From positions 8,556,001 to 8,620,000 of the forward strand of contig JBHGNT010000003.1 of assembly GCA_043228905.1 (NCBI GenBank): a stretch of 64,000 bases of DNA. The letters are read 5' to 3'. The notes under the pieces are model-generated. The model did no database searches and was not told the DNA's origin. It saw only the letters and a program-made list of their open reading frames with translations. Origin of the DNA: Azolla caroliniana (lineage: Eukaryota; Plantae; Polypodiophyta). Positions 1 through 64,000 of the stretch are shown piece after piece (position 1 is the stretch's first letter; each line of letters begins with the position of its first letter). Both the position numbers and the translations under genes were made by a program.

Positions 1-213
1 TTTTTTTTGTTTTCTTTGCTTCCTTGTTTCCCGAGGAGGGAGGAGAAAAAGAAGGGAAGAAACTAAAAAAACACAAACAAAACAAAAAAAGTCAAGAGTT
101 TTTTTCTTTTTTTTCTTCGTGTTTTGTTTGTAGGATAGGAAGGGGGAAGGAGGAAGAAAGTTAGGGTAAAGAAAAGGGAGGGGAGGGGGAGGGTATTCTG
201 CTTCTCTTTCTGA

Positions 214-496
214 TTTCTCTCTGTGCTTTTTAGGGTTTCTGCTTCTGTTTTTCTTGGCTATGGCGGAACAGAGCAGAAGAACAAAATTGCCTTTCTTCCC
301 CTGATTGAAGATCTCCACCGTTCTGCTTTCCTTTCTAATTTCTCTCTGTGCTTTTTAGGGTTTCTGCGTCTGTTTTTCTTGGCTATGGCGGAACAGAGCA
401 GAAGAACAGAAGAAGAAGAAGAAGTAAAAAGAAACAGTATAATAATTATCGGTAACTAAATTGCCTTTCTTCCCCCGATTGAAGATCTCCACCGTC
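214..496. repeat. Local direct duplications in a purine/pyrimidine-skewed low-complexity region
   Basis: tttctctctgtgctttttagggtttctgc...ggctatggcggaacagagcagaagaaca occurs at ~214-283 and ~340-409; aaattgcctttcttcccc..gattgaagatctccaccgt occurs at ~284-321 and ~458-496. Confidence 0.8.
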
Positions 497-650
497 CGAT
501 CTCAACCGCCCGATTCGCGCCACGTGTCCCACCCTCCTCTCTCTCTCTCTGCTTCTTTCTTCTCCCTTTCCTTCTTCTTCTTCTTCTTCCAAAATGCTTC
601 TACAAAAAAAATTTAAAAAATAAAGAACAGTAAAAAAGAGACTCAAAAGT

Positions 651-1082
651 GTAATAATCGGCAACGGTTCGGTTCGGCTTGAGAGTGTCAAAACCGAACC
701 GGTTTGAAACCGATCCGTCTACCATTTCTTGAAACTACCGAACCACGAAACCGCTAAACCGAACCGTTAAAAAATTTCCAAACCGTTAAAACCGCGATTT
801 CATGGTTCGGTTTTGGTTTTCAATTTTAAATTTTATTATTTTAAACTTTAAATTTTCAAAATTTTAAAGATTTTCCTAAAATGTGACAAAGGCTTCAAAA
901 TGAAAAGATTGTTTAAAAGCAATTTTTTTTATTTTAAAATAATAATAATAATAATAAACCGTTTAAATCGAGGTTTCTAGCTATTAAAACCAAACCGAAC
1001 CGTTTAAAAAAACTTGAACCTGAACCGAACCATTTAAACCGTTAAGCCGCGGTTTCGCGGTGCTGTCCGAACCGATTGTTAC
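651..1082. mobile_element. Putative MITE or non-autonomous hAT-like DNA transposon remnant
   Basis: Imperfect terminal inverted repeat GTAATAATCGG (651-661) / CCGATTGTTAC (1072-1082); dense AACCG/CGGTT motifs at both ends around an AT-rich core; no clean TSD seen. Confidence 0.4.
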
Positions 1083-1467
1083 TCAAGTGATAAATTTTCC
1101 CTACTTTTTTTGTTTTTTTACAAATATGACCAAAGAGATAGATAGATAGATTTTTTTTATCATCCGCAGAGAGGCCAATCTAGACCCATGAAGAAATATC
1201 GTGTGGGAAATTAGTGTGTCGAGAGTGCGGGAAAAAAAACCTTATCTGGGGATTTATATGGGGATGTTTTTTTTCCTGTTGTAGCTGCTTGTAATATGTT
1301 GCTTTCTTGTTGTTGCGTATGTCGATCAACAATGCAATTCACACCGCTTTATCTCCCTCCACTTACATCGATCAATTTTGGAGGCAACCTCAATACCAAA
1401 TCAAGCATCTTAGCAAAAAAAAACCGAAAAATGAAGACTTTTGATTATCTCACACTTACAGACAACA

Positions 1468-1496
1468 ATATATACATATGTATATGTATATATAAG

Positions 1497-1537
<41 letters not shown>
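1468..1537. repeat. (TA)n microsatellite
   Basis: TA run, pure from ~1500 to 1537. Confidence 0.95.
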
Positions 1538-1539
<2 letters not shown>

Positions 1540-1816
1540 TGATATTGGAGTATGCAGCACAATTGGAATATGCGTAATGCTTTCATGTTTGATGGTAAAC
1601 ATTGGGTGAAAAACAATATGAAGAAATTGAAAGGCATTATTATGTGGAATTTCGAGATGTTAGAGAATGTGGGGATCATTTCCTCAAGTGCATATTCAGG
1701 TTTTCTAATGACTTTATAGGATGTCTATCTCCCAACATAGGATAGGTAGTCAGCGTAGACTAAGAAGTTGTCAAAAATGGATTTTACATACAATTAATAT
1801 AATTGTGTGCTTTTAC

Positions 1817-1818
<2 letters not shown>

Positions 1819-1870
<52 letters not shown>
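1819..1870. repeat. (GA)n microsatellite
   Basis: Pure AG dinucleotide run. Confidence 0.95.
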
Positions 1871-1873
<3 letters not shown>

Positions 1874-4066
1874 TTTGCATTAGCCTTTTTCACATGGGAC
1901 TCTATAGGTTCATAAGGATGTACCTAGAGATTAGGGATGTTATGGGAACCTTGATTGATTTTGTGGTGAACTGATAGGATATTATATTCCATCATATGTA
2001 ATCCGACTTTTGTAATTAGTACATTATTATTTATGGAAAAAGATAGACCACTTGAGAGTTTTGAAAAATGAGGGTTTTCTACGAATTTCGGAAAAATAAG
2101 GGCCTTAGGGTAAATGTCTCTAATAATCACATGAATAAACGTATAGATCTTGCGGTGAAGTTTATGCTTTATTACCTGAAGGTAGTGGGATTGTTAAAGT
2201 AACATTAACTAAAAATTGGTTCAAAACTTAGGTACTTGGAACAAGGACAAACATTAATATAAATGTAAAGAGTAGTTATCCTTTAGGTCCCACTGAAGCT
2301 TAGTCTAACCCTCGCAAATAAAACAAATTGAATGAATCCCAAGCTCTTAAACAAGCATGTAAATAGACTTTCTTTGAATCTCTTTTGATGCATACACCAC
2401 ATTTTGGTTTATCATGAGATTCCCCCGTGTTTTAGGAGAGAGTCAAGGCTAGGAATCGAAAGTCCTTGCAATAGTGCTAGGAACCTATGATCAACGTGGG
2501 ACAATTTGCAATCTTGTCCTATATCCATTTCAACATTTTCCATCAAGAATGGTTTGTTTTCTTTTAAAAAAGACAACGCGTGTTTTTTACATCCATTGTT
2601 GTGGACTAAATTTATGCCACGTCAATAAACATCTAATCTCATAAGCTTGCACTTATTTGATAGTTTATTGGTTGTAATGGGCCATTGCATTTGATAAATA
2701 TTATCTATGTTTTCTTGATAGGGATATAGAGGACCACCACATTTCATTTGATCATTTTGATCTTCAAATTATTGATTATGAGGTTCCACTATATATGATC
2801 ACTTTTTGCAAGTACAACGTAAGATTCAAACTAGGTACGTCATGGTCATGGATTGGCTTACCATTAAGCGAATCAAATTTTATTGTGTTAATCTCTTTTG
2901 AACCTTCTAATTGGTTTTTGCTTGATGGGAAAGTAAACATTCACCCTTTTATGACTCGAGAATTGAATGATAACTTCTCTGGCTCGTAAACATTCACCTT
3001 CTTAATTAACTTATTGTCTAATTATATGACCTTTTGTCTTATTTCAACACTATCTCAACAACCTCATATTGTCATGACCATTTATACAAAATAACATACC
3101 TCTTTCTTTTTCAAGATTTTTTCAAGCTTCATTGTCGTAATGGAGTTTATCAACACGCAAGAGTACATACATGTGTGTTCTATCTAAATTTGATTGTTTA
3201 TCAACCAAATTTGTGGCATTAAAACAAGACAAACCAAGATTGCTGAGGGATTTACAATGACATCGTTGAGGTAACATAACAATATAATGCCCAATCAAAA
3301 CACATTTCCCAATTTGAAACAACTTTATTATCTTTTATGTCAACAAAATTGAGTTTCCTAAACCACACAAAGGAACCAATCATGAACCTACTACAAAAAT
3401 TTGATTGTACTCAATCTCCATTTCGAGGATTTATAAACCAGGTGTGCCTTGTCATTTATATGCATCCCAATAGATAACCACTGAATGTTCCTCGAGTTGG
3501 GTTGGTGGGAACACTACTAGTAAGTATGATTCTTTAATTATTTTATCAAGGAATTCAAAGTAAGTGTTGGGGTAATGGATAGTGTAAGAACAATAATAAA
3601 CAATATCTGAAGCTTGAGGCAAGGAGATTGCCCTGCCTTAGCTTATGCAATAATTATTTGCCTCATTGCATTTGATATTCCTTGGGGTTCCATCATGGGC
3701 TACGTAATGATGCAACGGATTTACTTCTCACTTTCGATGAAGATCCAAATTCACTGATAGAGGCCACAATCACTAGTCAAGCAATACAATGTGATAGTTG
3801 ACACTATTTGAGCGATGTTTTGAATGTCAATAAATTCTTTGCTTAAGGACCATGAAAACTTATGCATCTGCGCTAGTAGTCCCACCTTCAAGACCCCTTC
3901 AAGAACCTAAATTGTTTTATAAAAGATGCTTCCACTCCAATGGAGATTGATATAATAGAGCATTGAAGCTAAAAAGCAACAATGTCAAGCAAACAATTCA
4001 TTTCTATATTGTGGTGGTCGATGACACATAATATGATCAATTGTCCTCATTGACCTAGAGAACAAG

Positions 4067-4529
4067 TGTAAGAGACATAGACTAATGTAAGCATTAGATA
4101 AGGATAGAATATAGATGAATAGATAGATCTAGAAAGGAGAGAGAGAAAGAAGGGTGCCGATCCACCCGATCACCCCTGAGCGAAGGGATCGAGATGGACT
4201 CGAGCCTCGATCGGCGTCCCATACCACTGCCGTGGCATCGAGTCGTACCTAGTGCTGGCGCGCTTGCTACAAGAGTTGACCCACCACAAGACAAAGTCTC
4301 GACGTAGTCAACAAGATGATGAAATGAGGGTAGCTAGGCCTCTTATTTATAGCGATACCCAAGGCCCCCATGCAAGTTCACACTTGGCCTAATGGGTTGT
4401 CTCAATCTTGAGGATTAAAAGTAATCCTCCCCTTCTTTACACTCTCGTTTAACCCTCACACTTATCCACATGTATAGAATACTACGGTAAATTTTGACCA
4501 CGGGATATTAGATGGTCATGCCCATAACA
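4067..4529 (-). repeat. 3' LTR of element A
   Basis: Direct repeat of 17648-18110, a few percent divergent by eye. Confidence 0.95.
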
Positions 4530-5236
4530 TACTCCCCCTCTTTAAAACATTGCACTCTTGCAATGGAAAGTTAGGGAAGTTAGTTCTGAGAGTACTTTCG
4601 CGTTCCCATGTGGCATCTTTTATTGATTTATCCATCCATTTTATTTTAAATTCTTGGATTTCTTTAGTACGTAATTTTTTTGTTTTAACATCGAGAATTC
4701 TTTCTAGTACATGTGGTTTAGAAGATACATCTTCAGAAGTAACCAGAGTTTCAGTTGTGATTGTATTGTCGCTAGAACCTAGAAGTTCTTTTAAACGACT
4801 CACATGAAAGACTGGATGAATTCCAACACCATCGGGAAGAGCGAGACGATAGGCTGATGACCCAATACGTTTGAGGACTGTAAAAGGTCCACAAAACCGT
4901 GGGGCTAACTTAGCGCACTTACTTGTAGACAATGTCTTAGAATTGTGAGGTACACGTAAAAATACCTTATGTCCAGGGTTGAATACACAAGGTTGCCTAT
5001 GATGATTGACATAAAAACGCGCTCTATCTTGAGCTGTTTTTATATTATCTTGTGCAATATGCAACATATCTTGCATATCCTGAAGAAAGTTTTGTGTACT
5101 TCGCAACTCATCATGATGTATATTAACATCAATCGGGGCTCGTGGTTGAAAACCATACATCAACATAAAAGGACTATATCCCGTCGACGTATGCTTGGAG
5201 CTATTATAAGCAAACTCCAAAATTGGGAGATAACGT
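4516..5236 (-). pseudogene. Element A integrase C-terminus with GPY/F motif and chromodomain
   Basis: YLPILEFAYNS..TGYSPF, KLAPRFCGPF..IHPVFHVSRLK, then ERILDVKTKKLRTKEIQEFKIKWMDKSIKDATWE. The upstream part of ORF 4516..5718 is LTR B read-through. Confidence 0.9.
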
Positions 5237-5881
5237 TGTCGTGAAGAAAACTGTCCCCAGGCGCAAACCGTGTATAGCGTGTGTGAACCGGCCCTTACAG
5301 GTGGACACGCCCCTTGTTGTATAGTAGATAGGTAGGCACAAAAGTCGAATCCTAGGTAGCAATATTCTATAGAGAGAATTAATGTGATGTAAACGGGTGA
5401 AACGGCCTCCCTCCTTGAGCTATAAAAGAGAGGGAGACGGGGAGAGAATGTATTGTGCGCTAGAGGGGACGAAGTGCTGTCGGACTGGGACCGAGCTCTT
5501 CTTCTTTGTCGTTCTCCATAGTTTTCTTTTGCGCAGGTTCTCAGGAGGCTGATTCTGCTCCGTGGAACGCCCGTGTGCTTCCGACAGAATCTCCATCTTG
5601 CTCCCCTGTGTGCGTGGGTGATCAGGCGTCGGCATCCATCTCGCCGACCTGATCGGCTGTAACCGTTCGAGTCGTCTGCAAACATACATATTTTATTTAC
5701 ATACGCTAGTGTTCTCAACTCGTGTCTCCTGTGTTGTTGGGCCGCGTTCCCGTGCGCTTCTTTGTCTATACGTGTGTGAGCGTCTCTCTCTTTCCTCCCC
5801 TTTTCTCACCTATTCCTCGGTCCAAGACCCCAGTGGTCCCGCCTTGTTCTCCACGCACGCGCGTAATAACGCGACATCTTT

Positions 5882-5898
5882 TGGTGAACCCGATGTGA
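5882..5898 (+). promoter_or_regulatory. Primer binding site complementary to the tRNA-Trp 3' end
   Basis: TGGTGAACCCGATGTGA, one mismatch to the reverse complement of the plant tRNA-Trp end TCACGTCGGGTTCACCA (recalled sequence); perfect copies in C and F. Confidence 0.85.
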
Positions 5899-5920
5899 AT
5901 AGGCGGCAGAGGAGTAGAAG

Positions 5921-8037
5921 ATGAGGGGGTCGGACCTCGTAGAAGCCATGGCTTCGGCTGTGGACCATATAGTGAGTGCGCGCGAAGGCACCGACGCCCT
6001 TGATAGGGCTATCGAGGCGGTTGTCGGTACGATCGGCCGGTTTAGTGGGAAGGATGCCACGAGCTACTTGGCGTCCTACCGGGCTGAGATGGTAATGAGG
6101 GACATTCCGGAAGAGACCGGATTCCCTCGAGTGGCAATGCTGGGCATCCATACGGAGGTGCTCGAGGTACGGGCCGAGAGCCGGACCTGGGAGGAGTTCG
6201 AAGGTCGGCTCATCGAAAAATACGGGCTTGAAGATGCGCTTCGACTTTCGAAGCGGGACTTCATGGAGTGGGTGGAGACCCCCAACAAAGGAAGGAACGC
6301 GTCGGTGCTCCTCCGGGAGTTTGAGGAACGCTTCGCGCGCCTCTCGATGCTTGACCGAACCGTTTTGGACACAAGCCATGTCCTATTGTTTGTTAAGTCA
6401 GTTGACGAGCGGGATCGGGAGCAGGTAGGCCTCCTATTGGAGACTGATGACGGGCTGACGACCGATTGGGCTGTGGTGAAAAGGGTTTGTGGCCATTTTG
6501 ACAAACGGCGGGAATGGGTTGACAAAGGATCGACAGGGGCGGGCTCTGTCGCAGCAAGGAAGCTCGAGCCAACACCACCAACGTGAAGGGAAGAGACCCG
6601 AGATTAGCTCAAGACCGGATCGGCTTCGACCGGCATGGTCAAGGGCTCGTCCAGGGGAGCAACTCTGGAGGAACTAACGCAGATGGTAAAGGATCTCCAG
6701 ATCGCCCAAGCACGGAGGGACGGTAGCGAACAGGGCCGTGATCGATGACCTCTGGCTGGAAATAGGTGCATGTGGTGTGACGCGGTTGGCCACATCCGGA
6801 AGGACTGCGGGGACTTCGCCGAGGCGATGAGAAGCAACGTGGTGTACTTGTGGAACGGTCGGGTGCACGCCAACGAGACCCGAAGGGCCCTAGACCTAAA
6901 CGTCGGGCGAGGATGTATGAAAAGGCTGATGGAGGAGGCGACGACTCGTCACGCGGAGACCGTCCACTACTCGGCGTCAACTGGTATTCGGGTCGGAGGT
7001 GGCGAGGCCCCGAAGACGAACCAAGCCGGGTTCTGGCCGACGATGCTAGAAGGCCTCGCCGGCGCACGACTAAGGAAAGAAGAGGCGAACCGCGTGGAAA
7101 AACGGGTCCGGGAGGTAATCGGGTGGAGTGACCCGGTGGAAGAAAAGACGAGCTTCGTCGAAGCCGCTTGTCAAAACTACAAGGCTCTGGTGGAGGACAA
7201 GTGGGTAGGGAAAACTGGAGGGGCTGGGCCCTCGCAACGATATGAAACTCGATTCGGGCAAAGGCGGAATGAGGCCAGTGTAACCGGCGCCCAGGATAAT
7301 CCCAAGAGGGGCGGGTACCGGCTGGGCACAGAAATCGAAAGATCCACGGACCTGCGAAAGGTCCTGGAAGAACGAATCCTCGATAGCAAGGTGGAACTGT
7401 CGCTGAGGGAAGTGCTCGGGATCGCCACGAAGGAGTTCCACGACTCCATCGTAGACTTGGTGAAGAGGAAGAGGCTGTTGACGGAGACAGAACCGGAGAA
7501 GCCGGTGGAGGTGCGGATGATGCACATAGAGGACATGGCACGGGAAGAGAGTTGGCGGAGAGCCACTATTTGAGGCCGCACTGGGCCAGAGCGACCACGG
7601 AGACCCCCATGAAGATCGGAGATGTTCATGAACCGGTGGTGGCGTTGGTGGACCACGGTTCAGAAATCAATTTGATGTCCATGGACTTCTACAAGAAGGG
7701 GAAATGGCCGACCAACATGAAGCACGGGTGGAAAATACGGGCGGCGACGCGTGCCACCGAAGAACTGCATGGAGCCTGCCCGAATGTACGAGTAAAGATC
7801 GGCGATGTCGAGATTGACCAGCACTTCTTCGTGTAGGAGACGTCCTCACATTCGGTTATACTAGGAGAACCGTACATCACGACAGCACGGATGGAGACCA
7901 AGGTGCTGGATAATGGCTCGGCCTATGCAAGGGTCAAGAGCCAAGATGGGCGTCACTTGGTCCAGTTCCTGACGGTGAGACCGAACAATGAGCGGAACCG
8001 CGAGACCCTCGGGGGCGAAAGCCGAGAGGATTTTTAG
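5921..8037 (+). pseudogene. Element B ORF1: gag (capsid-like region, CX2CX4HX4C knuckle) plus aspartic protease
   Basis: ORFs 5921..6586, 6770..7573 (C-MW-CDAVGHIRKDC) and 7552..7836 (ALVDHGSEINLM); ends EDF* at 8035-8037. Confidence 0.85.
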
Positions 8038-11000
8038 AGAGGGCTATCAAGGTGTGGGGCCGCGATAGTATGGACACTCCGGGAAAACCCCACAAGTGTA
8101 TGATAGCGAAGAAGACCTGTACTATAAGTAGGAAATTTTGGTTCTCCGACAACGGAGGGTGTACGATAGTCGACGTCGTTGGCCGGAAGAAGAAAAGGGC
8201 GGAGGAGCGACTTCGGGCATGTGGTATCCTCGGCCCTGGAGAGGAAATCAACGGAGCCGTGGAGGCGGTCTCTTTCGACGATACCTTGGGGGAGCTGCGA
8301 GAGGTAGTCGGAGGAGTCCTTAAAGAGGACCGGACGATTCCGGTATGTTCGGAAAGGATGTACGAAGTCATCGCGGACTTCAGTAGAGGGCTCGAGTCGG
8401 ATCAGACGGCCCGGGTGGACATGAGGTACAAGATTGTGGACCGGAAGGTGAGGCCAGTCGCGGCTCCCTTGCCGGAGGGCAGCGAGTTGCGAATAAAGGG
8501 GGTTGCGTCGGACCCGAGTTTACAAAATCTGGCCCGCATAGGACACACGTTCACCGACATAACGCTACGTGAGCTCAAAATCGGTGGGGGCGGCTTCCTA
8601 CTGCTGGTGGAAGAGGACCGGTTTCGGGGAATGCTCGGAAGGCACGGGAAGGCTTTCGCATTCTCACCGGAGGAGATCGGGTGCGTAGACCCGACAGTCG
8701 TAGAACCGATGGTGATATTCACGGTACCGCATGTGCCGTGGAGTCTCAAACCGATTCCAGTACCCAGAGCTCACATCCCGAAGTTGATGGAGCTGTTAAA
8801 GCAGAAGGTTGAGATGGGCATCCTCGAACCGTCGAGTGCCCCATACTCGAATCGGTGGTTTACCGTGCCGAAGAAGGACGGCACGCTGCGCTTTATTCAA
8901 GACCTACAGCCGGTCAACAAGGTGACCATTCGAAACGTAGGAATCGGACCGACAATAGACGAGTTCACGGAGGCCTTCGCCGGAAGGTCGATTTACTCGG
9001 TCGGTGATCTCTACTCGGGGTACGATCAGTTCCAGCTAGCCGTAGAGAGCAGAGACATCACGACAATGCGAACTCCTCTCGGCCTAGTACGGATGTGTAC
9101 CCTACCGCAAGGAGGGACGAACTCGGTGGCTCACATGGTGAACGCAATGAACAAGGTGCTGAGGGATTGTATCCCGGACATCACCGAGCCGTTTTTGGAC
9201 GACGTCCCGATCAAGGGATGCCCGGTGGAGGAAAAGGACGAGACGATCGGACCGGACGGGTGCCGGAAATTCGTGGCGATGCACATCAATGACTGCGAGA
9301 AGGTGCTGCAGAGGTTAGAGGGCGCGAGGCTCACCTTCTCCGGGGGAAAATCGGCCTTCGGGCAATCAGAGATCATGGTCGTCGGACACCTATGCGGGTC
9401 GTACGGGCGGAAACCGTCTCCGGCTAAGGTAGAAGCCATCTCCGCGATGAAGCACGACTGTAGCTCGGTCACAGAGGTTCGGAGGTTCTTGGGAGCATGC
9501 GCGTTCTACCACATTTGGATCCCGCATTACGCCCACGTCGCGGAGCCGTTATACGGGTTGCTGAAAAAGGGGCGAAAATTCGAGTGGAGAGACGAGCATA
9601 CAGAGTCTGTCCGAAAGATGAAGGAAGCACTTGCTGCAGCTCCGGCGCTCCGAAAGGCTGTCTACGGAAAGGACACTCCAATTTACGTAACGGTAGACAC
9701 GAGTCCGACCGGGATCAGATGGGTCGTCAACCAAGAGGACGAGGACGACATGCGTTTCCCGACCCGGTTCGGCGCGAAGGTCCTCAACGAGCGACAACAA
9801 GGATATGCCCAGGTTAAACGCGAGCTCTGGGGTATCGTTTCAGCGGTAAAGGCCGATAAAGACTACCTGATCGGGACAGAGGTAATTATTGAGACAGACT
9901 GCCTGCCAATTCTTGGCATGGTTTCTGGATGCGCGACGTCGGACCTGGCAATGCTCAGGTGGATATAGTAGATCAAGTCCTTGAATCCGGAAATACGACA
10001 CATTTCCGGGAAAGGCAATGCCATGGCCGACATGCTTTCAAGGGCGAGGTTCGCAAATGAGGGCGGCATGGTTTCGGAGGACGAGGAAGTCGGCGTGGAC
10101 TTCTTCGAGGCGGCTTACGTAACAACCGGCAGGGAATGCACTCCAACACTTAACGATTTCGACGAGAGCAAGTACAACGGGGAGTGGCTGCAGATCGGTG
10201 GGTTCCTGAAAACAATGGCGCCGGACGTGGCATGGACAAAGGATGAGGCTAACCGGATTCGAAAGAAAGCGTACCGATTCTTTCTCTAGGACGGGTACAT
10301 ATGGAAGCACCAGAAGAAGAGGAACGACATCCCGCTCCGAGTGGTGGCGAAGAAGGAGGAACAGGAGGATTTGCTGGCGGCATACCATGATAGTCCTTGG
10401 GCTGGACACCGTGGAACGTGGGCCACGTTCGAAAAGCTAAAGGGGAAGTACTGGTGGCCGGGACTGTACCGGGACGTGCATCGGTTCGTGAAGACTTGCG
10501 AAAGCTGTCAGGTGCACTCCATGATCCGACATTGAGACGAGCTTCACCCGACCTACCCTCCGACCGTCCACTTCAAGTGGATGGTGGATTTGGTGACGAT
10601 GCCAATGGGGGTAGGATAGATGCGGTATCTGGTGCTGGCTCGGGAGGATCTAACGAACCAGGTTGAAGGCCGAGCCCTGCAGAACAAGACGACTGCAGCC
10701 GTGTTCCGGTTTTTTATTGAGGACGTGGTATGTCGATACGGGTGTGTAGGAAAGATTGTGGCTGACCGTGGTGAGTTGGAGGCAGAAGAGGCCAAAGAGC
10801 TGTTCGACCGGCTGGGAGTCAAACTTTCGCTCACCACAGCGTACAATCCGGAGGTGAACGGAAAGGTAGAGCGCGGACATGGGCCGATTGTCAAAGCGCT
10901 AGTACGGGCGTGCGGAGGCCAAGTCGGGAACTGGCCACGACTGCTACCTTATGCCTTGTGGGCGGACCGGACTACGCACAGTTCGGTAACCGGGTTCATG

Positions 11001-11522
11001 CCGGCAGAGCTTATGTTCGGACAGAAGCCGATCATGCCAACAGAGCGAACGATCTCCTCGTGGGCCACGGTGGACTGGAGGGATGAGATGAGCCGGGAGG
11101 AACTATTGGCGGCACGGATTCGACAGCTCGAGCGGAGGCCGGAGGTCGTAGAGCGAGCCGCAGAGAAACTTCGGGTAGCGAGGATAAGGAACAAAGCCCG
11201 GTTCGACCGAACACACCGGCTCCGGCCAAGGAAGATCGAGGAAGGCGATTGGGTGCTAGTCTACGACAACAACCTCGACAATAAGCACAGGGCCACGCGG
11301 AAGTTTGCGAGGAGGTGGTTTGGGCCTTACGTAGTAACAGGCGCCAACGACAATGGGACGTACCATCTCGCGGAGCTCGACGGTACGAGAATGGCGATAC
11401 CGGTAGGGGGGAAGAGGATCAAAGCGTTCAAGAAACGACACGACGGCGAGCCAGAGCTAGGAGGCATGGATAGCAACGACAAGCAGCCCGAGGTGGAGGA
11501 CGAACCGGTAAACGAGGAATAA
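8031..11522 (+). pseudogene. Element B ORF2: RT, RNase H and integrase in the -1 frame, with several point stops
   Basis: 8052..9968 (LPQGGTNS..FLDDVPIKG; VTVDTSPTG..KRELWG), 9981..10289, 10341..10535 (HHCC zinc finger), 10620..11522 (DDE core, RWFGPY). Confidence 0.92.
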
Positions 11523-12238
11523 AAGCAAGGACCGGTTTTCTCCAGTAGGAACCCAATTTTGGCGCATACCGGTGGATGCGCGGTTAGGTGGGGGCGGATG
11601 TCGTGAAGAAAACCGTCCCCAGGCGCAAACCGTGTATAGCGTGTGTGAACCGGCCCTTACAGGTGGACACGCCCCTTGTTGTATAGTAGATAGGTAGGCA
11701 CAAAAGTCGAATCCTAGGTAGCAATATTCTATAGAGAGAATTAATGTGATGTAAACGGGTGAAACGGCCTCCCTCCTTGAGCTATAAAAGAGAGGGAGAC
11801 GGGGAGAGAATGTATCGCGCGCTAGAGGGGACGAAGTGCTGTCGGACTGGGACCGAGCTCTTCTTCTCTGTCGTTCTCCATAGTTTTCTTTTGCGCAGGT
11901 TCTCAGGAGACTGATTCTGCTCCGTGGAACGCCAGTGTGCTTCCGGCAGAATCTCCATCTTGCTCCCCTGTGTGCGTGGGTGATCAGGCGTCAGCATCCA
12001 TCTCGCCGACCTGATCGGCTGTAACCGTTCGAGTCGTCTGCAAACATACATATTTTATTTACATATGCTAGTGTTCTCAACTCGTGTCTCCTGTGTTGTT
12101 GGGCCGCGTTCCCGTGCGCTTCTTTGTCTATACGTGTGTGAGCGTCTCTCTCTTTCCTCCCCTTTTCTCACCTATTCCTCGGTCCAAGACCCCAGTGGTC
12201 CCGCCTTGTTTTCCACGCACGCGCGTAATAACGCGACA

Positions 12239-15200
12239 ACGTTCCCATTTTGTTGGTTTTGCACTAACGTATGCTCGAAGCATGTCCTCAATAATTTGAT
12301 TTACTCGCTCTGTCTGTCCATCGGATTGAGGATGATCCGTGGAGCTCATGCTCAACGTAGTTTCTAACTTCTTAAAGACTTGCGTCCAAAAGGCACTAGT
12401 AAATTTTGGATGTCGATCACTCACGATATCCATCGGTAACCCATAAAAACGAAATAACTCGTCAACGAATTGGTAAGCCAATTCAGGAGCTCTTACCGTG
12501 GTTTTAGTGGCAATAAATCTGGCCATTTTAGTTAATCGACCAACCACAACCCAGATGGCATCATGGCCTTTTTGGGTGCGTGGAAGGCTAACAATAAAAT
12601 CCATGGATATACTTTCCCACTTATTATTGGGAATGTCCAAGGGATGTAAAAGTCATGCGGCTTTAAGTTGCTCGGCTTTGTTAACCTGACATTGGTGACA
12701 TTTAGTCACATAACTATGTATGTTAGGGCGCATCTTAGGCCAATAGAATTGAGTGGAGATTAGAACGAGTGTACGATGTATTCCAGGGTGCCATGATGAG
12801 GGTGCATCATGGCATTAAAAAAGAATCCTCTTTTTGACCTCGGGTAAATCTGGAACACAAACCTTCCCATTACGGTAGAGCAGACCGTGAGCAATGTGGA
12901 AGTATTCCTTCGAGGATGTGGTGGTGTCTGTTCCAGACTCAACTCTTGCCCAGTATTTTGCGAAATAACTATCATTAGGATACTTCCCTCGAAGGTGATT
13001 ATAAAGATCTGATGATATTTCAATGAAGCTAAGCATGTTAACTTCACGGATGCGACTTAGTGCATCAGCGACAGTGTTCATGGAACCTCTACGATATCGT
13101 ATGGAAAAATCAAAGTCCTGGATGAGATCACCCCATCGTGCCTTACGACCTTTCAGGTCTTGTTGGTCACAAAAATATTTCAAGGACTCGTGGTCCATAG
13201 TTACCACAAAGCGATTTCCATAAAGATAATGGCGCCATGTTTTAAGCGCATGTATAACTGCAAATAATTCCTTTTCTTGAACGGTATACCGACATTGAGC
13301 AGAATCAAGTTTCTTACTCTTGAATGCTATTGGTTTACCATCTTGATATAAGACAACACCTATAGCATAATCACTTGCATCGGTTTCAACCTCAAAAGGT
13401 TTTGAAGGGTCGGGTAAAAGAAGTGAAGGAGCCTTGCAAACCGGGTCCTTGAGTTCCTTAAAGGCGAGGTCTAGTGTAGCATTCCACACAATAGGTTTTG
13501 TAGACTTACGCGTTTGACCTTTTAGAAGACCAGTAAACGACGTCGTCAATTGGGAGTAATTACGAAGGGATTTTCGCAAGAACCTGACAAAACCAAGGAA
13601 TGATCGAACTTCTCGAATGTTCCGAAGAGTGGGCCAAAGCTTGATTTTCTCGATGCGAGAAGGATCAATTTCAACTCCTCGTTCGGTTATGAGATGTCCA
13701 AGATAAGTAATTAATTTCTTGAAGAACTCACATTTTGAGATCTTCCCGTAAAACTGTTTGTCATGCAATGTTTGTAAAACAAAGTGGACATGTTTAGCAT
13801 GTTCTTGTAATGTACGACTATAAACTAAAATATCATCCAAGAAAATAACGACAAATTTTCCAAGTTGTTCTCGGAAAATGTCATTCATTTCTTGTTGAAA
13901 TGTAGCCAGAGCATTGTTCAAACCAAAAGGCATAACCAAAAACTCATAATAGCCATAACGCGTACGAAATGTTGTTTTAGGAACATCGTCCTCAATTATA
14001 CGAATTTGATGGTAGCTAGTACGGAGATCAAGTTTCGTAAAATACTGAGCTCCCTAGAGACGGTCAATTAGATCGTCAGCCCGGGGCAGTGGATACGAAT
14101 TCTTGATCGTCACTTTATTCAAGTGTCGGTAATTAATACACATACGCCATGTGCCCTCTTTCTTTTTAACCAAGAGAACTGGTGCACCCCATGGAGATTT
14201 ACTATAACGTATATAACCCATTCGTAAATAGTCCTTGAGTTGCTTAGATACCTAATCCTCTTCGAATCGACTTAAGTGATAAGGAGGTATACTTATTGGT
14301 GCAACACCTGGTACAATATCTATACGATGGTCTATATTACGTTTAGGAGGTAAACCATCTGGTAGTTCACTCGGAAAAACATCACGAAAATCATTTAAGA
14401 TTTCATCAAGTTGTTGTTCAAAATATGTTAATTGAACTGAGACATTATCGACATTGTAAATGTGAATGTCCGGATCAAGTACACAATAGAATAGAGTAGA
14501 ACAAGACAACTTGGATATTGATGGACACGAGGAAACAATCGAGAGGGATTGTTTTTTGACACATTGAATAAAATGAGTACAGTCGTTTAGTACAAATGTA
14601 ATTGAATGATGAACCCAATCAATAAATAAAGAAGAGTTTTTATTATAAAACCAGGGATAACCCAATATTACATCGGTGGTACAAATATTCATTACATTGA
14701 ACTCTACTTCCTCTATATAAGTATCAATAGAAATTCCTAATGAATGAATCACCCCGTTGATGTATTGTACTCTTCCATTAGCCAAGTGCACCGTGTAGGT
14801 GTGATAACTTACGGTGGGTTGGATTCCCCATATCTGAACCAAATGATCATTGACAAAGTTGTGTGAGCTTCCTGAATCAAATAAAATTTGTACGGGAGAT
14901 CCATTGATATACCCGTTTGCACACAGTAAATCATTGGGACCCAATACATAGTGAGGGAAAAAACATTGACAATTACTTAAATGATGTGTATAGACCTGAA
15001 GGACATTAGGAATCTGACCTTTATGGTCTGCAGCTTTAGCTTTGTTGTCGTGCTCTTTTCGTTGGAGCTTTCAACATTGTTCTTTTGTATGACCCTTCTT
15101 TTTGCAGAATACGCAAAAAAGGATGTTGTCGCTTACAATTGCAATCCATGAATTCGTTGGGTGTCTTGCGTTTCCCAACGAATTGCGACTGCTTAGTCCC

Positions 15201-15954
15201 GGGCGCTTCGTTGGGTTTGTTGTGGTCCTTCTTCGAAGTGCGTTGATAGTGAAGAACTATTTCAACGGCCTCTTCGAAGGATTTTGGATCCTTATCGTGC
15301 ACTATCCAATGATAGTCCGAATTGGGGATGCCATTGACAAAACAAGCTATTAACCAGTTGTCCCCTTCTAGACCTGATTTTTGGATTTGGGTTCTAGCAT
15401 GGTGGACATAGTCTTCTACAAAGGAAAATTTCTGACTAGAGAGGCTCATTAAAGCTTGTGCTGCCTCGGTTCTAGAGGGAGGTTGCAGAAATTGGCCCTT
15501 GAAAACTATGACAAAATCTGTCCAGGTATCAGGCAATTTCCCCAAAGTACGGAGCCCACGCCACCAGGCGGCAGCCTTACCCCCTAGTTCTCGGCCGACA
15601 TATGCAATCTTCGTACTATTTGGCATGGGATAGAGCTCAAAATGAGACTCCCATCGGCCCAACCACGTGCAGATTGCTTCTTCGGTTCTTTCCTTTTTTT
15701 CTCTCGTAAATGGCTTAACGATAAACGATGGCTCACCCTGTCACTCATCAGGTCTATTAGTCTTACGTTGTAAACTAATGACACGTGCCTTGAGAGCACT
15801 TTGAGATTACCAAAGTTCGGTCATTTGTTGAGCGGTGAAACTAAGGTATTGGGTTATTTGCGAAAAATACATCTCAATGGACATTTGTCCAGGAGGATTC
15901 CCTTGAGTTCCTTCCGCTTGAGCAGATGACATCGGGTCGTTATTTTGAGCCATT
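12239..15954 (-). pseudogene. Element A gag-pol (gag, aspartic protease, RT, RNase H, integrase N-part) with stops and frameshifts
   Basis: ORFs 15036..15662 (gag-like), 14252..14944 (ILFDSGSSHNF), 12815..13939 (MPFGL..FLDDILVYS; ETDASDYAIG..EKELFAV), 12128..12640 (WESISMDFI..DGQTERVNQ). Confidence 0.92.
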
Positions 15955-17145
15955 AAATGATTATTTCTGGAAAAGAAATAGGATAAGGTCAAAGAGATAG
16001 TCATAACATCATGTCGTGATGTAAACATATCATGGGCGAACATTAATTGATATCATTATCTCATGTCAATACCCCTCTAGACGTATGAGATGAGGTTCAA
16101 GATCAGGTTACTATGGTAACACAAAGGTGTTTTAAAAAACATGGGGGTGACAAATAAATGTCTTTATCTGATCTCTATATCGATTTTTTTCATGGTGGCT
16201 CCCCGAGGCTCAACCATGTATGTTCGCGTCATGAATAGTTTATACACGAAAAAAATGTTAACAATAAACTATGTTTCTGTGCCCACATATGTGGTTTCGG
16301 CTCTTTAAGTCCTATTACGAGGACCCCGAAGTGCACTTAGACCTTAAGTCTAAACATGTGTTATAGTCATATATGTATCAACGATGTTGTATGGTCTTGG
16401 TTATATTTGAACTGGAGACCTCGAGAACAAATGCATTAAACACTTGAGCCAACCAAGTAGGTTGCTCTTCTTGAATGTTTAATGTTTCATGCGTATAAGA
16501 GATATGCAAGGCATGTGCCCATATATGTTTTATTAAAAGAAACATATATGTCAAGAGTCCTTATTTTGCCCTCATTTACTACAACTATGTTGGTACGTTA
16601 CCTAACCTCAATTCTCGTAATTACGATGGCATACGCCAAAGTGCAACCTAATGGTCAAGCCAAATGAGCCCTCTTTTCGTAGTAGGCCCACGTGGCCCAT
16701 CACATGGTTACATCATTACGAATGCCTCTCGTAAGAATGATCTCATGGTGGCATCGTATCCATGTAATGAGGGAAGGATGTTGGATACGTGTGTCATAGG
16801 AGTGACCTCACATGAAGTGGGTCAAGCCCTACGTACTCAACATCATTATGGTTATTGGCGTTTCTTTACGTAACGAAATATCGAAGTCACCAATGGGGAT
16901 TTCAACAATAAAAAATTGTTGAAAAAGGGATGGTGACAACGCTATTCTCACAAAAATGTGAGGACGGCCACCAAGATCCTTTCCCCGAAAAGGAAAACAT
17001 TCGATTTAAAATCATGTAATAACTTAAATACACATATGTATATTATCACATATATACGATCAACTACGTATACACGTGACCACATATGCCTATATAAAAC
17101 AAATCGTTATATTTCATAGCAAAAAATGACGTAATCGAGATAGGT

Positions 17146-17392
17146 AATTGAGGCATATACCTCTACGCACAAGAGACATCCAAAAATAAGGGTTAATCGT
17201 AATACGCAATTGAGGTATTGACCTCTTATGCATATGAGACTAAACACATATCATTTACAACGAATCGAGGTATTGACCTCATACGCAAACGTAACATATG
17301 TTTGTGAACGTAATACACAATTGAGGTATTAACCTCGTGCGCATAAGACGCTCATCACATATTCAATATACGTCAAATGAGGTATTGACCTC
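17146..17392. repeat. Five-unit array of palindromic GAGGT-ATTG-ACCTC motifs in the 5' leader of element A
   Basis: Cores at ~17146, 17208, 17263, 17319 and 17375; period 55-62 bp. Confidence 0.85.
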
Positions 17393-17647
17393 GTGCACAT
17401 ATGTAAATGTTTTATATAACCAATTAATTACCACTACAACATCATTGAATCTATAAAAAAAATTACATATTAACCATACACATGATTAACTTGGGAGAAG
17501 AAAGAATAGAAAAAACAAGAAAGATTACCGAAGTTCTTTTGTTGATCGTTGTTTGGATCAAGGCCGACCGCACATCGATCCATCACCATCAATCAAGAAC
17601 ACAAAACACAACAAAAGAAACATTAGAAAATGAGCTCTGATACCAAC

Positions 17648-18110
17648 TGTAAGAGACATAGACTAATGTAAGCATTATATAAGGATAGAATATAGATGAA
17701 TAGATAGATCTAGAAAGGAGAGAGAGAAAGAAGGGTGTCGATCCACCTGACCACCCCCGAGCGAAGGGATCGAGACGGACTCGAGCCTCGATCGGCGTCC
17801 CATACCACTGCTGTGGCGTCGAGTCATACCTGGTGCTAGCGTACTCGCTACAAGAGTTGACCCACCACAAGACAAAGTCTCGACGTAGTCAACAAGATGA
17901 TGAAATGAGGGTAGCTAGGCCTCTTATTTATAGCAATACCCAAGGCCCCCAGGCAAGTTCACACTTGGCCTAATGGGTTGTCTCAATCTTGAGGATTAAA
18001 AGTAATCCTCCCCTTCTTTACACTCTCGTTTAACCCTCACACTTATCCACGTGTATAGAATACTACAGTAAATTTTGACCACGAGATATTAGATGGTCAT
18101 GCCCGTAACA
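17648..18110 (-). repeat. 5' LTR of element A
   Basis: Adjacent to the iMet PBS; followed by TSD ACAAG. Confidence 0.95.
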
Positions 18111-18282
18111 ACAAGTTACTCAAGTAAGTGTTAAAGTTGGTATGGATTCTCCAAATTCATCTAGCAATCCTAGTAATCTTAGTAGTCTTGTGTTAGAGGT
18201 TATTTCTAATGTAAGCATAAAACAAGGAAATAGATGATAGATAGTAAAGAGCAAGTCAGTGTCAACTTTGGGGCCTTTCGTG

Positions 18283-18915
18283 AATATGGCCGACTTCACC
18301 TCATTCAAATTGAGGATGAACATTCAACCTTGAGCAACGAGTCAACCGTCTTTTTCAATGAAGCACCCTTTGTGATTGAATCGTACTTGCATGCCTTGGT
18401 CTACCATCTGGCCGACCGAGACTAGATTTTTCTTGATGGTCGGGACTTGGGACATGCAAGACATTCTTGATGTAGGTTTGTTTGTCGTCGTTCTCAAATG
18501 GGACATTTCCAACATGTTGAACGGGTTGAATTGTGTCGTCCCCAGTTTCAACATTAGATCGTCATCAAACGTCAAGTGATTAGATGCTCCAGAGTCAACA
18601 AACCATGCATTTTCTGAAGTGGGGGTGTTAGTCGGGCTTGATGCCGACATTGAATGTGCCTTATGCCATGGTCGTCATAGTGAAAGTTCCTTGCATAGTT
18701 TGTGAGTTGTCGGTGTTGAGATTTAGGTCCCCTCGGATGAGTCGAATTCCGGATAGAGGTGTCTGCCAGATTGGATGGTACCGATTTGAGAATCGGATGG
18801 AGTATGGATAAGTATCCAGAAAAAGGCAAAAAATGTAAATAGGTTTAGTGTCGATTGGATTGGATGGAGCTGGGTCGACTGTGTACCAAGATGTCGACTC
18901 TTTGAATATGACATT
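18283..18915 (-). pseudogene. Old Ty1/Copia fragment (gag end / protease)
   Basis: ENAWFVDSGASNHLT..KKNLVSVGQMVDQGMQVRFN in ORF 18342..18650. Confidence 0.75.
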
Positions 18916-19013
18916 TGTTGAGCGGCAAGCTCAATCGGATCCAGATCGGTTGAATAAGCCTGAGCCGGATCGGTGAGCCGGTGAGCAAGTGAGCCGATGA
19001 GTTGGGGAGCCGG

Positions 19014-22000
19014 TGTCGTGCCTTTCAGCTCCGGATCGTTGCGTGAGTCGGGTGGGAACCGCCGAGGTTTTGGACTAGGAGGAGGAAGAATTTGAGGCTA
19101 ATCTAGTTATGAATATGAATAGATTATAAGAAAGAGATATAGAAACTTGTGAATCCCACAAGTATAATTGTTTTAGTTTATCTAAATCGTAGTAATAAAT
19201 TGAAATAATTTAGAATAGATTAGAGTAGATTGAGAAAAGAGATCAAACCTTGTGAATCCCACAAGTATTACATTAATCAATATTTATGTAAGAATATGAA
19301 TTTAGATTGAAAGAGATAGATTATCTTAAACTTCGTGAATCCCACGAGTATATTTTATTGATTGTTGGTGTTTTAGGAAATATATCCAATTTCCCAAATA
19401 TTTTTCACACCTATTACATTGTGCTCCCCATCCTTATGTAGTGATGGGAGAGACTAAGCATAGCTACATGCTTTTTTTCTAATATGTTCATGCACACTAA
19501 ATGTGCATGTGATGCTTTTCTAATCCTTGCTTTTATTTGCTAAATATAGTGCTCATGCACGCTAGATGTGCATGAGTCACTTTTTAGTTGCTTGCGTTTT
19601 TCTATAAAATATTCACGCACTCTAAAAATGCACGATTTACCTTTTAATAAAGGTAGGTGCAAATAAAGCACTTATAGTTATTAAATCTATTTGTAGAACA
19701 CTAAAGATAAGGTAGCATAATGGTAAAGTTTAGGTTTGGCTACGTGGAGGTACAGGGTTCTAATCTTGCCCTATGCACGTGATAAATATCTTGATATATT
19801 ATTTTATTTATTTATATGTAATTAAATCGGTTATATTATTTTTTACTTTTTCACGTAGTGTACGAAATACACTACGACACTCGCCCCCTCCGAACCCGCA
19901 CATCCTCCGGTATGTGCCGAAGTTGCCGATGCTCGTTGTCTCCCCTTCATCCTCCGTTTGTCCCGCTATGTCAACTTTGTCTCTCCATTTTGAGTAGACC
20001 CATTCTTCCCACCCGAACCATTGTCGCCATCCGATCCACCATATTCTTTGTTCTCTCTCGTCATATTCTTGGCCCTTGTCATTCGTGGTAGTGTCTTTTA
20101 CTGGCCTCTTTCTTGTCTTCATCAACCTTGACTTTTTTCCGGATCGCTCTCGTCCGATCGACTTTCGGTTTGATCGGCTTCCGATCGGATTCGTATTCGG
20201 CCGAATCGGAATCGGTTGTTCGGTTTCGATTGAGTTGGTCTCCTTCCGGCCCGGTTTCGATCTATCGGTTTTGGTTTCGGTTGGCTTTCTTTTCCTCGTT
20301 TTCACCAGTCTCGACCGGTCCAACCTCCGGTTGAGTCGGATTAGCTTCTTTCCGGATCGGTCTCGTCCGATTGGCTTTCGGCTAGGTCGGCTTCCATCCA
20401 TATTCGCGTTCGGCCAAGTCAGACTCGGTCGATCGGTTTTGATCGAGTCGACCCCTTTTCGGGTCGGCTTTCTTTCGGGTCGTCCTACGGCTGAATCCTC
20501 ATTCGCCCGGTTCGGCTTTCGTTTGTGTCGTCTTTCGGCCGAATTCTCTTCCTTTCGGTTCGGCTTTCTTTCGGGTCGACTTTCGGTCGAATCCTCTTTT
20601 ACCCGGTTCGGCTTTCTTTCGGATCGGAATCCCGTCCGGATCACCTTCCATCCTAACTGGCTTCTGACTTTACCTTTCTTGCCGCCACCTCCCATCTCTC
20701 CGGTCTCACGTTGCTTCTCAGACACAACCGCCGAAGTCTCTAGGATTAGTGGGTAGGAATCCTCGGTATTATCATCCTCTGTCATTTCAACCATAGCCTC
20801 CTTCTCGGCTATCTCTCCGTCGTATGAATCGGCTTCGACCTTTGTTTTCTCTCCACCACCTTCCGTCTCTTCGGTCTCACGTTGCCTTTCGAACGCAACC
20901 GCCGGAGTCTCTAGATATTGTTGGCATGAATCCTCGGTATTACCTTCTTTCGTAGTTTCACCCTTAGCATTCTTCTCGGCTATCTCTTCATCGTATTCGT
21001 CGGCTTCGACATTCGTTTTCTCTCCGCCACCTTCCGTCTCTTCGGTCTCACGTTGCCTTTCGATCGCAACCGCCGGAGTCTCTGGAATTAGTGGTGGGGA
21101 AGTCTCGATATGGCAATCTGCCATTGATTCGTCCATAGCCACCTCCGATTCGATTTCGTCTTTTGTGGCTACCTCCTTAATCACATCCGCTTCACACTCT
21201 TTATCTGCATCAATTATGCAAACATCTATTATGCTTACCCCTTTTTGACCCGATGTCTCGAGCACTTGTATCCCGAAATTTCCTTCTACACTTGAATTAT
21301 CGGCCTTATCCTTCGCCATCGTTCTTTCACAAGACGAGTGGGTGTCTTGTTCCACTCTTTCTCCCGTGGTACCATCATGTTGTATTTCGGCCTTCATATT
21401 GGCTTCATCGTTTTTCCTCAATCGACCATCCTTCATGGGCCATGTCGTTGTTGACGAGATTCTCAGCTTCCTTTCATCATGTCTTCGGCATACCCTTTCG
21501 ACTTTAGCCCAATCCTCGGTAAGGCCGTTCGCACCGTCATCATCTTCGAGTTCGATCCCAATGTCCATCCTTTCTTTCCGATCGATCGATCTTACGAACA
21601 TTAAGACTTTATCTCCTCCCACCAATCTTCGTTCCCGCTCCGAGAGTCGAGCAAAACGATGCTCGAACTCTAGGAACGCTTGCGTTGCACTTCGGTGAGT
21701 CTTCTCCGACGCCACCCATTCGTCGAATTCTCGTCGATCTCGTCCCGTCCATCTCTCATAGTCATATGCCTCCCGTAAAGCTTCTTCAAAGGACTCCCAT
21801 GTCGAGTTTTGTTGTTGTATCTTGTGGATTCTCTCTTGTAGTTCGTCCGAGGCCACCCGACTAAAGGATATCACTTGCAATCCTTCCGGTATCCGATATT
21901 GCATCATCTCCGCCTTATATTCACGTAGGTAGCGTGACACACCCTTACCGTTGAATTCCCCGTTTCGTCGCAGAAGCCGCTCTACTGCCGCCTTCATCTC

Positions 22001-22985
22001 CGACATCGCTCGTTGTTCTTGTAGCATCCGCTCGAACATCATCATCATCGTTATGCTCATTGCCTCTTGTTGATTCTCCATCTCCTTGCCACCCGCCTTC
22101 ACGTCGGGTTCACCAACTGTGTCGTGCCTTTCGGCTCCGGATCGTTGCGTGAGTCGGGTGGGAACCGCCGAGGTTTTGGACTAGGAGGAGGAAGAATTTG
22201 AGGCTAATCTAGTTATGAATATGAATAGATTATAAGAAAGAGATATAGAAACTTGTGAATCCCACAAGTATAATTGTTTTAGTTTATCTAAATCGTAGTA
22301 ATAAATTGAAATAATTTAGAATAGATTAGAGTAGATTGAGAAAAGAGATCAAACCTTGTGAATCCCACAAGTATTACATTAATCAATATTTATGTAAGAA
22401 TATGAATTTAGATTGAAAGAGATAGATTATCTTAAACTTCGTGAATCCCACGAGTATATTTTATTGATTGTTGGTGTTTTAGGAAATATATCCAATTTCC
22501 CAAATATTTTTCACACCTATTACATTGTGCTCCCCATCCTTATGTAGTGATGGGAGAGACTAAGCATAGCTACATGCTTTTTTTCTAATATGTTCATGCA
22601 CACTAAATGTGCATGTGATGCTTTTCTAATCCTTGCTTTTATTTGCTAAATATAGTGCTCATGCACGCTAGATGTGCATGAGTCACTTTTTAGTTGCTTG
22701 CGTTTTTCTATAAAATATTCACGCACTCTAAAAATGCACGATTTACCTTTTAATAAAGGTAGGTGCAAATAAAGCACTTATAGTTATTAAATCTATTTGT
22801 AGAACACTAAAGATAAGGTAGCATAATGGTAAAGTTTAGGTTTGGCTACGTGGAGGTACAGGGTTCTAATCTTGCCCTATGCACGTGATAAATATCTTGA
22901 TATATTATTTTATTTATTTATATGTAATTAAATCGGTTATATTATTTTTTACTTTTTCACGTAGTGTACGAAATACACTACGACA
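19014..22985 (-). mobile_element. Element C: very young pol-less tRNA-Trp-primed LTR element (3972 bp) with one long ORF
   Basis: 866-bp LTRs at 19014-19879 and 22120-22985, only one substitution seen; TSD CCGG (19010-19013 / 22986-22989); perfect Trp PBS 22099-22115; PPT next to 19880. Confidence 0.95.
19808..22081 (-). CDS. Intact ~757-aa Gag-derived protein: capsid-like N-terminus, acidic PET repeats, basic repeats, Trp-rich C-terminus
   Basis: ORF 19808..22102, first ATG at 22081; N-terminus aligns with B gag (FNGKGVSRYL..VLMFVRSID..GLTEDWAKVERVC vs FSGKDATSYL..LLFVKSVD..GLTTDWAVVKRVC); no PR, RT or INT motifs. Confidence 0.8.
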   Translation of the reverse strand: MENQQEAMSITMMMMFERMLQEQRAMSEMKAAVERLLRRNGEFNGKGVSRYLREYKAEMMQYRIPEGLQVISFSRVASDELQERIHKIQQQNSTWESFEEALREAYDYERWTGRDRREFDEWVASEKTHRSATQAFLEFEHRFARLSERERRLVGGDKVLMFVRSIDRKERMDIGIELEDDDGANGLTEDWAKVERVCRRHDERKLRISSTTTWPMKDGRLRKNDEANMKAEIQHDGTTGERVEQDTHSSCERTMAKDKADNSSVEGNFGIQVLETSGQKGVSIIDVCIIDADKECEADVIKEVATKDEIESEVAMDESMADCHIETSPPLIPETPAVAIERQRETEETEGGGEKTNVEADEYDEEIAEKNAKGETTKEGNTEDSCQQYLETPAVAFERQRETEETEGGGEKTKVEADSYDGEIAEKEAMVEMTEDDNTEDSYPLILETSAVVSEKQRETGEMGGGGKKGKVRSQLGWKVIRTGFRSERKPNRVKEDSTESRPERKPNRKEENSAERRHKRKPNRANEDSAVGRPERKPTRKGVDSIKTDRPSLTWPNANMDGSRPSRKPIGRDRSGKKLIRLNRRLDRSRLVKTRKRKPTETKTDRSKPGRKETNSIETEQPIPIRPNTNPIGSRSNRKSIGRERSGKKSRLMKTRKRPVKDTTTNDKGQEYDEREQRIWWIGWRQWFGWEEWVYSKWRDKVDIAGQTEDEGETTSIGNFGTYRRMCGFGGGECRSVFRTLREKVKNNITDLITYK

Positions 22986-23235
22986 CCGGTTAGGTGGATC
23001 CAGTAGTAACCGGAAGCCTAGTAGCAGCCTAGAGTACTAGGTAGTTAATGTATTGTAGTTAGTGTCAGATGCTCGTGTGAGCATTGAAGTACATTGTACT
23101 TCTGTCAGTCCTCTTAGGACTTGTATAAATAATGTTGTTGAGCATGTAGTATGTACAAAGAATTTTATAGAGAACTATTATTGTTTTGATAATAGATTTA
23201 AGTTGTTCTGCTCTTTCTCTATCTCTCCTGCGTAT

Positions 23236-23289
<54 letters not shown>

Positions 23290-23462
23290 TGCTATCCGGC
23301 TGAGCCGGTTGTCTAACGCTTCCCCACCTTCGTTTTTACATGGTATCAGAGTGCGAGGGTTGAGAACCTCTACAACCGACATTAGAATTTGAAGACAAAA
23401 CCCTAAGATCCGGTAAGAACAAGAAGAGAAGTGATGGACAGAGGAATGATTGCTCGCTCCCG

Positions 23463-26400
23463 GTGGAGAAGCTCGATAGATCCAACTACGCATCTTGGTC
23501 ATACATGATGCACCAGTACTTGCTTGGGCATGGTTATTGGAGCTATGTCAACGGAGCTAATGACACAACACCTGATGCGGCACACAAGGACTGCCCAGTG
23601 TGGGAACAAGCGACAAGCAGAGTAATGTACTGCTTTGCGTCTAGTGTCGGAGACCAGCTGTTGAGGCATGTCAGAGATGCCGGGACGCCAAAAGAAGCTT
23701 GGGGAAACCTGAAGAAGGTTTTCGCGGCAAGCACTACGGCCCGGAAGCTGCAACTCCGATAGGAGTTGAGCAATGTCCGACAGAAGGACATGTCGGTAGC
23801 TGATTACACAGCCCGAATCAAAGAAATCTGTGACTCACTTGCCTCTATCAACATCACTGTAGAGGAAGATGAGATGGTGCAGATCTATCTTCGGGGCCTA
23901 GCATCTAAGTTCGGAGCGTTTCGAACGACAATATGTACAAGAGAGAATACGCCGTCATTTTTCGACTTACAGTCGATGCTCCTTGTAGAGGAGAATCACG
24001 CCGGTGCATCAACAAGTGCACCCACCGACAGCCGGATGCTGTACACGAAGGTAAATCGGCCCCGTGGGTGTGTTGGACGAGGCGGGTCAGCTCGCAATGG
24101 TAGCGGCTGACAAGATCAGGACCAAAGGCACAGAGAACATGTCGACAACAGTTCCAGACCCTCCACAAGTAGGGGGAGTCAAGGCGGCACTGGAGGCCGT
24201 CAAGCAAAGGCCGACACGGAATGCTGGTACTGTGGTAAAAAGGGCCACAGAGAAAGCAAGTGCTGGAAGAAGTGCGCCGATTCGGACAGATCCGGATCTG
24301 GCAAGGCCGGTAGAGAGAACCGACAATACTCGCACTACGCAAAAGGATCGAGAGGATCCAAAACTGGAAAAGCCAGTAAAGGGTCAGCCTTGGTGATGAA
24401 ACACGAGGCTAACTCGATGAAGAAGACCACTTCCAAATCGGAGGAAGTGTGGTACGTTGATTCCGGTGCATCGAATCACATGATGAGCCACAAAGAGTGG
24501 TTCTCTTTCTTGGAGAAACCGGAACAACCGGGAGTCGTCGAAACCGGATATGACACTCCTCACCCAATCGTGCATGTCGGAGAAGTCCCTTTGAGACATG
24601 TTGGACAGAGGGGGAAGCTGATGAACATATTACATGTTCTGACTATCACGAAGAACCTGGTGTTAATCGGTCAGGTTGTTGACCAGGGGATGCAGGTGCG
24701 GTTTACGCACCTTGTTACCCGGACCCAGACAGTCAGTTTTACCGAACAAGTGGGAAAGCATTGAAAACGGAGTCGGTTCGGATCGACTGTTCGGATCAAT
24801 GACTCAGCAGTAAACGAAGAGAACTAAGTTAGTTAGATAATTTTGTAATTCTTGATAGTAAGTAGGAATAGTTCTTGATGAGAAAAGACCTTCGGTATAC
24901 CTATAAAAGGGAACCGAAGGCATTGTAAGAAAGGTCGTTTTATTTAGTAATATAAGTTTAAGTTAGGAATATCCTGTACGGATTCTGTGTTCTTCCTATT
25001 GTCTATGTTGTTAAGAGCAAGCTTCCTAATTTATAACTAAGTAACGATCACGGTAATTACCGATTAATATAGTATAATTCCGTTCGTAAAACACAATTCC
25101 TTGTTAGAACGTTGAGTAGCGACGTTCACTCTTCTGTATCGGTAGTAGTTAGTAATTAGCCGATTAACACACCTTGGATGCTTCATTGAGGAAGAGGGTC
25201 AGATTATTGCGCAAGGGCGTGGAGACGGGAGGATGTTCATCCTCGACACCAATGACGTCCGCACCTCTTTGTTCGCCAAAGGACAGAAGATTGAATCAGA
25301 CATCGATCTCTGGCACAAGCGGATCGGCCACGTCAATTACCGGAGGCTTCAAGACTTGCAAACGAAACAAGTTAAATGCGGTTTGCTGAAGTTTAGTGGC
25401 CGGAAGGCCCAAATATGTGAAGCCTGCCAACTCAGGAAGCAACACCGGCTTCCATTCCCCACCGAATGAAACCGGAGCCGCAACAAGCTCGATCTAATCC
25501 ATTCAGATGTATGGGGACCAGCACAAAACGTTAGTCTTGGCGGGAGTCGATACTTCGTCTCCTTCATTGACGACTATAGCCGGCACACATGGATCTACCT
25601 CATTGAGCGGAAGAGTGAACTCTTCGAGTGTTTCCAAAACCTGCAAAGTCTGGTTGAACGGGAAATAGAGAGGAAGATCAAGTGCTTGCGGTCGGATGGC
25701 GAGAAAGAAGACTTTCCGGGCAATTCAAGAGTTATCTGCAGCAGAATGGAATTCGGAGAGAATTCAACTGTAGGTACACACCGGAGCAAAACGGTGTGGT
25801 TGAAAGGAAGAACCGGTCGATTGTCAACGTGGCAAGGGCAATGCTGGAGGAGAAGAGCATGCCCCATTTTTACTGGGCTGAGGCGGTCCAGACGACCGTC
25901 TACATCCAAAATTGGATCGGTGACAAGGTGTCCGCGCATGAGTTGTATTTCGGGCGTAAGCCGAATTTGAGACACCTTTGGATATTCGATAGCATTGCAT
26001 ATGTGCATGTGCCGGATGTGAAGCGGAGGAAGTTGGATGCAAAGTCGGAGAAATTTTTCTTGGTTAGTTACTCGCATGAGCAAAAGGGGTATAAGTGTTA
26101 TAACCCTCGGATGAAGCAGGTCTGAGTTAGCCGGGATGTTGAATTTGATGAGACGACATCATGGTATGCCTTACCGGCTCCGACTTCCGACCCCGACCCG
26201 ATACCGGAGGATGGGGCTAGTGAGCCTGAACCGGTCCAGTTAGAAGATGAAGAGTTCGAGACTCTAGATGTGAGTCTGGAATCATTTCGGTTGAGTGGGC
26301 GAAACGAGCGACTGGGTCAGACAGACCAATTGGAAGATGAACTGGTGAGTAGTGGAAACTCTGTCATGTTTCCCCCACGCAAGGAACCGAGGAGATGGTT

Positions 26401-28806
26401 CACGCACAATGAGAAGGGGAAGAAGAAGATGTCGAGATACGAAACTGGCAAGGTTGAGTCGGATCGGAGCGAATTCGACTCCGGAAAGGATGAAGGCAAA
26501 TATTTGGGAACGAAGTCCGACTTGGCCAAGAAGGGCCCCAAACCGGGTAATACCAAGTTACGCCGGTCTTCCTGCGTGAAGAACCCTGTTACGCGGTACG
26601 GGTACAATGAGTATATGGCGCATCATTATGCGTACATGACCAAGGTGGCGGAAGTGCATGAGCCGAAGAGCTATGCAGAAGCGGCAAAGGACGCAAATTG
26701 ACGTGCTGCTATGGAGGAAGAAATGCGGGCACTTGATGCCAACGACACATGGGACCTAATTGACCCTCCCCGACACTATAAACCGATCTGATGTAAGTGG
26801 GTGTACAAGATAAAGTACAATGTCAACGGTTTGGTTAATCGGTACAAGGCTCGGTTAGTGGCGAAGGGATACATGCAGACCCACAGAATCGATTACGATG
26901 AGACCTTCGCTCCGGTAGCGAAGATGACGACGATTCATGTGGTGCTGGCGGTTGCTGCGGCAAGGGGGTGACATCTTCACCAAATGGACGTGAAGAATGC
27001 ATTTCTACAAGGCAATCTTGAAGAAGAGGTCTTTTTGACCCAACCCCCCTGGTTTCCAGTGGGAGATGAACAAGTCGGCGGTATGCCGGTTGAAGAAGTC
27101 ACTTTATGGCCTGAAGCAAGCCCCCGAGCTTGGAATGCGAAGATCATGCACCGGTTGAGTAAGATGGGGTTTGCCGCCTCCAAGTCTGACTCTTCGTTGT
27201 TCATCTGGCAAGGTCCGGACGGTCCGGTTTGCATCCTGTTGTATGTTGATGATCTAGTCATCACCGGACCCGGACTCGATGAAATCAGCCGAGTCAAGTC
27301 CCAACTGTCGGAAGCATTTGAGATGAAGGACCTGGGGGACCTTCACTATTTCCTTGGGATCAAGGTGATCCGAACCCCCGACGGCATATTGCTCTCTCAA
27401 AGACACTATGTGTTGAATATGCTATATGAATTCGGCATGACGGAATGCCGACCGATCTCCACACCCCTGGACCAGAACCAGAAGCTCCGTCCCAACACTA
27501 GACCGACCTGCGATGAGAAACAGTTCCGACAAATTGTTGGAAGCCTTATATATTTGACAATCACCCGACCCGACATCAGTTATCCAGTTGGAGTGATCAG
27601 CCAATTCATGTAGAAGCCAACCGTGGAACACCTTCAGTGCACGCATTGGATATTGCGATATGTGAGCGGCACGAAGGACCGGGGACTGTTATACCGGCAT
27701 GCTATAACCGAAGAGCTACTCGGCTACACCGATGCCGACTGGGCCGGTGATGCATCGGATCCCGATCCACCTCCGGCTATATGTTTTCCCTTGGTAGCGT
27801 GGCTGTTGCGTGGAGCAGCAAAAAGCAGCCAACAGTGGCCCTTCCGAGCACTGAGCCTGAATACCGAGGCGCTACTGTTGCCTGTTGTGAAGCCATTTGG
27901 CTTCGGCGATTGCTACAAGACTTGCGGATCGAGGTGCCGACCCCGATCCTGATCTAATGTGACAACATAAGCAGCATGCAGCTTGCCAAGAGCCTTGTAT
28001 TCCATGCTCGCACAAAGCACATAGAAGTGCACTACCACTTCATGCATGAGCGTGTCCTGAGCGGTGAAGTCAAACTTCGGTATGTTCATACGGATTGGCA
28101 AGTTGCCGACATCTTCACCAAACCGCTCGGATCGGACAAGTTGCTGCACTTCACCGAAATGCTTGGTGTTCAACATCTTGACATGCCACACTTGAGGGGG
28201 AGAATGGGAAAAGACATCGGAACGGGCAAAGGCAAAGAAACTGCCAATTGCGCCGGTGAGGGAAGAACCTACAAAGGGAGAGACAAGAAGAAGAAAGAAG
28301 CCGAGTCGACAAAGGAAGTTGACACATTCGAACAAGTCGACAGTGGCGGCAGAGTCAAGAAGGACAGAGGCGACCGGAAGAAGAAGGCCAAGACCTGGAC
28401 ATGGTTCGATGTGGTGAAGGGCCTGGAACTAGAAGACGAATCGGGAGCGACCGATTCGGACAAGAGCTGGAACGAATCAGAAACAGCCGATTCGGAAGAA
28501 CCAGATCAATTCAAGGCCAAGAGGACGAGAAGGCAGCGAAAGTCGACGCTAACACGAAGGAATCGGCGAATCGGCAAGCGTCGAAGTCACAAAAGCGAGG
28601 GACCTAAATTGGGCATGTTGAGCAGACAAGCCGACCGAGGAGGTCGAGGTGCGCAGAATCAGAAGGGTCGCAACAAACGGGACCGGACCGGATGAGGAGC
28701 GTGAGCGAGGCGGAGTGATGCCAAAAGGAGCGGGGTAGAAGGACCGGCTGCCATGGAGACTGACACTACGATCCGACCTCAAGTTGAGCTTGAGGGGGAG
28801 TGTTGA
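23463..28806 (+). pseudogene. Element D gag-pol (gag, PR, INT, RT, RNase H and a C-terminal extension)
   Basis: EKLDRSNY..; WYVDSGASNH; LWHKRIGH..CEAC; PEQNGVVERKNR; [15 protein letters not shown]; HARTKHIEVHYHF. Confidence 0.9.
24713..25169. mobile_element. Solo LTR (457 bp) of a family not otherwise present in the window
   Basis: TGTTA...TAACA termini; TSD CACCT (24708-24712 / 25170-25174); removal restores RFTHLGCFIE in D; CCTATAAAAGGG TATA-like box near 24900. Confidence 0.9.
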
Positions 28807-29052
28807 GTGGCAAGCTCAATCGGATCTGGATTGGCATCCGAAAGGAGAGCTGGATCGGTGAGCAAGTGAGCCGGTGAGCTGGGGAGCCGGTTAGCTGGAT
28901 CCAGCAATAACCGGAAGCCTAGTAGCAACCTAGACTACTAGGTAGTTAATATCAGACGCTCGTGTGAGCATTGAAGTACACCATAATTCCGTCAGTCCTC
29001 TTAGGACTTGTATAAATAGTGTTGTCGAGCACGTAATATGTACAGGGAATAT

Positions 29053-29795
29053 CTAGGTATGCCTTGAGAAGTCATCAATGAATATCACATAGTACCAACA
29101 ACCACCAAATGTTGTCGTTTGGGTTGGTCCCCATATATCTGAATGTATTACATCCAGGATTCCTTTGCTCACATTCCTCTCTTTTGGGAATAGTTGACGA
29201 TGTTGTTTGCCATATTGGCAGGCTTCGCATGCACTTATAATCTCCTTCTCGGTAAAGGTCGGGAGTTTGATGATGACTCCTTTCGATTGCATTCCTTTGA
29301 GCTTCTGGAGATTAACGAGGCCAATTCTTTTGTGTCATAGCTCTATGTCGGCATCGACGTTATGGCCCTTGGCAAACATTGCCGATTTCATTTCGTGAGA
29401 ATTGAGGATGAACATTCGGCCTACTCTTCATCCGCGAGCAATAATTCAGCCTTCCTTTTCGATTAAGCACCCTTTGTCATTGAAGCGAACTTGCATGCCC
29501 TGATCAACAATCTAGTCAATCGAGACCAAAGTCTTCATTATCGTTGGAACATGCAAGACGTTCTTGATGTAGGTTTGGTTGCCCTCTTCTCCGAAGGGAC
29601 ATTATTGACATGCTTAATGGGGTGAATTGTGTCATCCCCTATTTCCACATAACCGGGTCGTTCGGGCTTTCGTAGTTCTCAAAACCAATATTCATGAGAC
29701 TCATGTGATTGGATGCACCTGAGTCGACAAACCATACATTTTTTTACACTCTGCCTCATAGTGGCCGCATTCGCCCTAGTATCCACATTGGACGG
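29053..29795 (-). pseudogene. Ty1/Copia fragment (protease, GAG-pre-integrase, integrase start)
   Basis: CEACQYGKQHR..DVIHSDIWGP..FIDDFSR; WFVDSGASNH-like motif near 29700-29740. Confidence 0.8.
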
Positions 29796-32700
29796 TGTCG
29801 TGAAAATCCGTCACTATGTGCGGATCGTGAGGTGGAACCGCTGGGGTTCTGGACCAGAAGGATTCGAAGTTTGTACTAGCTTTAGCGAGAAAGTATTTAA
29901 GATAGATTGAGAGAGATTGGTATGGAGAGAGAGAGATTGAGATAAAGATTAAACGCTTAACTTTAGATTTGAGAGACAAGATACATCACCATTAGGATAA
30001 TTTGATTTATTATTATTCGTTTCTTCCCAATTTCTTCATTAGTCCCATCTTGCTTGACCTCCATTCTTTTACAGATCCCCCCATGCATATGATGCATGGG
30101 AGGGTGCAAGACATGCATGTAACGCATGAAATGCATGCGATGCATGTTTGCCATGTCACTTATCCAAGCTCTCATGTATGAGATTTTACATATGAAAACT
30201 ACAATGATAAAAATATAATTTTAAAGTCATGACTTAGCTTAGTGGTAAGTCATGTGGCTCTTATGTAGGAGGTGCAAGGTTCAAATTTTTACTTACACCC
30301 CCTATAAATACAAAATTTTACTAGGCTTTCATCTTGTATTTACAAATGTTTAATTGCATATTACATCTTCAGTTGACCTCCAATGAACCGATGGAACTGT
30401 TAGACAATTTTGTTTGTTTCACACTGAAAAATCTTCAAGACACTGTCCGTCGCGATCAACCTATTCAACTGACCTGACCGATCCGTCTGTCTGGTCCCGA
30501 CCGGTTCGATCTGCATTCCGGTTCTGGTTCCGTTGCCGTCCGTTCAGGTCCGGTTCTCCAAAACCATTTTGAGCAACTTGGCCACATCCATTCATTCAAG
30601 TTATACAACCCAACCTTTTTGTGCTTGTAACACATAGATAAAATATAAAGAGATATGGCCCTACTTATATACTCTTGAATCTTGATGGTGTCATATCTAT
30701 GTGGGATATCTCACCGTTTTGTTTTCCTCTTCTTCTTCTCAAACTTCACACTCACATAACATAACACTAAATTGTCCGTTTCACATGTAGTAAAATGCAT
30801 TCAGAAGCTCTTGAAGATATCCATCTTTTTGTACCAAGATATTAAACTAATATAAAATAGTATCTTCACTATTATTGTTTCATATTGTGTGTGAAGAACC
30901 ACACTCGATTTTGTATGTTCCTCGCAATTTTCACACCATTGTCGAAAATCTTCACGACATCCACCCCCACCAAACCACACGTCCTCTGGTACGTGCCACG
31001 AAGAGAGAGTGTGAGATTTTAGCTACGGTGATCAATCAAATTCTCCATGTCCTCGTTCACATAACTCAAGTATGTAGGTTCGAGGTCAAGATCCTCATCT
31101 TGTCTTTTCTTGAAAATCTTTACTCTTTTTCCCGCAATAGGTATGGCCAACCTTGATCCGTCTAGCTCCGCAAGGTGGTATGTGGCATTGTCGTTGGGAC
31201 TTGTCACCACATATGGTCTGAACCATCTTCTTGCAAACTTTCTTGTTGTCCTGTGTTGATTGTCAAGGCTGTTGTCGTAGACCAATACCCAATCTCCTTC
31301 TTCGATCTTCTTGGGACACAGTTGATGTGTCTTGTTGAACCGAATCTTGTTCTTCACTCGGGATGCCTCCATCATCTTTCACGCTTTTTCTAAATCTTCA
31401 GGTCTTCTTTCAAGCTGCCTTATCCATGCTGCTAATAATTCTTCTTGGCTCATCTCGTTCTCCCATAGTATCGCGACCCATGAGGTGATCGTCCTTTCGA
31501 TGGGCATTACCGGTTTCTGTCCATACATAATCTCTGTTGGCATATACCATTTCACTGAACTGTGTGTAGTTCTGTCGGCCCACAAGGCATAGGGCAATAG
31601 TCGTGGCCAGTTCCCGACTCGACCGTTGCATGCTCGTACGATGGCTTTGACGATTGGTCCATGCCCTCGCTAGATCTTCCCATTTGCTTCTGTATTGTAG
31701 GTAGTCATAAGGGAGAGCTTCACGCCTAGTCGTTCGAAGAGCTCCGTTGCTTCGTGTGCATCCAACTCCCCTCGGTAGGCCACTATCTTTCCCACACATC
31801 CGTATCGGCAAACAACCTCTTCGAGTAGAAATTTGCAAACAGCTGACGTCATCTTATTTGTCAAGGCCCGTCCTTCCACTTGATTTGTTAAGTCTTCTCT
31901 TGCCAGAACTAAGTACTTCATTTGTCCCACTCCCATTGGCATTGAGACCAGATCCACCATCCATTTGAAGTGTATGGTGAGTGGGTATGTCGGATGCAAC
32001 TCATCACGATGATGTATGCTCAAATGTACTTGGCAAGTTTCGCATGTGGACACGAAATGGAGTACATCTTTGTACATACTTGGTCACCAGTACTTCTCCT
32101 TCAACTTTTCGAACGTCGCCCATGTTCCTCTATGACCTGCCCAAGGACTCTCGTGGAATTCAGTCATTAGCGTCACGTGCTCTTCTTTCTTCACCACCAC
32201 TCGACATGGCATTCCTGTCCTTCTTTCTGGGTGTCGCCAGAGGAATCCTCCCATTAGGAAGTATTGGTAAGCTTTCTTCCAAACTCGTAGAGCCTCCTCC
32301 TTCGACAACGAAGCATCCACCATCATTGTTCTTAAGGATCTGCCGATCAGTAACCACTCTCCTTCGTACTCGTCCTCGTTGAAGGCGTGGAATGTTAGCG
32401 TGCCCTTCTCTTCCACCAATAGTAGATCCATCTTGAAGAAGTCAAGGGTGACGTCTTCATCTTCCGAAACCATGTCACTTTCATTCTCAAATCTCGCCCT
32501 CGACATCATGTCAGCCATGGCGTTCTTCTTTCCTGCAATGTGGTGGATCTCTGGGTTTAAAGACTTGATATCGGCGATCCACCTTAGCATTGCTAGATCT
32601 GGTCTCGCACATCCTGAGATCATCCCGAGGATTGGGAGACAATCTGTCTCAATTATCACTTCCAACCCGATCAGGTAGTCTTTGTCCATCTTCACTGCAG

Positions 32701-35550
32701 ACACAATACCCCAAAGTTTCCACTTGACTTCGGCGTATATTTGTTGTTGTTCGTTGAGAACCTTTGCTCCGAACCGGATGACATACCTCACATTATCTTC
32801 TCCTTCTTGGTTGATGACCCATATGTTTCCGGTTGGGCTCGTATCTACAGTCACATAAATCGGCTTCCCTTCACTATAGTTGGCCTTTCTTAGTGTTGGA
32901 GCTTCAAGAAGTAGTTTCTTCAATCTTTGCATCGCGTTTGTATGCTTGTCTCGCCATTCGAACTTCATTCTTTTCTTTAACAATCCATATAATGGCTCGA
33001 CAACATGAGCGTAGTGCGGAATCTAGATATGATAAAACACGCATGCTCCAAGGAACCTTCGAACCTCCATTTGGGTTACGCATTCTTCTTTCATGTCCTG
33101 GATCGCGTTCACCTTGGATGGCGAAGGCTTCCGGCCGTATGCTCCACACAAGTGACCTACCACCAAGATCTCTGGTTGCCCGAATGTGGATTTTTCTTCT
33201 GAAAATGTCAAATTTGCATCTTCGAGCCTTTGGAGCACTTTCTCGCAATCTTTCATATGATCCACAACGAACGTTCTACACCCTTCCTTATCTTTCGATT
33301 CATCCTTCTCTTCATCCGAACATCCTTTTATCCGAATATCATCCAAGAATGGCATCGTGATGCCCGAGATGCAATCCTTGAAGACCTTGTTCATAGCATT
33401 CACTATATGAGCCACTGAGTTCGTTGCACCTTGAGGTAAGGTACACATCCGCACAAGCCCGATCAAAGTCCTCATGGTTGTAATGTCACGACTGTCGATC
33501 ACCAATTGGAATTGATCGTATCCAAAGTAGAGATCGCCAATGGAGTAGATGGACCGGCCCGCAAATGCTTCGGCAAATTCATCCACAGTCGGACCGATTC
33601 CAACATTCTGAATTGTCACCTTGTTGACGTGTTGAAGATCTTGGATGAATTGCAATGATCCACTCTTCTTCGGCACCGTGAACCACCTATTTGAATAAGG
33701 AGCATTCGATGGTTCCAAAATCCCCGTTTTCACCTTCTCCTTTAAGAGCTCGATTAGCTTCGGTAGGTGTGCTCTCGGAACCGGTATTGGCTTGAGGTTC
33801 CAAGGTACATGAGGCACCGTAAATATCACCATCGGCTCTATAATCTTTGGGTTGGCACATCCGATCTATTGAGGGAAAAATGTGAAAGCCTTCCCAGGTC
33901 TTTCAAGCATTCTGCGGAACATTCACTCCTCTTCAGGGAGGAGGAAATCCTCCCTTCCAACTTGTAGGTTTCCTTTCGTCTCTTCGGTGAAGACATGAGC
34001 TACTGCCTTTGGATCCCTTAAGCTTGGATCATTAGCGACTTCCTTCATCTTTTGCCATCTATCTTCCGGTAGCGGAACCGCAACTAGCTTGATCTTCCTA
34101 TCCACCGTTTTATATTTTGTGTTGACTTGAGCTTCCTCCATCAAGATGCGTCGATGGTATTCATTGATGATAGCGTACATGTTGACGGAGTTAACTGAAA
34201 TCACGTGTTGATCGTGAAGATAGCTCAAGTTCACGACTTCCTTGATTTCGCCGATGGTTTCCTTAAATGAGGCTTGTTCCATAATATGAGTCACGAATTC
34301 TTCTTCTTCTATTATGTTCTCTTCTTTCAACATCTTCTTGAAGTCTTGTATCCGACACTTGTCCTTCTTGTTGAGTAGTACTAGTTTACATGCGCCACTA
34401 GGTGTGACACATGTTACTTCTCCTTGTAATCCACACGCTCTACTTTCTTGTGGGGACTTGTGATTGCTCAGACTATTTGTGCCCCATTCTTCAATAGTCC
34501 GCTCTAAAAATCTGAGGATTTGCCTCGAAGGCTATCTCGATTTCTTTCATGATTAGCTCGCACCGTTAGGAATTGAACAAATCTTTGACTATCAAGACTC
34601 TTGATTCACATGAAGCCTGCTCCATTGTCGAACACCTTAGTCTCCATCCAGGATGATGTGATATACGGTTGTCCTAAGATGACAGGATGCGAAGCCGATT
34701 CTTGCACGAAGAAGTGTTGATCCATCTCCACATCCCCAATCGTGACTTTAACATTGGGACAAGCTCCGTACAAGTCCTTTGTGGTCTTTGTTGCCGCTCG
34801 AATCTTCCATCCATGGTTTGTGTTAATTGGTCATCTCCCGTTTTGTAGAACTCGGTCGCCATGAGGTTGATCTCTGAGCCATGGTCGATCAAGGCTACCA
34901 TGGTCTCTTTCTTCTCCCCGATCTTCACCGGCGTCTCTGTTGTCGCTTGTGCCCAATGAGGTCGAGTATAGTGGCTTTCCATCATATCTTCATCGACTTC
35001 GTCCCTTGCCATCATTATGGCATTTGTTTTTACTTTTAATGGTTTCTCTTCTTCCTCGTCCGACTGTTGCCTTTTTCTCTTCACAAGGTCCATGATCATA
35101 TCATGGAACTCCTTCTTCATAATTCCAAGCAATTCCCTCAAGGACAAGGTCACGTGGCTATCAAGAACACATTCCTTGAGAATCTTCTTTAGATCTGTCG
35201 TCTGCTCTATTTTCGACCTTAGCTTATAGGTAGGCATAGTTCTTGTCTTCCAAGCGGGGTCTTCGACACCAACCTTCATGGGCCGTACCGTTTCTTCGAC
35301 TCGTTTGCTCGACTCCCCTTTCCGGTTTGAGTCTCCTTCCTCCGTTTGTAAATCTTGACTCGTTTCTGCATCGTCTTTCTTTTTCGCGCTCCTTGTTTCA
35401 TGTCTTTTCGATGGGTTGTCTTGCCCTTCCATTCTTTTTCTCTTTTCATCCACGAACACCTCGTGGTTGTCACACATCACTTCCGCGAGTATGGTGTTGT
35501 CATCCACTAGATCCGACCATCCGGTTATACTTTGCACATTTCGGTCCGCA
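29796..35550 (-). mobile_element. Element E: 5'-truncated Trp-family Ty3/Gypsy (same family as K)
   Basis: 3' LTR 29796-30959 (TGTCG...CGACA); PPT GGTGGGGGTGGA; degenerate ORFs 34674..35642, 33923..34333, 33023..33832, 32084..32983, 31670..32077 and 31019..31375 homologous to B. Confidence 0.9.
30231..30300 (+). other. tRNA-like A-box/B-box module inside LTR E (also in C, the C-family solo LTR, K and G)
   Basis: TAGCTTAGTGGTAA ... GGTTCAAAT with tRNA-like spacing. Confidence 0.6.
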
Positions 35551-36344
35551 TTCTCGGTATGGTTTTTGGATGCGTGACTCCTGACTTGGCGATGTTTAGG
35601 TGTATCGCGTACATCAAGTCCTTGAATCCGTTGATATGGCACATCTCCAGAAAAGACAACGCCATGGCCGATATGCTTTTGAGAGCACGGTTTGACAACG
35701 AGGACTGCATGGTGTCGGAAGACGAAGAAGTCGGCGTAGACTTCTTCGAGTTAGATCGAATGTCGGCAAATGGACGAAGCACTCCAGCCCTTAACGAGTT
35801 CAATGAGAATGACTACGATGAGGAGTGGCTGCAAATCGGGAGGTTCCTGAGCACAATGGTGCTGGATGCGACCTGGACGAAGGAAGAAGCAAGTCGGATC
35901 AGGAAGAAGTCTTACCGGTTTTTCCTACGACACAGGAAGATCTGGCGGTATCCGAAGAAGAGGTGGATGACACACTGCTCTGGGTGGTGATGAAGAAGGA
36001 TGAACAATCGGTGCTCTTGTCAGAGTTCCACGAGAGTCCCTAGACCGAACACCAGGGAACGTGGGCCACATTTGAAAAATTGAAGGAAAGGTATTGGTGA
36101 CTAGAAATGTACAAGGGCGTGCACCATTTCGTAAGGACATGCGAGAGTTGTCAAGTGCATTCCAGAGTTTGGTACTGGCACGAGATGCACCTGACCTACC
36201 CGCCAACCATTCACTTTAAATGGATGGTCAACCTGGTGACGATGTTGATGGGGGGTGGGGCAGATGAGGTACATGGTGCTCGCAAGAGAACACATGGCGA
36301 ACCAAGTGGAGGGCCAGGCCTTAACGAAGAAGACGATTGCCGCA
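35550..36344 (+). pseudogene. Trp-family Gypsy RNase H / integrase fragment
   Basis: PDLAMFRCIAYIKSLNP..NAMADMLLRAR; CESCQVH..YPPTIHFKWMV. Confidence 0.85.
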
Positions 36345-37327
36345 TGTAAAAACAAAGGTGCGGAAGCGTTAGACAACTGGCTCAACCGGATAGCAACAGA
36401 GAGAGAGAGAGATTAATATGCAAGAGAGACAGAGAAAGAGCAGAACAACTTAAATCTATTATCAAAACAATAATAGTTCTCTGTAAAATTCTCTGTACAT
36501 ACTACGTGCTCAACAACACTATTTATACAAGTCCTAAGAGGATTGACAGAAGTATGGTGTACTTCAATGCTCACACGAGCGTCTGACACTAACTACAAGA
36601 CATTAACTACCTAGTAGTCTAGGCTGCTACTAGGCTTCCGGTTACTGCTGGATCCGGCTAACCGGCTCCCCAACTCATCGACTCACTTGCTCATTGGCAC
36701 ACCGATCCGGCTCATCCTTCCGGATGCCGATCCGGATCCGGTTGATCTTGTTGCTCAACACTCCCCCTCAAGCTCAACTTGAGGTCTAATCGTAGTGTTA
36801 GTCTCCATGGCAGCCTGTCCGTCCACCCGGCTCCTTCTGGCGTCACTCCGCGTCGCTCGTGCTCCTCGTCCGGTTCGGTCCCGTTTGCCGCGACCCTTCT
36901 GATTTTGCGCACCTCGATCTCCTCGGTTGGCTTGTCTGCACAATAGGCCCAATTTAGCTCCCTCGCTGCTGTGACTTTGGCGCTTGCCGATTCGCCGATT
37001 CCTTCGTGTTGGCCTCGACTTTCGCTGCCTTCTCGTCCTCTTGGCCTTGAATTGATCTGGTTCTTCTGAATCCGTTTGTTTAACCGAATCAACTGTTTCC
37101 GATTCGTTCTAGTTGTTGTCCGAATTAGTCGCTCCCGATTCGTCTTCCGGTTCCAGGCCCTTCACCACATCGGACCATGTCTGGGTCTTGGCCTTCTTCT
37201 TCCGGTCGGATCTGTCCTTCTTGACTCTGTTGCCACTACTGCTTGTTCCGACTTGTTCGGATGTGTCAACTTCCTTTGTCGACTCGGCTCCTTTCTTCTT
37301 CTTGTCTCTCCCTTTGTCGGTTCTTCC

Positions 37328-40300
37328 TGTTGAAGACAAGGCCGTCGATGCGGAAGATCTGATAGCATTCGATTCGTGTTGAATACCTGCGTATGACAGT
37401 CTCTAAGATCTTGTGCGACAGAGAGAGAGAGAGAGAGAGAGAGGAGGCACAAAAGACTCTTTCTATTCCATAGAAAACAATAATACAACCACCCTTACAA
37501 AGAGGTTACAAGGTCACTATATATAGTGACCGACTTAGGGCAACTACCATTTATGCTAATTACACAAATGGCCCAAACTTGATCTATACAAAGGGATAGT
37601 GTGAATACGTCCATTATACACTTGTATTCGACACTCCCCCGTAATGGGCGTATACATGGGTTATCTAAGATTACAGGTATAAACCTAGGTTCTCGGACAT
37701 ATCAGTTTTGTTCGAGTCGGCAGGGTCCGAAGGCAGAAGACCGAACTGGTCGGGTCGGAAGAGTTGAAGCCGATCATTAAGGAACTGATGTCGGTTGTCT
37801 GAAACCATCCTGCGCTGTGTCCGGCTCTAACCGGACTGGTTTGTTGTTACGCCCATCTGATGCCGAAGGGACCGAAAGCGGTCTGCCGAAAGACACTTGG
37901 TCATTCCATCTGCGACATTGTCGGTTGTGGATATTTTCTCTAGACCGATTTTCCCTGAAATGACGCAGTCCCGAACGAAGTGATATCGAACGTCGATATG
38001 TTTGGAGGCGTTGTGGTGAACCGGATTTCTCGACAAGGCAACAACACCTTGACTGTCGCTATAGACAACTGGAGCCGAGTCATGGTCGACTTGCCGAAAC
38101 GTATGCGCCAGCCGGCCGAGCCACAAAGCTTCTTTTGCAGCGTCGGACGCAGCTACATATTCTGCTTCGGTTGTTGAGGTCGTTGTGCACTCCTGAAGTT
38201 TCGACTTCCACGAAATTGCTCCATTGCCGAATTTGAAGCAGTATCCGGTTGTTGATTTCCGACTGTCTATACAGCCGGCGAAGTCCGAGTCGGTGTAACC
38301 GACTACGCCTGAGGTTGAGTTCGGACCGAAAAGAATGCCGTGGTCTTTTGTGCCGGCCAGATATTTGAACACATGCTTGACTGCGTTCCAATGCGATCGG
38401 CCAGGATTGTGCATAAATCTGCTAACGACTCCTACGACATGAGAAATATCAGGCCGTGTCGCGACCATCAGGTACATAAGGGAGCCGACTGCCGGTGCAT
38501 ACGGTACCGACTTCATATCTTCCCCCTCCGGACCGGATGTCGGGCAGTCTCGCTGAGAGAGCCGAAGATTCATGGGGAGCGGGGTTGAAGCAGATTTGGC
38601 TGATTGCATGTTGAAGCGTTCCAAGACACGTCCGATATAGTCGGTCTGAGACAAAAAAAGATGTCGTTTATCGCGATGCCGACTAATCTTCATGCCAAGT
38701 ATGTGTCGTGCCGGACCGAGGTCCTTCATGGCAAACTTCAACCGCAATTGCCGAATCAGATCGGTAAGTTCGCCCGCGTGGCGTCCAGAAATTAGCATGT
38801 CGTCCACGTAAATGATGAGGAAGATGGGTGATCCATCTTGAGCTGTGTTGGTAAAAAGACAATGGTCCTCATCGCTTTTTGAGAAGCCGATCGATTGGAT
38901 GAAGTCGTCGAACTTCTTGTACCATTGTCGCGGTGCCTGTTTGAGGCCGTATAGACTCTTCCTGAGTCGGCAAACTAGATGTTCTTGGCCAGTTGCCACG
39001 AAGCCTTTTGGCTGTTCCATATAAATTTCCTCTTCAAGATCACCATGGAGGAAGGCTGTTTTGACATCTAGCTGAATCAGCTCCAAGTTGTCGGCTGCCA
39101 CTACGCCGAGTAGAAAACGAAGGGTTGTCATTTTCACCACTGGTGAAAAAATCTCGTCGAAGTCGACGCCATATTCTTGTCGGAAGCCCTTCGCAACTAA
39201 TCTGGCCTTGTACTTTGGGGTGGTCGAATCAGACGTCTCTTTTAGTCGATAAACCCACTTGCAAGGAAGAGCACGTCGATTCTTAGGTAGTTCGACTAGA
39301 TCCCAGGTCTTGTTTGCCCGAATGGAGTGCATTTCCGACTCCATCGCCAGATGCCAGGTGGCTGAATCGACAGATGTCGATGCTTCTTCGTAAGACGTCG
39401 GTTCGCCGGCGTCGGTGAAGAAAATTCCAGGAGAATACCTCTCCGGAGGTTGCGACAGTCTCTCGGATCGTCGAGGTATGATTGGACTGGTCGCATCGGG
39501 TATCGAGGTCGGATGGTCCGAAAGCGAATTATTCTGTTGTGCCGAGTCGGAGTTGTTCGAGTCGGTGGTGTAAGGTTCAGCTACCCGTGAAGCTGACCGT
39601 GTGTTAAGAGCGGGGCCTTCTTGAAGGGTCGGCACATCGGAAAATGTTACCCTTCGGACTTCGATCAGTTTTTCGACTGATGGATTCATAGCCGACTTGT
39701 TGAACACAACGTCCGAACTTCGAACGATTTGTCTGCGTTCGGGGTCCCAGAGTGGGTATCCCATTTCGCCGTCGGATCCATATCCAAGGAAAATGCATTT
39801 CCTGGACCGAGGTGCAAGTTTTCGGCGATCATCTTTCGGAATAAGGGCGTACGCCTCGCATCCGAAGATCCTCAGTTTGTCGTAATTCGGCTTACTGCCG
39901 ATCCATAGTTCCTGAGGAATTTGAAGTCCTAGAGGTCTGCTTGGCGACATATTGATTATGTGTACTGCCGTGAGTAGAGCCTCTGCCCAGAAGCCATCCG
40001 ACAGTCCGGAGTGTTGGAGCATGGAAACTATCCGTTCTTGGATTGTCCGATTCATGCGTTCTGCAATCCCGTTTTGCTCCGGACTGTGTGGTGCCGTAAA
40101 TTCACGTCGGATGCCGCGTTGTCGGCAGAATTTGACGAATTCTTCTGATTTGAACTCTCCCCCATTGTCGGTCCGAAAGCATTTCAGTTTTCGGTCAGTT
40201 TGATTTTCTACCATAGCGAGCCAATCGGAGAAGATCAAGAAGACACGATCTTTGGTGCGAATTGGATAAGCCCACACCTTTCGAGTCGAATCGTCAATAA

Positions 40301-42642
40301 AACTGACGAAGTAAGAGGCACCGCCGAGAGACTGATGCGGCATTGGGCCACAGACGTCCGAGTGGACTAAATCGAGAGGTCTCGTTTCTCTTGGTGCTGA
40401 TGTCGGGTGTGATGCGGCTGCTTGTTTGCCATACTGGCAATGTTCGCAGAATTGATGGTCCGAGAAGGAGAGTTTAGGGATGTATCCGGCTCTAGATAGG
40501 TGCGTAATGCCGGCCTTGCTGAGGTGTCCTAATCTTCTGTGCCATAGTGATGACACAGGAATATCCACCAAAAACAGGTTACCCTCTCTGAGCGTAACGT
40601 GCAACGGATACAGTGAGTGTATCTTGGGTCCTCTAGCAAGCAGGAGGTTCCCCCTGTGGAGTGTCCACCCTCCCGAAGAAAAACCGGCACGAATGCCGTC
40701 TTCATCTAGTTGTCCGACTGAGATCAATGGCCTTGAGAGCTCGGGTACATGTCGGACATTGTGAAGTACAAGTGTAGAGCCACCTGCAAGGTTGAGCTCT
40801 ACTGTGCCGATTCCAATGATGTCACAGTGTTGCGAGTTGCCGACTCGAACTGAGTCGGAGTGACGGATCGTATATTGCCGAAATTGGGATCGATGAGGAG
40901 TCACGTGAAATGACGCGCCTGAATCTAAGAGCCATGTGCTCGATTCTTCAGTCGTGAGCAGAACTTCTGATCCGACTGGATTTTCGATTGATAGTATATT
41001 CGGGTCGTTTGGTAGCACATTAGCTGAGAAGCTGACGTAATTGATCTCCTCATGCCGGCCACTCTTCTTGTCTGATTTCTGAGACTTGTCGTTCTTGTTC
41101 TTGAGTGCGCGGCAGTCGGCTTTGATGTGTCCGGGTTTCTTGCAATAGTTGCAGATTCGATTATCCCGTGACTGGCTCCGTCTTCGCTGATTGTTCGGCT
41201 GCCGTGAGGAATCTCTTCCTCGTATGTTTGATCGGTCTGTCGAACCTTGTACTACATAAGCGTCGTCTGTTGAGTCTTTGGCGAAAGACTTTCTCCGAGC
41301 TGCTTCGGTCAGGATTGCGCTCGTGACTTCGGAGTATTTAACAGCCGTGGTTGACGCGTTGCACACGGTTGTGACGAAAGTTTCCCATGATGAGGGAAGG
41401 CTGCTCATGAGTATCATTGCTCTGAGTTCATCCTCGATTGCCGTCCCCTGAGATGAGATTTGGGAGCTTATGCTTTCGTACTCATTGAGATGTGCTTGAA
41501 CCGAATCTGATTCTTTCATCCGCAAGTTGTAGAGGCGCCGGATCAGAAACATCTTTGTTGCAGGGACCTTCTTTTCGTAAGTGTCCGACAGTGTTTTCCA
41601 CAGTTCGAATGCTGTCGTACACGATTGCACCGTAAAGTATACCGATTCCGATAGGTGCATCCGAATCGTGGCGCGGACGATTCTGTCCAGCTTCTGCCAC
41701 TCAATTGGTTTGTATCCTTCTGGAGGTTCTTCATTTTCGATGGGATCGATTTGCCCCTTGACTATGAGATAGTCCTGCATTTGCTCCTTCCAGAAGTTGA
41801 AGTTCGATCCATCGAACTTTCGTAGACTCATTTCTGACGAGCCGGATGTTGATGCCATCAAATTTGGTTTCGGTTGACGAAGCTCGGTTCGGAGTTGACT
41901 AGGAACCTTGTTGGAGTGCAGCCGGTTGGCTCACCCGATATCGTTCTAGTCAGATTTGAACCCGAGTCGGTTCGGCTTCGGATATATGTATTGTTGAACT
42001 TGCTCGAATTGATTCCGGTAACTTGAGGGACAGAACCGACTGGTCTTCCCGAATGTTGCCGAGTCGGAGTGAGCCCGGTTCGCTTCCGAATATATATGCC
42101 AAATACCGATTATTGAAACCGATTGTCTGGACCGATTCTGCTTCGGGTGACTGCAGCGACGAGAGAGACGGATCCAACTGATCCTCCCGAATGTCGATCA
42201 GCCGGATGAAGCACGAATTTGGGTTGTTGTCTTGAGACCGATCTGCACCGAGTGGTTACAATGAGCGGCAAGCAGCGTTTGATGACCTCTTCGGATGCCG
42301 TTTAACCGAGTGGAGCACGATCGTGTCAATGTTGCACAAGGGGATTTCACCTCAAGCGGTTACGATCACAAGGAACAGAGTACAACCGGCTGGCTTACTC
42401 CAAGCGAAGATGATCTAACGCGATGAGATGCAAGCCTCGTTTTTCTTCTTCTTCTCTCTTCTTCGAATGACGCAAGAAACCGAATGCTGTGCAGGCTGAG
42501 ACGACGGCCGACAGCGGGTTGAAGGACCGAATACTGTGCAGGCTCTGATACCAAATGTTGAAGACAAGGCCGTCGATGCGGAAGATCTGATAGCATTCGA
42601 TTCGTGTTGAATACCTGCGTATGACAGTCTCTAAGATCTTGT

Positions 42643-42680
<38 letters not shown>

Positions 42681-42867
42681 GCACAAAAGACTCTTTCTAT
42701 TCCATAGAAAACAATAATACAACCACCCTTACAAAGAGGTTACAAGGTCACTATATATAGTGACCGACTTAGGGCAACTACCATTTATGCTAATTACACA
42801 AATGGCCCAAACTTGATCTATACAAAGGGATAGTGTGAATACGTCCATTATACACTTGTATTCGACA
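37328..42867 (-). mobile_element. Element I: intact, very recent Ty1/Copia (Tnt1/Tork-like)
   Basis: LTRs 37328-37633 and 42556-42867, apparently identical except for (GA)n length; TSD CTTCC; iMet PBS 42542-42553; PPT next to 37634. Confidence 0.97.
37827..41861 (-). CDS. Intact Copia Gag-Pol polyprotein, 1344 aa
   Basis: [112 protein letters not shown]. Confidence 0.97.
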   Translation of the reverse strand: MMASTSGSSEMSLRKFDGSNFNFWKEQMQDYLIVKGQIDPIENEEPPEGYKPIEWQKLDRIVRATIRMHLSESVYFTVQSCTTAFELWKTLSDTYEKKVPATKMFLIRRLYNLRMKESDSVQAHLNEYESISSQISSQGTAIEDELRAMILMSSLPSSWETFVTTVCNASTTAVKYSEVTSAILTEAARRKSFAKDSTDDAYVVQGSTDRSNIRGRDSSRQPNNQRRRSQSRDNRICNYCKKPGHIKADCRALKNKNDKSQKSDKKSGRHEEINYVSFSANVLPNDPNILSIENPVGSEVLLTTEESSTWLLDSGASFHVTPHRSQFRQYTIRHSDSVRVGNSQHCDIIGIGTVELNLAGGSTLVLHNVRHVPELSRPLISVGQLDEDGIRAGFSSGGWTLHRGNLLLARGPKIHSLYPLHVTLREGNLFLVDIPVSSLWHRRLGHLSKAGITHLSRAGYIPKLSFSDHQFCEHCQYGKQAAASHPTSAPRETRPLDLVHSDVCGPMPHQSLGGASYFVSFIDDSTRKVWAYPIRTKDRVFLIFSDWLAMVENQTDRKLKCFRTDNGGEFKSEEFVKFCRQRGIRREFTAPHSPEQNGIAERMNRTIQERIVSMLQHSGLSDGFWAEALLTAVHIINMSPSRPLGLQIPQELWIGSKPNYDKLRIFGCEAYALIPKDDRRKLAPRSRKCIFLGYGSDGEMGYPLWDPERRQIVRSSDVVFNKSAMNPSVEKLIEVRRVTFSDVPTLQEGPALNTRSASRVAEPYTTDSNNSDSAQQNNSLSDHPTSIPDATSPIIPRRSERLSQPPERYSPGIFFTDAGEPTSYEEASTSVDSATWHLAMESEMHSIRANKTWDLVELPKNRRALPCKWVYRLKETSDSTTPKYKARLVAKGFRQEYGVDFDEIFSPVVKMTTLRFLLGVVAADNLELIQLDVKTAFLHGDLEEEIYMEQPKGFVATGQEHLVCRLRKSLYGLKQAPRQWYKKFDDFIQSIGFSKSDEDHCLFTNTAQDGSPIFLIIYVDDMLISGRHAGELTDLIRQLRLKFAMKDLGPARHILGMKISRHRDKRHLFLSQTDYIGRVLERFNMQSAKSASTPLPMNLRLSQRDCPTSGPEGEDMKSVPYAPAVGSLMYLMVATRPDISHVVGVVSRFMHNPGRSHWNAVKHVFKYLAGTKDHGILFGPNSTSGVVGYTDSDFAGCIDSRKSTTGYCFKFGNGAISWKSKLQECTTTSTTEAEYVAASDAAKEALWLGRLAHTFRQVDHDSAPVVYSDSQGVVALSRNPVHHNASKHIDVRYHFVRDCVISGKIGLEKISTTDNVADGMTKCLSADRFRSLRHQMGVTTNQSG

Positions 42868-43688
42868 CTTCCCTCACCGGCGTAATCGGCAGTTTCTTTG
42901 CTTTTGCCCGTTCCGGTGTCTTTGCTTGTTCTCCCCCTCAAGTGTGGCACGTTGAGATGCTAAACACCAAGCATTTCGGTGAAGTGCTACAACTTGTCCG
43001 ATCCGAGCGGTTTGGTGAAAATGTCGACAACTTGCCGATTCGTATGAACATACCGAAGTTTGACTTCACCACTCAGCACACGCTCATGCACGAAGTGGTA
43101 GTGCACTTCTATGTGCTTTGTGCAAGCATGGAATATGGGGTTCTTGGTGAGCTGCGTGCTGCTTATGTTGTCACATTAGATCAGGGTCGGGGTCGGCACC
43201 TCGATCCGCAGGTCTTGTAGCAGTCGCCAAAGCCAAATGGTTTCACAGGTGGCAACGGTAGCGCCTTGGTATTCAGCCTTAGTGCTTGAAAGGGCCACTG
43301 TTGGCTGCTTTTTGCTGCTCCATGCAACAACTGCGCTACCAAGGGAAAACAGATAGTCGGAGGTGGATCCGCGATCCGATGCATCGCCGGCCCAGTCGGC
43401 ATCGGTGTAGTCGGCTAGCTCTTCGGTTATACCATGCCGGTATAACAGTCCCCGGTCCTTTGTGCCGCTCACATATCGCAATATCCGATGTGTGCATTGA
43501 AGGTGTTCCACGGTTGGCTTCTGCATGAATTGGCTGATCACTCCGACCAGATAACTGATGTTGGGTTGGGTGATTGTCAAATATATAAGGCTTCCGACGA
43601 TTTGTTGGAACCTTATCACTTCATTCTTCTCTTCTTGTGATCTCTTTCCATCATTCTTCCGCCACTCTATCTTTTCTCTTGGTTCTGA

Positions 43689-44789
43689 TACCATTTTGTC
43701 CGTGAGCAGGTCCTTTCAGGTGAAGTCGAACTCGTGTATGTTACGACGGATCGGCATGTTGCCGACATCTTCACCAACCCTCTTGGTCTCGACAAGTTAC
43801 GACATTTCTCGGGTGAGCTAGGGCCATGTCACCTTGGCACACTGAACTTGAGGGGGACAAAGGAAGAACAAGAACAAGAGCGTGAAAGGAGCGGAGGTGT
43901 TGATCATGGCGGAAGTGACCGTGATGAGGAATCGAACGAAGCATTCGATTTTGAACCGGCTGAAGAAGCCGAAGAAAGAAGCAAGGGCCGTAATCGTAGG
44001 AAAGAGTCAAAGACAGCCGAATTAGGGGGAGATAAGGCCAAGACGAAGACGTGGTCGGAAGTTGTCAAAGTCCTGAAGACTGAAGACGAATTGGAGACAA
44101 CCAATTTGGATGAAAGAGGAATTGAATCAGAAATGTTCGATTCAATCGAAATGTTCGATTCGGTTATTACGAATCGACTGAGGGCCTAGCGGAGAAAAGG
44201 GCAACGAAGGACGTGCCAACACCGTGACAGTAAGGGAGCTGAGAAGGGTCGAATGAGCAGACAAGCCGATCGGAAGGGTCGAAGGGCGCGGAATCGAACG
44301 GGTCGGGGAGCGCGAGGGAGGCGTGAAGCTAGAATGAACTAGAGCATAGATCCGGAAGAGCGGAAGGAAACTCAAGTTGAGCTTGAAGGGGAGTGTTGAG
44401 AGACAAGCTCAACATTCGGTGCGTAAATTGGGTGCGTAGAACCGTGCGCACAATAGGTTGTAGCGGTGCGTAAACCGAGAGGCCGTTAGGAAGTTATTCC
44501 TCGTAAGGAATAATTTTGGGAGTATGTGTAGTCGGCTCATTTATGAGTAGTCAAGTATTGTCAGTACTTGTGTTAGCCCAACTGTTAGGGCTTGTACAAA
44601 ATGTGCTCACTGAGCACAAAGCATGTACAGAGCGTCATTATTTTGAAATAGAATTGAGTTGTCTGCTCTCTCTCTCTCTCTCTCCCTCTCCCTCTCCATC
44701 TCTACATTTTTTGTGTTTTACCAAATTGTCGTTCTCCGAACTGTGTACTCTGTGTTTCGCATATGCTTCCGCACACGTATTCTTTTTCA
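43689..44789 (+). mobile_element. Element L: 3' end of a divergent D-related Copia (RNase H end, extension, PPT, LTR)
   Basis: YHFVREQVLSGEVELVYVTTDRHVADIFT; PPT GAAGGGGAG; LTR 44394-44789 (TG...CA); abuts the K protease. Confidence 0.8.
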
Positions 44790-47700
44790 GCCCATAAATA
44801 CAAATCATGGGTGGAAGATCCGTGCTGCTATGAAAGCTACCGAAGACTTGTATGGGGCATGTCCTAACATCCCCATCACGATTGGTGATCTCAAGATAGA
44901 TCAACATTTTTTTGTTCAAGACTCGACATCCCATCCCATCATTCTTGGGCAACCATACATAACATCATCACGGATGGAAACCAAAGTGTTCAACAGTGGT
45001 GCAACATTTGCTCGAGTAGGGAGTCTTGATGGGAAGAAGGCCGTACAATTCTTGATTGTACGTGCCAACCATGAAAGGAATTGGGATTGTCTCAGAGAAG
45101 ATGTTTCGGATTTTTAGAGTGGACTATTGAAGCATGGGGCACAAATAGTCTGAGCAATCACAAGTCCCCACAAGAAAGTAGAGCGCTTGGATTGCAAGGA
45201 GAAGCAACATGTGTCACACCTAGTGGCGCATGTAAACTAGTACTACCCAACAAAAAGGTCAAGCGTCAGATACAAGACCTTGAGAAGATGCTGAAAGAAG
45301 AAAACATAATAGAAGAAGAAGAATTCGTGACTCATATTATGGAAGAAGCCTCATTTAACGACACCATCGGCGAAATCGAGGAAGTTGTGGACTTGAGTTA
45401 TCTTCACAATCAACATGTGATTTCGGTTAACTTCGTCAACATGTACGCTATCATCGATGAATACCATCGACACATCTTGATGGAGGAAGCTGAAGTCAAC
45501 ACAAAATATAAAACGGTGGATAGAAAGATCAAGCCAGTTACAGTTCCGCTACCAAAACATAGCTAGCAAAAGATGAAGGAAGTCACTAATGATCCAAGCT
45601 TAAGGGATCCAAAGGCAATAGGTCATGTCTTCATCGAATGCTCCTTATTCAAATAGGTGGTTCACGGTGTTGAAGAAGAATGGATCATTGCAATTCATCC
45701 AAGATCTTCAGCCCGTCAACAAGGTGACAATTCGGAATGCTGGAATCGGTCCGAGTTTGGATGAATTTGCCGAAGCGTTTGCGGGTCGGTCTATCTCCTC
45801 CATTGGCGATCTCTACTCTCGATACAATCAATTCTAGTTGGCGGTCGACAGTCTTGACATTACAACTATGAGGACTCCGATTGGGCTTGTGCGGATGTGT
45901 ACCTTACCTCAAGGTGCAACGATCTCGGTGGCTCATATAGTGAATGCCATGAACAAGGTCTTGAAGGATTGTATCGCGGGCATCACGATGCCATTCTTGG
46001 ATGATATTCCGATAAAAGGGTATTTGGATGAGAAGAAGGATGAATCGAAAGATAAGGAGGAGTGTAGAAAGTTCGTTGTGGATCATATGAAAGATTGCGA
46101 AAAGGTGCTCCAAAGGCTCGAAGATGCAAATTTGACATTTTCAGGAGAAAAATCCGCATTTAGGCAACCAGAGATGTTGGTGGTAGGTCACTTATGTGGA
46201 GCATACAACCGGAAGCCTTTGCCATCCAAGGTGAACGCGATCCAGGACATGAAAGAAGAATGCGTAAACCAAACGGAGGTTCGAAGATTCCTCGGAGCAT
46301 GCACGTTTTATCATATCTGGAATCCGCACTACGCTCATGTCGCCAAGCCATTATATGGATTGCTAAAGAAAAGAATGAAGTTCGAATAGCGAGACGAGCA
46401 TACAAACGCAATGCGAAGATTGAAGAAACTACTTCTTGGAGCTCCAGCACTAAGGAAGGCCGACTATACCGAAGGAAAGCCAATTTATGTGACTATAGAT
46501 ACGAGCCCAACCGGAATCGGGTGGGTCATTAACCAAGAAGGAGAAGATAATGTGCGGTATGCCATCCGGTTTGGAGCAAAGGTTCTCAGCGAACGACAAC
46601 AAAGATACGTCCAAGTCAAGTGAGAACTTTGGGGTATTGTGTTTGCAGTGAAGGTGGACAAAGACTACCTAATCGGGTTAGAAGTGATAATTGAGATAGA
46701 TTGTCTCCCAATCCTCAGGATGATCTCAGGATGTGCGACACCAGAGCTAGCAATGCTAAGGTGGATCACCTATATCAAGTCTTTAAACCCAGAGATCCCC
46801 CACATTGCAGGGAAGAAGAACGCCATGGCTGACATGTTGTCGAGGGCAAGATTTGAGAACGAAATTGACATGGTTTCGGAAGCACGCTAACATTCCATGC
46901 CTTCAACGAGGACGAGTACGAAGGAGAGTGGTTACTGATCGGCAGATCCTTAAGAACAATAACGGTGGATGCTTCGTTGTCGAAGGAGGAGGCTCTACGA
47001 ATTCGGAAGAAAGCTTACCAATACTTCCTAATGGGAGGATTCCTCTGGCGACACCCAGAAAGAAGGACAGGAATGCCATGTCGAGTGGTGGTGAAGAAAG
47101 AAGAGCACGTGACGCTGATGACTGAATTCCACGAGAGTCCTTGGGCAGGTCATAGAGGAACATTGGCGACGTTCGAAAAGTTGAAGGAGAAGTACTGGTG
47201 GCCAAGTATGTACAAAGATGTACTCCATTTCGTGTCCACATGTGAAACTTGCCAAGTACATTTGAACATATGTCATCGTGATGAGTTGCAGCCAACATAC
47301 CCGCTCACCATACACTTCAAATGGATGGTGGATCTGGTCTCAATGCCAATGGGAGTGGGACAAATGAAATACTTAGTTCTGGCAAGAGAAGACTTAACAA
47401 ATCAAGTGGAAGGACGGGCCTTGACAAATAAGACGACGTCAGCTGTTTGCAAATTTCTACTCGAAGAGGTGGTTTGCCGAAACGGATGTGTGGGAAAGAT
47501 AGTCGCCTACCGAGGGGAGTTGGATGCACGCGAAGCAACCGAGCTCTTCGAACGACTAGGCGTGAAGCTCTCCCTCACGACTACCTACAATACAGAAGCG
47601 AATGGGAAGATCGAGCGAGGGCATGGACCAATTGTCAAAGCCATCGTACGAGCATGCAACGGTCGAGTTGGGAACTGGCCCTATGCCTTGTGGGCCGACA

Positions 47701-49190
47701 GAACTACACACAATTCAATGACAGGGTATATGCCGACAAAGCTTATGTATGGACAGAAGCTGGTAATGCCCATCGAAAGGATGATCACCTCATGGGTGGT
47801 GATACCATGGGAGAATGAGATGAGCCGAGAAGAATTATTAGCGGCACGGATAAGGCAGCTTGAAAGAAGGCCTGAAGATTTAGAAAATGCGTGAATGATA
47901 ATGGAGGTAGCCCGAGTGAAGAACAAGATTCGGTTCAAGAGGACACATCAACTACGTCCCAAGAAGATCGAAGAAGGAGATTGGGTATTGGTCTACGATA
48001 GCAGCCTTGACAGTCAACTCAGGACAACAAGAAAGTTCGCAAGAAGATGGTTCAGACCGTATGTGGTGACTAGTGCCAATGACAATGCCACATACCACCT
48101 TGTGGAGCTAGATGGATCAAGGTTGTCCATACCCATTGCGGGAAAAAGAGTAAAGATTTTCAAGAAAAGACAAGACGAGAATTCTGACCTCGATCACCTC
48201 GACGATGAAGGTAGTAGGATTGAACCGACAGACTTGAGTTATGTGAACGAGCACATGGAGGAATTTGATTAATCACCGTAGCTGAAATCTCACACTCTCT
48301 CTTCTTGGCACATTGTCGTGCCTTTCGGCGCCAGATCGTTGCGTGAGTCGGGTGGGAACCACTGAGGTTTTGGACTAGGAGAAAAAGAATTTGAGACAAG
48401 TTTAGTTATGAATAGATTATAAGAAAGAGATATAGAAATTTCGTGAATCTCACGAGTGTATTGTATTCGATTAATCAATATTTAGATAAGAATATGTATT
48501 TAGATTGAAAGAAAGAGATTAAAAAGAACTTGTGAATCCCACAAGTATAGATTATGTCGTGAATCCCACGAATATATTTTATTAATTGGTCAATCCTCCA
48601 AAAATAATCAACCCCTATTACATTGTGCTCCTCATCCTTATATAGTGATAAGAGAGTCTTAACAATCCATACTTTTTCTATAGATAGACTATATTCTTTA
48701 TCTAAAGTGATCATGCTTTTTCTAACTTGTGCGTTATTATTATTATTATTATCGACTATAGCGTTCATGCACGCTAGATGTGCATGCGTAACTTTTTCTT
48801 TTTTTTATGCGTTTTTCTTTCAACTAAAGTTTATCCTAGGTGAACTTACATTTGTATGTGGGACATCTACTTTTTAATACTAATGAAATGGTAAGGTTTC
48901 ACATTATTAACATGGAGGTAAAAGGTTCGAATATTGCCCTATGCATGTAATATATATTTTTATACTTTCTTCTATTTACAAATATGTCTCTTCATCCGGT
49001 GAGAAACTCTCACCGGCCTTCTTCATCCGGTTCTCACCGGGTCCTCCTTACCAGTTCCTCCTTACCGGTTTCTCCTTGCCGATTCCTCCTTGATCCGATT
49101 CCTTCCGGTTATCCTTACCGGGTCCTCCTTACTGGTTCCTCCTTGCCGATTCCTCTTTCATCCGATTCCTTCCGGTTACCCTTTTCATGT

Positions 49191-52100
49191 TGTCGCGTTA
49201 TTACGCGCGTGTGTGTAGAAAGGTGGGACCACGGGGGTCCTGGACTAGCGAGTGACAGAGCGCAGGAAGTCGTGCTTCACCCTTTTCGGGGCACCCCAGG
49301 AGCACACTAGAAGCAACCGAACGAGAGAGAGAAAGAGAGGGAGACAGAGAGGGAGCGCGTGCTTGACACCGACTCATGCATACACACGCACACACCGACT
49401 CGACTCACGCCCTTATGTGCAGGAACGCAGGAAAGGGGAAGTACCCAACACCAACAGAGACACGAGTATACACAGACAGACGCAAAAGTATGTATTACAA
49501 GGGAAAGAATACAACCCCGGCTTCGAGCCGGACCAAGCTAGGGTAGGTTACAACAGTAGTCTGCAGCCAAGGCGCCGTCCGGGGAGCTCTCGGGCTCGTC
49601 ACGCAGAGCGGGGTCTTGCATAGGAGACCGAGCGGGAACAACCCTCCACAGTCCACCCACACCGTGAAGAAGAGGAAGAAGAAGTAGAAGAACTAACCCT
49701 AAATCTAACGGTATACCCTCTAACAAAAAATGGGCAACCCCTCTACAAGGGACCATCCCTTCCTTTTATAGAACAAGGAGAGGGATGCGTTACAATGTGG
49801 GTTAAATCCTGATTTACATGGGATTCTTCGTCCCGACTTGACTCTTATTATTCACACAATTACATGAGGGAGAGTGCACATGGTGCACCCCGCCGATGTA
49901 GCCAATATTTCCCGGTTTCCGCCTCTGGACGAAATTCTTCACGACATTCGCCCCCATCTAACAACACGTCCACCACTATGTGCCAAATCTGGTGAAGGGT
50001 GAGAGATTTCGGCCGGTGAGAAACCGGTCTTCCGTAATCCGCACCCCGGCTCGCTGCCGGTTTGAACCATCAGCTTCGGTTCTACCTTCGCGCTTACCTC
50101 CCCGTAGGCTCGTTTGACTCGTCGATGGGTCCTTCGCCGCGATCTCTGTAGTACGCGTACTTCCGCTGGCCCTTGTTCGGCCGTATGCACGCTCCGTTCT
50201 CCGCCGTATGCTCGATGTCCTCCACTTGAAGAACGCCCATAGTGGCCCGCTTGGCCTCCGTCGACCATTCGTGTTGTCCTGATTGCCTTCCCATGTTGCT
50301 TCGCGTTGCCTTCGTCCTCTCGCCGCCACCTTCCTTCTCCATGGTCTTACGTCGCTGCGTCGGCTCGAACCGCCATGGTCTCCGGAACGGTGTGGAGGAT
50401 CTTTTTCTGGCCTTCTACGCGCTACCTCCGAACTGCGCAACCCATCTTCGCACTCGCCTTTCCACTCCGGCACCTCCGTGTGCCGCATACCCTCGTCCGT
50501 TGTTTAGCACTGCCTGTGCCGTACTCCGATTCATTGCACGCCTTGTCGGCCCCTTTCTTGGCTAGATCGTGCACCGCCGCTCACCCGCATACCAGTGTCC
50601 TCCGCATCCGAGGAACACCCCGTAGTAGCTCGCTTGGCCCTTCCCGTCTTCGTGCTGCTGCAACAGGTCCTGAGTTTTCCGCTTGCTGTCGTCCCCTCGC
50701 CCCCACCAGCTTGTCACCCCGGGCTTGCCGTGTCAGTCTTCGCTACCTCGACGGAGCTATCGAGATCTACGAAGCAAGTGTGGAGGATCCTCCTCTGGCC
50801 TCTCTTGCCATCCCCTAACTCCGACCCTGTGCAATCCACTAGGCACCCGTCACCTCGTTCCCGGCACCTCCCTTGTGCCGTCTTCTGCTTCCTTTGTTCG
50901 GCACCACCCGTGCCGAACACCGTCCAATAGTCACGCTTCGATCCGGCCCACGATGGCCACTTGCGAGACTCTTGTTCCGTCCCAGGTGTGCCTTTTCGGC
51001 CCGACACACCTCCCCGGGTTTGCCCTACCGGCTCCTTCCGCTACCGTAACCGGCCGGTAAGGGCTCCACACTTCGTTCGTCCTGTCTTACCGACCTTTGT
51101 CGATGCCAGGTCCCGTCCCTTGCCGCCACCTTCCTTCTCCCTCGGTCTTACGTTGCCACGTCGGTCGAACAACCGTGGTCTCCGGAACGGTGTGAAGATC
51201 CCATAGGACCGGTCTTCGTTTCGTTGCTTGCCGAAATTCAGGGTGTCTTTGTTGGAGTCCCTCCCGGATTCTCCTCGTGTCTTCTGCGTAGCCGCCACCA
51301 ACCTCTCTCGGTCTCATGTTGCCACGTTGGCCGACCAGTCGGAGTCTCTGGTTTGGTGTGGGGATCCCGTAGGACCGGACTTCCTTACGCCCACTCACCT
51401 TGCCGGAAGGTTTGAGATGGTCCGTAGCCGCCTTGCAGGCCTGATACCTTCTTTCTCTACTTCCGTCGTCCGATCACGTTCACCTGCCGCCACCTATCTT
51501 CCCTATAGGACTCACGCCGGCACTCGGGCCGACCGCTGGATCGGTGTGAGGATCTTCATGGGACCTTGGTTTGCCCGCCCTTGTCCCCCCGCCACCACCG
51601 TCAATATCTTGGTCTTACGCCGACCGCGCTGCTGACTGCCGAAGTCTCTAGATCCAGTGTGAAGGATCCTCCTTGGGCTCCTCGTATCCTTGACCCTTAT
51701 CCCGGGTCTTCCTTCTTTTGCAAGTCGAGAGGGTGGCTTGCTCCACACCCTCTCCCGTGGTACCGACGTACCGTGTTCCCGGCCTCTTCATAGGCCTGCT
51801 CTCTTCCTCCCTCCCGCAATGGTTATCTGGGAGTCCACTCCGCCCGGTTCTCGTCCGGGTCCGTTCGTCATTCTCCGGATTGCCGGGTCCCGTTTTCCTG
51901 TCGCCACCGACCTCTCCTATAGGACTCACGCTGGTACTCGGGCCGACCGCCGGATTGGTGTGAAGATCTCATGGGACCGGTCTTTGTTCTCCTCTTCATC
52001 CCCGTACTTCTCTGTAACTTGTCGCCACTCTCCTTGTTGCGTTCCCGCCTCCATCTTCCATCTCTTTCGGTCTTACGTTGCCCCGTTGACCGAACAGCCG

Positions 52101-54637
52101 TAGTCTCCGGATAGGATGTGGCGTAACCGATTTCGCAACGTCTTTTGGCAACTCGTCCGGGCCACCGCCCCTTTTAGTGGTGTCGGTGGATAGCATCTGC
52201 TCTGTGATCAATCAAGCCCCGCCTGAGCTTGATTCTCCAATGTCCGGAGTTTCGGCTCCGATGCCGATCTTGCCAGACTCGTTCCGAACCTCTGATCACC
52301 CTCCTTCCAATTCCCGACCTTCGCCCGCTCGGTCTTTCTCCCCATGTAAAATAGGGCGGCTCGCCCCACACCCTCTCCCGTATCGGCACCTTTATGCCGA
52401 ATCCGGCCCCGATCGAACAATCCACGACCGGATTATGCTCCACCCGTATCAGAGCGTCACACGTTTCGGTCCCCGGTCGGGTTGTCCCTTGGTCTCTTCG
52501 TCGACCTTTTCGCGGGCCTTCTCCCATCCATCTTCGATGGCATCGTGCCAGGACTCCTTGATACCGTCATCCATCTCCGCAGTCTCACTTGGGCATAAGG
52601 GCCCGAATGCCGAGTTCTCCGGAATCGGGTTCGAGGGCTTTTGTCCGCTCCTTCCCCGTATCGTCTCGCCGGTGATTCTTGGTCTCTCGCAGCCGTCTTC
52701 CTCCTCTTGGGACTTACGTGGGCACTCGGGCCTGACTATCGTCGTCTCGGGAGCAAGTGTGAGAAGACGCAAAGAATCGCCCATCCGTTTTACGCCCTTG
52801 TCCGTAGCCACCGGCTCTTCGTGGTCGGCGGTCGTCTCCTTACCGATCGCGCAAGCCCCGTCTGGGCTTGCTTCTCCAATGACCGAGGTTTCGGGCTGAC
52901 ACGCCTGACACCGCTGGTTCCAACGTTCCGATCCCACGATCGGTATCTCGGCCTCGTCCTTGGCCGTTCTATCTCCGCAAGTTGAGAGGGCGTTTTGTTC
53001 CGCACCCTCTCTTGTGGTACCGTGGTACCGACCTTCCGTCATCGCGTGGGGCAAGTCCGTCTCCTCAGTCTCGGCTTGCGGCCTCGATCTTTCCTCTTCC
53101 TTGAGCATTGCCTCGAGAGCTGCGTATGCCTCCAAAATCCTGGCCCCAACGCCGACCCTTGCCGACTCTCTTTGCCGTTCGGCCTCTTCCCGCTGTGATG
53201 GCATGCCGTCGCGCGCCTTCCTCTTAGCCTTTTCGGCTCGCTCATTGTCTAGACGTTGGCACACCCTTCCAACCTTCGACCAGTCCTCCGAAAGCCCATT
53301 TGCTCTGTCATCATCTTCGAGCTCAATCCCGATGGCCTCCCGTTCCGCTCGGTCAATCGACCTGACGAACAATAGGACTTTGTTCGCCCCCACCAAACCT
53401 TGTTCCCGTTCCCGGAGCCGAGCAAGCCATCGCTCGAACTCCCAAAACGCCTTCATTGTGCCACGGTGGGTCTTTGCCGATGCTACCCACTGGTCGAAGT
53501 CGTGCCGTCCCCGGCTCTTCCGCCGTCCTCCATATGCCTGCAGGGAGCGCCTCTTCAAAGGCCTCCCACGAACTATGAGCTTGCCGGAGCTCCTTCACTT
53601 CCGCGTGTGTACGGACGACGACAACCCAACAGAAGAACTCCAGCCTCAATGCTTCGTCCACGTCTCGCTCCTCCATTTCCGCATTGTAGGCTTCCAAGTA
53701 AGATGGGACTTCATCCCCGTTGAAACGGCCGACTCTTTTGACCACTCGCTCAACCGCTTGTTGCGCTGCTTCTCGCCTCATCACCACTCGTGCCGACTCC
53801 AACACCACTACGGCCACCATCACCGCGAGGTCGTCGTCTTCCGATTCCATCCTCCCTTGCCGCCTTTCACGTCGGGTTCACCAAATATGTCGCGTTGTTA
53901 CGTGCGTGCGTGTAGAAAGGAGGGACCACGGGGGTCCTGGACTAGGGAGTGACGGAGTGCAGGAAGTCGTGCTTCACCCTTTTCGGGGCACCCCAGGAGC
54001 ACACCGGAAGCAACCGAACGAGAGAGAGAAAGACAAGGAGAAAGAGAGGGAGCGCGCGCTTGACACCGACTCACGCACACACACACCGACCCGACTCACG
54101 CCCTTGTGTGCAGGAACGCAGGAAAGGGGAAGCACCCGACACCAACAGAGACACGAGTATACACAGACAGACGCAAAAGTATGTATTACAAGGGAAAGAA
54201 TACAACCCCGGCTTCGAGCCGGACCAAGCTAGGGTAGGTTACAACAGTAGTCTGCAGCCAAGGCGCCGTCCGGGGAGCTCTCGGGCTCGTCACGCAAAGC
54301 AGGGTCTTGCATAGGAGACCGAGCGAGAACAACCCTCCACAGTCCACCCACACCGCGAAGAAGAGGAAGAAGAAGTAGAAGAACTAACCCTAAATCTAAC
54401 GGTATACCCTCTGACACAAAATGGGCAACCCCTCTACAAGGGACCATCCCTTCCTTTTATAGAACAAGGAGAGGGATGTGTTACAATGTGGGATAAATCT
54501 TGATTTACATGGGATTCTTCGTCCCGACTTGACTCTTATTATTCATACAATTATATGAGGGAGAGTGCACATGGTGCACCCCGCCAATGTAGCCAATATT
54601 TCCCGGTTTCCGCCTCTGGACGAAATTCTTCACGACA
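49191..54637 (-). mobile_element. Element F: pol-less tRNA-Trp-primed LTR element with a GC-rich LTR whose U5 end resembles B
   Basis: LTRs 49191-49946 and 53888-54637; TSD ATGT/ACGT; perfect Trp PBS 53867-53883; PPT next to 49947; no PR, RT or INT motifs internally. Confidence 0.93.
49976..53850 (-). pseudogene. Element F Gag-derived long ORF, frameshifted, with an expanded PET-type repeat tail
   Basis: 53353..53850 (VGRFNGDEVPSYLEAYNAEM) and 52449..53558 (VLLFVRSID..GLSEDWSKVGRVC; PETTIVRPECPRKSQEEE); PETTVVRPTWQRKTEGEG in 51087..51398. Confidence 0.75.
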
Positions 54638-55066
54638 ACGTAGTGTACGAAATACACAACGACAACGTACCGGAGGATGTGCGGTTTGGTGGGGGCGGAT
54701 GTCGTGAAGATTTTCGGCAACGGTGTGCAAATTGCATGGAATGTACAAAATCAAGTGTGGTTCTTCACACACAATATGAAACAATAGTAATGAAGATATT
54801 TTTTATATCTTGGTAAGAAAAGATGGATGTCTTCAAGAGCTTCCGAATGCATTTTACTATATGTGAAATGGACAACTTAGTGTCAAGTTATGTGAGTGTA
54901 AAGTTTGAGTGTAAAGTTTGAGAAGAAGAAGAGAAAAACAAAACTGTAAGATATCCCACAATATATAAGCAAAGCTAGAACTTATTACTTTCTATTTATG
55001 AGTGGAGAACAGAATGTTCTTGGGCTAAATTGTGGCTTAATTGCATGTAATGGTTTTGGGTGACCG

Positions 55067-55290
55067 GACGGTGACGGAGCCGCAACCGGAACCGGATGGC
55101 GATGGACGATAACAGAGCTGCAACCGAAACCGGACGGACGACGATGGAGCTAGAACCGAAACTGGACGGACGACGATGGAACCGAAACCGGACGGGGATG
55201 ACGATCGAACTAGGACCAACACCAACATTGGAACTGAACCGGATAGACTGGATCACCATGTCGGATGCGGACCGGATGGACCGGATAGAC
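55067..55290. repeat. Degenerate tandem repeat (gaaccg/gacggacgacgatgga units) in LTR K
   Basis: Repeated accggacggacgacgatgga-like units; a shorter equivalent lies at ~30476-30555 in E. Confidence 0.7.
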
Positions 55291-55858
55291 GGATCGATCA
55301 GATAGGTTGATCGTGACGATTTTGGTGTGAAATGAACAAAATATCTAGACTAAAAAACCTAGTAAAAGTTTGTATACAAAGGGATGCAAGCAAGGTTTGA
55401 ACATTGCACCTCCAAGATAGGAGGCAATAGCCTTACCACTAAGCTAAGTCATTTTCTTAAAAATGTTTTTTCTATCATGCATCACATGTAATCCATATAC
55501 TTTTACTTGATTGAGTGACATGGTTGTCATGCATCACATGTAATCCATGAGCACCAAATGGCAAACATGCATCACATGCATTCCATGCATTGTATGCATG
55601 TCTTGTACCCTTACATGCATCATATGCATGGGAGCATCTATAAAAGAGTGGTTGAAAAATATCAAAGGGGAGCGATGTATTAATCAAGAATTTAATAATA
55701 ATAATAAATTCGTTATCCAATTGATGATATATCTTGTTCTTCAAATCTAAAGTCAAGAGTTCAATCTTAAGCTCTCTCTCCATTTCAATCTTTCTCAATC
55801 TAAAGTCAAGCGTTCTATCTTATCTCAATCTCTCTCTCTTTCAATCTATCTTAAATCC

Positions 55859-58800
55859 TGTAAACGTAAGTGTTTGCGGAAGCATAAAACAGAGAACAAC
55901 ACAGAGAGAGAGAGAGCGAGAGAGACAGAGAGAGTAGAACGCTATTTCAAAAAAAAAATATCAAGACTCTGTAAAACCACACTGTGCTAAGTAGTACTAT
56001 TTATACAAGTCCTCTTGGGACTGACAGAAGTACCATGTACTTCAATGCTCACACGAGCATCTGACACTTACTACGAGACTATAGATACCTAGTAGTCTAT
56101 CCTATTCTAGGCTTCCGATTGGACTGCCGGTTACGGATTGCACCCGGCCTCCACTGCTTGCCGGTTCGGTTGCTCACCGTCATACCGATCCGTTTCGCCC
56201 GATCCGTCTCGCTTACCGGCTCCGGTTGAGCTTGCCGCTCAACACTCCCCCTCAAGCTCAACCTGAGGTGGGGTCGTAGTGTCGACCTCTGTGGCAGTCG
56301 GTTCTTTCAACCGACTTCTCCTGGCGTCACTCTGCCTTGCTCGCGCTCCTCGTCCGGTCCGGTCCCGTTTGCCGCGACCCCTTTGGTTCTGTGCGCCTCG
56401 ACCCTCTCGGTCGGCATGTCTACTCAATAGGCCCATCTCAGCAGTCACGTTGCTGTGACTCCGGCGCTTGCTGATCCGTTGGTTTTCCCACGATGGCATG
56501 GACTTCCGCTGTGTCCGTGTCCCCTTGGTCTTCAGTCGATCCGACTCATCCGGATCCATCTATTGATCCGAGTCAGCTGTCTCCGACTCGTTCCAGCTCT
56601 TGTCCGAATTGGTACACTCCGATTCGACTTCCGGCTTCAGGCCTCTCACCACATCGGACCACTTCCGAGTCTTGGCCTTCTCCATGCTTCCCTCGGCTTC
56701 TTCAGCCGGTGAACCGAAATCGAATTCTTCATTCGACTCTGCATCATGGTCAGTACCGTCGTGATGACCTCCCCACAACATGCACTTCTCTTCCTGAGTG
56801 CACAACTCTTCTTCACAGCCGCTTGCTCCGACCTATTCGGATGTGTCGACTTCCTTCGTCGACTCGGCTTCCTTCATCTTCTTGTCTCCTCTTCTTCCGG
56901 CTCTCCTCTTACCGACGGGTTCAACAGTTTTTTTGCCTTTGCCCGTTTCGATAGGGACTTTGCCCTTGCTTCTCCCCCTCAAGTGCGGCACGTCGAGATG
57001 CTGAATACCAAGCATGTCGGTAAAGTGCTGCAACTTGTCCGATCCGAGCGGCTTGGTGAAGATGTCGGCAACTTGCCGATCCGTATGAACATACCGTAGG
57101 TCAACTTCACCACTCAGGACCCGCTCACGCAGGAAGTGGTAGTGCACCTCGATGTGCTTTGTGCGAGCATGGAACACAGGGTTCCTGGCGAGCTGCAGGC
57201 TGCTCATGTTATCGCAGTAAATCGGGATCGGGGTCGATACCTCGATCCGCAAGTCTCGCAGCAGTCGCCGAAGCTAGATGGCTTCACAAGTGGCAACGGT
57301 AGCGGCCCGGTACTCAGCCTCAGTGCTTGACAAAGCCACTGTGGGCTGCTTCTTGCTGCTCCACGCAATGGCCGCGCTACCTATGGAGAACATGTATCCG
57401 GAAGTGGAGCGGCGATCAGACGCATCGCTGGCCCAATCAGCATCTGTGTAACCGACAAGCTCTTCGGGTATACCTCGCCGGTATAGCAGTCCCCAGTCCT
57501 TAGTGTCGCTGACATACTGTAATATTCGTTGCGCACATTGAAGGTGCTCCACGGTCGGCTTCTGCATGAACTGACTTACCATGCCGATCGGATAGCTGAT
57601 GTCGGGTCGGGTGATGGTTAAGTAGATCAGGCTTCCGACAACCTGTCAGAATCGTTTCTCATTGCAGGCCGGACCGGAGTTGGGACGGAGCTTCTGGTTC
57701 CGGTCCAGGGGTGTGGAGACAGGTCGGCAATCCGTCATGGCGAACTTATACAGCATATTCAACACGTAATGTCGTTGTGAGAGCAATATGCCGTCGGGGG
57801 TCCGGATCACTTCGATCCCAAGAAAATAATGAAGGTCCCCCAGGTCCTTCATTTCGAATGCGTCCGACAACTGGGACTTGACGCGGTTGATTTCGGGAAG
57901 ACCCGGTCCGGTGATGACTAAATCATCCACATACAAGAGTATACATACCGGACCGTCAGAGCCTTGCCAGATGAACAACGAAGAGTCCGACTTAGAGACA
58001 ACAAACCCCAGCTTACGCAACCGGTGCGTGATCTTCACGTTCCAAGCTCGGGGGGTTTGCTTCAAGCCGTAAAGTGACTTCTTCACTCGGCATACCGCCG
58101 ACTTGTTCATCTCCGATTGAAATCCGGGGGGCTAAGTCATAAAGACTTCTTCTTCAAGCTCTCCTTGAAGGAAGGCGTTCTTCACATCCATCTGGTGAAG
58201 ATGCCACCCCCTTGCCGCAGCAACCGCCAGTACTACACGAACCGTCGTCATCTTCGCCACAGGAGCGAAGGTCTCGTCGTAGTCGATTCCGTGGGTCTGC
58301 GCGTATCCCTTCGCCACTAGCCGGGCTTTGTACCGGTGAACAGAACCGTCGGCGTTGTACTTGACCTTGTACACCCACCTGCATCTGATCGGTTTACAGT
58401 GATGGGGAGGATCAACTAGGTCCCAAGTTTCGTTGGCATCGAGTGCCCGCATTTCTTCGTCCATAGCGGCACGCCAATTTGCGTCCTTTGCCGCTTCTGC
58501 GTAGCTCTCTGGCTCACGCACTTCTGTCACTTTAGTCATGTACGCATAATGATGCGCCATGTATTCATTGTACCTGTACCGCATGACGGGATCCTTCTGG
58601 CGGGTTGATCGGCGCAATGCACCGTCACTTGATTTGAGGCCCTTCTTGGCCAGTTCGGTCTTCGTTGCCAAAGATCTGCCTTTCTCCTTTCCGGAGTCGG
58701 ATACGCACCGATCCGACTCATCGATGCCGGTTTCGAATTCCGGCATCTTCCTTTTCCCTTTCTCTTTGCGTGTGAACCATTTCCTCGGTTCCTTGCGCGG

Positions 58801-60666
58801 GGAGAGCATGGCAGAGTCTCCACCACTTGCCGTCTCTTCATCCGACTGGTCCAACCGACTCAGTCGCTCGTTCGGTCCATTCAACCGTAACGATTCCGGA
58901 CTCTCATCTTGAGTCCCTGCATCATCATCCTCTGCCAGGGCTGATTCAGGCTCACTGGCCTGATCTTCCGGCATTGGGTCGGGATCGGAAGTCGGAGTTG
59001 GTACGGAGTACCAGGATGCCGATTCGTCGAACTCGACATCCCGGCTAACTCGGACTTCGTCCGGGGGTTATAGCACTTATACCCCTTTTGCTCTTGAGCA
59101 TAGCCGACTAGGATGCATTTGTCCGATTTTGCATCCAGCTTTCTCCGCTTCTGATCCGGCACATGCACATACGCTATGCTGCCGAATATCCGAAGGTGTC
59201 TTAAGTTCGGCTTGTGCCCGAAATACAGCTCATGAGCTGACACCTTTTCACTGATGCGGTTTTGTATGTAGACGGCCGTCTGGACCGCCTCCGCCCAGTA
59301 GAACCGGGGCATGCTCTTTTTTTTCCAGCATTGCCCTTGCTGCTTCGACGAGTGTCCGGTTCTTCCTTTCGGCCACACCGTTTTGCTCTGGTGTGTATCT
59401 GCAGCTGAACTCTCGCCGAATTCCCTTCTGCTGTAGATAACTAGTGAATTGGCCGGAAAAATATTCCTTTCCGCCATCCGACCGAAGGCATTTGATCTTC
59501 CTCTCCGATTCTCGTTCCACCATCTTCTGGAGGCTCCGGAAACAGTCGAAGACTTCGCTCTTCCGCTCAATGAGGTAGATCCAAGTATGTCGAGTATAGT
59601 CGTCGATGAAGGAGACGAAGTACCGGCTCCCGCCAAGGCTTACACTTTGTGCCGGTCCCCACACATCCGAATGGATGAGATCGAGCTTGTTACGGCTCCG
59701 GTTCCGTTCGGTGGGGAATGGAAGCCGATGTTGCTTCCCAAGTTGGCAGGCTTCACAAATTTCAGCTCTCCGGCCGCTGAACTTTGGCAAACCGAAAACG
59801 ACTTGTTTCGTTTGCAGGTCTTGAAGCCTCCGGTAGTTGACGTGGCCTATCCGCTTGTGCCATAGGTCGATGTCCGACTCGACCTTCTGTCGTTTCGCGA
59901 ACAGAGCGGTGCCAATGTCATTGGTGTTGAGGATAAACATCCTCCCGTCTCTGCGCCCTTGCGCAATGACTTCGCCCTCATCCTCAATGAAGCACCCGAG
60001 GTGTGTAAACCGCACCTACATCCCCTGGTCGACAATCTGACCGACGGACACCAGGTTCTTCGTGATCGTCGGAACGGGTAATACGTTCATCAGCTTCCCT
60101 TTCTGTCCGACGTGGCTTAGAGGGACTTCTCCGACGTGCACGATTGGGTGTGGAGTGTCGTCTCCGGTTTCGACTACTCCTAGCTGATCCGGTTTCTCCA
60201 GAAAGGAAAACCACTCTTTGTGGCTCGTCATGTGGTTCGACGCGCCGGAATCAACATACCACACTTCCTCCGTTTTGGAAGTGTTCTTCTTCATTGAGTT
60301 TGCCTTGTGATTCATCACCAAGGCTGGCCCCTTACCGGCCTTTCCGGTTCCGGATCCTCCTGATCTGTTTGCGTAGTGCGAGTTTTGCCGGCCATCCTTA
60401 CCGGTCTTGCCGGATCTGGATTTCTCTGAATCGGCTCGCTTTCTCCAGCACTCGCTTTCCCTGTGGCCTTTTTTGCCACAGTACCAGCATTCCGTAGCGG
60501 ATTTGTCTTGCCGGCCTCCGGCACCGCCTTGACTCCCCCTGCTTGTGGAAGTTCCGGAACTGCTGTCGGCACACTCATAGTGCCTCCGTTCCTGCTCTTG
60601 CCGGCCGCCTCCATTGCGTGCCGACCCACCTCTTCCACCATGCCCACAGTGTCGATCCATTCCCGT
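55859..60666 (-). mobile_element. Element J: degenerate D-related Ty1/Copia, nested in the K 3' LTR and interrupted in gag by element G
   Basis: 3' LTR 55859-56244; PPT at 56245; ORFs 60016..60660 (CWYCGKKGHRESEC, WYVDSGASNH), 59248..60015, 58132..58974, 57646..58110 and 56833..57252. Confidence 0.92.
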
Positions 60667-61367
60667 TGTCGTGATGTGGCATGTCTAGTGCGAGAAAAAC
60701 TCAAAAAATGAGGATCCACACACATTTCACGAATACTTGTAAAAATGAAAATAAATAAACCTAGGTCACAATGGCATTGAGTGCATGTAGAGGGTTGCAA
60801 GTAGGATTTGAACCTTGCACCTCTAAGGTAAGAGGCAATTACCTTACCACTAAAGCTACTACAAAGTGCTTTAGATGTTCTATATTTCTTTCTCATATTC
60901 AATATTCCGTAGGAAACAAACGAACAAAACCGTGTACACAAAACCACGGTTTTAAGCCCATGGTTTCCTGCAGGTCACAAAGCAAAACTGTGTGCACAGA
61001 AACCATGGCTCCAAGCCCATGGTTTTGTGCATGGACAAACCTATAAAACCCCTAGTACGGCTTGTGTAAGGGGGGGCTCAATATGATATGACCATCATCA
61101 TCACCATCAATAATATAAGCTTCTATTTCTTCTTCTTCGCATCTATCTTGTAATTATTTATCTACTTCTGAAAGTGTACAATCTTCAATCTTCTCAAGTG
61201 TAATAGGTCTTCCTCCAATCTTACATTCACATCGTCCTCTTCTCAATACCTTGACGAACATCCTCCTTGGTCCAAGACCCCGGTGGTCCCGCTCAAGCGA
61301 AGCACGCTCGCACGCGCATCTTCGCGACATATTTTGGCAAACCCGACGTGAAGAGCGGTAGGGGAGG

Positions 61368-64000
61368 ATGAAGCTGGACGAGGAATATCTAATGAAGGCA
61401 ATGTCAAAGATGATGATGGAGTTTTCAAGAGAAGGGAAAACACGACATGCGGCCCAACAAGCTGTTGAAAGCATGATGAAGCGAGTCGGGGTTTTTGATG
61501 GAGGCAAAGTCCAAAAATTTCTAAAGGCCTACAATGCCGAAATGGATTCAAGAGGAGTGGAGGAAGCAATGAAGCTGGAGTACTTTTGTCGAGTGGTGGC
61601 CGAACCGATCTTCGAAGAGATTAAAGAGATTCAAAAAACTCACGATTCGTGGGTGTCCTTCAAAGAAGCTTTACGAGAATCATATGGTTACGAAGAGCAA
61701 AAGGGACGAGGTCTGTATGAGTTTCACAAATGGGTGTCATCGAGAAAGACCCACCAGAGTGCTATGCATGCATTCGTTGAGTTTGAGTATCGCTTCGCTC
61801 AACTCTCGGACCGGGATCGAAGATTGGTGGGGGTGAATAAAGTTCTGATGTTTGTAAAGTCAATCGATCGGAAAGAAAGGAAGACCATTGGAATCCAACT
61901 CGAGGATGACAATGGTGAAAATGGCCTCACTGAGGATTGGGCCAAAGTGGAAAGGGTATGCCGACAACACGATAAGAGGGAGATGAGACTCTCATCGACA
62001 ACAACACGACCCACAAGGGATGTTCAAAGGACAATGGGATGTGGCAATAAAAACCCACTGAAGGAAGAAAGCTCGAAGAGGGAAGCTTCGAAAGAACTAA
62101 ACATAGAAGCCTTGATGAGAGAGGCAATAATGAACTTAAAGGCACAAGTCGGGGTTGAAGAGAAGCTGAAAACAAAACCGAGGAAAATGGTGATCAACGA
62201 AGAGGAGACCTCTCGACAAATGCAGACTAATGGTACAGCCAATACGAAGGCCCAGGTTCGGTATGACAGTACCATGGGAGAAGGTGTGAAACAAACCACC
62301 TTCTCGACTTATGGAGGAACGACGGTCGAGAGAAGGGCCAAAGACTCGAGAGCGGGAAATGCTGCTTTAAGAGTGGACAAGCATTTCGGAACACATGATG
62401 TGTCCGAAATATCGAGTAATGAAGGTGCAAGCATGAGGGAAGCTTGCGTGATCAAGGGATGTAAAGAGTGCGAGGTCGACGTGATTGAGGCGGTAGCCAC
62501 GAGGAACGACATCGAGTCGCAGATGGCTAAGGAAGAGTCCACGACGAATGACCGTGTCGAGACTTTCCTAACACTTGATCTAGAGACTTGGGCAGTTGCG
62601 TTCGAGAGCCAACATGAGACCCAAGAGACGGAAAGTGGTGGGGAAGAAAATATTGAAGACAATGCGAATAACAACATTGAGCGAAAGATGGCTACGGATG
62701 AGAAGACGGTGACAGATGGTGTCGACGTTCTCCCCACAATTGTTCCTGAGACTTCGGCAGTTGTGCTCGAGTGTCAACGTGAGACCGGAGAGATGGAAGG
62801 TGACGGCAAGAAATCGAAGGACCAAAACGGCGATGAGGACGATGACCACAAACGAAGGGATCCCTCCACACCGGTTCCGGAGACTTCGGTAGTTGTGCCC
62901 GAGAGCCAACATAAGACCGGAGAGATGTCGAATACAAGTGTATAATGGACGTATTCACACTATCCCTTTGTATAGATCAAGTTTGGGCCATTTGTGTAAT
63001 TAGCATAAATGGTAGTTGCCCTAAGTCAGTCACTATATATAGTGACCTTGTAACCTCTTTGTAAGGTTGGTTGTATTATTGTTTTCTATGGAATAGAAAA
63101 AGTCTTTTGTGCCTCTTCTCTCTCTCTCTCTCTCTCTCTGTGCACGATCTTGGAAACTGTCATACGCAGGTACTCGAAACCCTAATCGAATGCTTCTTGA
63201 TCTTCCGCATCGACACGGCCTTGTCTTCAACAAGAGATGGAAGGTGGCAGTGAGGAGATGAGGGTCGAAGCCAGCACATACAGAGGAACGATGGCCAACA
63301 AGGAGGCCAAAAATAAAGCTACAATAGAGTTCGATGAAGAGCCAAAGAGCGGAAAGAAAGGAAGAACTGGAATACAATCTGGATGGAAGATGAAGTCGTT
63401 GGTATTCCAACCCGAACGGAAGCCAACCCGAACGAGAGTTGATCAACCGGGCCCGACCCAACTGAAAACCGGACGGAAACTAACCCGGACGAAAGTCGAT
63501 CATCTGATTCTGATTCGGCCGAATGTGAATCCGAACGAAGGCCGACCAAGCCAGAAGTTGATTGGTCGAGACCGATCCCGACAGAAGTTGAGCCGGCCTA
63601 GACGGAGGTCGAAGCAAACAAGCCGCGACATCCAGTCGAGGCTGTTGAGCATAAGGAAAGGCAAGCATGAGACAAGAAAGGATGATAAAGAAAAGTTAAG
63701 TGACCAAGGAGATGGCCGAGATGAAGGTGGCACATGCACGAGGCATGAAGCGTTATGCTCGGGAGGAGCAAAGGGAGCCATGACAACTAGACATGACAAT
63801 AAAACAGGTGAGCGAATGATATGGTGGATCGGATGGCAACGACAGTTCGAAGTAGACGGCAAAAAGATGGTGCGGACGAGCCGCAAGAAAGGAGGAAGTC
63901 AAACACCAACCGCCTTTGACCCTTCCACATCACTCTTTTCTTCTTGGCACATACCGGAGGATGTGCAGTTTGGTGGGGGTGGATGTCGTGATGTGGCATG
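61368..64000 (+). pseudogene. Element G Gag-derived long ORF (>770 aa once the solo LTR is removed), homologous to the C ORF
   Basis: ORF 61368..62945 is cut by a solo LTR; by manual translation the frame resumes at 63237 and is stop-free to the window end (KKGRTGIQSGWK..ERKPTR..IGRDRSRQKL..IWWIGWQ..FGGGGCR). Confidence 0.85.
62926..63232 (+). mobile_element. Solo LTR of the element I Copia family
   Basis: Reverse-complement match to the I LTR; TG...CA termini; TSD AGAGA (62921-62925 / 63233-63237). Confidence 0.95.

What the first reader, a model, noticed from the sequence alone, without database searches (positions are those of the whole stretch)
5233..60666. All Trp-family insertions are centred on CpG, with 4-bp TSDs (MCGK)
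Target sites are B ACGT/ACGT, C CCGG/CCGG, C-family solo LTR ACAT/ACGT, F ATGT/ACGT, E outer flank ACGG (29792-29795) and G left flank CCGT (60663-60666). Six of six fit the self-complementary consensus [A/C]CG[G/T]; the two mismatched pairs are the CpG-to-CpA/TpG decay expected from methylation. The other elements have 5-bp TSDs without CpG (ACAAG, CACCT, CTTCC, AGAGA). Inference: an integrase with no visible chromodomain has a CpG, possibly methyl-CpG, target preference. That could steer it into other TEs; all six sites lie within TE sequence.
Basis: partly seen in the sequence, partly recalled or inferred. Interest (0 to 1): 0.75.

Follow-up and report, generated by a model that had tools for sequence, protein, structure and literature searches.

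The report
Phygy-type retrotransposons inserting at CpG
A family of plant jumping genes with thousands of copies in this genome sits at a CG pair, with a 4-base duplication, in about nine of ten cases, which matches what is already published for the moss Phygy lineage; the integrase likely picks the site by reading DNA sequence, and a role for methylation is untested.

Summary
All six cited sites read as stated. In the 523-Mb genome, 2067 of 2368 host-side ends of the B subfamily (87%) have CG at the centre of the 4-bp site, against 3.5% background; another 8% are other pyrimidine-purine steps, mostly CA/TG decay. Sister subfamilies agree; copia and chromovirus controls have 5-bp sites with CG at about chance level. 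Neumann et al. 2019 list this signature for Phygy: 4-bp NCGN sites, tRNA-Trp primer, no chromodomain. MCGK is too narrow (66% of CG sites). The rule is not-T, CG, not-A (1963 of 2067, 95%), the outer-base bias also reported for 4-bp retroviruses. Steering into TEs is not supported: 100 of 122 target flanks are repetitive, against 607 of 800 random CpGs (p=0.17). Methyl-CpG reading could not be tested. G's 3' LTR is truncated; the matching flank lies beyond an inverted sister copy. Elements re-insert into each other's duplicated sites (62 cases), close to what the motif predicts.

The parts
5237..12238 (+). Element B: Phygy-type Ty3/gypsy LTR retrotransposon, 640-bp LTRs (98.4% identical), nested in chromovirus A
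5233..5236 (+). B left TSD (ACGT); the right copy is at 12239-12242
   Evidence: single copy at the empty site of a sister chromovirus
5882..5899 (+). B primer-binding site; assignment to tRNA-Trp is recalled from the plant tRNA-Trp 3' end, not from a call
10620..11519 (+). B integrase core and SH3-like GPY/F C-terminal module; no chromodomain
   Evidence: rve, SH3_Tf2-1 only; positive control PF00385 in element A
19014..22985 (-). Element C: short, likely non-autonomous family member, LTRs 99.9% identical, TSD CCGG at 19010-13 and 22986-89, inside a copia-derived stretch
29796..35500 (-). Element E: 5'-truncated family member (inner end approximate); 3' LTR 29796-30959; outer flank ACGG at 29792-95 lies in repetitive DNA
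44791..55850 (+).
48314..54664 (-). C-family solo LTR, interrupted by F; TSD ACAT 48310-13 / ACGT 54665-68; inserted next to the PPT of the E-like copy
49191..54637 (-). Element F, LTRs 95.1% identical; TSD ATGT 49187-90 / ACGT 54638-41; inserted in the solo LTR
60667..64000 (+). Element G, left arm of an inverted pair that ends at 67612 beyond the window; flanks CCGT 60663-66 and CCAT 67613-16
4067..18110 (-). Control: chromovirus A, tRNA-Met-type PBS, chromodomain, 5-bp TSD ACAAG
37328..42867 (-). Control: Ty1/copia element, 5-bp TSD CTTCC

Best explanation
These are tRNA-Trp-primed, chromodomain-less Ty3/gypsy retrotransposons with the Phygy signature, sitting at not-T-CG-not-A sites with 4-bp duplications, and their integrase likely selects that site by reading the target DNA itself. 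Shown: the motif, the 4-bp length, the decay variants, the absence of a chromodomain or other added domain, and a PFV/Ty3-like integrase fold. Inferred: a 4-bp staggered cut needs a sharp bend at the central step, which favours a pyrimidine-purine step and disfavours T and A at the outer positions, as in 4-bp retroviruses. Inferred: base contacts narrow that step to CG; candidates are the conserved Arg and Glu/Asp just after the second catalytic Asp (the PFV Ala188 position) and a basic loop in the C-terminal module. Inferred: nesting in TEs follows passively, because about three quarters of this genome's CpGs lie in repeats; and each new duplicated site is itself a preferred target, which gives back-to-back pairs.
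For: Genome counts for subfamily B: 4182 LTR starts, 1814 after the PPT, leaving 2368; CG-centred 2067, any YR 2259, not-T-CG-not-A 1963, MCGK 1357. Background: NCGN 3.5%, and not-T/not-A is 45% of CpGs, in 400 kb from 40 arbitrarily placed stretches. C: 20 of 24 host-side ends CG, 3 CA/TG, 1 other. E/F/G-type: 15 of 19 CG, 4 CA/TG. Of 21 B elements paired by script, 15 have perfect 4-bp TSDs, all CG-centred. Neumann 2019 (PMC6317226): Phygy 4 bp (100%) NCGN, tRNA-Trp 81%, no extra domain. Serrao 2015 (PMC4422553, abstract and section 6): central YR, and T at 0 / A at +3 disfavoured, for 4-bp viruses. ZAM integrase binds and nicks a CGCGCg target in vitro (PMC2527525, abstract). Flank GC and CpG o/e match random CpGs (0.96 vs 0.94, p=0.85); repetitive 100 of 122 vs 607 of 800, p=0.17. 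No chromodomain at E<=1; the model ends in a low-confidence acidic tail and matches PFV and Ty3 intasomes.
Against: Targets lie in the family's own sequence more often than random CpGs do: 30 of 122 vs 126 of 800 (p=0.02; not corrected for clustering, flanks all from one contig). Back-to-back pairs number 62 against 15-41 expected. Of 48 ORFs from 19 of the 22 non-repetitive flanks, none has a cellular-gene domain and 3 are retroelement domains (background not scanned). All three allow some regional or chromatin bias. Phygy membership by phylogeny was not shown: no Physcomitrium-labelled hit among 108 and 120 listed proteins, and B elements (6.6-7.3 kb) are shorter than the published range of 7.7-10.0 kb. 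4 of 21 paired elements have non-matching flanks; 2 are mis-pairings (the right side reads a PBS) and 2 are unexplained. The residue assignments rest on alignment only.
Confidence: 0.78

Rival explanations
1. The integrase reads or is stimulated by methylated CpG, so DNA methylation itself guides insertion into silent TE-rich DNA without a chromodomain.
For: Specificity is for CG, not for other YR steps (2067 vs 192). Mild excess of targets inside the family's own sequence and of back-to-back pairs. No gene domain in non-repetitive flanks. At least 103 of 122 flanks are TE or repeat.
Against: The repetitive share and CpG o/e of flanks do not differ from random CpGs; 20% of targets lie in CpG-poor stretches, against 19% of background. 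No methyl-binding or other added domain was found. TSD decay only shows methylation after insertion. ZAM is a CG-containing target read by an integrase in Drosophila; that flies have little CpG methylation is recalled.
Confidence: 0.12
2. Sequence readout picks the CG locally, and a separate host tether or chromatin preference adds a modest regional bias toward TE islands.
For: 1.6-fold excess of self-nesting. Observed back-to-back pairs exceed the estimate (62 vs 15-41). Jedlicka 2019 (PMC6911290, passages) reports Phygy inserted into Tcn1 as the commonest repeated nested pair in Physcomitrella.
Against: The overall repeat share is not significantly different. The expected count depends on an insertion number that is a lower bound. 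Selection against genic insertions and local clustering give the same pattern. The C-terminal tail is poorly conserved.
Confidence: 0.08
3. The CG signal is an artefact of small numbers, of LTR boundaries or of GC-rich surroundings.
For: Six sites only in the window; CpG o/e of the window is about 1.
Against: 2067 of 2368 genome-wide; controls in the same genome have 5-bp sites with CG at about chance level; empty sites confirm the boundaries.
Confidence: 0.01

Closest known systems
Phygy lineage (non-chromovirus Ty3/gypsy, Physcomitrium patens; Neumann et al. 2019, PMC6317226)
   Same: 4-bp TSD, NCGN target, tRNA-Trp PBS, no chromodomain, no aRH, no extra ORF, coding region filling the internal part.
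   Different: B elements are shorter (6.6-7.3 kb vs 7.7-10.0 kb). The motif is resolved here to not-T-CG-not-A, best ACGT, with TCGA avoided. Several subfamilies and short derivatives total about 9,000 or more insertions. Tree placement with reference Phygy sequences was not possible.
TatI (Neumann 2019)
   Same: 4-bp TSD and tRNA-Trp PBS.
   Different: TatI carries an aRH domain, is about 9 kb, and has no NCGN motif listed; no added RNase H domain was found here.
4-bp retroviral integrases (PFV, MoMLV, PERV, XMRV; Serrao 2015, PMC4422553)
   Same: 4-bp TSD, central YR step, T and A disfavoured at the outer positions; PFV is the best structural match.
   Different: Their YR bias is weak (about 63% above random); here the step is CG in 87% of sites.
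ZAM of Drosophila (Faye 2008, PMC2527525)
   Same: LTR retroelement whose integrase itself binds a CG-containing target (abstract).
   Different: Errantivirus lineage; longer CGCGCg consensus plus a second binding site.
Fungal Ylt1-like Ty3/gypsy elements (Novikova 2010, PMC2864245, passages)
   Same: Non-chromoviral; fungal proteins (Smittium, Tilletia) fall in the same large clade at 36-41% identity.
   Different: No sequence labelled Ylt1 was in the tree; their target motif was not found in the passages read.

Membership tests
Phygy | 4-bp TSD | tested here: met
   15 of 21 paired B elements have perfect 4-bp and none of these a 5-bp repeat; empty sites
Phygy | NCGN target motif | tested here: met
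   2067 of 2368; C 20 of 24; E/F/G-type 15 of 19
Phygy | tRNA-Trp PBS | tested here: met
   Same PBS next to the 5' LTR of B, C, F, G and genome copies; its identity as Trp is recalled, not matched to a tRNA gene by a call
Phygy | No chromodomain, no aRH, no extra ORF | tested here: met
   Pfam at E<=1 on three uninterrupted pol ORFs, one gag ORF and B's integrase ORF; model; chromodomain detected in control A
Phygy | Clusters with P. patens Phygy on RT/RH/INT trees (the formal definition) | not testable with these tools
   REXdb FASTA supplement too large to read; no Physcomitrium-labelled hit. The tree shows a clade with Riccia and Adiantum proteins, apart from chromoviruses
Phygy | Typical length 7.7-10.0 kb (descriptive; the paper calls size of little value for classification) | tested here: not met
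   B elements with perfect TSDs are 6.6-7.3 kb
TatI | aRH domain in the polyprotein | tested here: not met
   Only the RT-type RNase H was found
Chromovirus (Tcn1, Galadriel and others) | Chromodomain at the integrase C-terminus and chromovirus RT clade | tested here: not met
Methyl-CpG-guided integrase (hypothetical) | Preference for 5mCpG over CpG | not testable with these tools
   No methylome; indirect proxies show no difference from random CpGs

The most novel reading that the evidence does not exclude
Phygy-type integrases read 5-methyl-CpG directly at the scissile site, through the conserved Arg/Glu loop after the second catalytic Asp, and so home to methylated TE islands without a chromodomain: a DNA-methylation-guided integrase, whose own duplicated and methylated target sites become hot spots for the next insertion.
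Probability: 0.12. Interest if true: 0.75.

Novelty: new member of a known kind. Interest (0 to 1): 0.27.

Why it matters
Strong sequence preference is the exception among plant LTR retrotransposons, and Phygy is the one named exception in Neumann 2019. This genome offers thousands of sites and several subfamilies, which sharpens NCGN to not-T-CG-not-A and links it to the rules known for 4-bp retroviral integrases. It makes one open question cheap to test, namely whether the CG must be methylated, using existing methylomes or one in vitro assay. It also explains back-to-back and fold-back element pairs that can confuse annotation. The core phenomenon is not new.

Tried and rejected
MCGK as the consensus: rejected (1357 of 2067). 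CpG avoidance by 5-bp elements: rejected. Active steering into TEs: not supported by repeat share or CpG o/e; the repeat library was only the roughly 1 Mb fetched here, so both shares are lower bounds. G/G2 as a fold-back assembly artefact: unlikely, the arms are 92-95% identical. Reference Phygy sequences: two protein searches gave none labelled Physcomitrium, and the two large supplements of Neumann 2019 (per-element table and FASTA) could not be read; they may already hold the outer-base bias reported here. Fungal test of methylation independence: passages on Ylt1 gave no target motif. Metagenome scan (73 loci): the few element ends with flank also read NCGN, but these are collapsed repeats from unnamed hosts, so they were given little weight. 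Literature searches for a methyl-CpG-reading integrase or for follow-up on Phygy targeting found none in the held library; GingerRoot (PMC6839031, passages) was not relevant. The earlier-findings tool gave nothing.

Full report
Observation. The window is a stack of nested plant LTR retrotransposons on contig C3 of a 523-Mb assembly. Three empty sites in sister sequences carry a single ACGT, which fixes the duplication at 4 bp and shows that ACAT and ATGT are CpG decay. B, C, F and G share one primer-binding site; its assignment to tRNA-Trp is recalled.

Genome-wide test. The 15-base start of the B LTR occurs 4182 times. 1814 of these follow the polypurine tract and are 3' LTRs, leaving 2368 ends that face host DNA (a few will be 3' LTRs with a mutated tract). 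Of the 2368, 2067 (87%) have CG at the centre of the adjacent 4-mer and 2259 (95%) have any pyrimidine-purine step; in the 100 rows listed there the non-CG steps are all CA or TG. Background NCGN is 3.5% in 400 kb taken from 40 arbitrarily placed 10-kb stretches, so the enrichment is about 25-fold. These are element ends, not independent events: segmental duplicates were not removed. For subfamily C (3105 hits), the first 30 loci gave 24 host-side ends: 20 CG, 3 CA/TG, 1 other. For the E/F/G types (7019 hits, control 194), the first 30 loci gave 19 host-side ends: 15 CG, 4 CA/TG. Of 21 B elements paired by script, 15 have perfect CG-centred 4-bp TSDs, 2 differ by CpG decay (LTR identity 97.8 and 95.7%), 2 are mis-pairings and 2 are unexplained. 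Controls: 16 copia and 7 chromovirus host-side ends are 5-bp sites, and 3 and 1 of them contain CG, about what chance gives.

The motif. MCGK covers 1357 of 2067 CG sites (66%; background 24%). Not-T-CG-not-A covers 1963 of 2067 (95%; background 45%). In 122 CG-centred flanks (all from contig C1, and 40 B stretches were fetched because they were CG-centred), position 1 is A 59, C 21, G 16, T 4% and position 4 mirrors it. ACGT is about six-fold enriched among CpGs, while TCGA, the commonest CpG context in the background, was not seen. The base just outside the TSD favours C (43 vs 22%); nothing stands out further away.

What it is. Uninterrupted natural copies have two overlapping ORFs, gag/protease-like with DUF4100 and RT-RH-INT, with no chromodomain and no added RNase H at E<=1; the chromodomain of element A is detected. 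The integrase model (mean pLDDT 80.7) matches PFV and Ty3 intasomes and ends in a low-confidence acidic tail. Named relatives are from Riccia (mostly 60-66%), Adiantum, Chara, and the fungi Smittium and Tilletia. On a quick RT-RH tree of 66 rows (SH-aLRT only), B and E group with the Riccia and Adiantum proteins, inside a larger clade with Chara and fungi, apart from chromoviruses. Neumann et al. [quoted passage not shown] Jedlicka et al. 2019 (PMC6911290, passages) also note 4-bp TSDs in Phygy. The finding is therefore the Phygy signature. Formal membership by tree was not testable, and B is shorter than the published range.

How it likely works. Serrao et al. 2015 (PMC4422553; abstract and section 6 read) report for 4-bp viruses a central flexible YR step and avoidance of T at position 0 and A at +3: the same outer-base rule found here. 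I infer that the 4-bp stagger supplies this shape bias and that base contacts narrow the step to CG. The PFV Ala188 position, a known target contact, aligns to Glu179 of the integrase fragment. It is Glu or Asp in 33 of the first 33 alignment rows (the closer relatives), with Arg177 in 32 of 33; both vary in the 26 distant rows. These are candidates only. ZAM integrase binds and nicks a CGCGCg target in vitro (PMC2527525, abstract), a precedent for intrinsic CG readout.

Steering and methylation. All six window sites do lie in TE or repeat sequence, but so does most of the window. Genome-wide, target flanks have the same GC and CpG o/e as random CpGs. They are repetitive in 100 of 122 cases against 607 of 800 (p=0.17). 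Repeats here are CpG-rich (o/e 0.99 vs 0.56), so a plain CG preference lands mostly in TEs. Results on the other side: self-nesting is 30 of 122 vs 126 of 800 (p=0.02, uncorrected), and no cellular-gene domain was found in 48 ORFs from 19 of the 22 non-repetitive flanks. Selection or clustering explains these as well as targeting does. TSD decay shows methylation after insertion only. The methyl-CpG idea stays open at low odds; six literature searches found no test of it in the held library, which lacks most subscription papers.

A consequence of the motif. Each TSD is itself a preferred target. Two family termini separated by exactly 4 bases occur at 62 sites (control 1). Reading the first 50 listed, 40 centres are CG, 6 are CA/TG and 4 are other. 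From the motif weights and 9,000-15,000 insertions, 15-41 such pairs are expected (about 9,000 is a lower-bound estimate), so little beyond the motif is needed. G is likely a derived case. G and an inverted sister form one 6.9-kb block flanked by CCGT and CCAT in a continuous copia host. The central LTR halves match crosswise (100% over 308 bp; 98.3% over 352 bp). The simplest history, inferred, is insertion of the sister into G's right TSD, inversion of the centre between the arms, and loss of the palindromic middle.

Verdict. Real, strong and well supported, but a known property of a known lineage. What is added: confirmation at the scale of thousands of ends, a sharper motif, a link to the 4-bp retroviral rules, and re-insertion into TSDs. 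Interest 0.27.

Noticed in passing
window 60667-64000 and L001 (to 67616 in extended window coordinates): G and an inverted sister form one fold-back block at a single CCGT/CCAT site, with swapped, truncated central LTR halves.
   Followed up: yes
G000, 62 sites, e.g. L103-L108: Back-to-back family termini sharing one 4-bp site, often between different subfamilies; 62 observed vs 15-41 expected.
   Followed up: partly
window 19014-22985, 49191-54637, 60667-64000: C, F and G are short derivatives whose internal regions are related to each other (about 66-77%) and gave no Pfam hit in their long ORFs; they keep the target motif, so they likely use an integrase in trans.
   Followed up: partly
L098 and L099 (G000:C1 near 9558136 and 9641353), L019: Several B copies sit in the CpG-rich end of the family's own LTR, two at the same position.
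   Followed up: no
L001, extended coordinates 69883-71974: A sister copy of chromovirus A lies just past the window and shows B's empty site.
   Followed up: yes
window 4067-18110: Chromovirus A has a tRNA-Met-type PBS and 5-bp TSDs and seems rare (10 exact LTR-end hits); its lineage was not determined.
   Followed up: no
L119-L158: The genome is a mosaic of GC-poor, CpG-poor stretches (o/e 0.3-0.6) and GC-rich, CpG-rich stretches (o/e about 1).
   Followed up: partly
P0055: A distant relative (43%) carries PF00628 (PHD finger, name recalled) in its polyprotein, a possible chromatin reader in this clade.
   Followed up: no

Follow-up and report, generated by a model that had tools for sequence, protein, structure and literature searches.

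A predicted -1 ribosomal frameshift signal between protease and reverse transcriptase in Phygy-type Ty3/gypsy elements, and a candidate -2 site in a derived clade

Element B and its classification

How does an LTR retrotransposon express its polymerase when the frame encoding Gag and the protease (PR) ends in a stop codon and pol lies in another frame? The question is raised by element B, which is present together with two relatives (K and E) in the window, the 64,000-nt stretch of Azolla caroliniana DNA that was analysed. All three window copies are decayed. The features of element B are as follows.

5237..5876, + strand: 5' LTR (TG...CA), 98.4% identical to 11599-12238
11599..12238, + strand: 3' LTR, after a polypurine tract
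5233-5236 and 12239-12242: target-site duplication ACGT, flanking both LTRs
5882..5900, + strand: primer-binding site for host tRNA-Trp(CCA), pairing with its 3' end
5918..8037, + strand: ORF1 region, Gag (DUF4100, zinc knuckle) and protease, ending ...EDF-TAG
7579..7990, + strand: retropepsin-type protease domain, with D-H-G replacing D-T/S-G
7992..11522, + strand: pol (linker, RT, RNase H, integrase), in the -1 frame relative to ORF1

The primer-binding site is complementary to the host tRNA-Trp(CCA) at 18 of 19 bases, the added CCA included, and 4-bp duplications of the form NCGN flank most of 40 sampled relatives (judged by eye). The domain order is GAG-PROT-RT-RH-INT, with neither an extra RNase H nor a chromodomain, and in the intact 1154-aa pol of a relative Pfam recognized RT, one RNase H, H2C2 and rve only. 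The NCGN duplication, the tRNA-Trp primer site and the domain order are hallmarks by which we assign element B to the Ty3/gypsy LTR retrotransposons of Phygy type. In the REXdb description (PMC6317226), Phygy shares the NCGN 4-bp duplication, the tRNA-Trp primer site and the lack of an extra RNase H or chromodomain, its length is given as 7.7-10.0 kb against 7.0-7.9 kb in the present family, and its ORF organisation is entered as 'ND'. Close PR homologues occur in the moss Physcomitrium patens (63-70% identity), and relatives of the present elements are also found beyond this moss, in liverwort and fern.

For the protease, Pfam matches to aspartyl proteases were weak and below the cut-off, so that a fold search was required, and the structure model of a sibling copy matched Ddi1 RVP and retroviral proteases (E 5e-6). 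This predicted structure of the ORF1 C-terminal domain, which fits retropepsin folds, puts the frame change between PR and RT, where an earlier note on this DNA had placed it.

Candidate slippery site in the window

8028..8034, + strand: slippery heptamer G_GAU_UUU (GGATTTT) of element B, in the ORF1 frame
8035..8040, + strand: ORF1 stop codon (TAG, 8035-8037) and 6-nt spacer
8041..8071, + strand: predicted stem 1 of element B, a 31-nt hairpin (arms 8041-8048 and 8064-8071, apical loop 8053-8059)
8088..8094, + strand: 3' arm of predicted stem 2 of element B (CCCCAC; its partner is the loop GTGGGG)
45108..45171, + strand: signal of element K (heptamer 45108-45114 and TAG, hairpin 45121-45151, stem 2 arm 45166-45171)
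34450..34513, - strand: signal of element E, with A as first heptamer base (AGATTTT; heptamer 34513-34507, hairpin 34500-34470, stem 2 arm 34455-34450)

ORF1 of element B is broken by indels and stops, and its frame ends as the earlier note had read it, with GGATTTT followed by TAG (...EDF*) at 8028-8037; the same signal was re-located in K (heptamer 45108-45114) and, with the first G changed to A, in E. The claim that RT, RNase H and integrase are open in the -1 frame stands for the first two, spanned by the open stretch 7992-9968, and fails in B for the integrase, which has premature stops at 9966-9971, 10290 and later; in young relatives of B, pol is open through the integrase. The gap before stem 1, formerly given as 8 nt, is a spacer of 6 nt after the heptamer (8041-8048 pairing with 8064-8071). 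The outer helix of stem 1 is 8 bp long in the family and shorter in the window copy of B, which diverges from its siblings at 8070-8071. Stem 2, described as 7 bp, proved to be a 6-bp family helix, the base for the seventh pair occurring in only 3 of 29 B copies. The earlier note cited dianthoviruses and umbraviruses as precedent for GGAUUUU as a -1 heptamer, and G_GA heptamers are attested there (PMC5009743); G_GAU_UUU counts as an accepted exception to the X_XXY_YYZ form. An Rfam search of 7900-8250 gave no match at E<=1.

Two-frame layout across loci

The earlier note had pointed to young intact copies, where a single continuous ORF would speak against frameshifting. These copies have two ORFs, a Gag-PR of 710 or 739 aa followed by a pol of 1154-1155 aa in another frame. 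The 144 loci holding both domains divide into 122 with a -1 pol, 18 with a +1 pol (13 belonging to a clade with the site AG_GUU_UUU, here called the GUU clade) and 4 with both domains in the same frame; these 4 are never open through, and one continuous frame from ORF1 to pol was found in 0 of the 144. An in-frame heptamer is present in 73 of 79 metagenome loci with an ORF1 stop; 60 metagenome loci have pol, and in 55 of them the -1 frame is open from the heptamer on. None of 85 long ORF-called PR homologues extends into RT, and 70 terminate at DF or DF/GF+5, with DF+5 as the end of the Physcomitrium homologues. Eukaryotic gene models (Physcomitrium, Riccia, Adiantum) extend beyond the end of ORF1 in 20 of 35 cases, several being fused to pol-frame sequence, apparently via predicted introns.

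The pattern of heptamer, 6-nt spacer, stem and GGG occurs 2,405 times in the genome and the reversed pattern 0 times, hence the signal exceeds chance. By site and spacer length the genomic counts are 2,405 for GAU+6, 97 for GUU+5, 10 for GAU+5 and 9 for GUU+6.

Conservation of the heptamer

Conservation was examined in 26 divergent families, chosen by hand from 43 clusters (88% clustering, imperfect); excluded were copies in decay, loci lacking pol and sequences almost the same as B or K. Heptamer positions 1, 2, 4, 5 and 6 are invariant in the 26 families, a conservation inflated by the choice of representatives among heptamer-bearing loci, and the 9 bases upstream vary freely. The first G is the wobble base for many different amino acids. 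The Asp codon of the heptamer is GAT in 23 of 23, compared with a GAT:GAC ratio of 547:380 in the rest of ORF1, and the variants G_GGU_UUU and G_GAU_UUC are slippery forms too. The stop codon varies (TAG in 11 families, TAA in 11, TGA in 4), and in the 24 families with a -1 layout the first pol-frame AUG beyond it lies 11 to 326 nt away. In two cases (L080 and L125) the pol frame opens just 3 nt before the heptamer, which pins the site there. The spacer is 6 nt in 24 of 26 families, within the 5-8 nt range for -1 sites (PMC3458567).

Predicted pseudoknot

The covariation that the earlier note proposed to check holds for stem 1 and more weakly for stem 2. At the 31-nt register the outer pairs of stem 1 are formed in 202 of 208 cells (97%), against 24-50% at other registers. 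Double-change cells number 41, compared with 17.5 in shuffles (0/500 reaching the observed value), a control that ignores relatedness and uses a register derived from the tested sequences themselves. The inner four pairs are present in only 11-21 of the 26 families.

For stem 2, 4-8 bp are possible in 26 of 26 families, and own partners did better than permuted ones (0/20,000); the stem is G-rich, however, the own partner ranked first or equal first in just 7 of 26 families, and p<0.05 over shuffles was reached in only 13 of 26. The partner strand of the loop sits 11-16 nt beyond the hairpin, and from these pairings we infer that loop and downstream strand would form an H-type pseudoknot. Minimum free energy folding of longer stretches often yielded other folds, and it was not counted toward the pseudoknot.

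Programmed -1 frameshifting and its alternatives

On this comparative evidence we propose, with a probability of roughly 0.87, that the Gag-PR/pol junction of this Phygy-type element works as a programmed -1 ribosomal frameshift. Ribosomes would be stalled on G_GAU_UUU by the predicted pseudoknot that begins 6 nt further on, and a minority of them would slip into the RT-RNase H-integrase frame; most would terminate at the codon that follows, so that Gag-PR would be abundant and Gag-PR-Pol scarce. This product ratio would follow the logic of RSV/ASLV.

Splicing could also bring the two frames together, if some transcripts joined ORF1 to pol as in Ogre, with the T-rich run and TAG as acceptor (or, in the GUU clade, CAG|GT as donor). 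In favour of this, an intron interrupts Ogre at this very GAG-PROT/RT boundary (PMC6317226), the letters at the window site are TTTTTAG, the junction in Physcomitrium gene models follows ...DFGE, and the GUU site generates AG|GT with in-phase AGs downstream. However, TAA or TGA in 15 of 26 families eliminates the AG borne by TAG, the gene models choose several different acceptors, like ab initio guesses, and the in-phase AGs common to three GUU sequences lie in a purine-rich context. Moreover the linker, read in the pol frame, has no stops and evolves under purifying selection (dN/dS about 0.2), unlike an intron, and splicing leaves a covarying hairpin at a fixed distance unexplained. Instead of an Ogre-type non-coding spacer with conserved splice sites we found overlapping ORFs, an unconserved AG and a coding linker, and we consider splicing very improbable.

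Slightly less credible still is a separate Pol made by termination-reinitiation or internal initiation, the structure then serving initiation, packaging or RNA stability. There is an ATG at 8070 in the window copy, and in GUU copies ATGs in the pol frame precede the stop by 17-77 nt, but the positions of pol-frame AUGs are unconserved among families, 55 of the 60 metagenome loci with pol have its frame open as far back as the heptamer, and an invariant slippery heptamer would be left unexplained by reinitiation. We rejected the ATG at 8070 as the start of pol, since only the window copy has it. An origin of the frame break in mutational decay or in an assembly mistake, then carried along in the family, is hardly conceivable: the window copies are indeed decayed and homopolymer runs are error-prone, but the layout recurs at the 2,405 matches in the genome, in metagenomes assembled independently and in moss, liverwort and fern proteins, and the youngest copies carry the break, so that this reading was already refuted.

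A candidate -2 site in the GUU clade

The GUU clade has the site AG_GUU_UUU, a 5-nt spacer and the same predicted pseudoknot. All 19 copies sampled have pol in the +1/-2 frame, as do 8 of the first 10 pattern matches and 2 metagenome loci. Pol reaches 1150+ aa in 11 of the 19 copies, LTR identity is 99.5-100% in 12, and a pol dN/dS of 0.076 at dS 1.26 indicates purifying selection. Judged from its sequences the clade is a young, recently mobile, derived branch with one evolutionary origin. No stop interrupts the linker in the -2 frame, compared with 10-24 stops in each of the other frames, and in 2 of 3 sequences checked the octamer is followed by an immediate stop in the -1 frame. The hairpin is strong (z -4.5) and keeps the same register to the pol frame, but ORF1 lies one base nearer to the structure. 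A -1 ancestor may have lost a net one base, which would lengthen the U run to five, reduce the spacer of 6 nt to one of 5 nt and move pol into the -2 frame.

We are inclined to suggest that pol of the GUU clade is reached by a natural -2 frameshift on the five-U run, stimulated by the RNA pseudoknot alone. Counting against it, Lin et al. lost the -2 product once the first base of U6A became G (PMC3458567), and the P-site re-pairing of GUU on AGG is poor. The need of PRRSV for protein stimulators and the single origin of the GUU clade also weigh against a -2 shift. A less likely reading, to which we give about half the weight or less, is that pol is expressed by a +1 shift, which leads to the identical frame, or that the clade is non-autonomous and borrows Pol from the -1 families. 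One GUU family (L112) has UUU_U, permitting +1 re-pairing, thousands of -1 elements are a possible source of Pol in trans, and elements with Gag-PR only exist (L189, L190). Yet in the main GUU family a G after UUU makes +1 re-pairing poor, a 3' structure 5 nt away suits a backward slip (PMC3458567), and an intact pol under strong purifying selection over dS 1.26 is not expected of a passenger. The GAU+5 deletions, which likewise put pol in the +1 frame, amount to just 10 scattered copies.

One locus (L210; A_GAU_UUU, 5-nt spacer) was considered as an intermediate and rejected, being a decayed GUU-family copy with a 2-nt deletion.

Comparison with known systems

The heptamer of RSV is A_AAU_UUA. 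RSV/ASLV carries its protease within Gag (PMC12789967) as the present elements do, and has a -1 shift near the end of gag with a pseudoknot as stimulator (PMC5009743); it is a retrovirus with a different heptamer, and the predicted two-stem structure of the plant element is smaller. The likeness is convergent rather than homologous. Dianthoviruses and umbraviruses share the identical G_GAU_UUU, plant ribosomes and a nearby stop codon, but their stimulator is a bulged stem-loop with long-range pairing (PMC5009743), whereas here a local H-type pseudoknot with a long first stem is predicted.

Within the plant elements, Ogre and Retand (Tat) divide the polyprotein at the same GAG-PROT/RT boundary, Ogre by an intron-containing spacer and Retand by a single in-frame stop; both have an extra RNase H, and overlapping frames are listed for neither in REXdb (PMC6317226), which likewise has no entry for a lineage whose GAG-PROT overlaps an RT in a different frame. 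Overlapping ORFs are known in the Ty3/gypsy elements Tcn1, Selgy and Tf1/sushi, with -1 shifts reported in Tf1/sushi members (PMC10085805), but their break lies between GAG and PROT and the present one after the protease.

The octamer AG_GUU_UUU is common to the GUU clade and the PRRSV nsp2TF -2/-1 site, RG_GUU_UUU (PMC7618472). PRRSV has no RNA structure and requires nsp1-beta and PCBP (PMC4937337), whereas the GUU clade has a covarying candidate RNA stimulator, and the PRRSV-type CCCANCUCC motif is absent from the sequences inspected. The GUU site would work like the PRRSV site and yet, with its strong hairpin and no CCCANCUCC motif, lie outside that class. Its spacer is 1 nt below that of its -1 relatives, matching the optimum for -2 of Lin et al. 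(PMC3458567), who tested engineered U6A constructs; the GUU site is natural.

Implications

We found no description of a lineage-wide frameshift after the protease for any plant LTR lineage, and a 2016 review knew just two kinds of plant element whose frames are separate, both of them +1. The proposed signal would fill the 'ND' entry for Phygy organisation in REXdb and give a plant LTR lineage a complete covarying -1 signal, and the RSV-like split between Gag-PR and Pol would be a third solution at this boundary, beside the Ogre intron and the Retand stop. Annotation pipelines probably score intact Phygy copies as dead or give them false introns.

In importance the GUU clade outweighs the -1 signal. 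The natural -2 cases named in that review are phage Mu, the arteriviruses (protein-stimulated) and Trichomonas virus 1. If the -2 reading is true, -1 and -2 sisters sharing one stimulator would be a natural matched pair for the mRNA-tension model, and the spacer/tension hypothesis would become directly testable on a -2 site that is natural, is stimulated by structure and has sister copies of the -1 type in their thousands.

Site, element and protease

All three LTR elements of the window that carry the signal (B, K and E) show decay. In element B the motif is present where the earlier note had placed it: ORF1, which encodes Gag and a protease (PR), ends GAG GAT TTT TAG (8026-8037), and the reverse transcriptase (RT) follows in the -1 frame.

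7992-9968, + strand: pol open frame of element B, -1 relative to ORF1, holding RT and RNase H

The K heptamer (45108) is identical to that of B, and E (34513, minus strand) has an A instead of the first G. Six stem pairs, 8 nt downstream, were first described, and in the family the stem has eight outer pairs and starts 6 nt past the heptamer; the difference arose because the window copy deviates from its siblings at 8070-8071. The feature is real, and its interpretation as a -1 frameshift signal is supported.

Element B measures 7.0 kb. Its LTRs of 640 bp are 98.4% identical, a duplicated ACGT flanks it, and 18 of the 19 bases in its primer site are complementary to host tRNA-Trp(CCA). The duplication and the primer site agree with those listed for Phygy, a lineage of non-chromovirus Ty3/gypsy elements (TSD NCGN, tRNA-Trp), whose organisation is entered there as 'ND' (PMC6317226, supplement 5). 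The intact pol of a relative holds RT, one RNase H and integrase, and neither a chromodomain nor an extra RNase H was found in it. Named homologues come from Physcomitrium, Riccia, Calypogeia and Adiantum, which points to a seed-free plant as the host. There are 5,800 occurrences of the primer-site motif; the tRNA-Trp 3'-end is matched 63 times genome-wide, with tandem arrays in the genome (G000) at C8:17.80-17.82 Mb, C16:4.99-5.11 Mb and C5:10.11 Mb.

The last domain of ORF1 scores under the Pfam cut-off. Its predicted model (pLDDT 72) resembles Ddi1 and retroviral proteases (E 5e-6) and therefore places the frame break downstream of the protease, between PR and RT as had been proposed. In 26 of 26 aligned homologues (alignment A1) this putative protease (window 7579-7990) has the motif D-H-G and not the D-T/S-G usual in retropepsins (PMC12789967), a conserved His standing where these usually have a hydroxyl residue.

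Two further elements lie in the window. That at 19013-22986 is very young, with CCGG flanks and LTR identity of 99.9% over 868 bp, and contains a Gag-like ORF of 790 aa (minus strand) and a 171-nt tandem repeat; no pol and no Pfam match were found in it, and similar Gag-like ORFs occur at 61362-62945 and 52449-53594. The other, at 37328-42873, is a Ty1/copia element with LTRs about 98% identical and a single intact 1367-aa ORF (37827-41930, minus strand); a related LTR lies at 62916-63235.

Two-frame layout in the relatives

These elements normally have the two-frame layout. The same TAG ends ORF1 in 29 of the 30 best among 40 listed matches to the B family, a set that includes the window copy; decay is greater among the 30 K-family loci, 20 of which have GGATTTT. 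In the best 80 of 172 metagenome loci, the ORF1 stop falls within the contig in 79 and an in-frame heptamer is found in 73, while pol is present in 60: at -1 in 56 (open from the heptamer in 55), at +1 in three, and in frame and closed in one. A single continuous ORF, named beforehand as the contrary observation, was sought and found in none of the 144 loci with both domains, where pol lies at -1 in 122, at +1 in 18 and in frame in 4 (window B and K each counted twice). The 17 full-length stretches of GAU type (G_GAU_UUU) lean young, having been picked for long ORF1; pol is at -1 in 16, both ORFs are intact in 7, and the LTRs are at least 99% identical in 11.

Among protein homologues, DF is the C-terminal end in 46 of 81 anchored short ones, and none of the 85 ORF-called long ones continues into RT (51 end in DF, 19 in DF/GF plus five residues and 2 in VF plus one; 7 have other ends and 6 are unanchored). 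Counting against the layout, 20 of 35 eukaryotic gene models continue past the ORF1 end, at inconsistent points. In the Physcomitrium models P0270-P0278, P0283, P0297 and P0333 predicted introns seem to span the frameshift and the ends differ; these are probably annotation artefacts. The Gag-PR homologues P0324, P0340, P0343, P0328, P0330 and P0348 end in NF or GF instead of DF; other slippery heptamers, A_AAU_UUU or G_GGU_UUU, would be compatible with this. The loci L189 and L190 (also L140 and L141) have a Gag-PR ORF of 758 aa with neither a heptamer nor pol at its end, and it leads into a polypurine tract and then the LTR; they are Gag-PR-only non-autonomous derivatives.

In the REXdb table, Ogre (spacer or stop) and Retand (stop) are split between GAG-PROT and RT, and frames overlap only at the GAG/PROT boundary, in Tcn1, Selgy and SIRE (PMC6317226). 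In a 2016 review, the plant elements whose frames are separate are all of the +1 type, and -2 shifting is recorded for phage Mu, arteriviruses and Trichomonas virus 1 (PMC5009743). Neither this signal nor a retrotransposon that uses -2 shifting was found described in a search that was light on subscription journals and may have missed a prior mention; a word search for frames or ORFs in a P. patens element paper gave no mention (PMC7466625).

Heptamer, hairpin and loop pairing

Conservation was assessed in 26 divergent families, hand-picked among loci with the heptamer, so that heptamer conservation is overstated (73 of 79 when unselected). Heptamer positions 1, 2, 4, 5 and 6 are invariant and the preceding nine bases vary freely. 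The ORF1 stop (TAG in 11, TAA in 11, TGA in 4) directly follows the heptamer in 21 families and lies 3 nt later in 2 and 15 nt later in 3. The 31-nt hairpin aligns without gaps, and its outer eight pairs are paired in 202 of 208 cells versus 24-50% in other registers. The stem covariation suggested earlier is borne out: over 12 hairpin pairs there are 41 double-change cells versus 17.5 when shuffled (0/500), and 10 pairs have at least one double change (6/500), in a control that ignores relatedness; registers slid along the hairpin are paired at 28-50%. At columns 5/27, U-A becomes C-G in six families, which is not mere wobble drift because it alters a first codon position of pol.

The loop is complementary (4-8 bp) to a strand 11-16 nt downstream in all 26 families, and loop and partner change jointly in several. 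The mean score is 16.2 with the own strand versus 13.7 with those of other families (0/20,000 permutations), control stretches giving 8.8 and 10.3; the pairing is G-rich, and the own partner ranks first or equal first in only 7 of 26 families and reaches significance by itself in 13 of 26. Genome-wide, the pattern of heptamer, 6 nt, stem and GGG is matched 2,405 times, versus 0 reversed. The signal had no match in Rfam.

Proposed mechanism

Taken together, the heptamer, the 6-nt spacer and the predicted pseudoknot with its long stem match how a -1 signal is defined (PMC3458567), and heptamers of the G_GA type are, as stated earlier for GGAUUUU, established in dianthoviruses and umbraviruses (PMC5009743). 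A ribosome paused with Asp and Phe tRNAs would slip one base back, and those that do not slip would terminate, giving Gag-PR in excess, as likeness to RSV/ASLV, whose protease belongs to Gag (PMC12789967), suggests. Splicing could also join ORF1 to pol, but it is disfavoured because 15 of 26 families have lost the AG of the TAG stop and because the linker is coding sequence. Reinitiation is likewise disfavoured, since no AUG is conserved, the first in the pol frame lying 11-326 nt downstream across the 24 -1 families. We give a lineage-wide -1 frameshift located after the protease a probability of nearly nine in ten.

The GUU clade

In families with G_GUU_UUU (metagenome loci L108 and L112 and 11 genomic loci) pol lies in the +1 (= -2) frame. 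This type makes up 19 of 40 fetched 10-kb stretches, all 19 at +1/-2; pol of 1150+ aa is open from the heptamer in 11, and the LTRs are at least 99.5% identical in 12 (100% in 7), 9 of which also have such a pol. The first 10 matches of an unselected GUU pattern set gave 8 at +1/-2 and 2 decayed. L108 and L112 form one clade amid -1 families in the PR tree (support 100/99) and the RT tree (100/100; 20 of 26 rows taken in), and the layout therefore had a single origin. Between the clade's two families dN/dS is 0.076 for pol (dS 1.26) and 0.21 for the linker; the 130 linker codons hold 0 stops in the -2 frame versus 10-24 in the others.

The hairpin is the same as in the -1 relatives, but stands 5 nt from the heptamer, so that its distance to the UUU codon in the pol frame is unchanged. 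Only GAU with 6 nt (2,405) and GUU with 5 nt (97, of which 94 belong by listing to the GUU clade) are amplified genome-wide; GAU with 5 nt (10) and GUU with 6 nt (9) are scattered single copies of several families. Three single copies from -1 families (G000 C9:8666206, C11:2615610 and C12:13518524) match GUU with a 5-nt spacer, and thus the one-base route to the layout recurs.

The site AG_GUU_UUU reads the same as the octamer given for the -2/-1 site of PRRSV (PMC7618472; PMC4937337), and -2 shifting is reported to be optimal at a spacer 1-2 nt shorter than for -1 (PMC3458567). Against a -2 slip, P-site re-pairing would be poor, the -2 product was lost once U6A began with G (PMC3458567), and the PRRSV shift requires proteins (PMC4937337); moreover, the same pol frame would be reached by a +1 shift or through a splice donor at CAG|GT. 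On balance -2 shifting seems somewhat the better reading of the frame, and the young GUU clade likely uses a -2 shift stimulated by the predicted structure.

What the first reader, a model, noticed from the sequence alone, without database searches (positions are those of the whole stretch)
19014..22985. Pol-less Trp-primed LTR elements keeping a ~760-aa Gag-capsid/acidic/basic/WWIGW protein (C; also G and F)
Seen: three separate elements (C 19014-22985, F 49191-54637, G 60667-64000) have largely dissimilar LTRs but share the PBS, PPT and TGTCG...CGACA ends of autonomous-type B/E/K. None has PR, RT, RH or INT. Each has one ORF starting ~17-20 nt after the PBS, whose first ~200 aa match B gag. 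The zinc knuckle and protease are replaced by an acidic block with PET..RQRET.E.EGGG repeats, followed in C and G by a basic block (ERKPNR repeats, IGRDRS.KKL) and an IWWIGW motif; the frame reads through the PPT into the 3' LTR. C is fully open and has near-identical LTRs, so it moved very recently. Inference: these are not simple deletion derivatives but a satellite-like lineage encoding its own modified capsid protein. It could co-assemble with, redirect or restrict helper particles (conceptually like Gag-derived Ty1 p22), with the basic tail replacing the nucleocapsid. Whether this is already described cannot be determined here.
Basis: partly seen in the sequence, partly recalled or inferred. 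Interest (0 to 1): 0.85.

Follow-up and report, generated by a model that had tools for sequence, protein, structure and literature searches.

The report
Satellite retrotransposons keeping a tailed capsid
These are high-copy plant jumping genes that have lost their copying enzymes but keep one open gene, in which a conserved capsid part and a short tryptophan-rich end are joined by a freely drifting linker; the protein likely helps the element's own RNA use the particles of a complete partner element, a variant of the known Gag-only parasites.

Summary
Element C is real: 866-nt LTRs with one mismatch, 4-bp TSD, one 757-aa ORF, no zinc knuckle, protease or pol. Trp-type PBS and NCGN target sites (63 of 64) match the REXdb Phygy lineage. 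The first 205 aa model as a Ty3/Arc-type capsid under purifying selection (dN/dS 0.2-0.5). The acidic and basic blocks drift (about 1) yet stay stop-free (0 of 164 shared changes are stops, against 20 of 392 private ones) up to a conserved C-terminal Trp-rich motif. Corrections: G is broken by a solo LTR, F is decayed and lacks the motif, read-through into the LTR is incidental, and C's partner is not B: C is a recombinant carrying another helper family's LTR and capsid N-domain. New here: N-domain-only and C-domain-only subfamilies (the latter still under selection) and, in metagenome contigs, a capsid-less form, all keeping the frame to the motif. Gag-only elements (TR-GAG, wheat Quinta) are known, so this is a new variant. 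Selection across transposing copies favours a cis-acting helper-hijacking role over p22-like restriction. Expression is untested.

The parts
22120..22985 (-). C 5' LTR (866 nt), about 80% to the LTR of a 7.07-kb autonomous family
22100..22115 (-). C primer-binding site, tRNA-Trp type (tRNA identity recalled; no tRNA gene in the window)
   Evidence: Phygy PBS type
19808..22081 (-). C single ORF, 757 aa
21761..22081 (-). capsid N-domain with leading helix (aa 1-107), helper-derived, dN/dS 0.34 against the helper
21781..21799 (-). approximate in-frame recombination junction, helper type to satellite type
   Evidence: C nt 1187-1205 overlap of the two matches
21467..21760 (-). capsid C-domain (aa 108-205), satellite-lineage type, dN/dS 0.19-0.36
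20678..21466 (-). acidic linker (aa 206-468) with three 171-nt repeats; dN/dS about 1 between subfamilies
20054..20677 (-). basic block (aa 469-676); dN/dS 0.83-0.98
19964..20053 (-). Trp-rich motif RIWWIGWRQWFGW..W..SKW (aa 677-706), conserved in frame with synonymous variation
19880..19979 (-). PPT block, helper type; read in different frames by different subfamilies
19014..19879 (-). C 3' LTR
19010..19013 (.). target-site duplication CCGG (other copy 22986-22989); C sits inside a Copia-type LTR
60667..64000 (+). element G: 5' LTR 60667-61329, PBS 61335-61350, ORF 61368-62945 (525 aa), remaining tail 63234-63987, 3' LTR from 63987; intact relatives are 780-782 aa
62926..63232 (-). solo Copia-type LTR inserted in G, 5-bp TSD
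49191..54637 (-). element F: older decayed relative, LTRs 95% alike, frameshifted capsid, no Trp motif
5237..12238 (+). autonomous-type element B (broken); its LTR 3' end matches G and F, not C

Best explanation
C, G and F belong to an old lineage of non-autonomous Ty3/gypsy elements, probably of the Phygy group, that borrow protease, reverse transcriptase and integrase from a complete partner (inferred) and keep a capsid-linker-Trp-motif protein that likely acts in cis to bring the element's own RNA into the partner's particles. Shown: element anatomy, shared PBS, LTR ends and NCGN target sites, capsid fold (model), purifying selection on capsid and motif, neutral but stop-free linker, and an in-frame swap that gave C the helper's LTR, PBS and capsid N-domain. 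Inferred: the protein is made; its capsid part co-assembles with helper Gag; the linker is a disordered tether whose basic part may hold RNA by charge alone; the Trp motif binds an unknown partner (helper protein, membrane or a silencing factor); the benefit is cis-preferential.
For: High copy number with near-identical LTRs. TSD 63 of 64 NCGN, as in the autonomous family, so the same kind of integrase inserts them. An autonomous family with the same LTR ends and PBS exists: 12 of 12 fetched copies have an open 680-aa gag-protease frame, 3 of 9 examined a full 1251-aa pol frame. Capsid: AF2 pLDDT 84; the top 13 Foldseek rows and top 21 VIA rows are retro-type capsids (Z up to 10.0; next unrelated fold 4.0); Atlas 0.94 to Retrotrans_gag. 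dN/dS C-domain 0.19-0.36 in 5 pairs, off-frame controls 1.4-2.8; N-domain shared N/S 25/28 against private 47/10, p=0.0001. Tail: 0 of 164 shared changes are stops against 20 of 392 private, p=0.0017, no such gap in the two off frames; simulation expects 10-16 stops. Copies sharing a stop are not nearest relatives, so these are recurrent CGA changes after insertion. Motif pN/pS 0.30 in frame against 2.0 and 1.2. Tree incongruence of N- and C-domain (95/97 and 100/97). Precedent for a cis-acting non-autonomous protein: IAP 1-delta-1 (PMC6466679, passages).
Against: No expression or protein evidence. Half-capsid forms could not build a shell alone, and a capsid-less form exists in metagenome contigs, so the capsid is not essential for spreading. 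The motif is partly lost in successful subfamilies (second half replaced in G; W to C in the commonest C-like form; stop at its last W in 3 C-domain-only copies). The motif dN/dS set was picked by the motif itself, which inflates conservation; of 4 unbiased own-genome pairs only 1 has an interval below 1. Foldseek E-values are weak (best 0.14; none at 0.001). Within-family C-domain contrast alone is not significant (p=0.22). The basic charge is also the default of the off frames on this purine-rich strand.
Confidence: 0.55

Rival explanations
1. Translation itself is what is selected: an open frame from PBS to near the 3' LTR keeps the RNA stable (for example against nonsense-mediated decay) or routes it to assembly sites; the tail protein has no function and the capsid only a minor one.
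For: ORFs end within -106 to +72 nt of the 3' LTR for internal lengths of 1.5-2.3 kb, in any frame; linker dN/dS about 1; compensated frameshift stretches and non-homologous tails occur; even a capsid-less ORF spans the element.
Against: Does not explain dN/dS 0.2-0.5 on the capsid, 29/33 N/S in the C-domain-only clade, or a motif kept in frame with synonymous variation behind unrelated flanks. The helper RNA itself has a stop 3.6 kb before its LTR.
Confidence: 0.2
2. Mutualistic Gag donor, as proposed for wheat RLG_Quinta: the elements supply bulk capsid protein in trans for all partners.
For: Same broad layout (Gag plus unknown domain), old lineage and Gag swapping as Quinta (PMC11302176 passages); capsid conserved.
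Against: The zinc knuckle is gone; half-capsid forms spread; a purely trans benefit would not keep stop codons out of individual transposing lineages (inference).
Confidence: 0.12
3. p22-like restriction or interference: the protein, above all the C-domain-only form, caps helper lattices and limits helper transposition.
For: A monophyletic C-domain-only subfamily (7 of 7; 100/99) keeps purifying selection on that domain; Ty1 p18 is an Arc-like Gag fragment proposed to block assembly (PMC8458377 abstract).
Against: These are dispersed, recently transposed copies, not fixed host loci; an inhibitor of the helper would block the copies' own spread; p22 comes from an internal transcript of the autonomous element.
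Confidence: 0.1
4. Plain deletion derivatives with a chance ORF.
For: Tail dN/dS about 1; F-type and most G-type copies are broken (3 of 18 G open).
Against: Stop avoidance, capsid selection, separate clade, tail absent from autonomous elements.
Confidence: 0.03

Closest known systems
TR-GAG elements (Chaparro et al. 2015, PMC4350172; abstract and parts 2 and 4 of 5 of the text read)
   Same: LTRs, PBS, PPT, TSD, under 4 kb (C, G), one ORF with Gag, no pol, many young copies.
   Different: Only the capsid is kept; zinc knuckle lost; 450-570 extra residues ending in a conserved Trp motif; 4-bp NCGN TSD; invisible to the Pfam Gag models used to find TR-GAGs.
Wheat RLG_Quinta with RLG_Cereba, and Sabrina/WHAM (PMC11302176; passages read)
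   Same: Old Gag-plus-unknown-domain lineage beside an autonomous partner, shared PBS and LTR ends, recombination swapping Gag.
   Different: Different gypsy lineage; here half-capsid and capsid-less forms, neutral linker and selection mapped by domain; no sequence comparison with Quinta DUF1 was possible.
Phygy lineage of REXdb (PMC6317226; passages and supplement table row read)
   Same: tRNA-Trp PBS (81% of Phygy) and 4-bp NCGN TSD (100%).
   Different: Phygy elements listed are 7.7-10 kb with pol; no non-autonomous form is mentioned in the passages seen; RT-tree placement not tested.
Mouse IAP 1-delta-1 (via review PMC6466679 passage; the primary paper was not held)
   Same: Non-autonomous element whose in-frame product favours its own mobilisation in cis.
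   Different: That protein is a gag-pol deletion fusion; here the tail is not from pol.
Ty1 p22/p18 and Drt2 (PMC8458377 abstract; search listings)
   Same: Capsid C-domain fragment of Arc-like fold.
   Different: Host- or element-level restriction from an internal transcript or a domesticated locus, not a separately transposing family with a long tail.

Membership tests
TR-GAG | LTRs with TG..CA ends, PBS, PPT and TSD | tested here: met
TR-GAG | single ORF with a Gag domain | tested here: met
   capsid by model and Atlas; not by Pfam; no nucleocapsid
TR-GAG | no PR, RT, RH, INT | tested here: met
TR-GAG | short (under about 4 kb) | tested here: met
   C 3972, C-like 3.5-3.8 kb, G-like 3.7 kb; F-like about 5 kb exceeds it
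TR-GAG | transcribed | tested here: inconclusive
   no run on record as RNA was listed
Phygy (REXdb) | 4-bp NCGN TSD | tested here: met
   63 of 64 exact TSDs among 90 elements with both ends found
Phygy (REXdb) | tRNA-Trp PBS | tested here: inconclusive
   PBS shared by helper and satellites; its match to tRNA-Trp is recalled, no tRNA gene compared
Phygy (REXdb) | RT/RH/INT tree placement of the helper | not testable with these tools
   REXdb sequences not held
p22-type restriction factor | capsid C-domain fragment | tested here: met
   only for the C-domain-only subfamily L155-L162; C and G carry both domains
p22-type restriction factor | trans-dominant inhibition of transposition | not testable with these tools
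   needs an assay
GW/WG Argonaute-hook proteins (recalled) | repeated GW in a disordered context that binds Argonaute | tested here: inconclusive
   only 2-3 GW per protein, tripled motif in one F-type copy; binding not tested

The most novel reading that the evidence does not exclude
The constant of this lineage is not the capsid but the C-terminal Trp-rich peptide on a long neutral tether: a cis-acting hijack tag (binding helper machinery, a membrane or Argonaute) carried by full-capsid, half-capsid and capsid-less satellites alike, with capsid halves swapped in to retarget new helper families.
Probability: 0.2. Interest if true: 0.75.

Novelty: new variant of a known kind. Interest (0 to 1): 0.5.

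Why it matters
Gag-only retroelements are common in plants, and the papers read here leave open what their Gag does. This family gives an unusually clear natural dissection: selection acts on the capsid, on keeping the frame open and on one short terminal motif, but not on 450 or more linker residues, and half-capsid forms spread. That turns 'donor, parasite or inhibitor' into testable predictions. These elements also escape Pfam Gag models, so Gag-only families may be undercounted in non-seed plants.

Tried and rejected
Expression: no RNA holder listed; four contig sets laid gave DNA-like or fragmentary cover and say nothing on expression. Complex prediction of the Trp motif with helper gag-protease: no answer (score 0.00, alignments not used), not used either way. 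Amphipathic helix: hydrophobic moment not above shuffles (35% as high), although AF2 models a helix. Tail origin: no Pfam or Atlas hit, no DNA match to helper or B outside the PPT block; the profile search gave 26 hits, and the 18 read are all this lineage; 3 of 36 metagenome hits were chance. An autonomous element with a G-type capsid: none among 11 longer proteins, weak evidence, and the genome was not searched exhaustively. B as C's helper: rejected. Selection in the N-domain-only subfamily: 9/8 N/S but few sites and picked by protein score, inconclusive. LTR identity does not separate open from broken C copies (99.47 against 99.58). Capsid-less form: no similarity to the capsid profile; not searched in the genome, absent from the window and loci held. 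Literature: 10 searches listed no paper on Gag-only Phygy elements or this motif; subscription journals, Repbase and REXdb entries were not searchable, and TR-GAG supplements were not read. Earlier scan findings were not available.
Full report
Observation. C lies on the minus strand at 19014-22985. Its two 866-nt LTRs differ at one base; with a recalled rate near 1e-8 per site per year that is of the order of 0.1 million years or less. The 4-bp duplication CCGG flanks it, and a paralogous Copia-type LTR in the window shows the empty site. The ORF starts 18 nt after the PBS, runs 757 aa and ends about 70 nt inside the 3' LTR; the other two frames hold 44 and 45 stops. It has no zinc knuckle or protease motif, which the autonomous gag has. 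G is interrupted by a 307-nt solo LTR with a 5-bp TSD and stops at 525 aa; the tail with the motif is still open behind the insertion. F is frameshifted, full of stops and lacks the motif.

The family. The genome is 523 Mb. Each query filled the scoring cap: C head 40 of 4576 candidates, 97-98% alike; C tail 40 of 1065; G 40 of 2634; F 40 of 1878; P0007 type 65 of 12172; P0003 type 81 of 13686; P0013 type 69 of 10700. Candidates are not copy numbers. Among copies gathered by DNA and with both PBS and PPT block recognised, the frame is open through the motif in 20 of 28 (C head; includes tandem duplicates), 19 of 33 (C tail) and 3 of 18 (G); 0 of 11 F-type copies pass 433 aa. Of 90 elements with both ends found, 64 have an exact 4-bp TSD and 63 of these are NCGN. 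REXdb's Phygy lineage has 4-bp NCGN TSDs (100%) and a tRNA-Trp PBS (81%) (PMC6317226, passages and one supplement row), so the host is probably a moss (inference; not pursued).

The helper and the chimera. A 7.07-kb autonomous family shares C's LTR ends, PBS and first 340 nt of gag at about 80%. All 12 fetched copies have an open 680-aa gag-protease frame; 3 of 9 examined have a full pol frame. After about nt 1190 of C the match switches in frame to the G type (76%, then 67%), and the last 100 nt before the 3' LTR are helper type again. Trees agree: the N-domain of C groups with this helper (95/97), the C-domain with G, F and the other satellites against all 5 autonomous rows (100/97) (18 of 20 rows in each tree, the half-capsid forms left out where the domain is missing). 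G and F instead share the LTR 3' end with B. None of 11 longer proteins with a G-type capsid carries a knuckle or protease.

Capsid. AF2 on a 44-row alignment gives two helical domains, pLDDT 84. Foldseek has no match at E 0.001, but its top 13 rows are PNMA2, dArc, Arc, Copia and Ty3 capsids; VIA gives Z 10.0 for dArc1 and 9.3 with rmsd 1.7 for the Arc N-lobe, and the first unrelated fold at 4.0. The Atlas gives 0.94 to Retrotrans_gag clusters. Pfam sees nothing.

Selection. Pairwise, with transitions weighted 4 to 1: C-domain dN/dS 0.19-0.36 in 5 pairs; N-domain 0.34 against the helper, 0.50-0.52 among G, F and P0007 types, 0.75 with wide intervals in the 3 distant pairs; acidic block 1.02-1.19 between subfamilies (0.58 in the one close pair); basic block 0.83-0.98; off-frame controls for the capsid mostly above 1.3. 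Within families, shared against private N/S is 25/28 against 47/10 for the N-domain (p=0.0001), 19/21 against 37/24 for the C-domain (p=0.22), 70/28 against 140/67 acidic and 33/24 against 92/60 basic. Yet 0 of 164 tail changes shared by three or more copies are stops, against 20 of 392 private ones (p=0.0017); off frames show 15 of 157 and 14 of 166; a neutral simulation gives 10-16 stops and never 0 in 1000 runs. The 3 shared indels found are multiples of three; 10 of 11 private ones are not (small numbers). Copies that share a stop are not nearest relatives. Homologous DNA is read in the same frame up to the motif and in different frames after it; ORF ends fall from -106 to +72 nt of the LTR.

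The motif. RIWWIGWRQWFGWK is kept in frame behind unrelated flanks, with synonymous variation at R, I, G, F, G and K codons; pN/pS 0.30 against 2.0 and 1.2 off frame in 13 sequences. Those 13 were chosen by the motif, so this is an upper view of its conservation; in own-genome pairs only C against the P0007 type is clearly below 1, and G keeps only the first half. It is tripled in one F-type copy. A search of 1.84 billion proteins gave 26 hits; the 18 read are this lineage. It models as a helix but is not markedly amphipathic.

Variants. An N-domain-only form (L135-L146) and a C-domain-only form (L155-L162) both keep the tail frame. The 7 C-domain-only copies analysed form one clade (100/99) and have N/S 29/33 in the domain against 102/39 in the tail, neutral expectation about 2.6-2.8. 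Of 36 metagenome loci, 33 match genome loci at 72-98%; four (L184-L186, L188) carry a different, capsid-less acidic ORF behind the same PBS, which in L185 runs 582 aa to the motif. These are short assemblies of repeats and could be chimeric.

Mechanism. Constraint that persists across independently inserted, transposing copies means the product most likely benefits its own template (inference). I therefore favour a cis-acting protein that docks on helper particles through its capsid part, with a tethered Trp motif binding an unknown partner, and with LTR and N-domain swaps re-pairing the satellite with new helpers (0.55). Rivals: translation-through alone (0.2), Gag donor in trans (0.12), p22-like inhibition (0.1), debris (0.03). 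The idea that the basic block replaces the nucleocapsid is neither shown nor excluded: acidic-then-basic order recurs in 7 of 7 representatives, but basic charge is also the off-frame default. No expression evidence exists either way.

Known and new. Gag-only elements are described as TR-GAG (PMC4350172, abstract and parts 2 and 4), shown to transpose (PMC8704663, passages) and reviewed with chimeras and tandem arrays (PMC13570524, passages). Wheat Quinta encodes Gag plus an unknown domain and swaps Gag by recombination (PMC11302176, passages). A cis-acting product is known for IAP 1-delta-1 (PMC6466679, passage). p18 is an Arc-like assembly blocker (PMC8458377, abstract). Passages of the Physcomitrium TE paper (PMC7466625) contain no Gag-only family, and PMC10924933 (passages) added only a general parallel. 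Ten searches listed nothing on this lineage or motif. Verdict: new variant of a known kind, interest 0.5.

Noticed in passing
L184-L186, L188 (metagenome contigs); L185:724-2469: Capsid-less element with the same PBS, a 582-aa acidic-repeat ORF ending in the Trp motif, G-like LTR, in tandem arrangement.
   Followed up: partly
L155-L162 (e.g. G000:C7:8571719-8576200): Subfamily that starts directly at the capsid C-domain, monophyletic and still under purifying selection; p22-like in layout.
   Followed up: yes
L135-L146: Subfamily with the capsid N-domain only; C-domain deleted with a short compensated frameshift, tail frame kept.
   Followed up: partly
G000:C16:15409114-15415985 and C3:11234988-11242069: Tandem arrays of C-like elements sharing LTRs (periods 2790 and 2895 nt).
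   Followed up: no
L102 (window 63987 onward): G's 3' LTR is truncated and abuts an inverted G-type copy with an open 782-aa ORF just right of the window.
   Followed up: partly
window 37325-42873: Young Copia-type element with a 1343-aa open polyprotein and LTRs 97.8% alike; its LTR type is the solo LTR inside G.
   Followed up: no
L090-L101: Autonomous family has gag-protease and pol in separate, overlapping frames (about 120 nt), suggesting a frameshift between protease and RT.
   Followed up: no
P0018: A protein from another source with helper-type capsid and a different decayed tail; possibly an independent Gag-only derivative.
   Followed up: no
window 48314-48999: LTR-like stretch 69-78% alike to the C and helper LTRs at the end of a broken autonomous-type element.
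   Followed up: no

Follow-up and report, generated by a model that had tools for sequence, protein, structure and literature searches.

Within a window of 64,000 nucleotides of Azolla caroliniana DNA (contig JBHGNT010000003.1, positions 8,556,001 to 8,620,000), several retrotransposons have long terminal repeats (LTRs) that carry, in reverse, a segment laid out like the internal promoter of a tRNA gene. What is such a module doing there, and why does it persist in LTRs that otherwise align poorly? The window consists of nested LTR retrotransposons, recognized by self-BLAST and by gypsy and copia Pfam domains, and the hosts of the module in it are AT-rich LTRs of Trp-primed, Phygy-like gypsy elements (Table 1). 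An earlier note had reported six copies, and sequence and self-BLAST bear out all six. The A core TGGTAAG begins at 30243(+) for element E, at 55438(−) for K, at 60849(−) for G and at 48889(+) for a solo LTR; the variant TGGTAAA starts at 19721(+) and 22827(+) in element C. In each copy 28 nt lead from the A core to the B-box motif GGTTCNA (TGTTCAA in K), which is the register of tRNA-Thr(TGT) of the same genome, so that the tRNA-like spacing claimed earlier is real. All six modules lie in U3 and are antisense to their host element, the direction of which was taken from the primer-binding site (PBS), the polypurine tract (PPT) and the ORFs. The claim that the module is antisense in every copy thus holds for the six in the window but not beyond them, as sense modules occur in related LTRs.

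Table 1. Modules and their host elements in the window (positions are those of the window).
Feature	Position	Strand	Basis and remarks
Element C	19014..22985	−	4.0 kb, without RT; TSD CCGG
C module, 3′ LTR	19706..19776	+	B box TTCTA; 19.3 bits
C module, 5′ LTR, identical copy	22812..22882	+	self-BLAST, sequence
3′ LTR of E, Trp-clade gypsy	29796..30959	−	TG..CA ends; PPT just past 30959
Second A/B-like module in E LTR, degenerate, sense	29945..30003	−	read by eye, approximate
E module, tRNA-like unit	30228..30300	+	antisense in U3; 23.5 bits
E module boxes	A box 30235–30245; B box 30278–30288	+	sequence
C-like solo LTR, two pieces (48314–49190 and 54638–54664)	48314..54664	−	self-BLAST
Module in C-like solo LTR	48874..48944	+	A box 5′ half decayed; 13.8 bits
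3′ LTR of K, E-like family	54700..55900	+	right end approximate, cut by copia-like sequence
K module	55383..55453	−	antisense in U3; 23.6 bits
5′ LTR of G	60667..61329	+	followed by tRNA-Trp-type PBS at 61335
G module	60793..60865	−	RF00005 positions 1–71 aligned, 13.4 bits; matrix 24.7 bits

In the E copy the B box has decayed, C61 → T creating a T5 run (30286–30290); the B box of the K copy carries G52 → T, and 28 of 30 copies of the K family have TTCAA. To the right of its LTR, E retains RT/RH/INT remnants. Element G, whose second LTR starts at 63984, is ~4 kb long and has a single ORF, no RT being seen in it, and the LTRs of C (19014–19879 and 22120–22985, Trp PBS at ~22102–22115) are 99.9% identical. 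The C-like solo LTR is interrupted by a GC-rich Trp-primed element (49191–54637), the LTR of which is without the module.

The matrix scores in Table 1 were obtained with a weight matrix trained solely on 15 real tRNAs. On this scale, 2 of 120 locally shuffled LTRs reach 14 bits, and the B and F LTRs contain no match of at least 8 bits, in keeping with the absence noted before. A functional tRNA was rejected as an explanation: ARAGORN finds 0 tRNA genes in the window, a whole-window Rfam scan returns no RF00005 match, the G module alone reaches 13.4 bits with the full RF00005 model, the cut-off of which is 29 bits, and the cloverleaf is lost. Stem pairing, averaged with a faulty K row (correct K values 0.46, 0.39 and 0.32), is 0.31 in the acceptor stem, 0.47 in the anticodon stem and 0.36 at T49–51, compared with 0.41 by chance, so that stems outside the boxes pair at chance level; it is 0.66 in the D stem and 0.91 at T52–53. 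The covarying anticodon stem described earlier did not hold up. Its halves, CCTCY/RGAGG, lie off the anticodon position, where cmscan instead places AUUGC/CUUAG with three of five pairs broken; full pairing is confined to part of the E/K/G branch, where it is seen in G, in the K family and in a single further E-like copy, and 30 K copies contain no double change. At the sequence level, a type-2 Pol III promoter layout is present, with an A box and a B box at tRNA spacing. Reading GGTAAG as an antisense splice donor was also rejected, because it leaves the fixed distance to the B box unexplained.

Genome-wide, the tRNA-Trp-type primer site, which we take to be a match to tRNA-Trp, marks 4,674 LTR–PBS junctions versus 0 for the control. 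Among 16 two-LTR elements of this type, a 4-bp target-site duplication (TSD) of the form NCGN is exact in 14, differs by one base in one and is missing from one. The Phygy lineage of Ty3/gypsy has been described with the same tRNA-Trp PBS, 4-bp NCGN TSD and compact internal region (Neumann 2019, PMC6317226), and by PBS and TSD traits we regard the Trp-primed hosts as Phygy-like. Their sizes of 7.1–8.1 kb are at or just below the published range of 7.7–10 kb, and tRNA-like LTR modules are unmentioned in the passages and table rows on Phygy in that description. In the RT tree, the Trp-type sequences form a clade apart from the chromovirus-like rows, and their named relatives are from a fern and from liverworts, as would suit a seed-free plant host. 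The module also occurs, antisense and at the very start of U3, in a second, self-priming gypsy lineage with ~26–29% RT identity. Inspection by eye suggests that this lineage is without a tRNA PBS, the sequence past the 5′ LTR complementing a stretch within the LTR, and that its elements are 5.4–6.5 kb long with a 5-bp TSD in L152 and L166. Self-priming, the 5-bp TSD and size match the traits given for the Tcn1 chromoviruses (5.5–9.4 kb; PMC6317226); for a chromodomain there is no more than a candidate, a tblastn match of 28–31% to the ORF of element B that holds the SH3/chromo region.

The distribution of the module was assessed in the 523-Mb genome with the motif TGGTAAG-N25–31-GGTTCRA, which has 6,491 matches versus 81 for the reversed control; with a wrong spacing (N35–41) the figures are 54 and 51. 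The first 30 matches are made up of 10 Trp-clade LTRs, 16 copies of a SINE family, 3 of another SINE-like repeat and 1 unassigned. We also examined 117 5′ LTRs collected by primer site, 30 of them unselected, 27 chosen by LTR end and 60 by junction type, which favours AT-rich families. Allowing up to two mismatches, the motif is antisense in 73 and sense in 5 of the 82 AT-rich LTRs picked by PBS, with a spacing of 27–29 nt in 72 of the 73, and it is found in 0 of 35 GC-rich Trp LTRs and 0 of 30 Met-primed LTRs. With the tRNA-trained matrix and a threshold of at least 14 bits, 60 antisense and 9 sense cases are found among the 82 AT-rich LTRs, 4 and 6 among the 35 GC-rich ones (several of which fall in neighbouring LTRs or at one site close to the LTR 3′ end that resembles a B box) and 0 and 1 among the 30 Met-primed ones. 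In the sample of 73, one antisense match is a chance match on a neighbouring LTR of the other lineage.

The carriers comprise autonomous elements of 7.1–8.1 kb with RT, elements of 5.4–6.5 kb and one-ORF derivatives of 3.6–4.1 kb. Eight of them, autonomous and not, have LTRs that are 99.5–100% identical (L152, L153, L164, L165, L261, L262, L265 and L266), all with TTCRA. From metagenome contigs, mostly of one accession series, 80 Trp-type LTRs were fetched, 56 of which have 600 bp or more upstream; among these 56 the motif is antisense in 16 and sense in 2, the other 40 having no antisense match. The GC-rich Trp clade, in which the module is missing, is both abundant, making up 26 of the first 30 PBS junctions, and young (LTRs of L158 and L257 99.9–100% identical). 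In unconstrained trees this clade is placed within the families that bear the module (96/96 and 90/80), but a single module-bearing clade is not rejected when two long-branch rows are left out (AU p 0.21), so that the GC-rich clade may have lost the module or may never have had it.

Measured from TATA-like boxes, which were called by motif alone, the antisense A box lies upstream by 175 bp in E (box CTGTAAAA), 206 bp in K (box CTATAAAA), 198 bp in G, ~250–310 bp in C-like LTRs and ~120–170 bp in the self-priming lineage, and a CATGCA-type palindrome block stands between the module and the TATA-like box. An LTR can hold up to three modules. Members of the young L153 family have two antisense modules (23–29 bits) and one sense module (28 bits) ~130 bp past the TATA-like box; since there are modules on both sides of this box, the promoter is bracketed by outward-facing units. 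The same layout recurs in the metagenome relatives L422 and L451, and the mid-U3 similarity between L153 and L422 is confined to short stretches at the B boxes. The degenerate sense module of the E LTR is likewise downstream of the TATA-like box and is clearer in the relatives L087, L141, L149 and L439. A regular expression for sense modules matches 6 of 20 E-like sequences and, as a raw count, 7 of 54 C-like ones, so that the count alone lends weak support to an E-like sense module. In the metagenome family of L413 and L453, the sense module is upstream of the TATA-like box and is followed by T runs; sense modules thus either follow the TATA-like box or, as in L413, precede it and stop at a T run.

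Identity within the module was surveyed over 63 copies from 10 subfamilies, which had been found by motif, making the values partly circular: between subfamilies it is 0.93 in the A core, 0.84 in the B box, 0.84 on the variable-arm side, 0.60 on the anticodon side and 0.52–0.67 in the flanks. The corresponding values between C-like and E-like modules are 0.92, 0.76, 0.73, 0.43 and ~0.5. In an unanchored BLAST comparison of 10 LTRs, most cross-group pairs are without any similarity, and the module is the sole common segment for E/G, C/L423, L154/L423 and L165/L423. The earlier observation that the module persists where LTRs align poorly is therefore upheld. As evidence against a tRNA-like module, the earlier note had named a poor covariance-model score and boxes no better conserved than their flanks; the score is indeed weak, with 13.4 bits in G and no match in the window scan, whereas conservation is clearly higher in the boxes than in the flanks.

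The best explanation, in our judgement evenly balanced between right and wrong, is that the module is a retained landing site for TFIIIC and Pol III that insulates the LTR's own Pol II promoter. Going by their sequence, the tRNA-type A and B boxes would act as a DNA site that recruits TFIIIC, probably with TFIIIB and Pol III. The assembled complex would fence the Pol II promoter of the element off from nearby silent chromatin and from incoming transcription, from which the element may benefit in nested islands of transposable elements, and the unit may also yield an RNA of ~85–130 nt as a by-product. Mixed orientation, variable number and the loss of acceptor, anticodon and T49–51 pairing favour a role at the DNA level, and conserved boxes at a fixed spacing, a spacer that is free to change, repeated presence and, again, mixed orientation fit a TFIIIC DNA site better than a structured RNA. 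Insulation is taken as the likeliest effect by analogy with tDNA barriers in yeast and animals: TFIIIB/TFIIIC barriers are reported for yeast and tRNA-gene insulators for animals (PMC9540200), and Pol III complexes block neighbouring Pol II transcription (PMC4228148). In the review passages concerned (PMC9540200), plants are not among the organisms in which tRNA genes or TFIIIC are shown to act as barriers. The yeast tDNA/TFIIIC barriers and ETC sites resemble the modules in having A and B boxes or B boxes, and they act on nearby chromatin and Pol II; they are, however, host-encoded and fixed, whereas the modules are mobile, many-copy, from a plant and known from sequence (PMC9540200, PMC4228148). 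The benefit would not be an essential one, since the GC-rich clade is prolific without the module.

Alternatively, the modules could be small Pol III genes, whose RNA of ~85–130 nt, antisense to U3 and with a 3′ hairpin, would regulate element RNA or serve as a decoy; we consider this possible, though unlikely. The position of terminators agrees with it. No T4 run occurs between +1 and the B box in any of 15 groups (~0.2–0.6 expected from shuffles), and the first T4 follows at a median of 13–53 nt past the B box in 14 of the 15, but these groups are related and their counts are not independent. Exceptions are the T5 run across the B-box end of the E copy, which falls outside the test window, an internal T4 in 3 of 30 K copies and the self-priming lineage, in which no T4 was found. 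The half of the unit with the B box folds better than its shuffles (mean z −1.3; z below −1.5 in 11 of 26, versus 2 of 26 for the upstream and 6 of 26 for the downstream sequence), and from 29 copies RNAalifold predicts that the B-box region forms a hairpin of 6 pairs, two of which show double changes. This weak hairpin points to some RNA-level constraint as well; its consensus energy is only −1.4 kcal/mol, however, and z-scores of whole units range from +1.3 to −5.4 with no common fold, the lowest value belonging to the module of the self-priming lineage, a single long hairpin. The free spacer and the coexistence of sense and antisense units also argue against a dedicated RNA. Simian foamy viruses offer a precedent and the nearest such case in an autonomous retroelement, their LTRs containing A/B-box Pol III cassettes with terminators (PMC3993851). 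Those units give demonstrated miRNA precursors, whereas the units described here, known from their sequence, share no precursor fold; conversely, tRNA ancestry and outward orientation belong to the modules here (PMC3993851).

As to that ancestry, in one E-like subfamily the best match is tRNA-Arg(TCT), with 11 of 13 identities over positions 26–38 (shuffle p 0.0002, uncorrected for the 13 tRNAs and ~13 groups tried), and the tRNA-Arg(TCT)-like anticodon arm supports true tRNA ancestry; the other groups have no consistent parent among the 13 tRNA types compared. The genome also abounds in a SINE family that has TSDs, poly(A) and a tRNA-type head, and this head has GGTCATGGGTTCRA in common with the module of the self-priming lineage. 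The captured tRNA or SINE head proposed earlier thus gains support. The module probably originated by capture from a tRNA-derived SINE head, which would have been tRNA-Arg-like in the E/K/G branch, and more than one capture event appears likely. By eye, no TSD or A-rich tail is seen to flank the module, the flanks being too diverged.

Such SINE heads might also have entered ancestral LTRs long ago as passengers that were copied without benefit, their conservation reflecting recent exchange or slow decay; we rate this relic reading as improbable. The abundance of the SINE and its shared head would suit it, as would a thriving clade without the module, and the 95% identity across 39 bp between C and L423 could be due to exchange. 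Conserved boxes around so variable a spacer, however, would be produced by neither drift nor block exchange, and the narrow range of spacings, the presence in two lineages and the occurrence of up to three modules per LTR likewise argue against it.

The B box provides evidence on both sides of the same question. In one C-like subfamily, picked as frequent among TTTGA matches, C56 → T is found in 25 of 40 fetched copies, and a hand count of the first 100 among 148 matches gives T in 58; a mostly broken B box is in line with a relic and counts against an essential role. The change is common to LTR pairs and small clades, partly by descent, and the B-box CpG is kept in 9 of 40 copies, fewer than for seven flanking CpGs (13–30 of 40). 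Elsewhere the B-box CpG decays both ways to a similar extent, as is expected after insertion: four groups from other subfamilies have 13 TTTGA and 11 TTCAA. In the largest young subfamily it is the 5′ half of the A box that has decayed. No family sampled is fixed for TTTGA and several are fixed for TTCAA, which speaks against a relic. As proof of selection, the genome-wide CpG asymmetry (1,306 TTTGA versus 6,491 TTCRA) was discarded: it is confounded by families that started from TTCAA, and within subfamilies there is no asymmetry, one being reversed.

A last possibility, that the same factors bind to opposite effect, the Pol III complex dampening or confining the LTR's Pol II promoter or tethering the nested insertion, has a parallel in the de-repression of adjacent Pol II transcription upon TFIIIC loss in yeast (PMC4228148) and would accord with the fact that, of the Trp clades sampled, the GC-rich one without the module is the most abundant, but we think it very unlikely because module-bearing families include very young, expanding ones.

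Pol III promoters within LTRs have so far been presented as what powers tiny non-autonomous TRIMs. Helenus (TRIMp3) is non-autonomous and 311–1,263 bp long, with a promoter proposed to transcribe the element (Kojima 2024, PMC10886601), and in Helenus, Cassandra and Ajax, all short non-autonomous TRIMs, the Pol III part is taken to do so. The same account mentions similarity to tRNAs in "not a few" Repbase LTRs but analyses TRIMs alone, and it argues that autonomous partners probably do not have long stretches of LTR in common with TRIMp3 (PMC10886601). The modules resemble Helenus in being tRNA-like LTR sequences with conserved boxes; in contrast, their hosts are autonomous elements of 7–8 kb or gag-only elements of ~4 kb rather than a short non-coding TRIM of at most ~1.3 kb, and the main module is antisense, faces away from the element and comes in up to three copies per LTR. 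With two defining TRIM features lacking, the modules are not a Helenus/Cassandra TRIM. Cassandra shares with them a Pol III promoter domain conserved within plant LTRs, but it is 5S-type, sense, non-autonomous and drives the element transcript (PMC10886601). The analogy with Cassandra drawn in the earlier note therefore finds no support as regards mechanism, given a main module that faces away, autonomous hosts and a TATA-like Pol II promoter.

Full-text searches brought up no paper that describes modules of this kind in the LTRs of autonomous gypsy elements; one could still exist in subscription journals, in Repbase or in the supplements to PMC10886601, which lay beyond their scope. A paper on expression of transposable elements in moss mentions neither tRNA nor SINE nor Pol III in its main text (PMC7466625). 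We regard the arrangement as a new variation on the idea of a Pol III promoter in an LTR, with full-length hosts and outward-facing units on both sides of the promoter, and modules kept in this way imply a use other than TRIM transcription. More tentatively, and with rather less confidence than we place in the insulator reading itself, autonomous gypsy elements of seed-free plants may repeatedly have captured tRNA or SINE promoters and put them to use on either side of their own Pol II promoter, as TFIIIC insulators that they carry with them. If the modules are bound by TFIIIC, these LTRs would provide a direct, high-copy test of tRNA-type barriers in plants, for which the sister clade without the module and the subfamily with a broken B box would serve as natural controls. 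If the reading of repeated capture is true, the elements would have seeded thousands of mobile boundary elements, amounting to a tDNA-type barrier in a plant and to a cis-acting anti-silencing strategy for transposons. In genomes of this kind, the modules would also confound the annotation of tRNAs and SINEs.

In the self-priming gypsy lineage, which has no tRNA primer-binding site, the module lies at the very start of U3; its sequence is an inverted repeat and, when folded, forms a single long hairpin with a z of −5.4 (L151 and L152). In contrast, a scan of the LTR of element B, a chromodomain gypsy element, detected no module. In one subfamily of the GC-rich Trp LTRs, a sense B-box-like GGTTCGAGAC(C) site scores about 19 bits with the matrix trained on 15 real tRNAs, accompanied by a poor A box; this may be a separate, B-box-only site.

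In AT-rich Trp LTRs, CATGCA/ATGCAT palindromes are clustered between the module and a TATA-like box, forming a block that resembles RY boxes, the targets of B3 factors. The Trp-primed elements also include very young derivatives of 3.6–4.1 kb, each with a single long ORF. The start of this ORF matches the gag region of autonomous elements, and a Pfam search with the ORF returned no match. Elsewhere in the window, nesting is three levels deep: a solo LTR just upstream of the polypurine tract of retrotransposon K is split by a GC-rich element inserted 27 bp from the LTR's 5′ end.

Coordinates of the features in the window and in the surveyed 523 Mb genome (G000; C, contig; L, locus or LTR)
Feature	Location	Remarks
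Self-priming lineage module	LTR positions ~10–65; L151, L152	start of U3
Element B	window 4063–18110	Met-type primer site
B-box-like site	~104 bp from LTR 3′ end; L073, L084, L089, L128	sense
Palindrome block	window 30085–30150, 55520–55630; L153, L154, L439	
3.6–4.1 kb derivatives	window 19014–22985 (element C), 60667–64000 (element G); L162, L265, L266	
Nest with split solo LTR	window 48314–54664	
SINE family	L112:1480–1700; further loci L114, L120, L095, L103, L106, L117	contig C1
tRNA gene arrays	C9 17.78–17.84 and 19.70 Mb; C18 7.91–7.97 and 9.60 Mb; C5 17.99 Mb; L048, L049	

tRNA genes (Gly, Arg-CCT, Lys, Ile, and Arg-TCT) occur in this genome in long tandem arrays with numerous variant copies. 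A SINE family of about 210 bp combines a tRNA-like head with an A-rich tail and is flanked by target duplications of 14–25 bp at GA-rich sites. Just inside its tail is a second A/B module, antisense to that of the head, so that the two point toward each other. A separate repeat (L107, L109, and L110) carries an A/B module resembling this antisense one, sometimes in tandem with a spacing of about 160 bp.

What the first reader, a model, noticed from the sequence alone, without database searches (positions are those of the whole stretch)
61368..64000. G ORF is stop-free across ~2.3 kb after solo-LTR removal and colinear with the C ORF
Removing 62926-63237 joins HKTGE|MEGGSEE in frame, with no stop to the window end. 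Motif pairs C/G are: KKGKVRSQLGWK/KKGRTGIQSGWK, ERKPNR/ERKPTR, RPSRKPIGRDRSGKKL/RPSQKLIGRDRSRQKL, IWWIGWR/IWWIGWQ and FGGGECR/FGGGGCR. Frame retention despite heavy divergence, many indels and different LTRs is independent evidence that the low-complexity tail is under selection as protein. The six-frame track does not show this because of the insertion and the window edge.
Basis: seen in the sequence. Interest (0 to 1): 0.7.

Follow-up and report, generated by a model that had tools for sequence, protein, structure and literature searches.

The report
Gag-only retrotransposon with tryptophan-tipped tail
A large family of plant (likely fern) jumping genes that lack their own copying enzymes keeps one reading frame open from a predicted capsid domain, through a long spacer whose amino acids change almost freely, to a short tryptophan-rich end motif; that motif, not the spacer, is likely what selection preserves, and it would act as a docking hook.

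Summary
Observation largely confirmed, interpretation half right. G is a 3.7-kb gag-only LTR retrotransposon (TR-GAG type). A copia solo LTR interrupts this copy; both flanks are stop-free and in one frame, and none of 39 other G tails carries the insertion. The stop lies 43 nt into the 3' LTR, just past the window. The frame is selected: repeat and rearrangement offsets shared by three or more copies are multiples of three in 124 of 129 cases (non-independent). The spacer's amino acids are mostly not: dN/dS is about 1, against 0.33-0.47 in the capsid. FGGG(G/E)CR is only the polypurine tract plus LTR start, read in different frames by sister families. The constant part is W[W/R]IGW (1,579 genomic matches). 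Its synonymous site varies about ten times more than the next Trp base, and shared stops fall just after it, not in the 50 codons before. Best reading: capsid, disordered spacer, terminal Trp docking motif acting in cis; partner unknown. Rival: translation itself protects the RNA. No expression evidence. My look-ups found no earlier scan note on this motif.

The parts
60663..60666 (+). Left target-site 4-mer (CCGT); the far end of the inverted sister copy beyond the window is followed by CCAT
   Evidence: G-family TSDs are 4 nt
60667..61329 (+). 5' LTR of element G (663 nt, TG...CA), with an internal near-palindromic repeat
61330..61355 (+). Primer-binding-site position; core AACCCGACGTG shared with window elements C and F; tRNA not identified
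61368..62012 (+). Gag: N-terminal long helix plus two-lobed capsid domain (predicted), under purifying selection
62013..62925 (+). Linker and acidic imperfect repeats (units 132, 165, 297 nt), stop-free, dN/dS 1.1-1.5
62926..63232 (+). Copia solo LTR inserted into this copy only; 5-nt TSD AGAGA at 62921-62925 and 63233-63237
63238..63818 (+). Basic, predicted-disordered tail, same frame as the 5' piece, dN/dS about 1 (0.66-0.86 in the last 45-50 codons)
63819..63839 (+). IWWIGWQ, the conserved Trp motif of the clan
63946..63983 (+). Conserved pre-PPT box and polypurine tract, shared with the pol-coding Gypsy element whose box lies at 30997 (-); source of the apparent FGGGG peptide
63984..64000 (+). 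Start of the 3' LTR; the frame stops at LTR nt 43-45, beyond the window; the LTR is cut at about nt 340-365 and joined to an inverted G copy
19013..22986 (-). Element C, a sister gag-only family (868-nt LTRs, unbroken frame to its 3' LTR, Trp motif at 20041)

Best explanation
G is one interrupted copy of a gag-only LTR retrotransposon clan whose single reading frame runs from a predicted capsid domain through a predicted-disordered spacer to a Trp-rich end motif, and selection likely keeps the frame open so that this motif is made on the element's own Gag, where it would serve as a docking hook. Shown: LTR-PBS-site-ORF-PPT-LTR anatomy, no pol, recent spread, frame-preserving inheritance, purifying selection on the capsid, near-neutral amino-acid change in the spacer, constraint on W[W/R]IGW. 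Inferred: RT and integrase are borrowed from the co-resident DUF4100-type Gypsy elements that share the 3' signals; the protein acts in cis (a product shared in trans would not purge frameshifts from the copy that carries them); the basic segment stands in for the missing zinc knuckle as RNA binder; the spacer is a length-tolerant tether that grows and shrinks by in-frame template switches; the Trp cluster binds a protein pocket, most likely on the helper's particle or enzymes, bringing the element's RNA along. The partner is not identified.
For: Anatomy and youth: LTR pairs differ by 0.3-2.9% in 15 of 15 G copies with both LTRs; 1,620 and 1,517 first-look candidates for the G and C tails; 30 of 31 motif-bearing elements with an upstream PBS-like site have no RT/INT match between it and the motif. 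Capsid: pLDDT 92, best matches dArc1 capsid Z 11.0 (159 aligned, rmsd 10.8), Arc N-lobe Z 8.2 (rmsd 2.5), C-lobe Z 7.8 (rmsd 2.8), copia and Ty3 capsids. Frame: in 33 full G copies all 13 non-triplet indels are private and the one shared indel is 6 nt; frame-blind offsets with 3 or more carriers are in frame 124 of 129 times, private ones 308 of 595; all 8 internal repeat spacings in G and C are multiples of three. Spacer: dN/dS about 1, model pLDDT 44 with the only long helix at the Trp motif; PBS-to-motif distance 1,449-4,455 nt. Motif: 1,579 genomic matches, control 2; Gly third base differs from A in 317 matches, the adjacent Trp first base differs from T in 31 (control 7), of about 1,330; four further Trp positions outside the search pattern change to no other residue in 26 of 26 sequences (5 stops). 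Stops: among 60 elements, 0 of 17 stop sites in the 50 codons before the motif are shared, 5 of 20 in the 50 codons after it are (one-sided p 0.036); G's own shared stops lie 2-3 codons after WWIGW; several database proteins end at WWIGW plus 0-5 residues.
Against: Most of the tail shows no amino-acid constraint, which translation-only selection predicts equally. The stop-position test is modest (p 0.036) and the 60 elements were found by the motif's own DNA pattern, so families that lost it are invisible. Genome counts are copies, not events. The segment after the motif gives dN/dS 0.34-0.41 on only 15-18 codons and does not reject 1 in the codon model (2dL 2.9). Window element F, gag-only with the same PBS core, has no motif match and no continuous frame. 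Four copies (L143, L151, L174, L179) lack the capsid C-lobe yet keep the frame, so a complete own capsid is not required. Within G alone the tail evidence is thin: shared variants give dN/dS 0.62-1.23. Transcription and translation are not shown.
Confidence: 0.55

Rival explanations
1. Translation, not the peptide, is selected: ribosomes must run to near the 3' LTR so that the RNA avoids a long 3' UTR (nonsense-mediated decay or small-RNA silencing), and the Trp motif is a 3' RNA signal that happens to lie in frame.
For: dN/dS about 1 over 300-900 codons; frame kept after loss of the capsid C-lobe; all stops lie near the 3' end; long 3' UTRs are reported NMD triggers in plants (PMC6009662, passages); the motif DNA keeps four GG doublets.
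Against: Shared stops appear from 6-10 codons after the motif but not in the 50 before it; the Trp first base, a loop position in a GG-quadruplex reading, is about tenfold less variable than the synonymous base beside it; no common hairpin in 7 sequences folded (no shuffle control); in the moss P. patens long 3' UTRs did not predict NMD (the host here is likely a fern, so this transfers weakly).
Confidence: 0.25
2. The Trp motif is a GW-type Argonaute hook: the Gag tail dampens RNA silencing of its own RNA, as some plant-virus capsid proteins do.
For: IGW is invariant, FGW follows in the C families and (F/L/S)GWK recurs upstream; setting is a disordered tail; GW-motif suppressors such as TCV P38 capsid and SPMMV P1 exist (PMC4432016, passages).
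Against: Only 10 of 45 recurring Trp contexts are GW and they reduce to about three homologous sites; none is WG; short families keep a single terminal GW; a diffusible suppressor would be a shared good and weakly selected in cis.
Confidence: 0.1
3. The Trp/Arg cluster anchors Gag or the particle to a membrane.
For: Favourable interfacial energy, -3.8 to -9.6 kcal/mol over 11 residues in 36 of 36 peptides (scale values recalled); predicted helix at tail residues 190-203.
Against: Not amphipathic: 0 of 36 peptides exceed 90% of their shuffles; too short to span a bilayer; exact spelling W-x-I-G-W is kept.
Confidence: 0.07
4. No current selection: the families are young and simply inherit the open frame of a recent coding ancestor.
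For: One copy at 3-6% divergence stays stop-free with P 0.27-0.51; 29 of 34 full G copies are already broken upstream of the PPT region.
Against: Families differ by dS 0.24-0.31 in the tail, where 4-5 stops and 3-9 frameshifts per region are expected; dozens of inherited duplications and deletions are triplet-sized; no matching tail in 30 loci of the pol-coding gag family.
Confidence: 0.03

Closest known systems
TR-GAG elements (Chaparro et al. 2015, PMC4350172; abstract, part of Methods and passages read)
   Same: Under 4 kb, LTRs, PBS position, PPT, one gag ORF, no pol, multi-copy.
   Different: Coffea TR-GAG1 has a 433-aa copia-type Gag with a zinc knuckle; G has a gypsy-type capsid that Pfam does not hit, no zinc knuckle seen, and about 570 further codons ending in a Trp motif. 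The word 'selection' does not occur in that paper's main text.
Arabidopsis TR-GAG AT5TE33540 (PMC8704663, passages read)
   Same: Gag-only element with a single long ORF (562 aa), shown there to transpose with a likely autonomous partner.
   Different: Copia family, close to its partner; no spacer or terminal motif described in the passages seen.
Modular non-autonomous LTR families of sugar beet (PMC13570524, passages read)
   Same: Families reshuffle shared modules and LTRs; 28 keep only GAG/PROT.
   Different: Coding remnants described as patchy; here the reshuffling preserves one frame.
Ty3/gypsy-derived capsids dArc1, Arc, Ty3 (PDB 6s7x, 6tap, 4x3h, 6r24)
   Same: Two-lobed capsid fold after a long N-terminal helix.
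   Different: 7-17% identity; no acidic-basic spacer or Trp tip; a shared fold shows no function.
GW-motif silencing suppressors, TCV P38 and SPMMV P1 (review PMC4432016, passages read)
   Same: Capsid-linked protein carrying GW dipeptides.
   Different: Virus proteins with tested AGO1 binding; here 1-3 GW sites in a hydrophobic cluster, untested.

Membership tests
TR-GAG | Two LTRs with TSD | tested here: met
   663-nt TG...CA LTRs; 4-nt TSD exact in 10 of 15 copies, one mismatch in 5. The window copy's own 3' LTR is cut and joined to an inverted copy.
TR-GAG | Length under 4 kb | tested here: met
   Uninterrupted G copies span about 3.67 kb (e.g. L039:743-4409); some sister families exceed 4 kb.
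TR-GAG | Single ORF with a Gag capsid domain | tested here: met
   Fold matches, Atlas neighbours Retrotrans_gag at 0.94 with 122-132 shared features, weak Retrotrans_gag hits in 3 of 22 relatives. Pfam does not hit G itself.
TR-GAG | No RT, RNase H or integrase | tested here: met
   No room or Pfam match in G; 30 of 31 clan elements without RT/INT match, one with an antisense fragment.
TR-GAG | PPT before the 3' LTR | tested here: met
   Purine tract directly before TGTCG, shared with a pol-coding element.
TR-GAG | PBS complementary to a host tRNA | tested here: inconclusive
   Conserved site after the 5' LTR in G, C, F and 31 of 60 elements; not matched to a tRNA.
TR-GAG | Two or more copies | tested here: met
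   40 scored matches at 90-100% of 1,620 candidates.
TR-GAG | Transcribed | not testable with these tools
   No run on record as RNA was available.
Named plant Ty3/gypsy clade (Phygy, Selgy, Tcn1, OTA; PMC6317226 passages) | Placement of the helper's RT-RH-INT in a reference tree | not tested
   Only RVT_1, RT_RNaseH and DUF4100 hits for the window's pol-coding relative.
GW/WG Argonaute-hook proteins | Repeated GW/WG in a disordered region | tested here: inconclusive
   About three homologous GW sites, no WG; disorder predicted.
GW/WG Argonaute-hook proteins | Trp-dependent Argonaute binding | not testable with these tools
   Needs a binding assay.

The most novel reading that the evidence does not exclude
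Gag-only parasites have evolved de novo, from repeat DNA, a C-terminal Trp hook on a long tether that captures a specific protein: either the helper element's replication machinery (letting even capsid-truncated copies hijack particles) or a host Argonaute (a retrotransposon-encoded silencing suppressor).
Probability: 0.25. Interest if true: 0.8.

Novelty: new variant of a known kind. Interest (0 to 1): 0.5.

Why it matters
Gag-only elements are known, but why they keep Gag, and whether it works for its own RNA, is open. Here over a thousand copies give a natural experiment: the frame is purged of inherited breaks while 300-900 codons drift, which implies a cis-acting product or cis-acting translation. 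A five-residue motif makes the question directly testable, and the clan shows how a long ORF can be built and maintained with almost no amino-acid constraint.

Tried and rejected
Pfam on both G pieces, C, F and the A core: no hit at cut-off. Atlas on the tail: no usable hit. Complex prediction of host Argonaute MID-PIWI + G capsid + Trp peptide: no answer, score 0.00, alignments not used; no evidence either way. Sequencing runs: no RNA holder listed; contigs of three runs laid on a G copy say nothing on expression. Amphipathic-helix reading rejected. Gap-by-gap indel counts in diverged blastn alignments gave many shared non-triplet gaps (3n:non-3n 2:5, 1:8, 14:8, 7:11, 1:1, 19:30, 16:42), largely nearby insertion-deletion pairs; I judged them alignment artefacts and replaced them with the ungapped offset test, but did not resolve each one. 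My first reading of G's shared stops as hitting a Trp was wrong. One-mismatch motif count (2,101, control 64) mixes W/R variants and was not decisive. Origin of the tail: no clear match in 30 loci of the pol-coding gag family; motif-bearing proteins outside this genome were only unnamed assembly proteins (5, 14). FGGG(G/E)CR rejected as a peptide motif. Literature searches (open-access full text only) listed no paper describing such a tail; I judged most by title and abstract start, and read no supplements.

Full report
What the place is. The window is a nest of LTR retrotransposons in a 523-Mb genome (G000:C3:8556001-8620000). The host is likely a fern: the best named match of a host Argonaute exon is a Ceratopteris protein at 69%, seed-plant hits lie near 50%. 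Element G has a 663-nt LTR at 60667, a PBS-position site, ATG at 61368, a PPT and a 3' LTR from 63984. It encodes no pol.

The observation. A 307-nt solo LTR of the window's copia family sits at 62926-63232 between two AGAGA copies. The pieces on either side are stop-free and in the same window frame; as it stands the frame ends inside the solo LTR. The genome holds the answer directly: the tail search gave 40 scored matches of 1,620 candidates; I fetched the 39 other than the window's own, and none has the insertion. Of 34 full-length copies, 4 have an unbroken 780-782-codon frame, one reaches 772, and 29 are broken earlier. The stop is at nt 43-45 of the 3' LTR. The motif pairs exist, but tail identity to C is 26% with many gaps, and FGGG(G/E)CR is the PPT plus LTR start: the box before it is read in different frames by G and C, and the PPT in all three frames across the clan.

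A clan, not a pair. The DNA for WWIGW occurs 971 times (control 0), W[W/R]IGW 1,579 times (control 2). I fetched 60 of the 100 listed places, not at random: I skipped several evident G and C copies and favoured rarer codon variants, plus 20 of the 40 best C copies. They carry several unrelated LTRs and mosaic tails; 31 of 60 have a PBS-like site 1,449-4,455 nt upstream and 30 of these have no RT or integrase match in between. LTR pairs of G copies differ by 0.3-2.9%, so the spread is recent.

The frame is selected. In 33 aligned full G copies, 13 of 13 non-triplet indels are private and the only shared indel is 6 nt. A frame-blind test measured the offset of homologous DNA blocks relative to the motif: offsets carried by three or more copies are multiples of three in 124 of 129 cases, by two copies in 42 of 76, private ones in 308 of 595; the five exceptions consist mostly of G copies with private indels. 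Offsets are sums of the same events, so the printed p-values overstate the case. All 8 internal repeat spacings are triplet-sized. A neutral model expects 4.4 stops and 3.5 frameshifts in the tail at the between-family distance of 0.25, but only about one stop within G. A cruder gap count showed many shared non-triplet gaps, mostly compensating pairs.

The amino acids mostly are not. Between families dN/dS is 0.43 and 0.33 for the G and C capsids, 1.15 for the linker, 1.44 and 1.01 for the acidic repeats, 1.03 for both basic tails and 0.83-1.04 for three other families; shifted-frame controls of the tails range 0.73-1.27. Codon models agree: capsid 0.44 and 0.47 (2dL 10.5, 41.1), pre-motif block 0.66 (5.8), the other six blocks 0.41-1.49 without rejecting 1. 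These include neutral post-insertion changes, which pull values towards 1, but the capsid shows the test has power. The N-terminal 215 residues fold as a two-lobed Gag capsid (pLDDT 92; dArc1 Z 11.0; Foldseek rows all E above 0.001). The tail model has pLDDT 44 with one helix over the motif; charge runs from acidic to basic. The zinc knuckle of the pol-coding relative is not seen in G (by inspection).

The motif is the exception. Genome-wide, the Gly third base differs from A in 317 matches, the adjacent Trp first base differs from T in 31, control 7, of about 1,330. Trp2 tolerates Arg (360 matches). Four later Trp positions, outside the pattern, change to no other residue in 26 sequences. Among the 60 elements none of 17 stop sites in the 50 codons before the motif is shared, while 5 of 20 sites after it are (p 0.036); G's shared stops lie right after WWIGWQ, one in three related copies. 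Independent assembly proteins end at the motif. Limits: copies are not events, and elements were found by the motif itself. Element F in the window has no match.

Mechanism. Shown: gag-only anatomy, frame selection, capsid constraint, motif constraint. Inferred: enzymes come from the DUF4100-type Gypsy lineage that shares the pre-PPT box and PPT (capsid 33% identical); the product acts in cis, since otherwise frameshifted copies would spread equally; the basic stretch binds RNA; the Trp cluster docks on a protein. Four copies that lost the capsid C-lobe still keep the frame to the motif, which fits a hook-plus-N-lobe adaptor and also fits translation-only selection. I give 0.9 to frame selection, about 0.7 to the peptide being its target, 0.55 to the whole reading. 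The main rival is RNA protection by translation (0.25); Argonaute hook 0.10, membrane anchor 0.07, no selection 0.03.

What is known. G meets the tested TR-GAG criteria (PMC4350172: abstract, part 2 of 6 of the text and passages); TR-GAG mobility is shown in Arabidopsis (PMC8704663, passages); modular non-autonomous families are described in sugar beet (PMC13570524, passages). Clade names come from PMC6317226 (passages), NMD features from PMC6009662 (passages), GW suppressors from PMC4432016 (passages). Ten searches of the open library listed nothing on a frame-preserved spacer with a terminal Trp motif; subscription papers and supplements were not seen. The G-quadruplex idea and the hydrophobicity scales are recalled. 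Verdict: a real feature, a new variant of a known kind, interest 0.5.

Noticed in passing
window 60663-64000 plus L031:1-3620: G is one arm of an inverted pair: its 3' LTR is cut at the LTR's internal near-palindrome and joined to a second, opposite G copy (94-95% identical inside, 98% in the LTR part). Both outer ends are LTR 5' starts, the host copia continues across them, and the flanks CCGT/CCAT fit one 4-nt TSD with a CpG change: likely a two-template product inserted as one unit.
   Followed up: partly
G copies L033-L069: Target-site duplications are 4 nt with a central CG on at least one side in 15 of 15 copies, suggesting CpG-centred integration.
   Followed up: partly
L143, L151, L174, L179 (and protein P0155): A subfamily lacks the capsid C-lobe, crosses the junction through about 25 unrelated residues and keeps the frame to the Trp motif; two copies have LTR starts 99.6% identical.
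   Followed up: partly
L120-L123, L133, L146, L150: Families with the TGTCGTGAAG LTR carry the Trp motif as tandem 45-nt (15-codon) repeats.
   Followed up: partly
L037: Tandem array of two G copies sharing a middle LTR.
   Followed up: no
window 49191-54372 (-): Element F: gag-only, same PBS core and related capsid, long purine-rich repeat region, broken frame, no Trp motif match.
   Followed up: partly
window 37325-42867 (-): Copia element with an unbroken 1,367-codon gag-pol frame and near-identical LTRs; source family of the solo LTR, also seen inserted just after the motif in L140 and L145.
   Followed up: no
L210:970-2562, L211:1309-2874: Two host Argonaute genes encode MID-PIWI in one long exon and are closest to a fern protein.
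   Followed up: no
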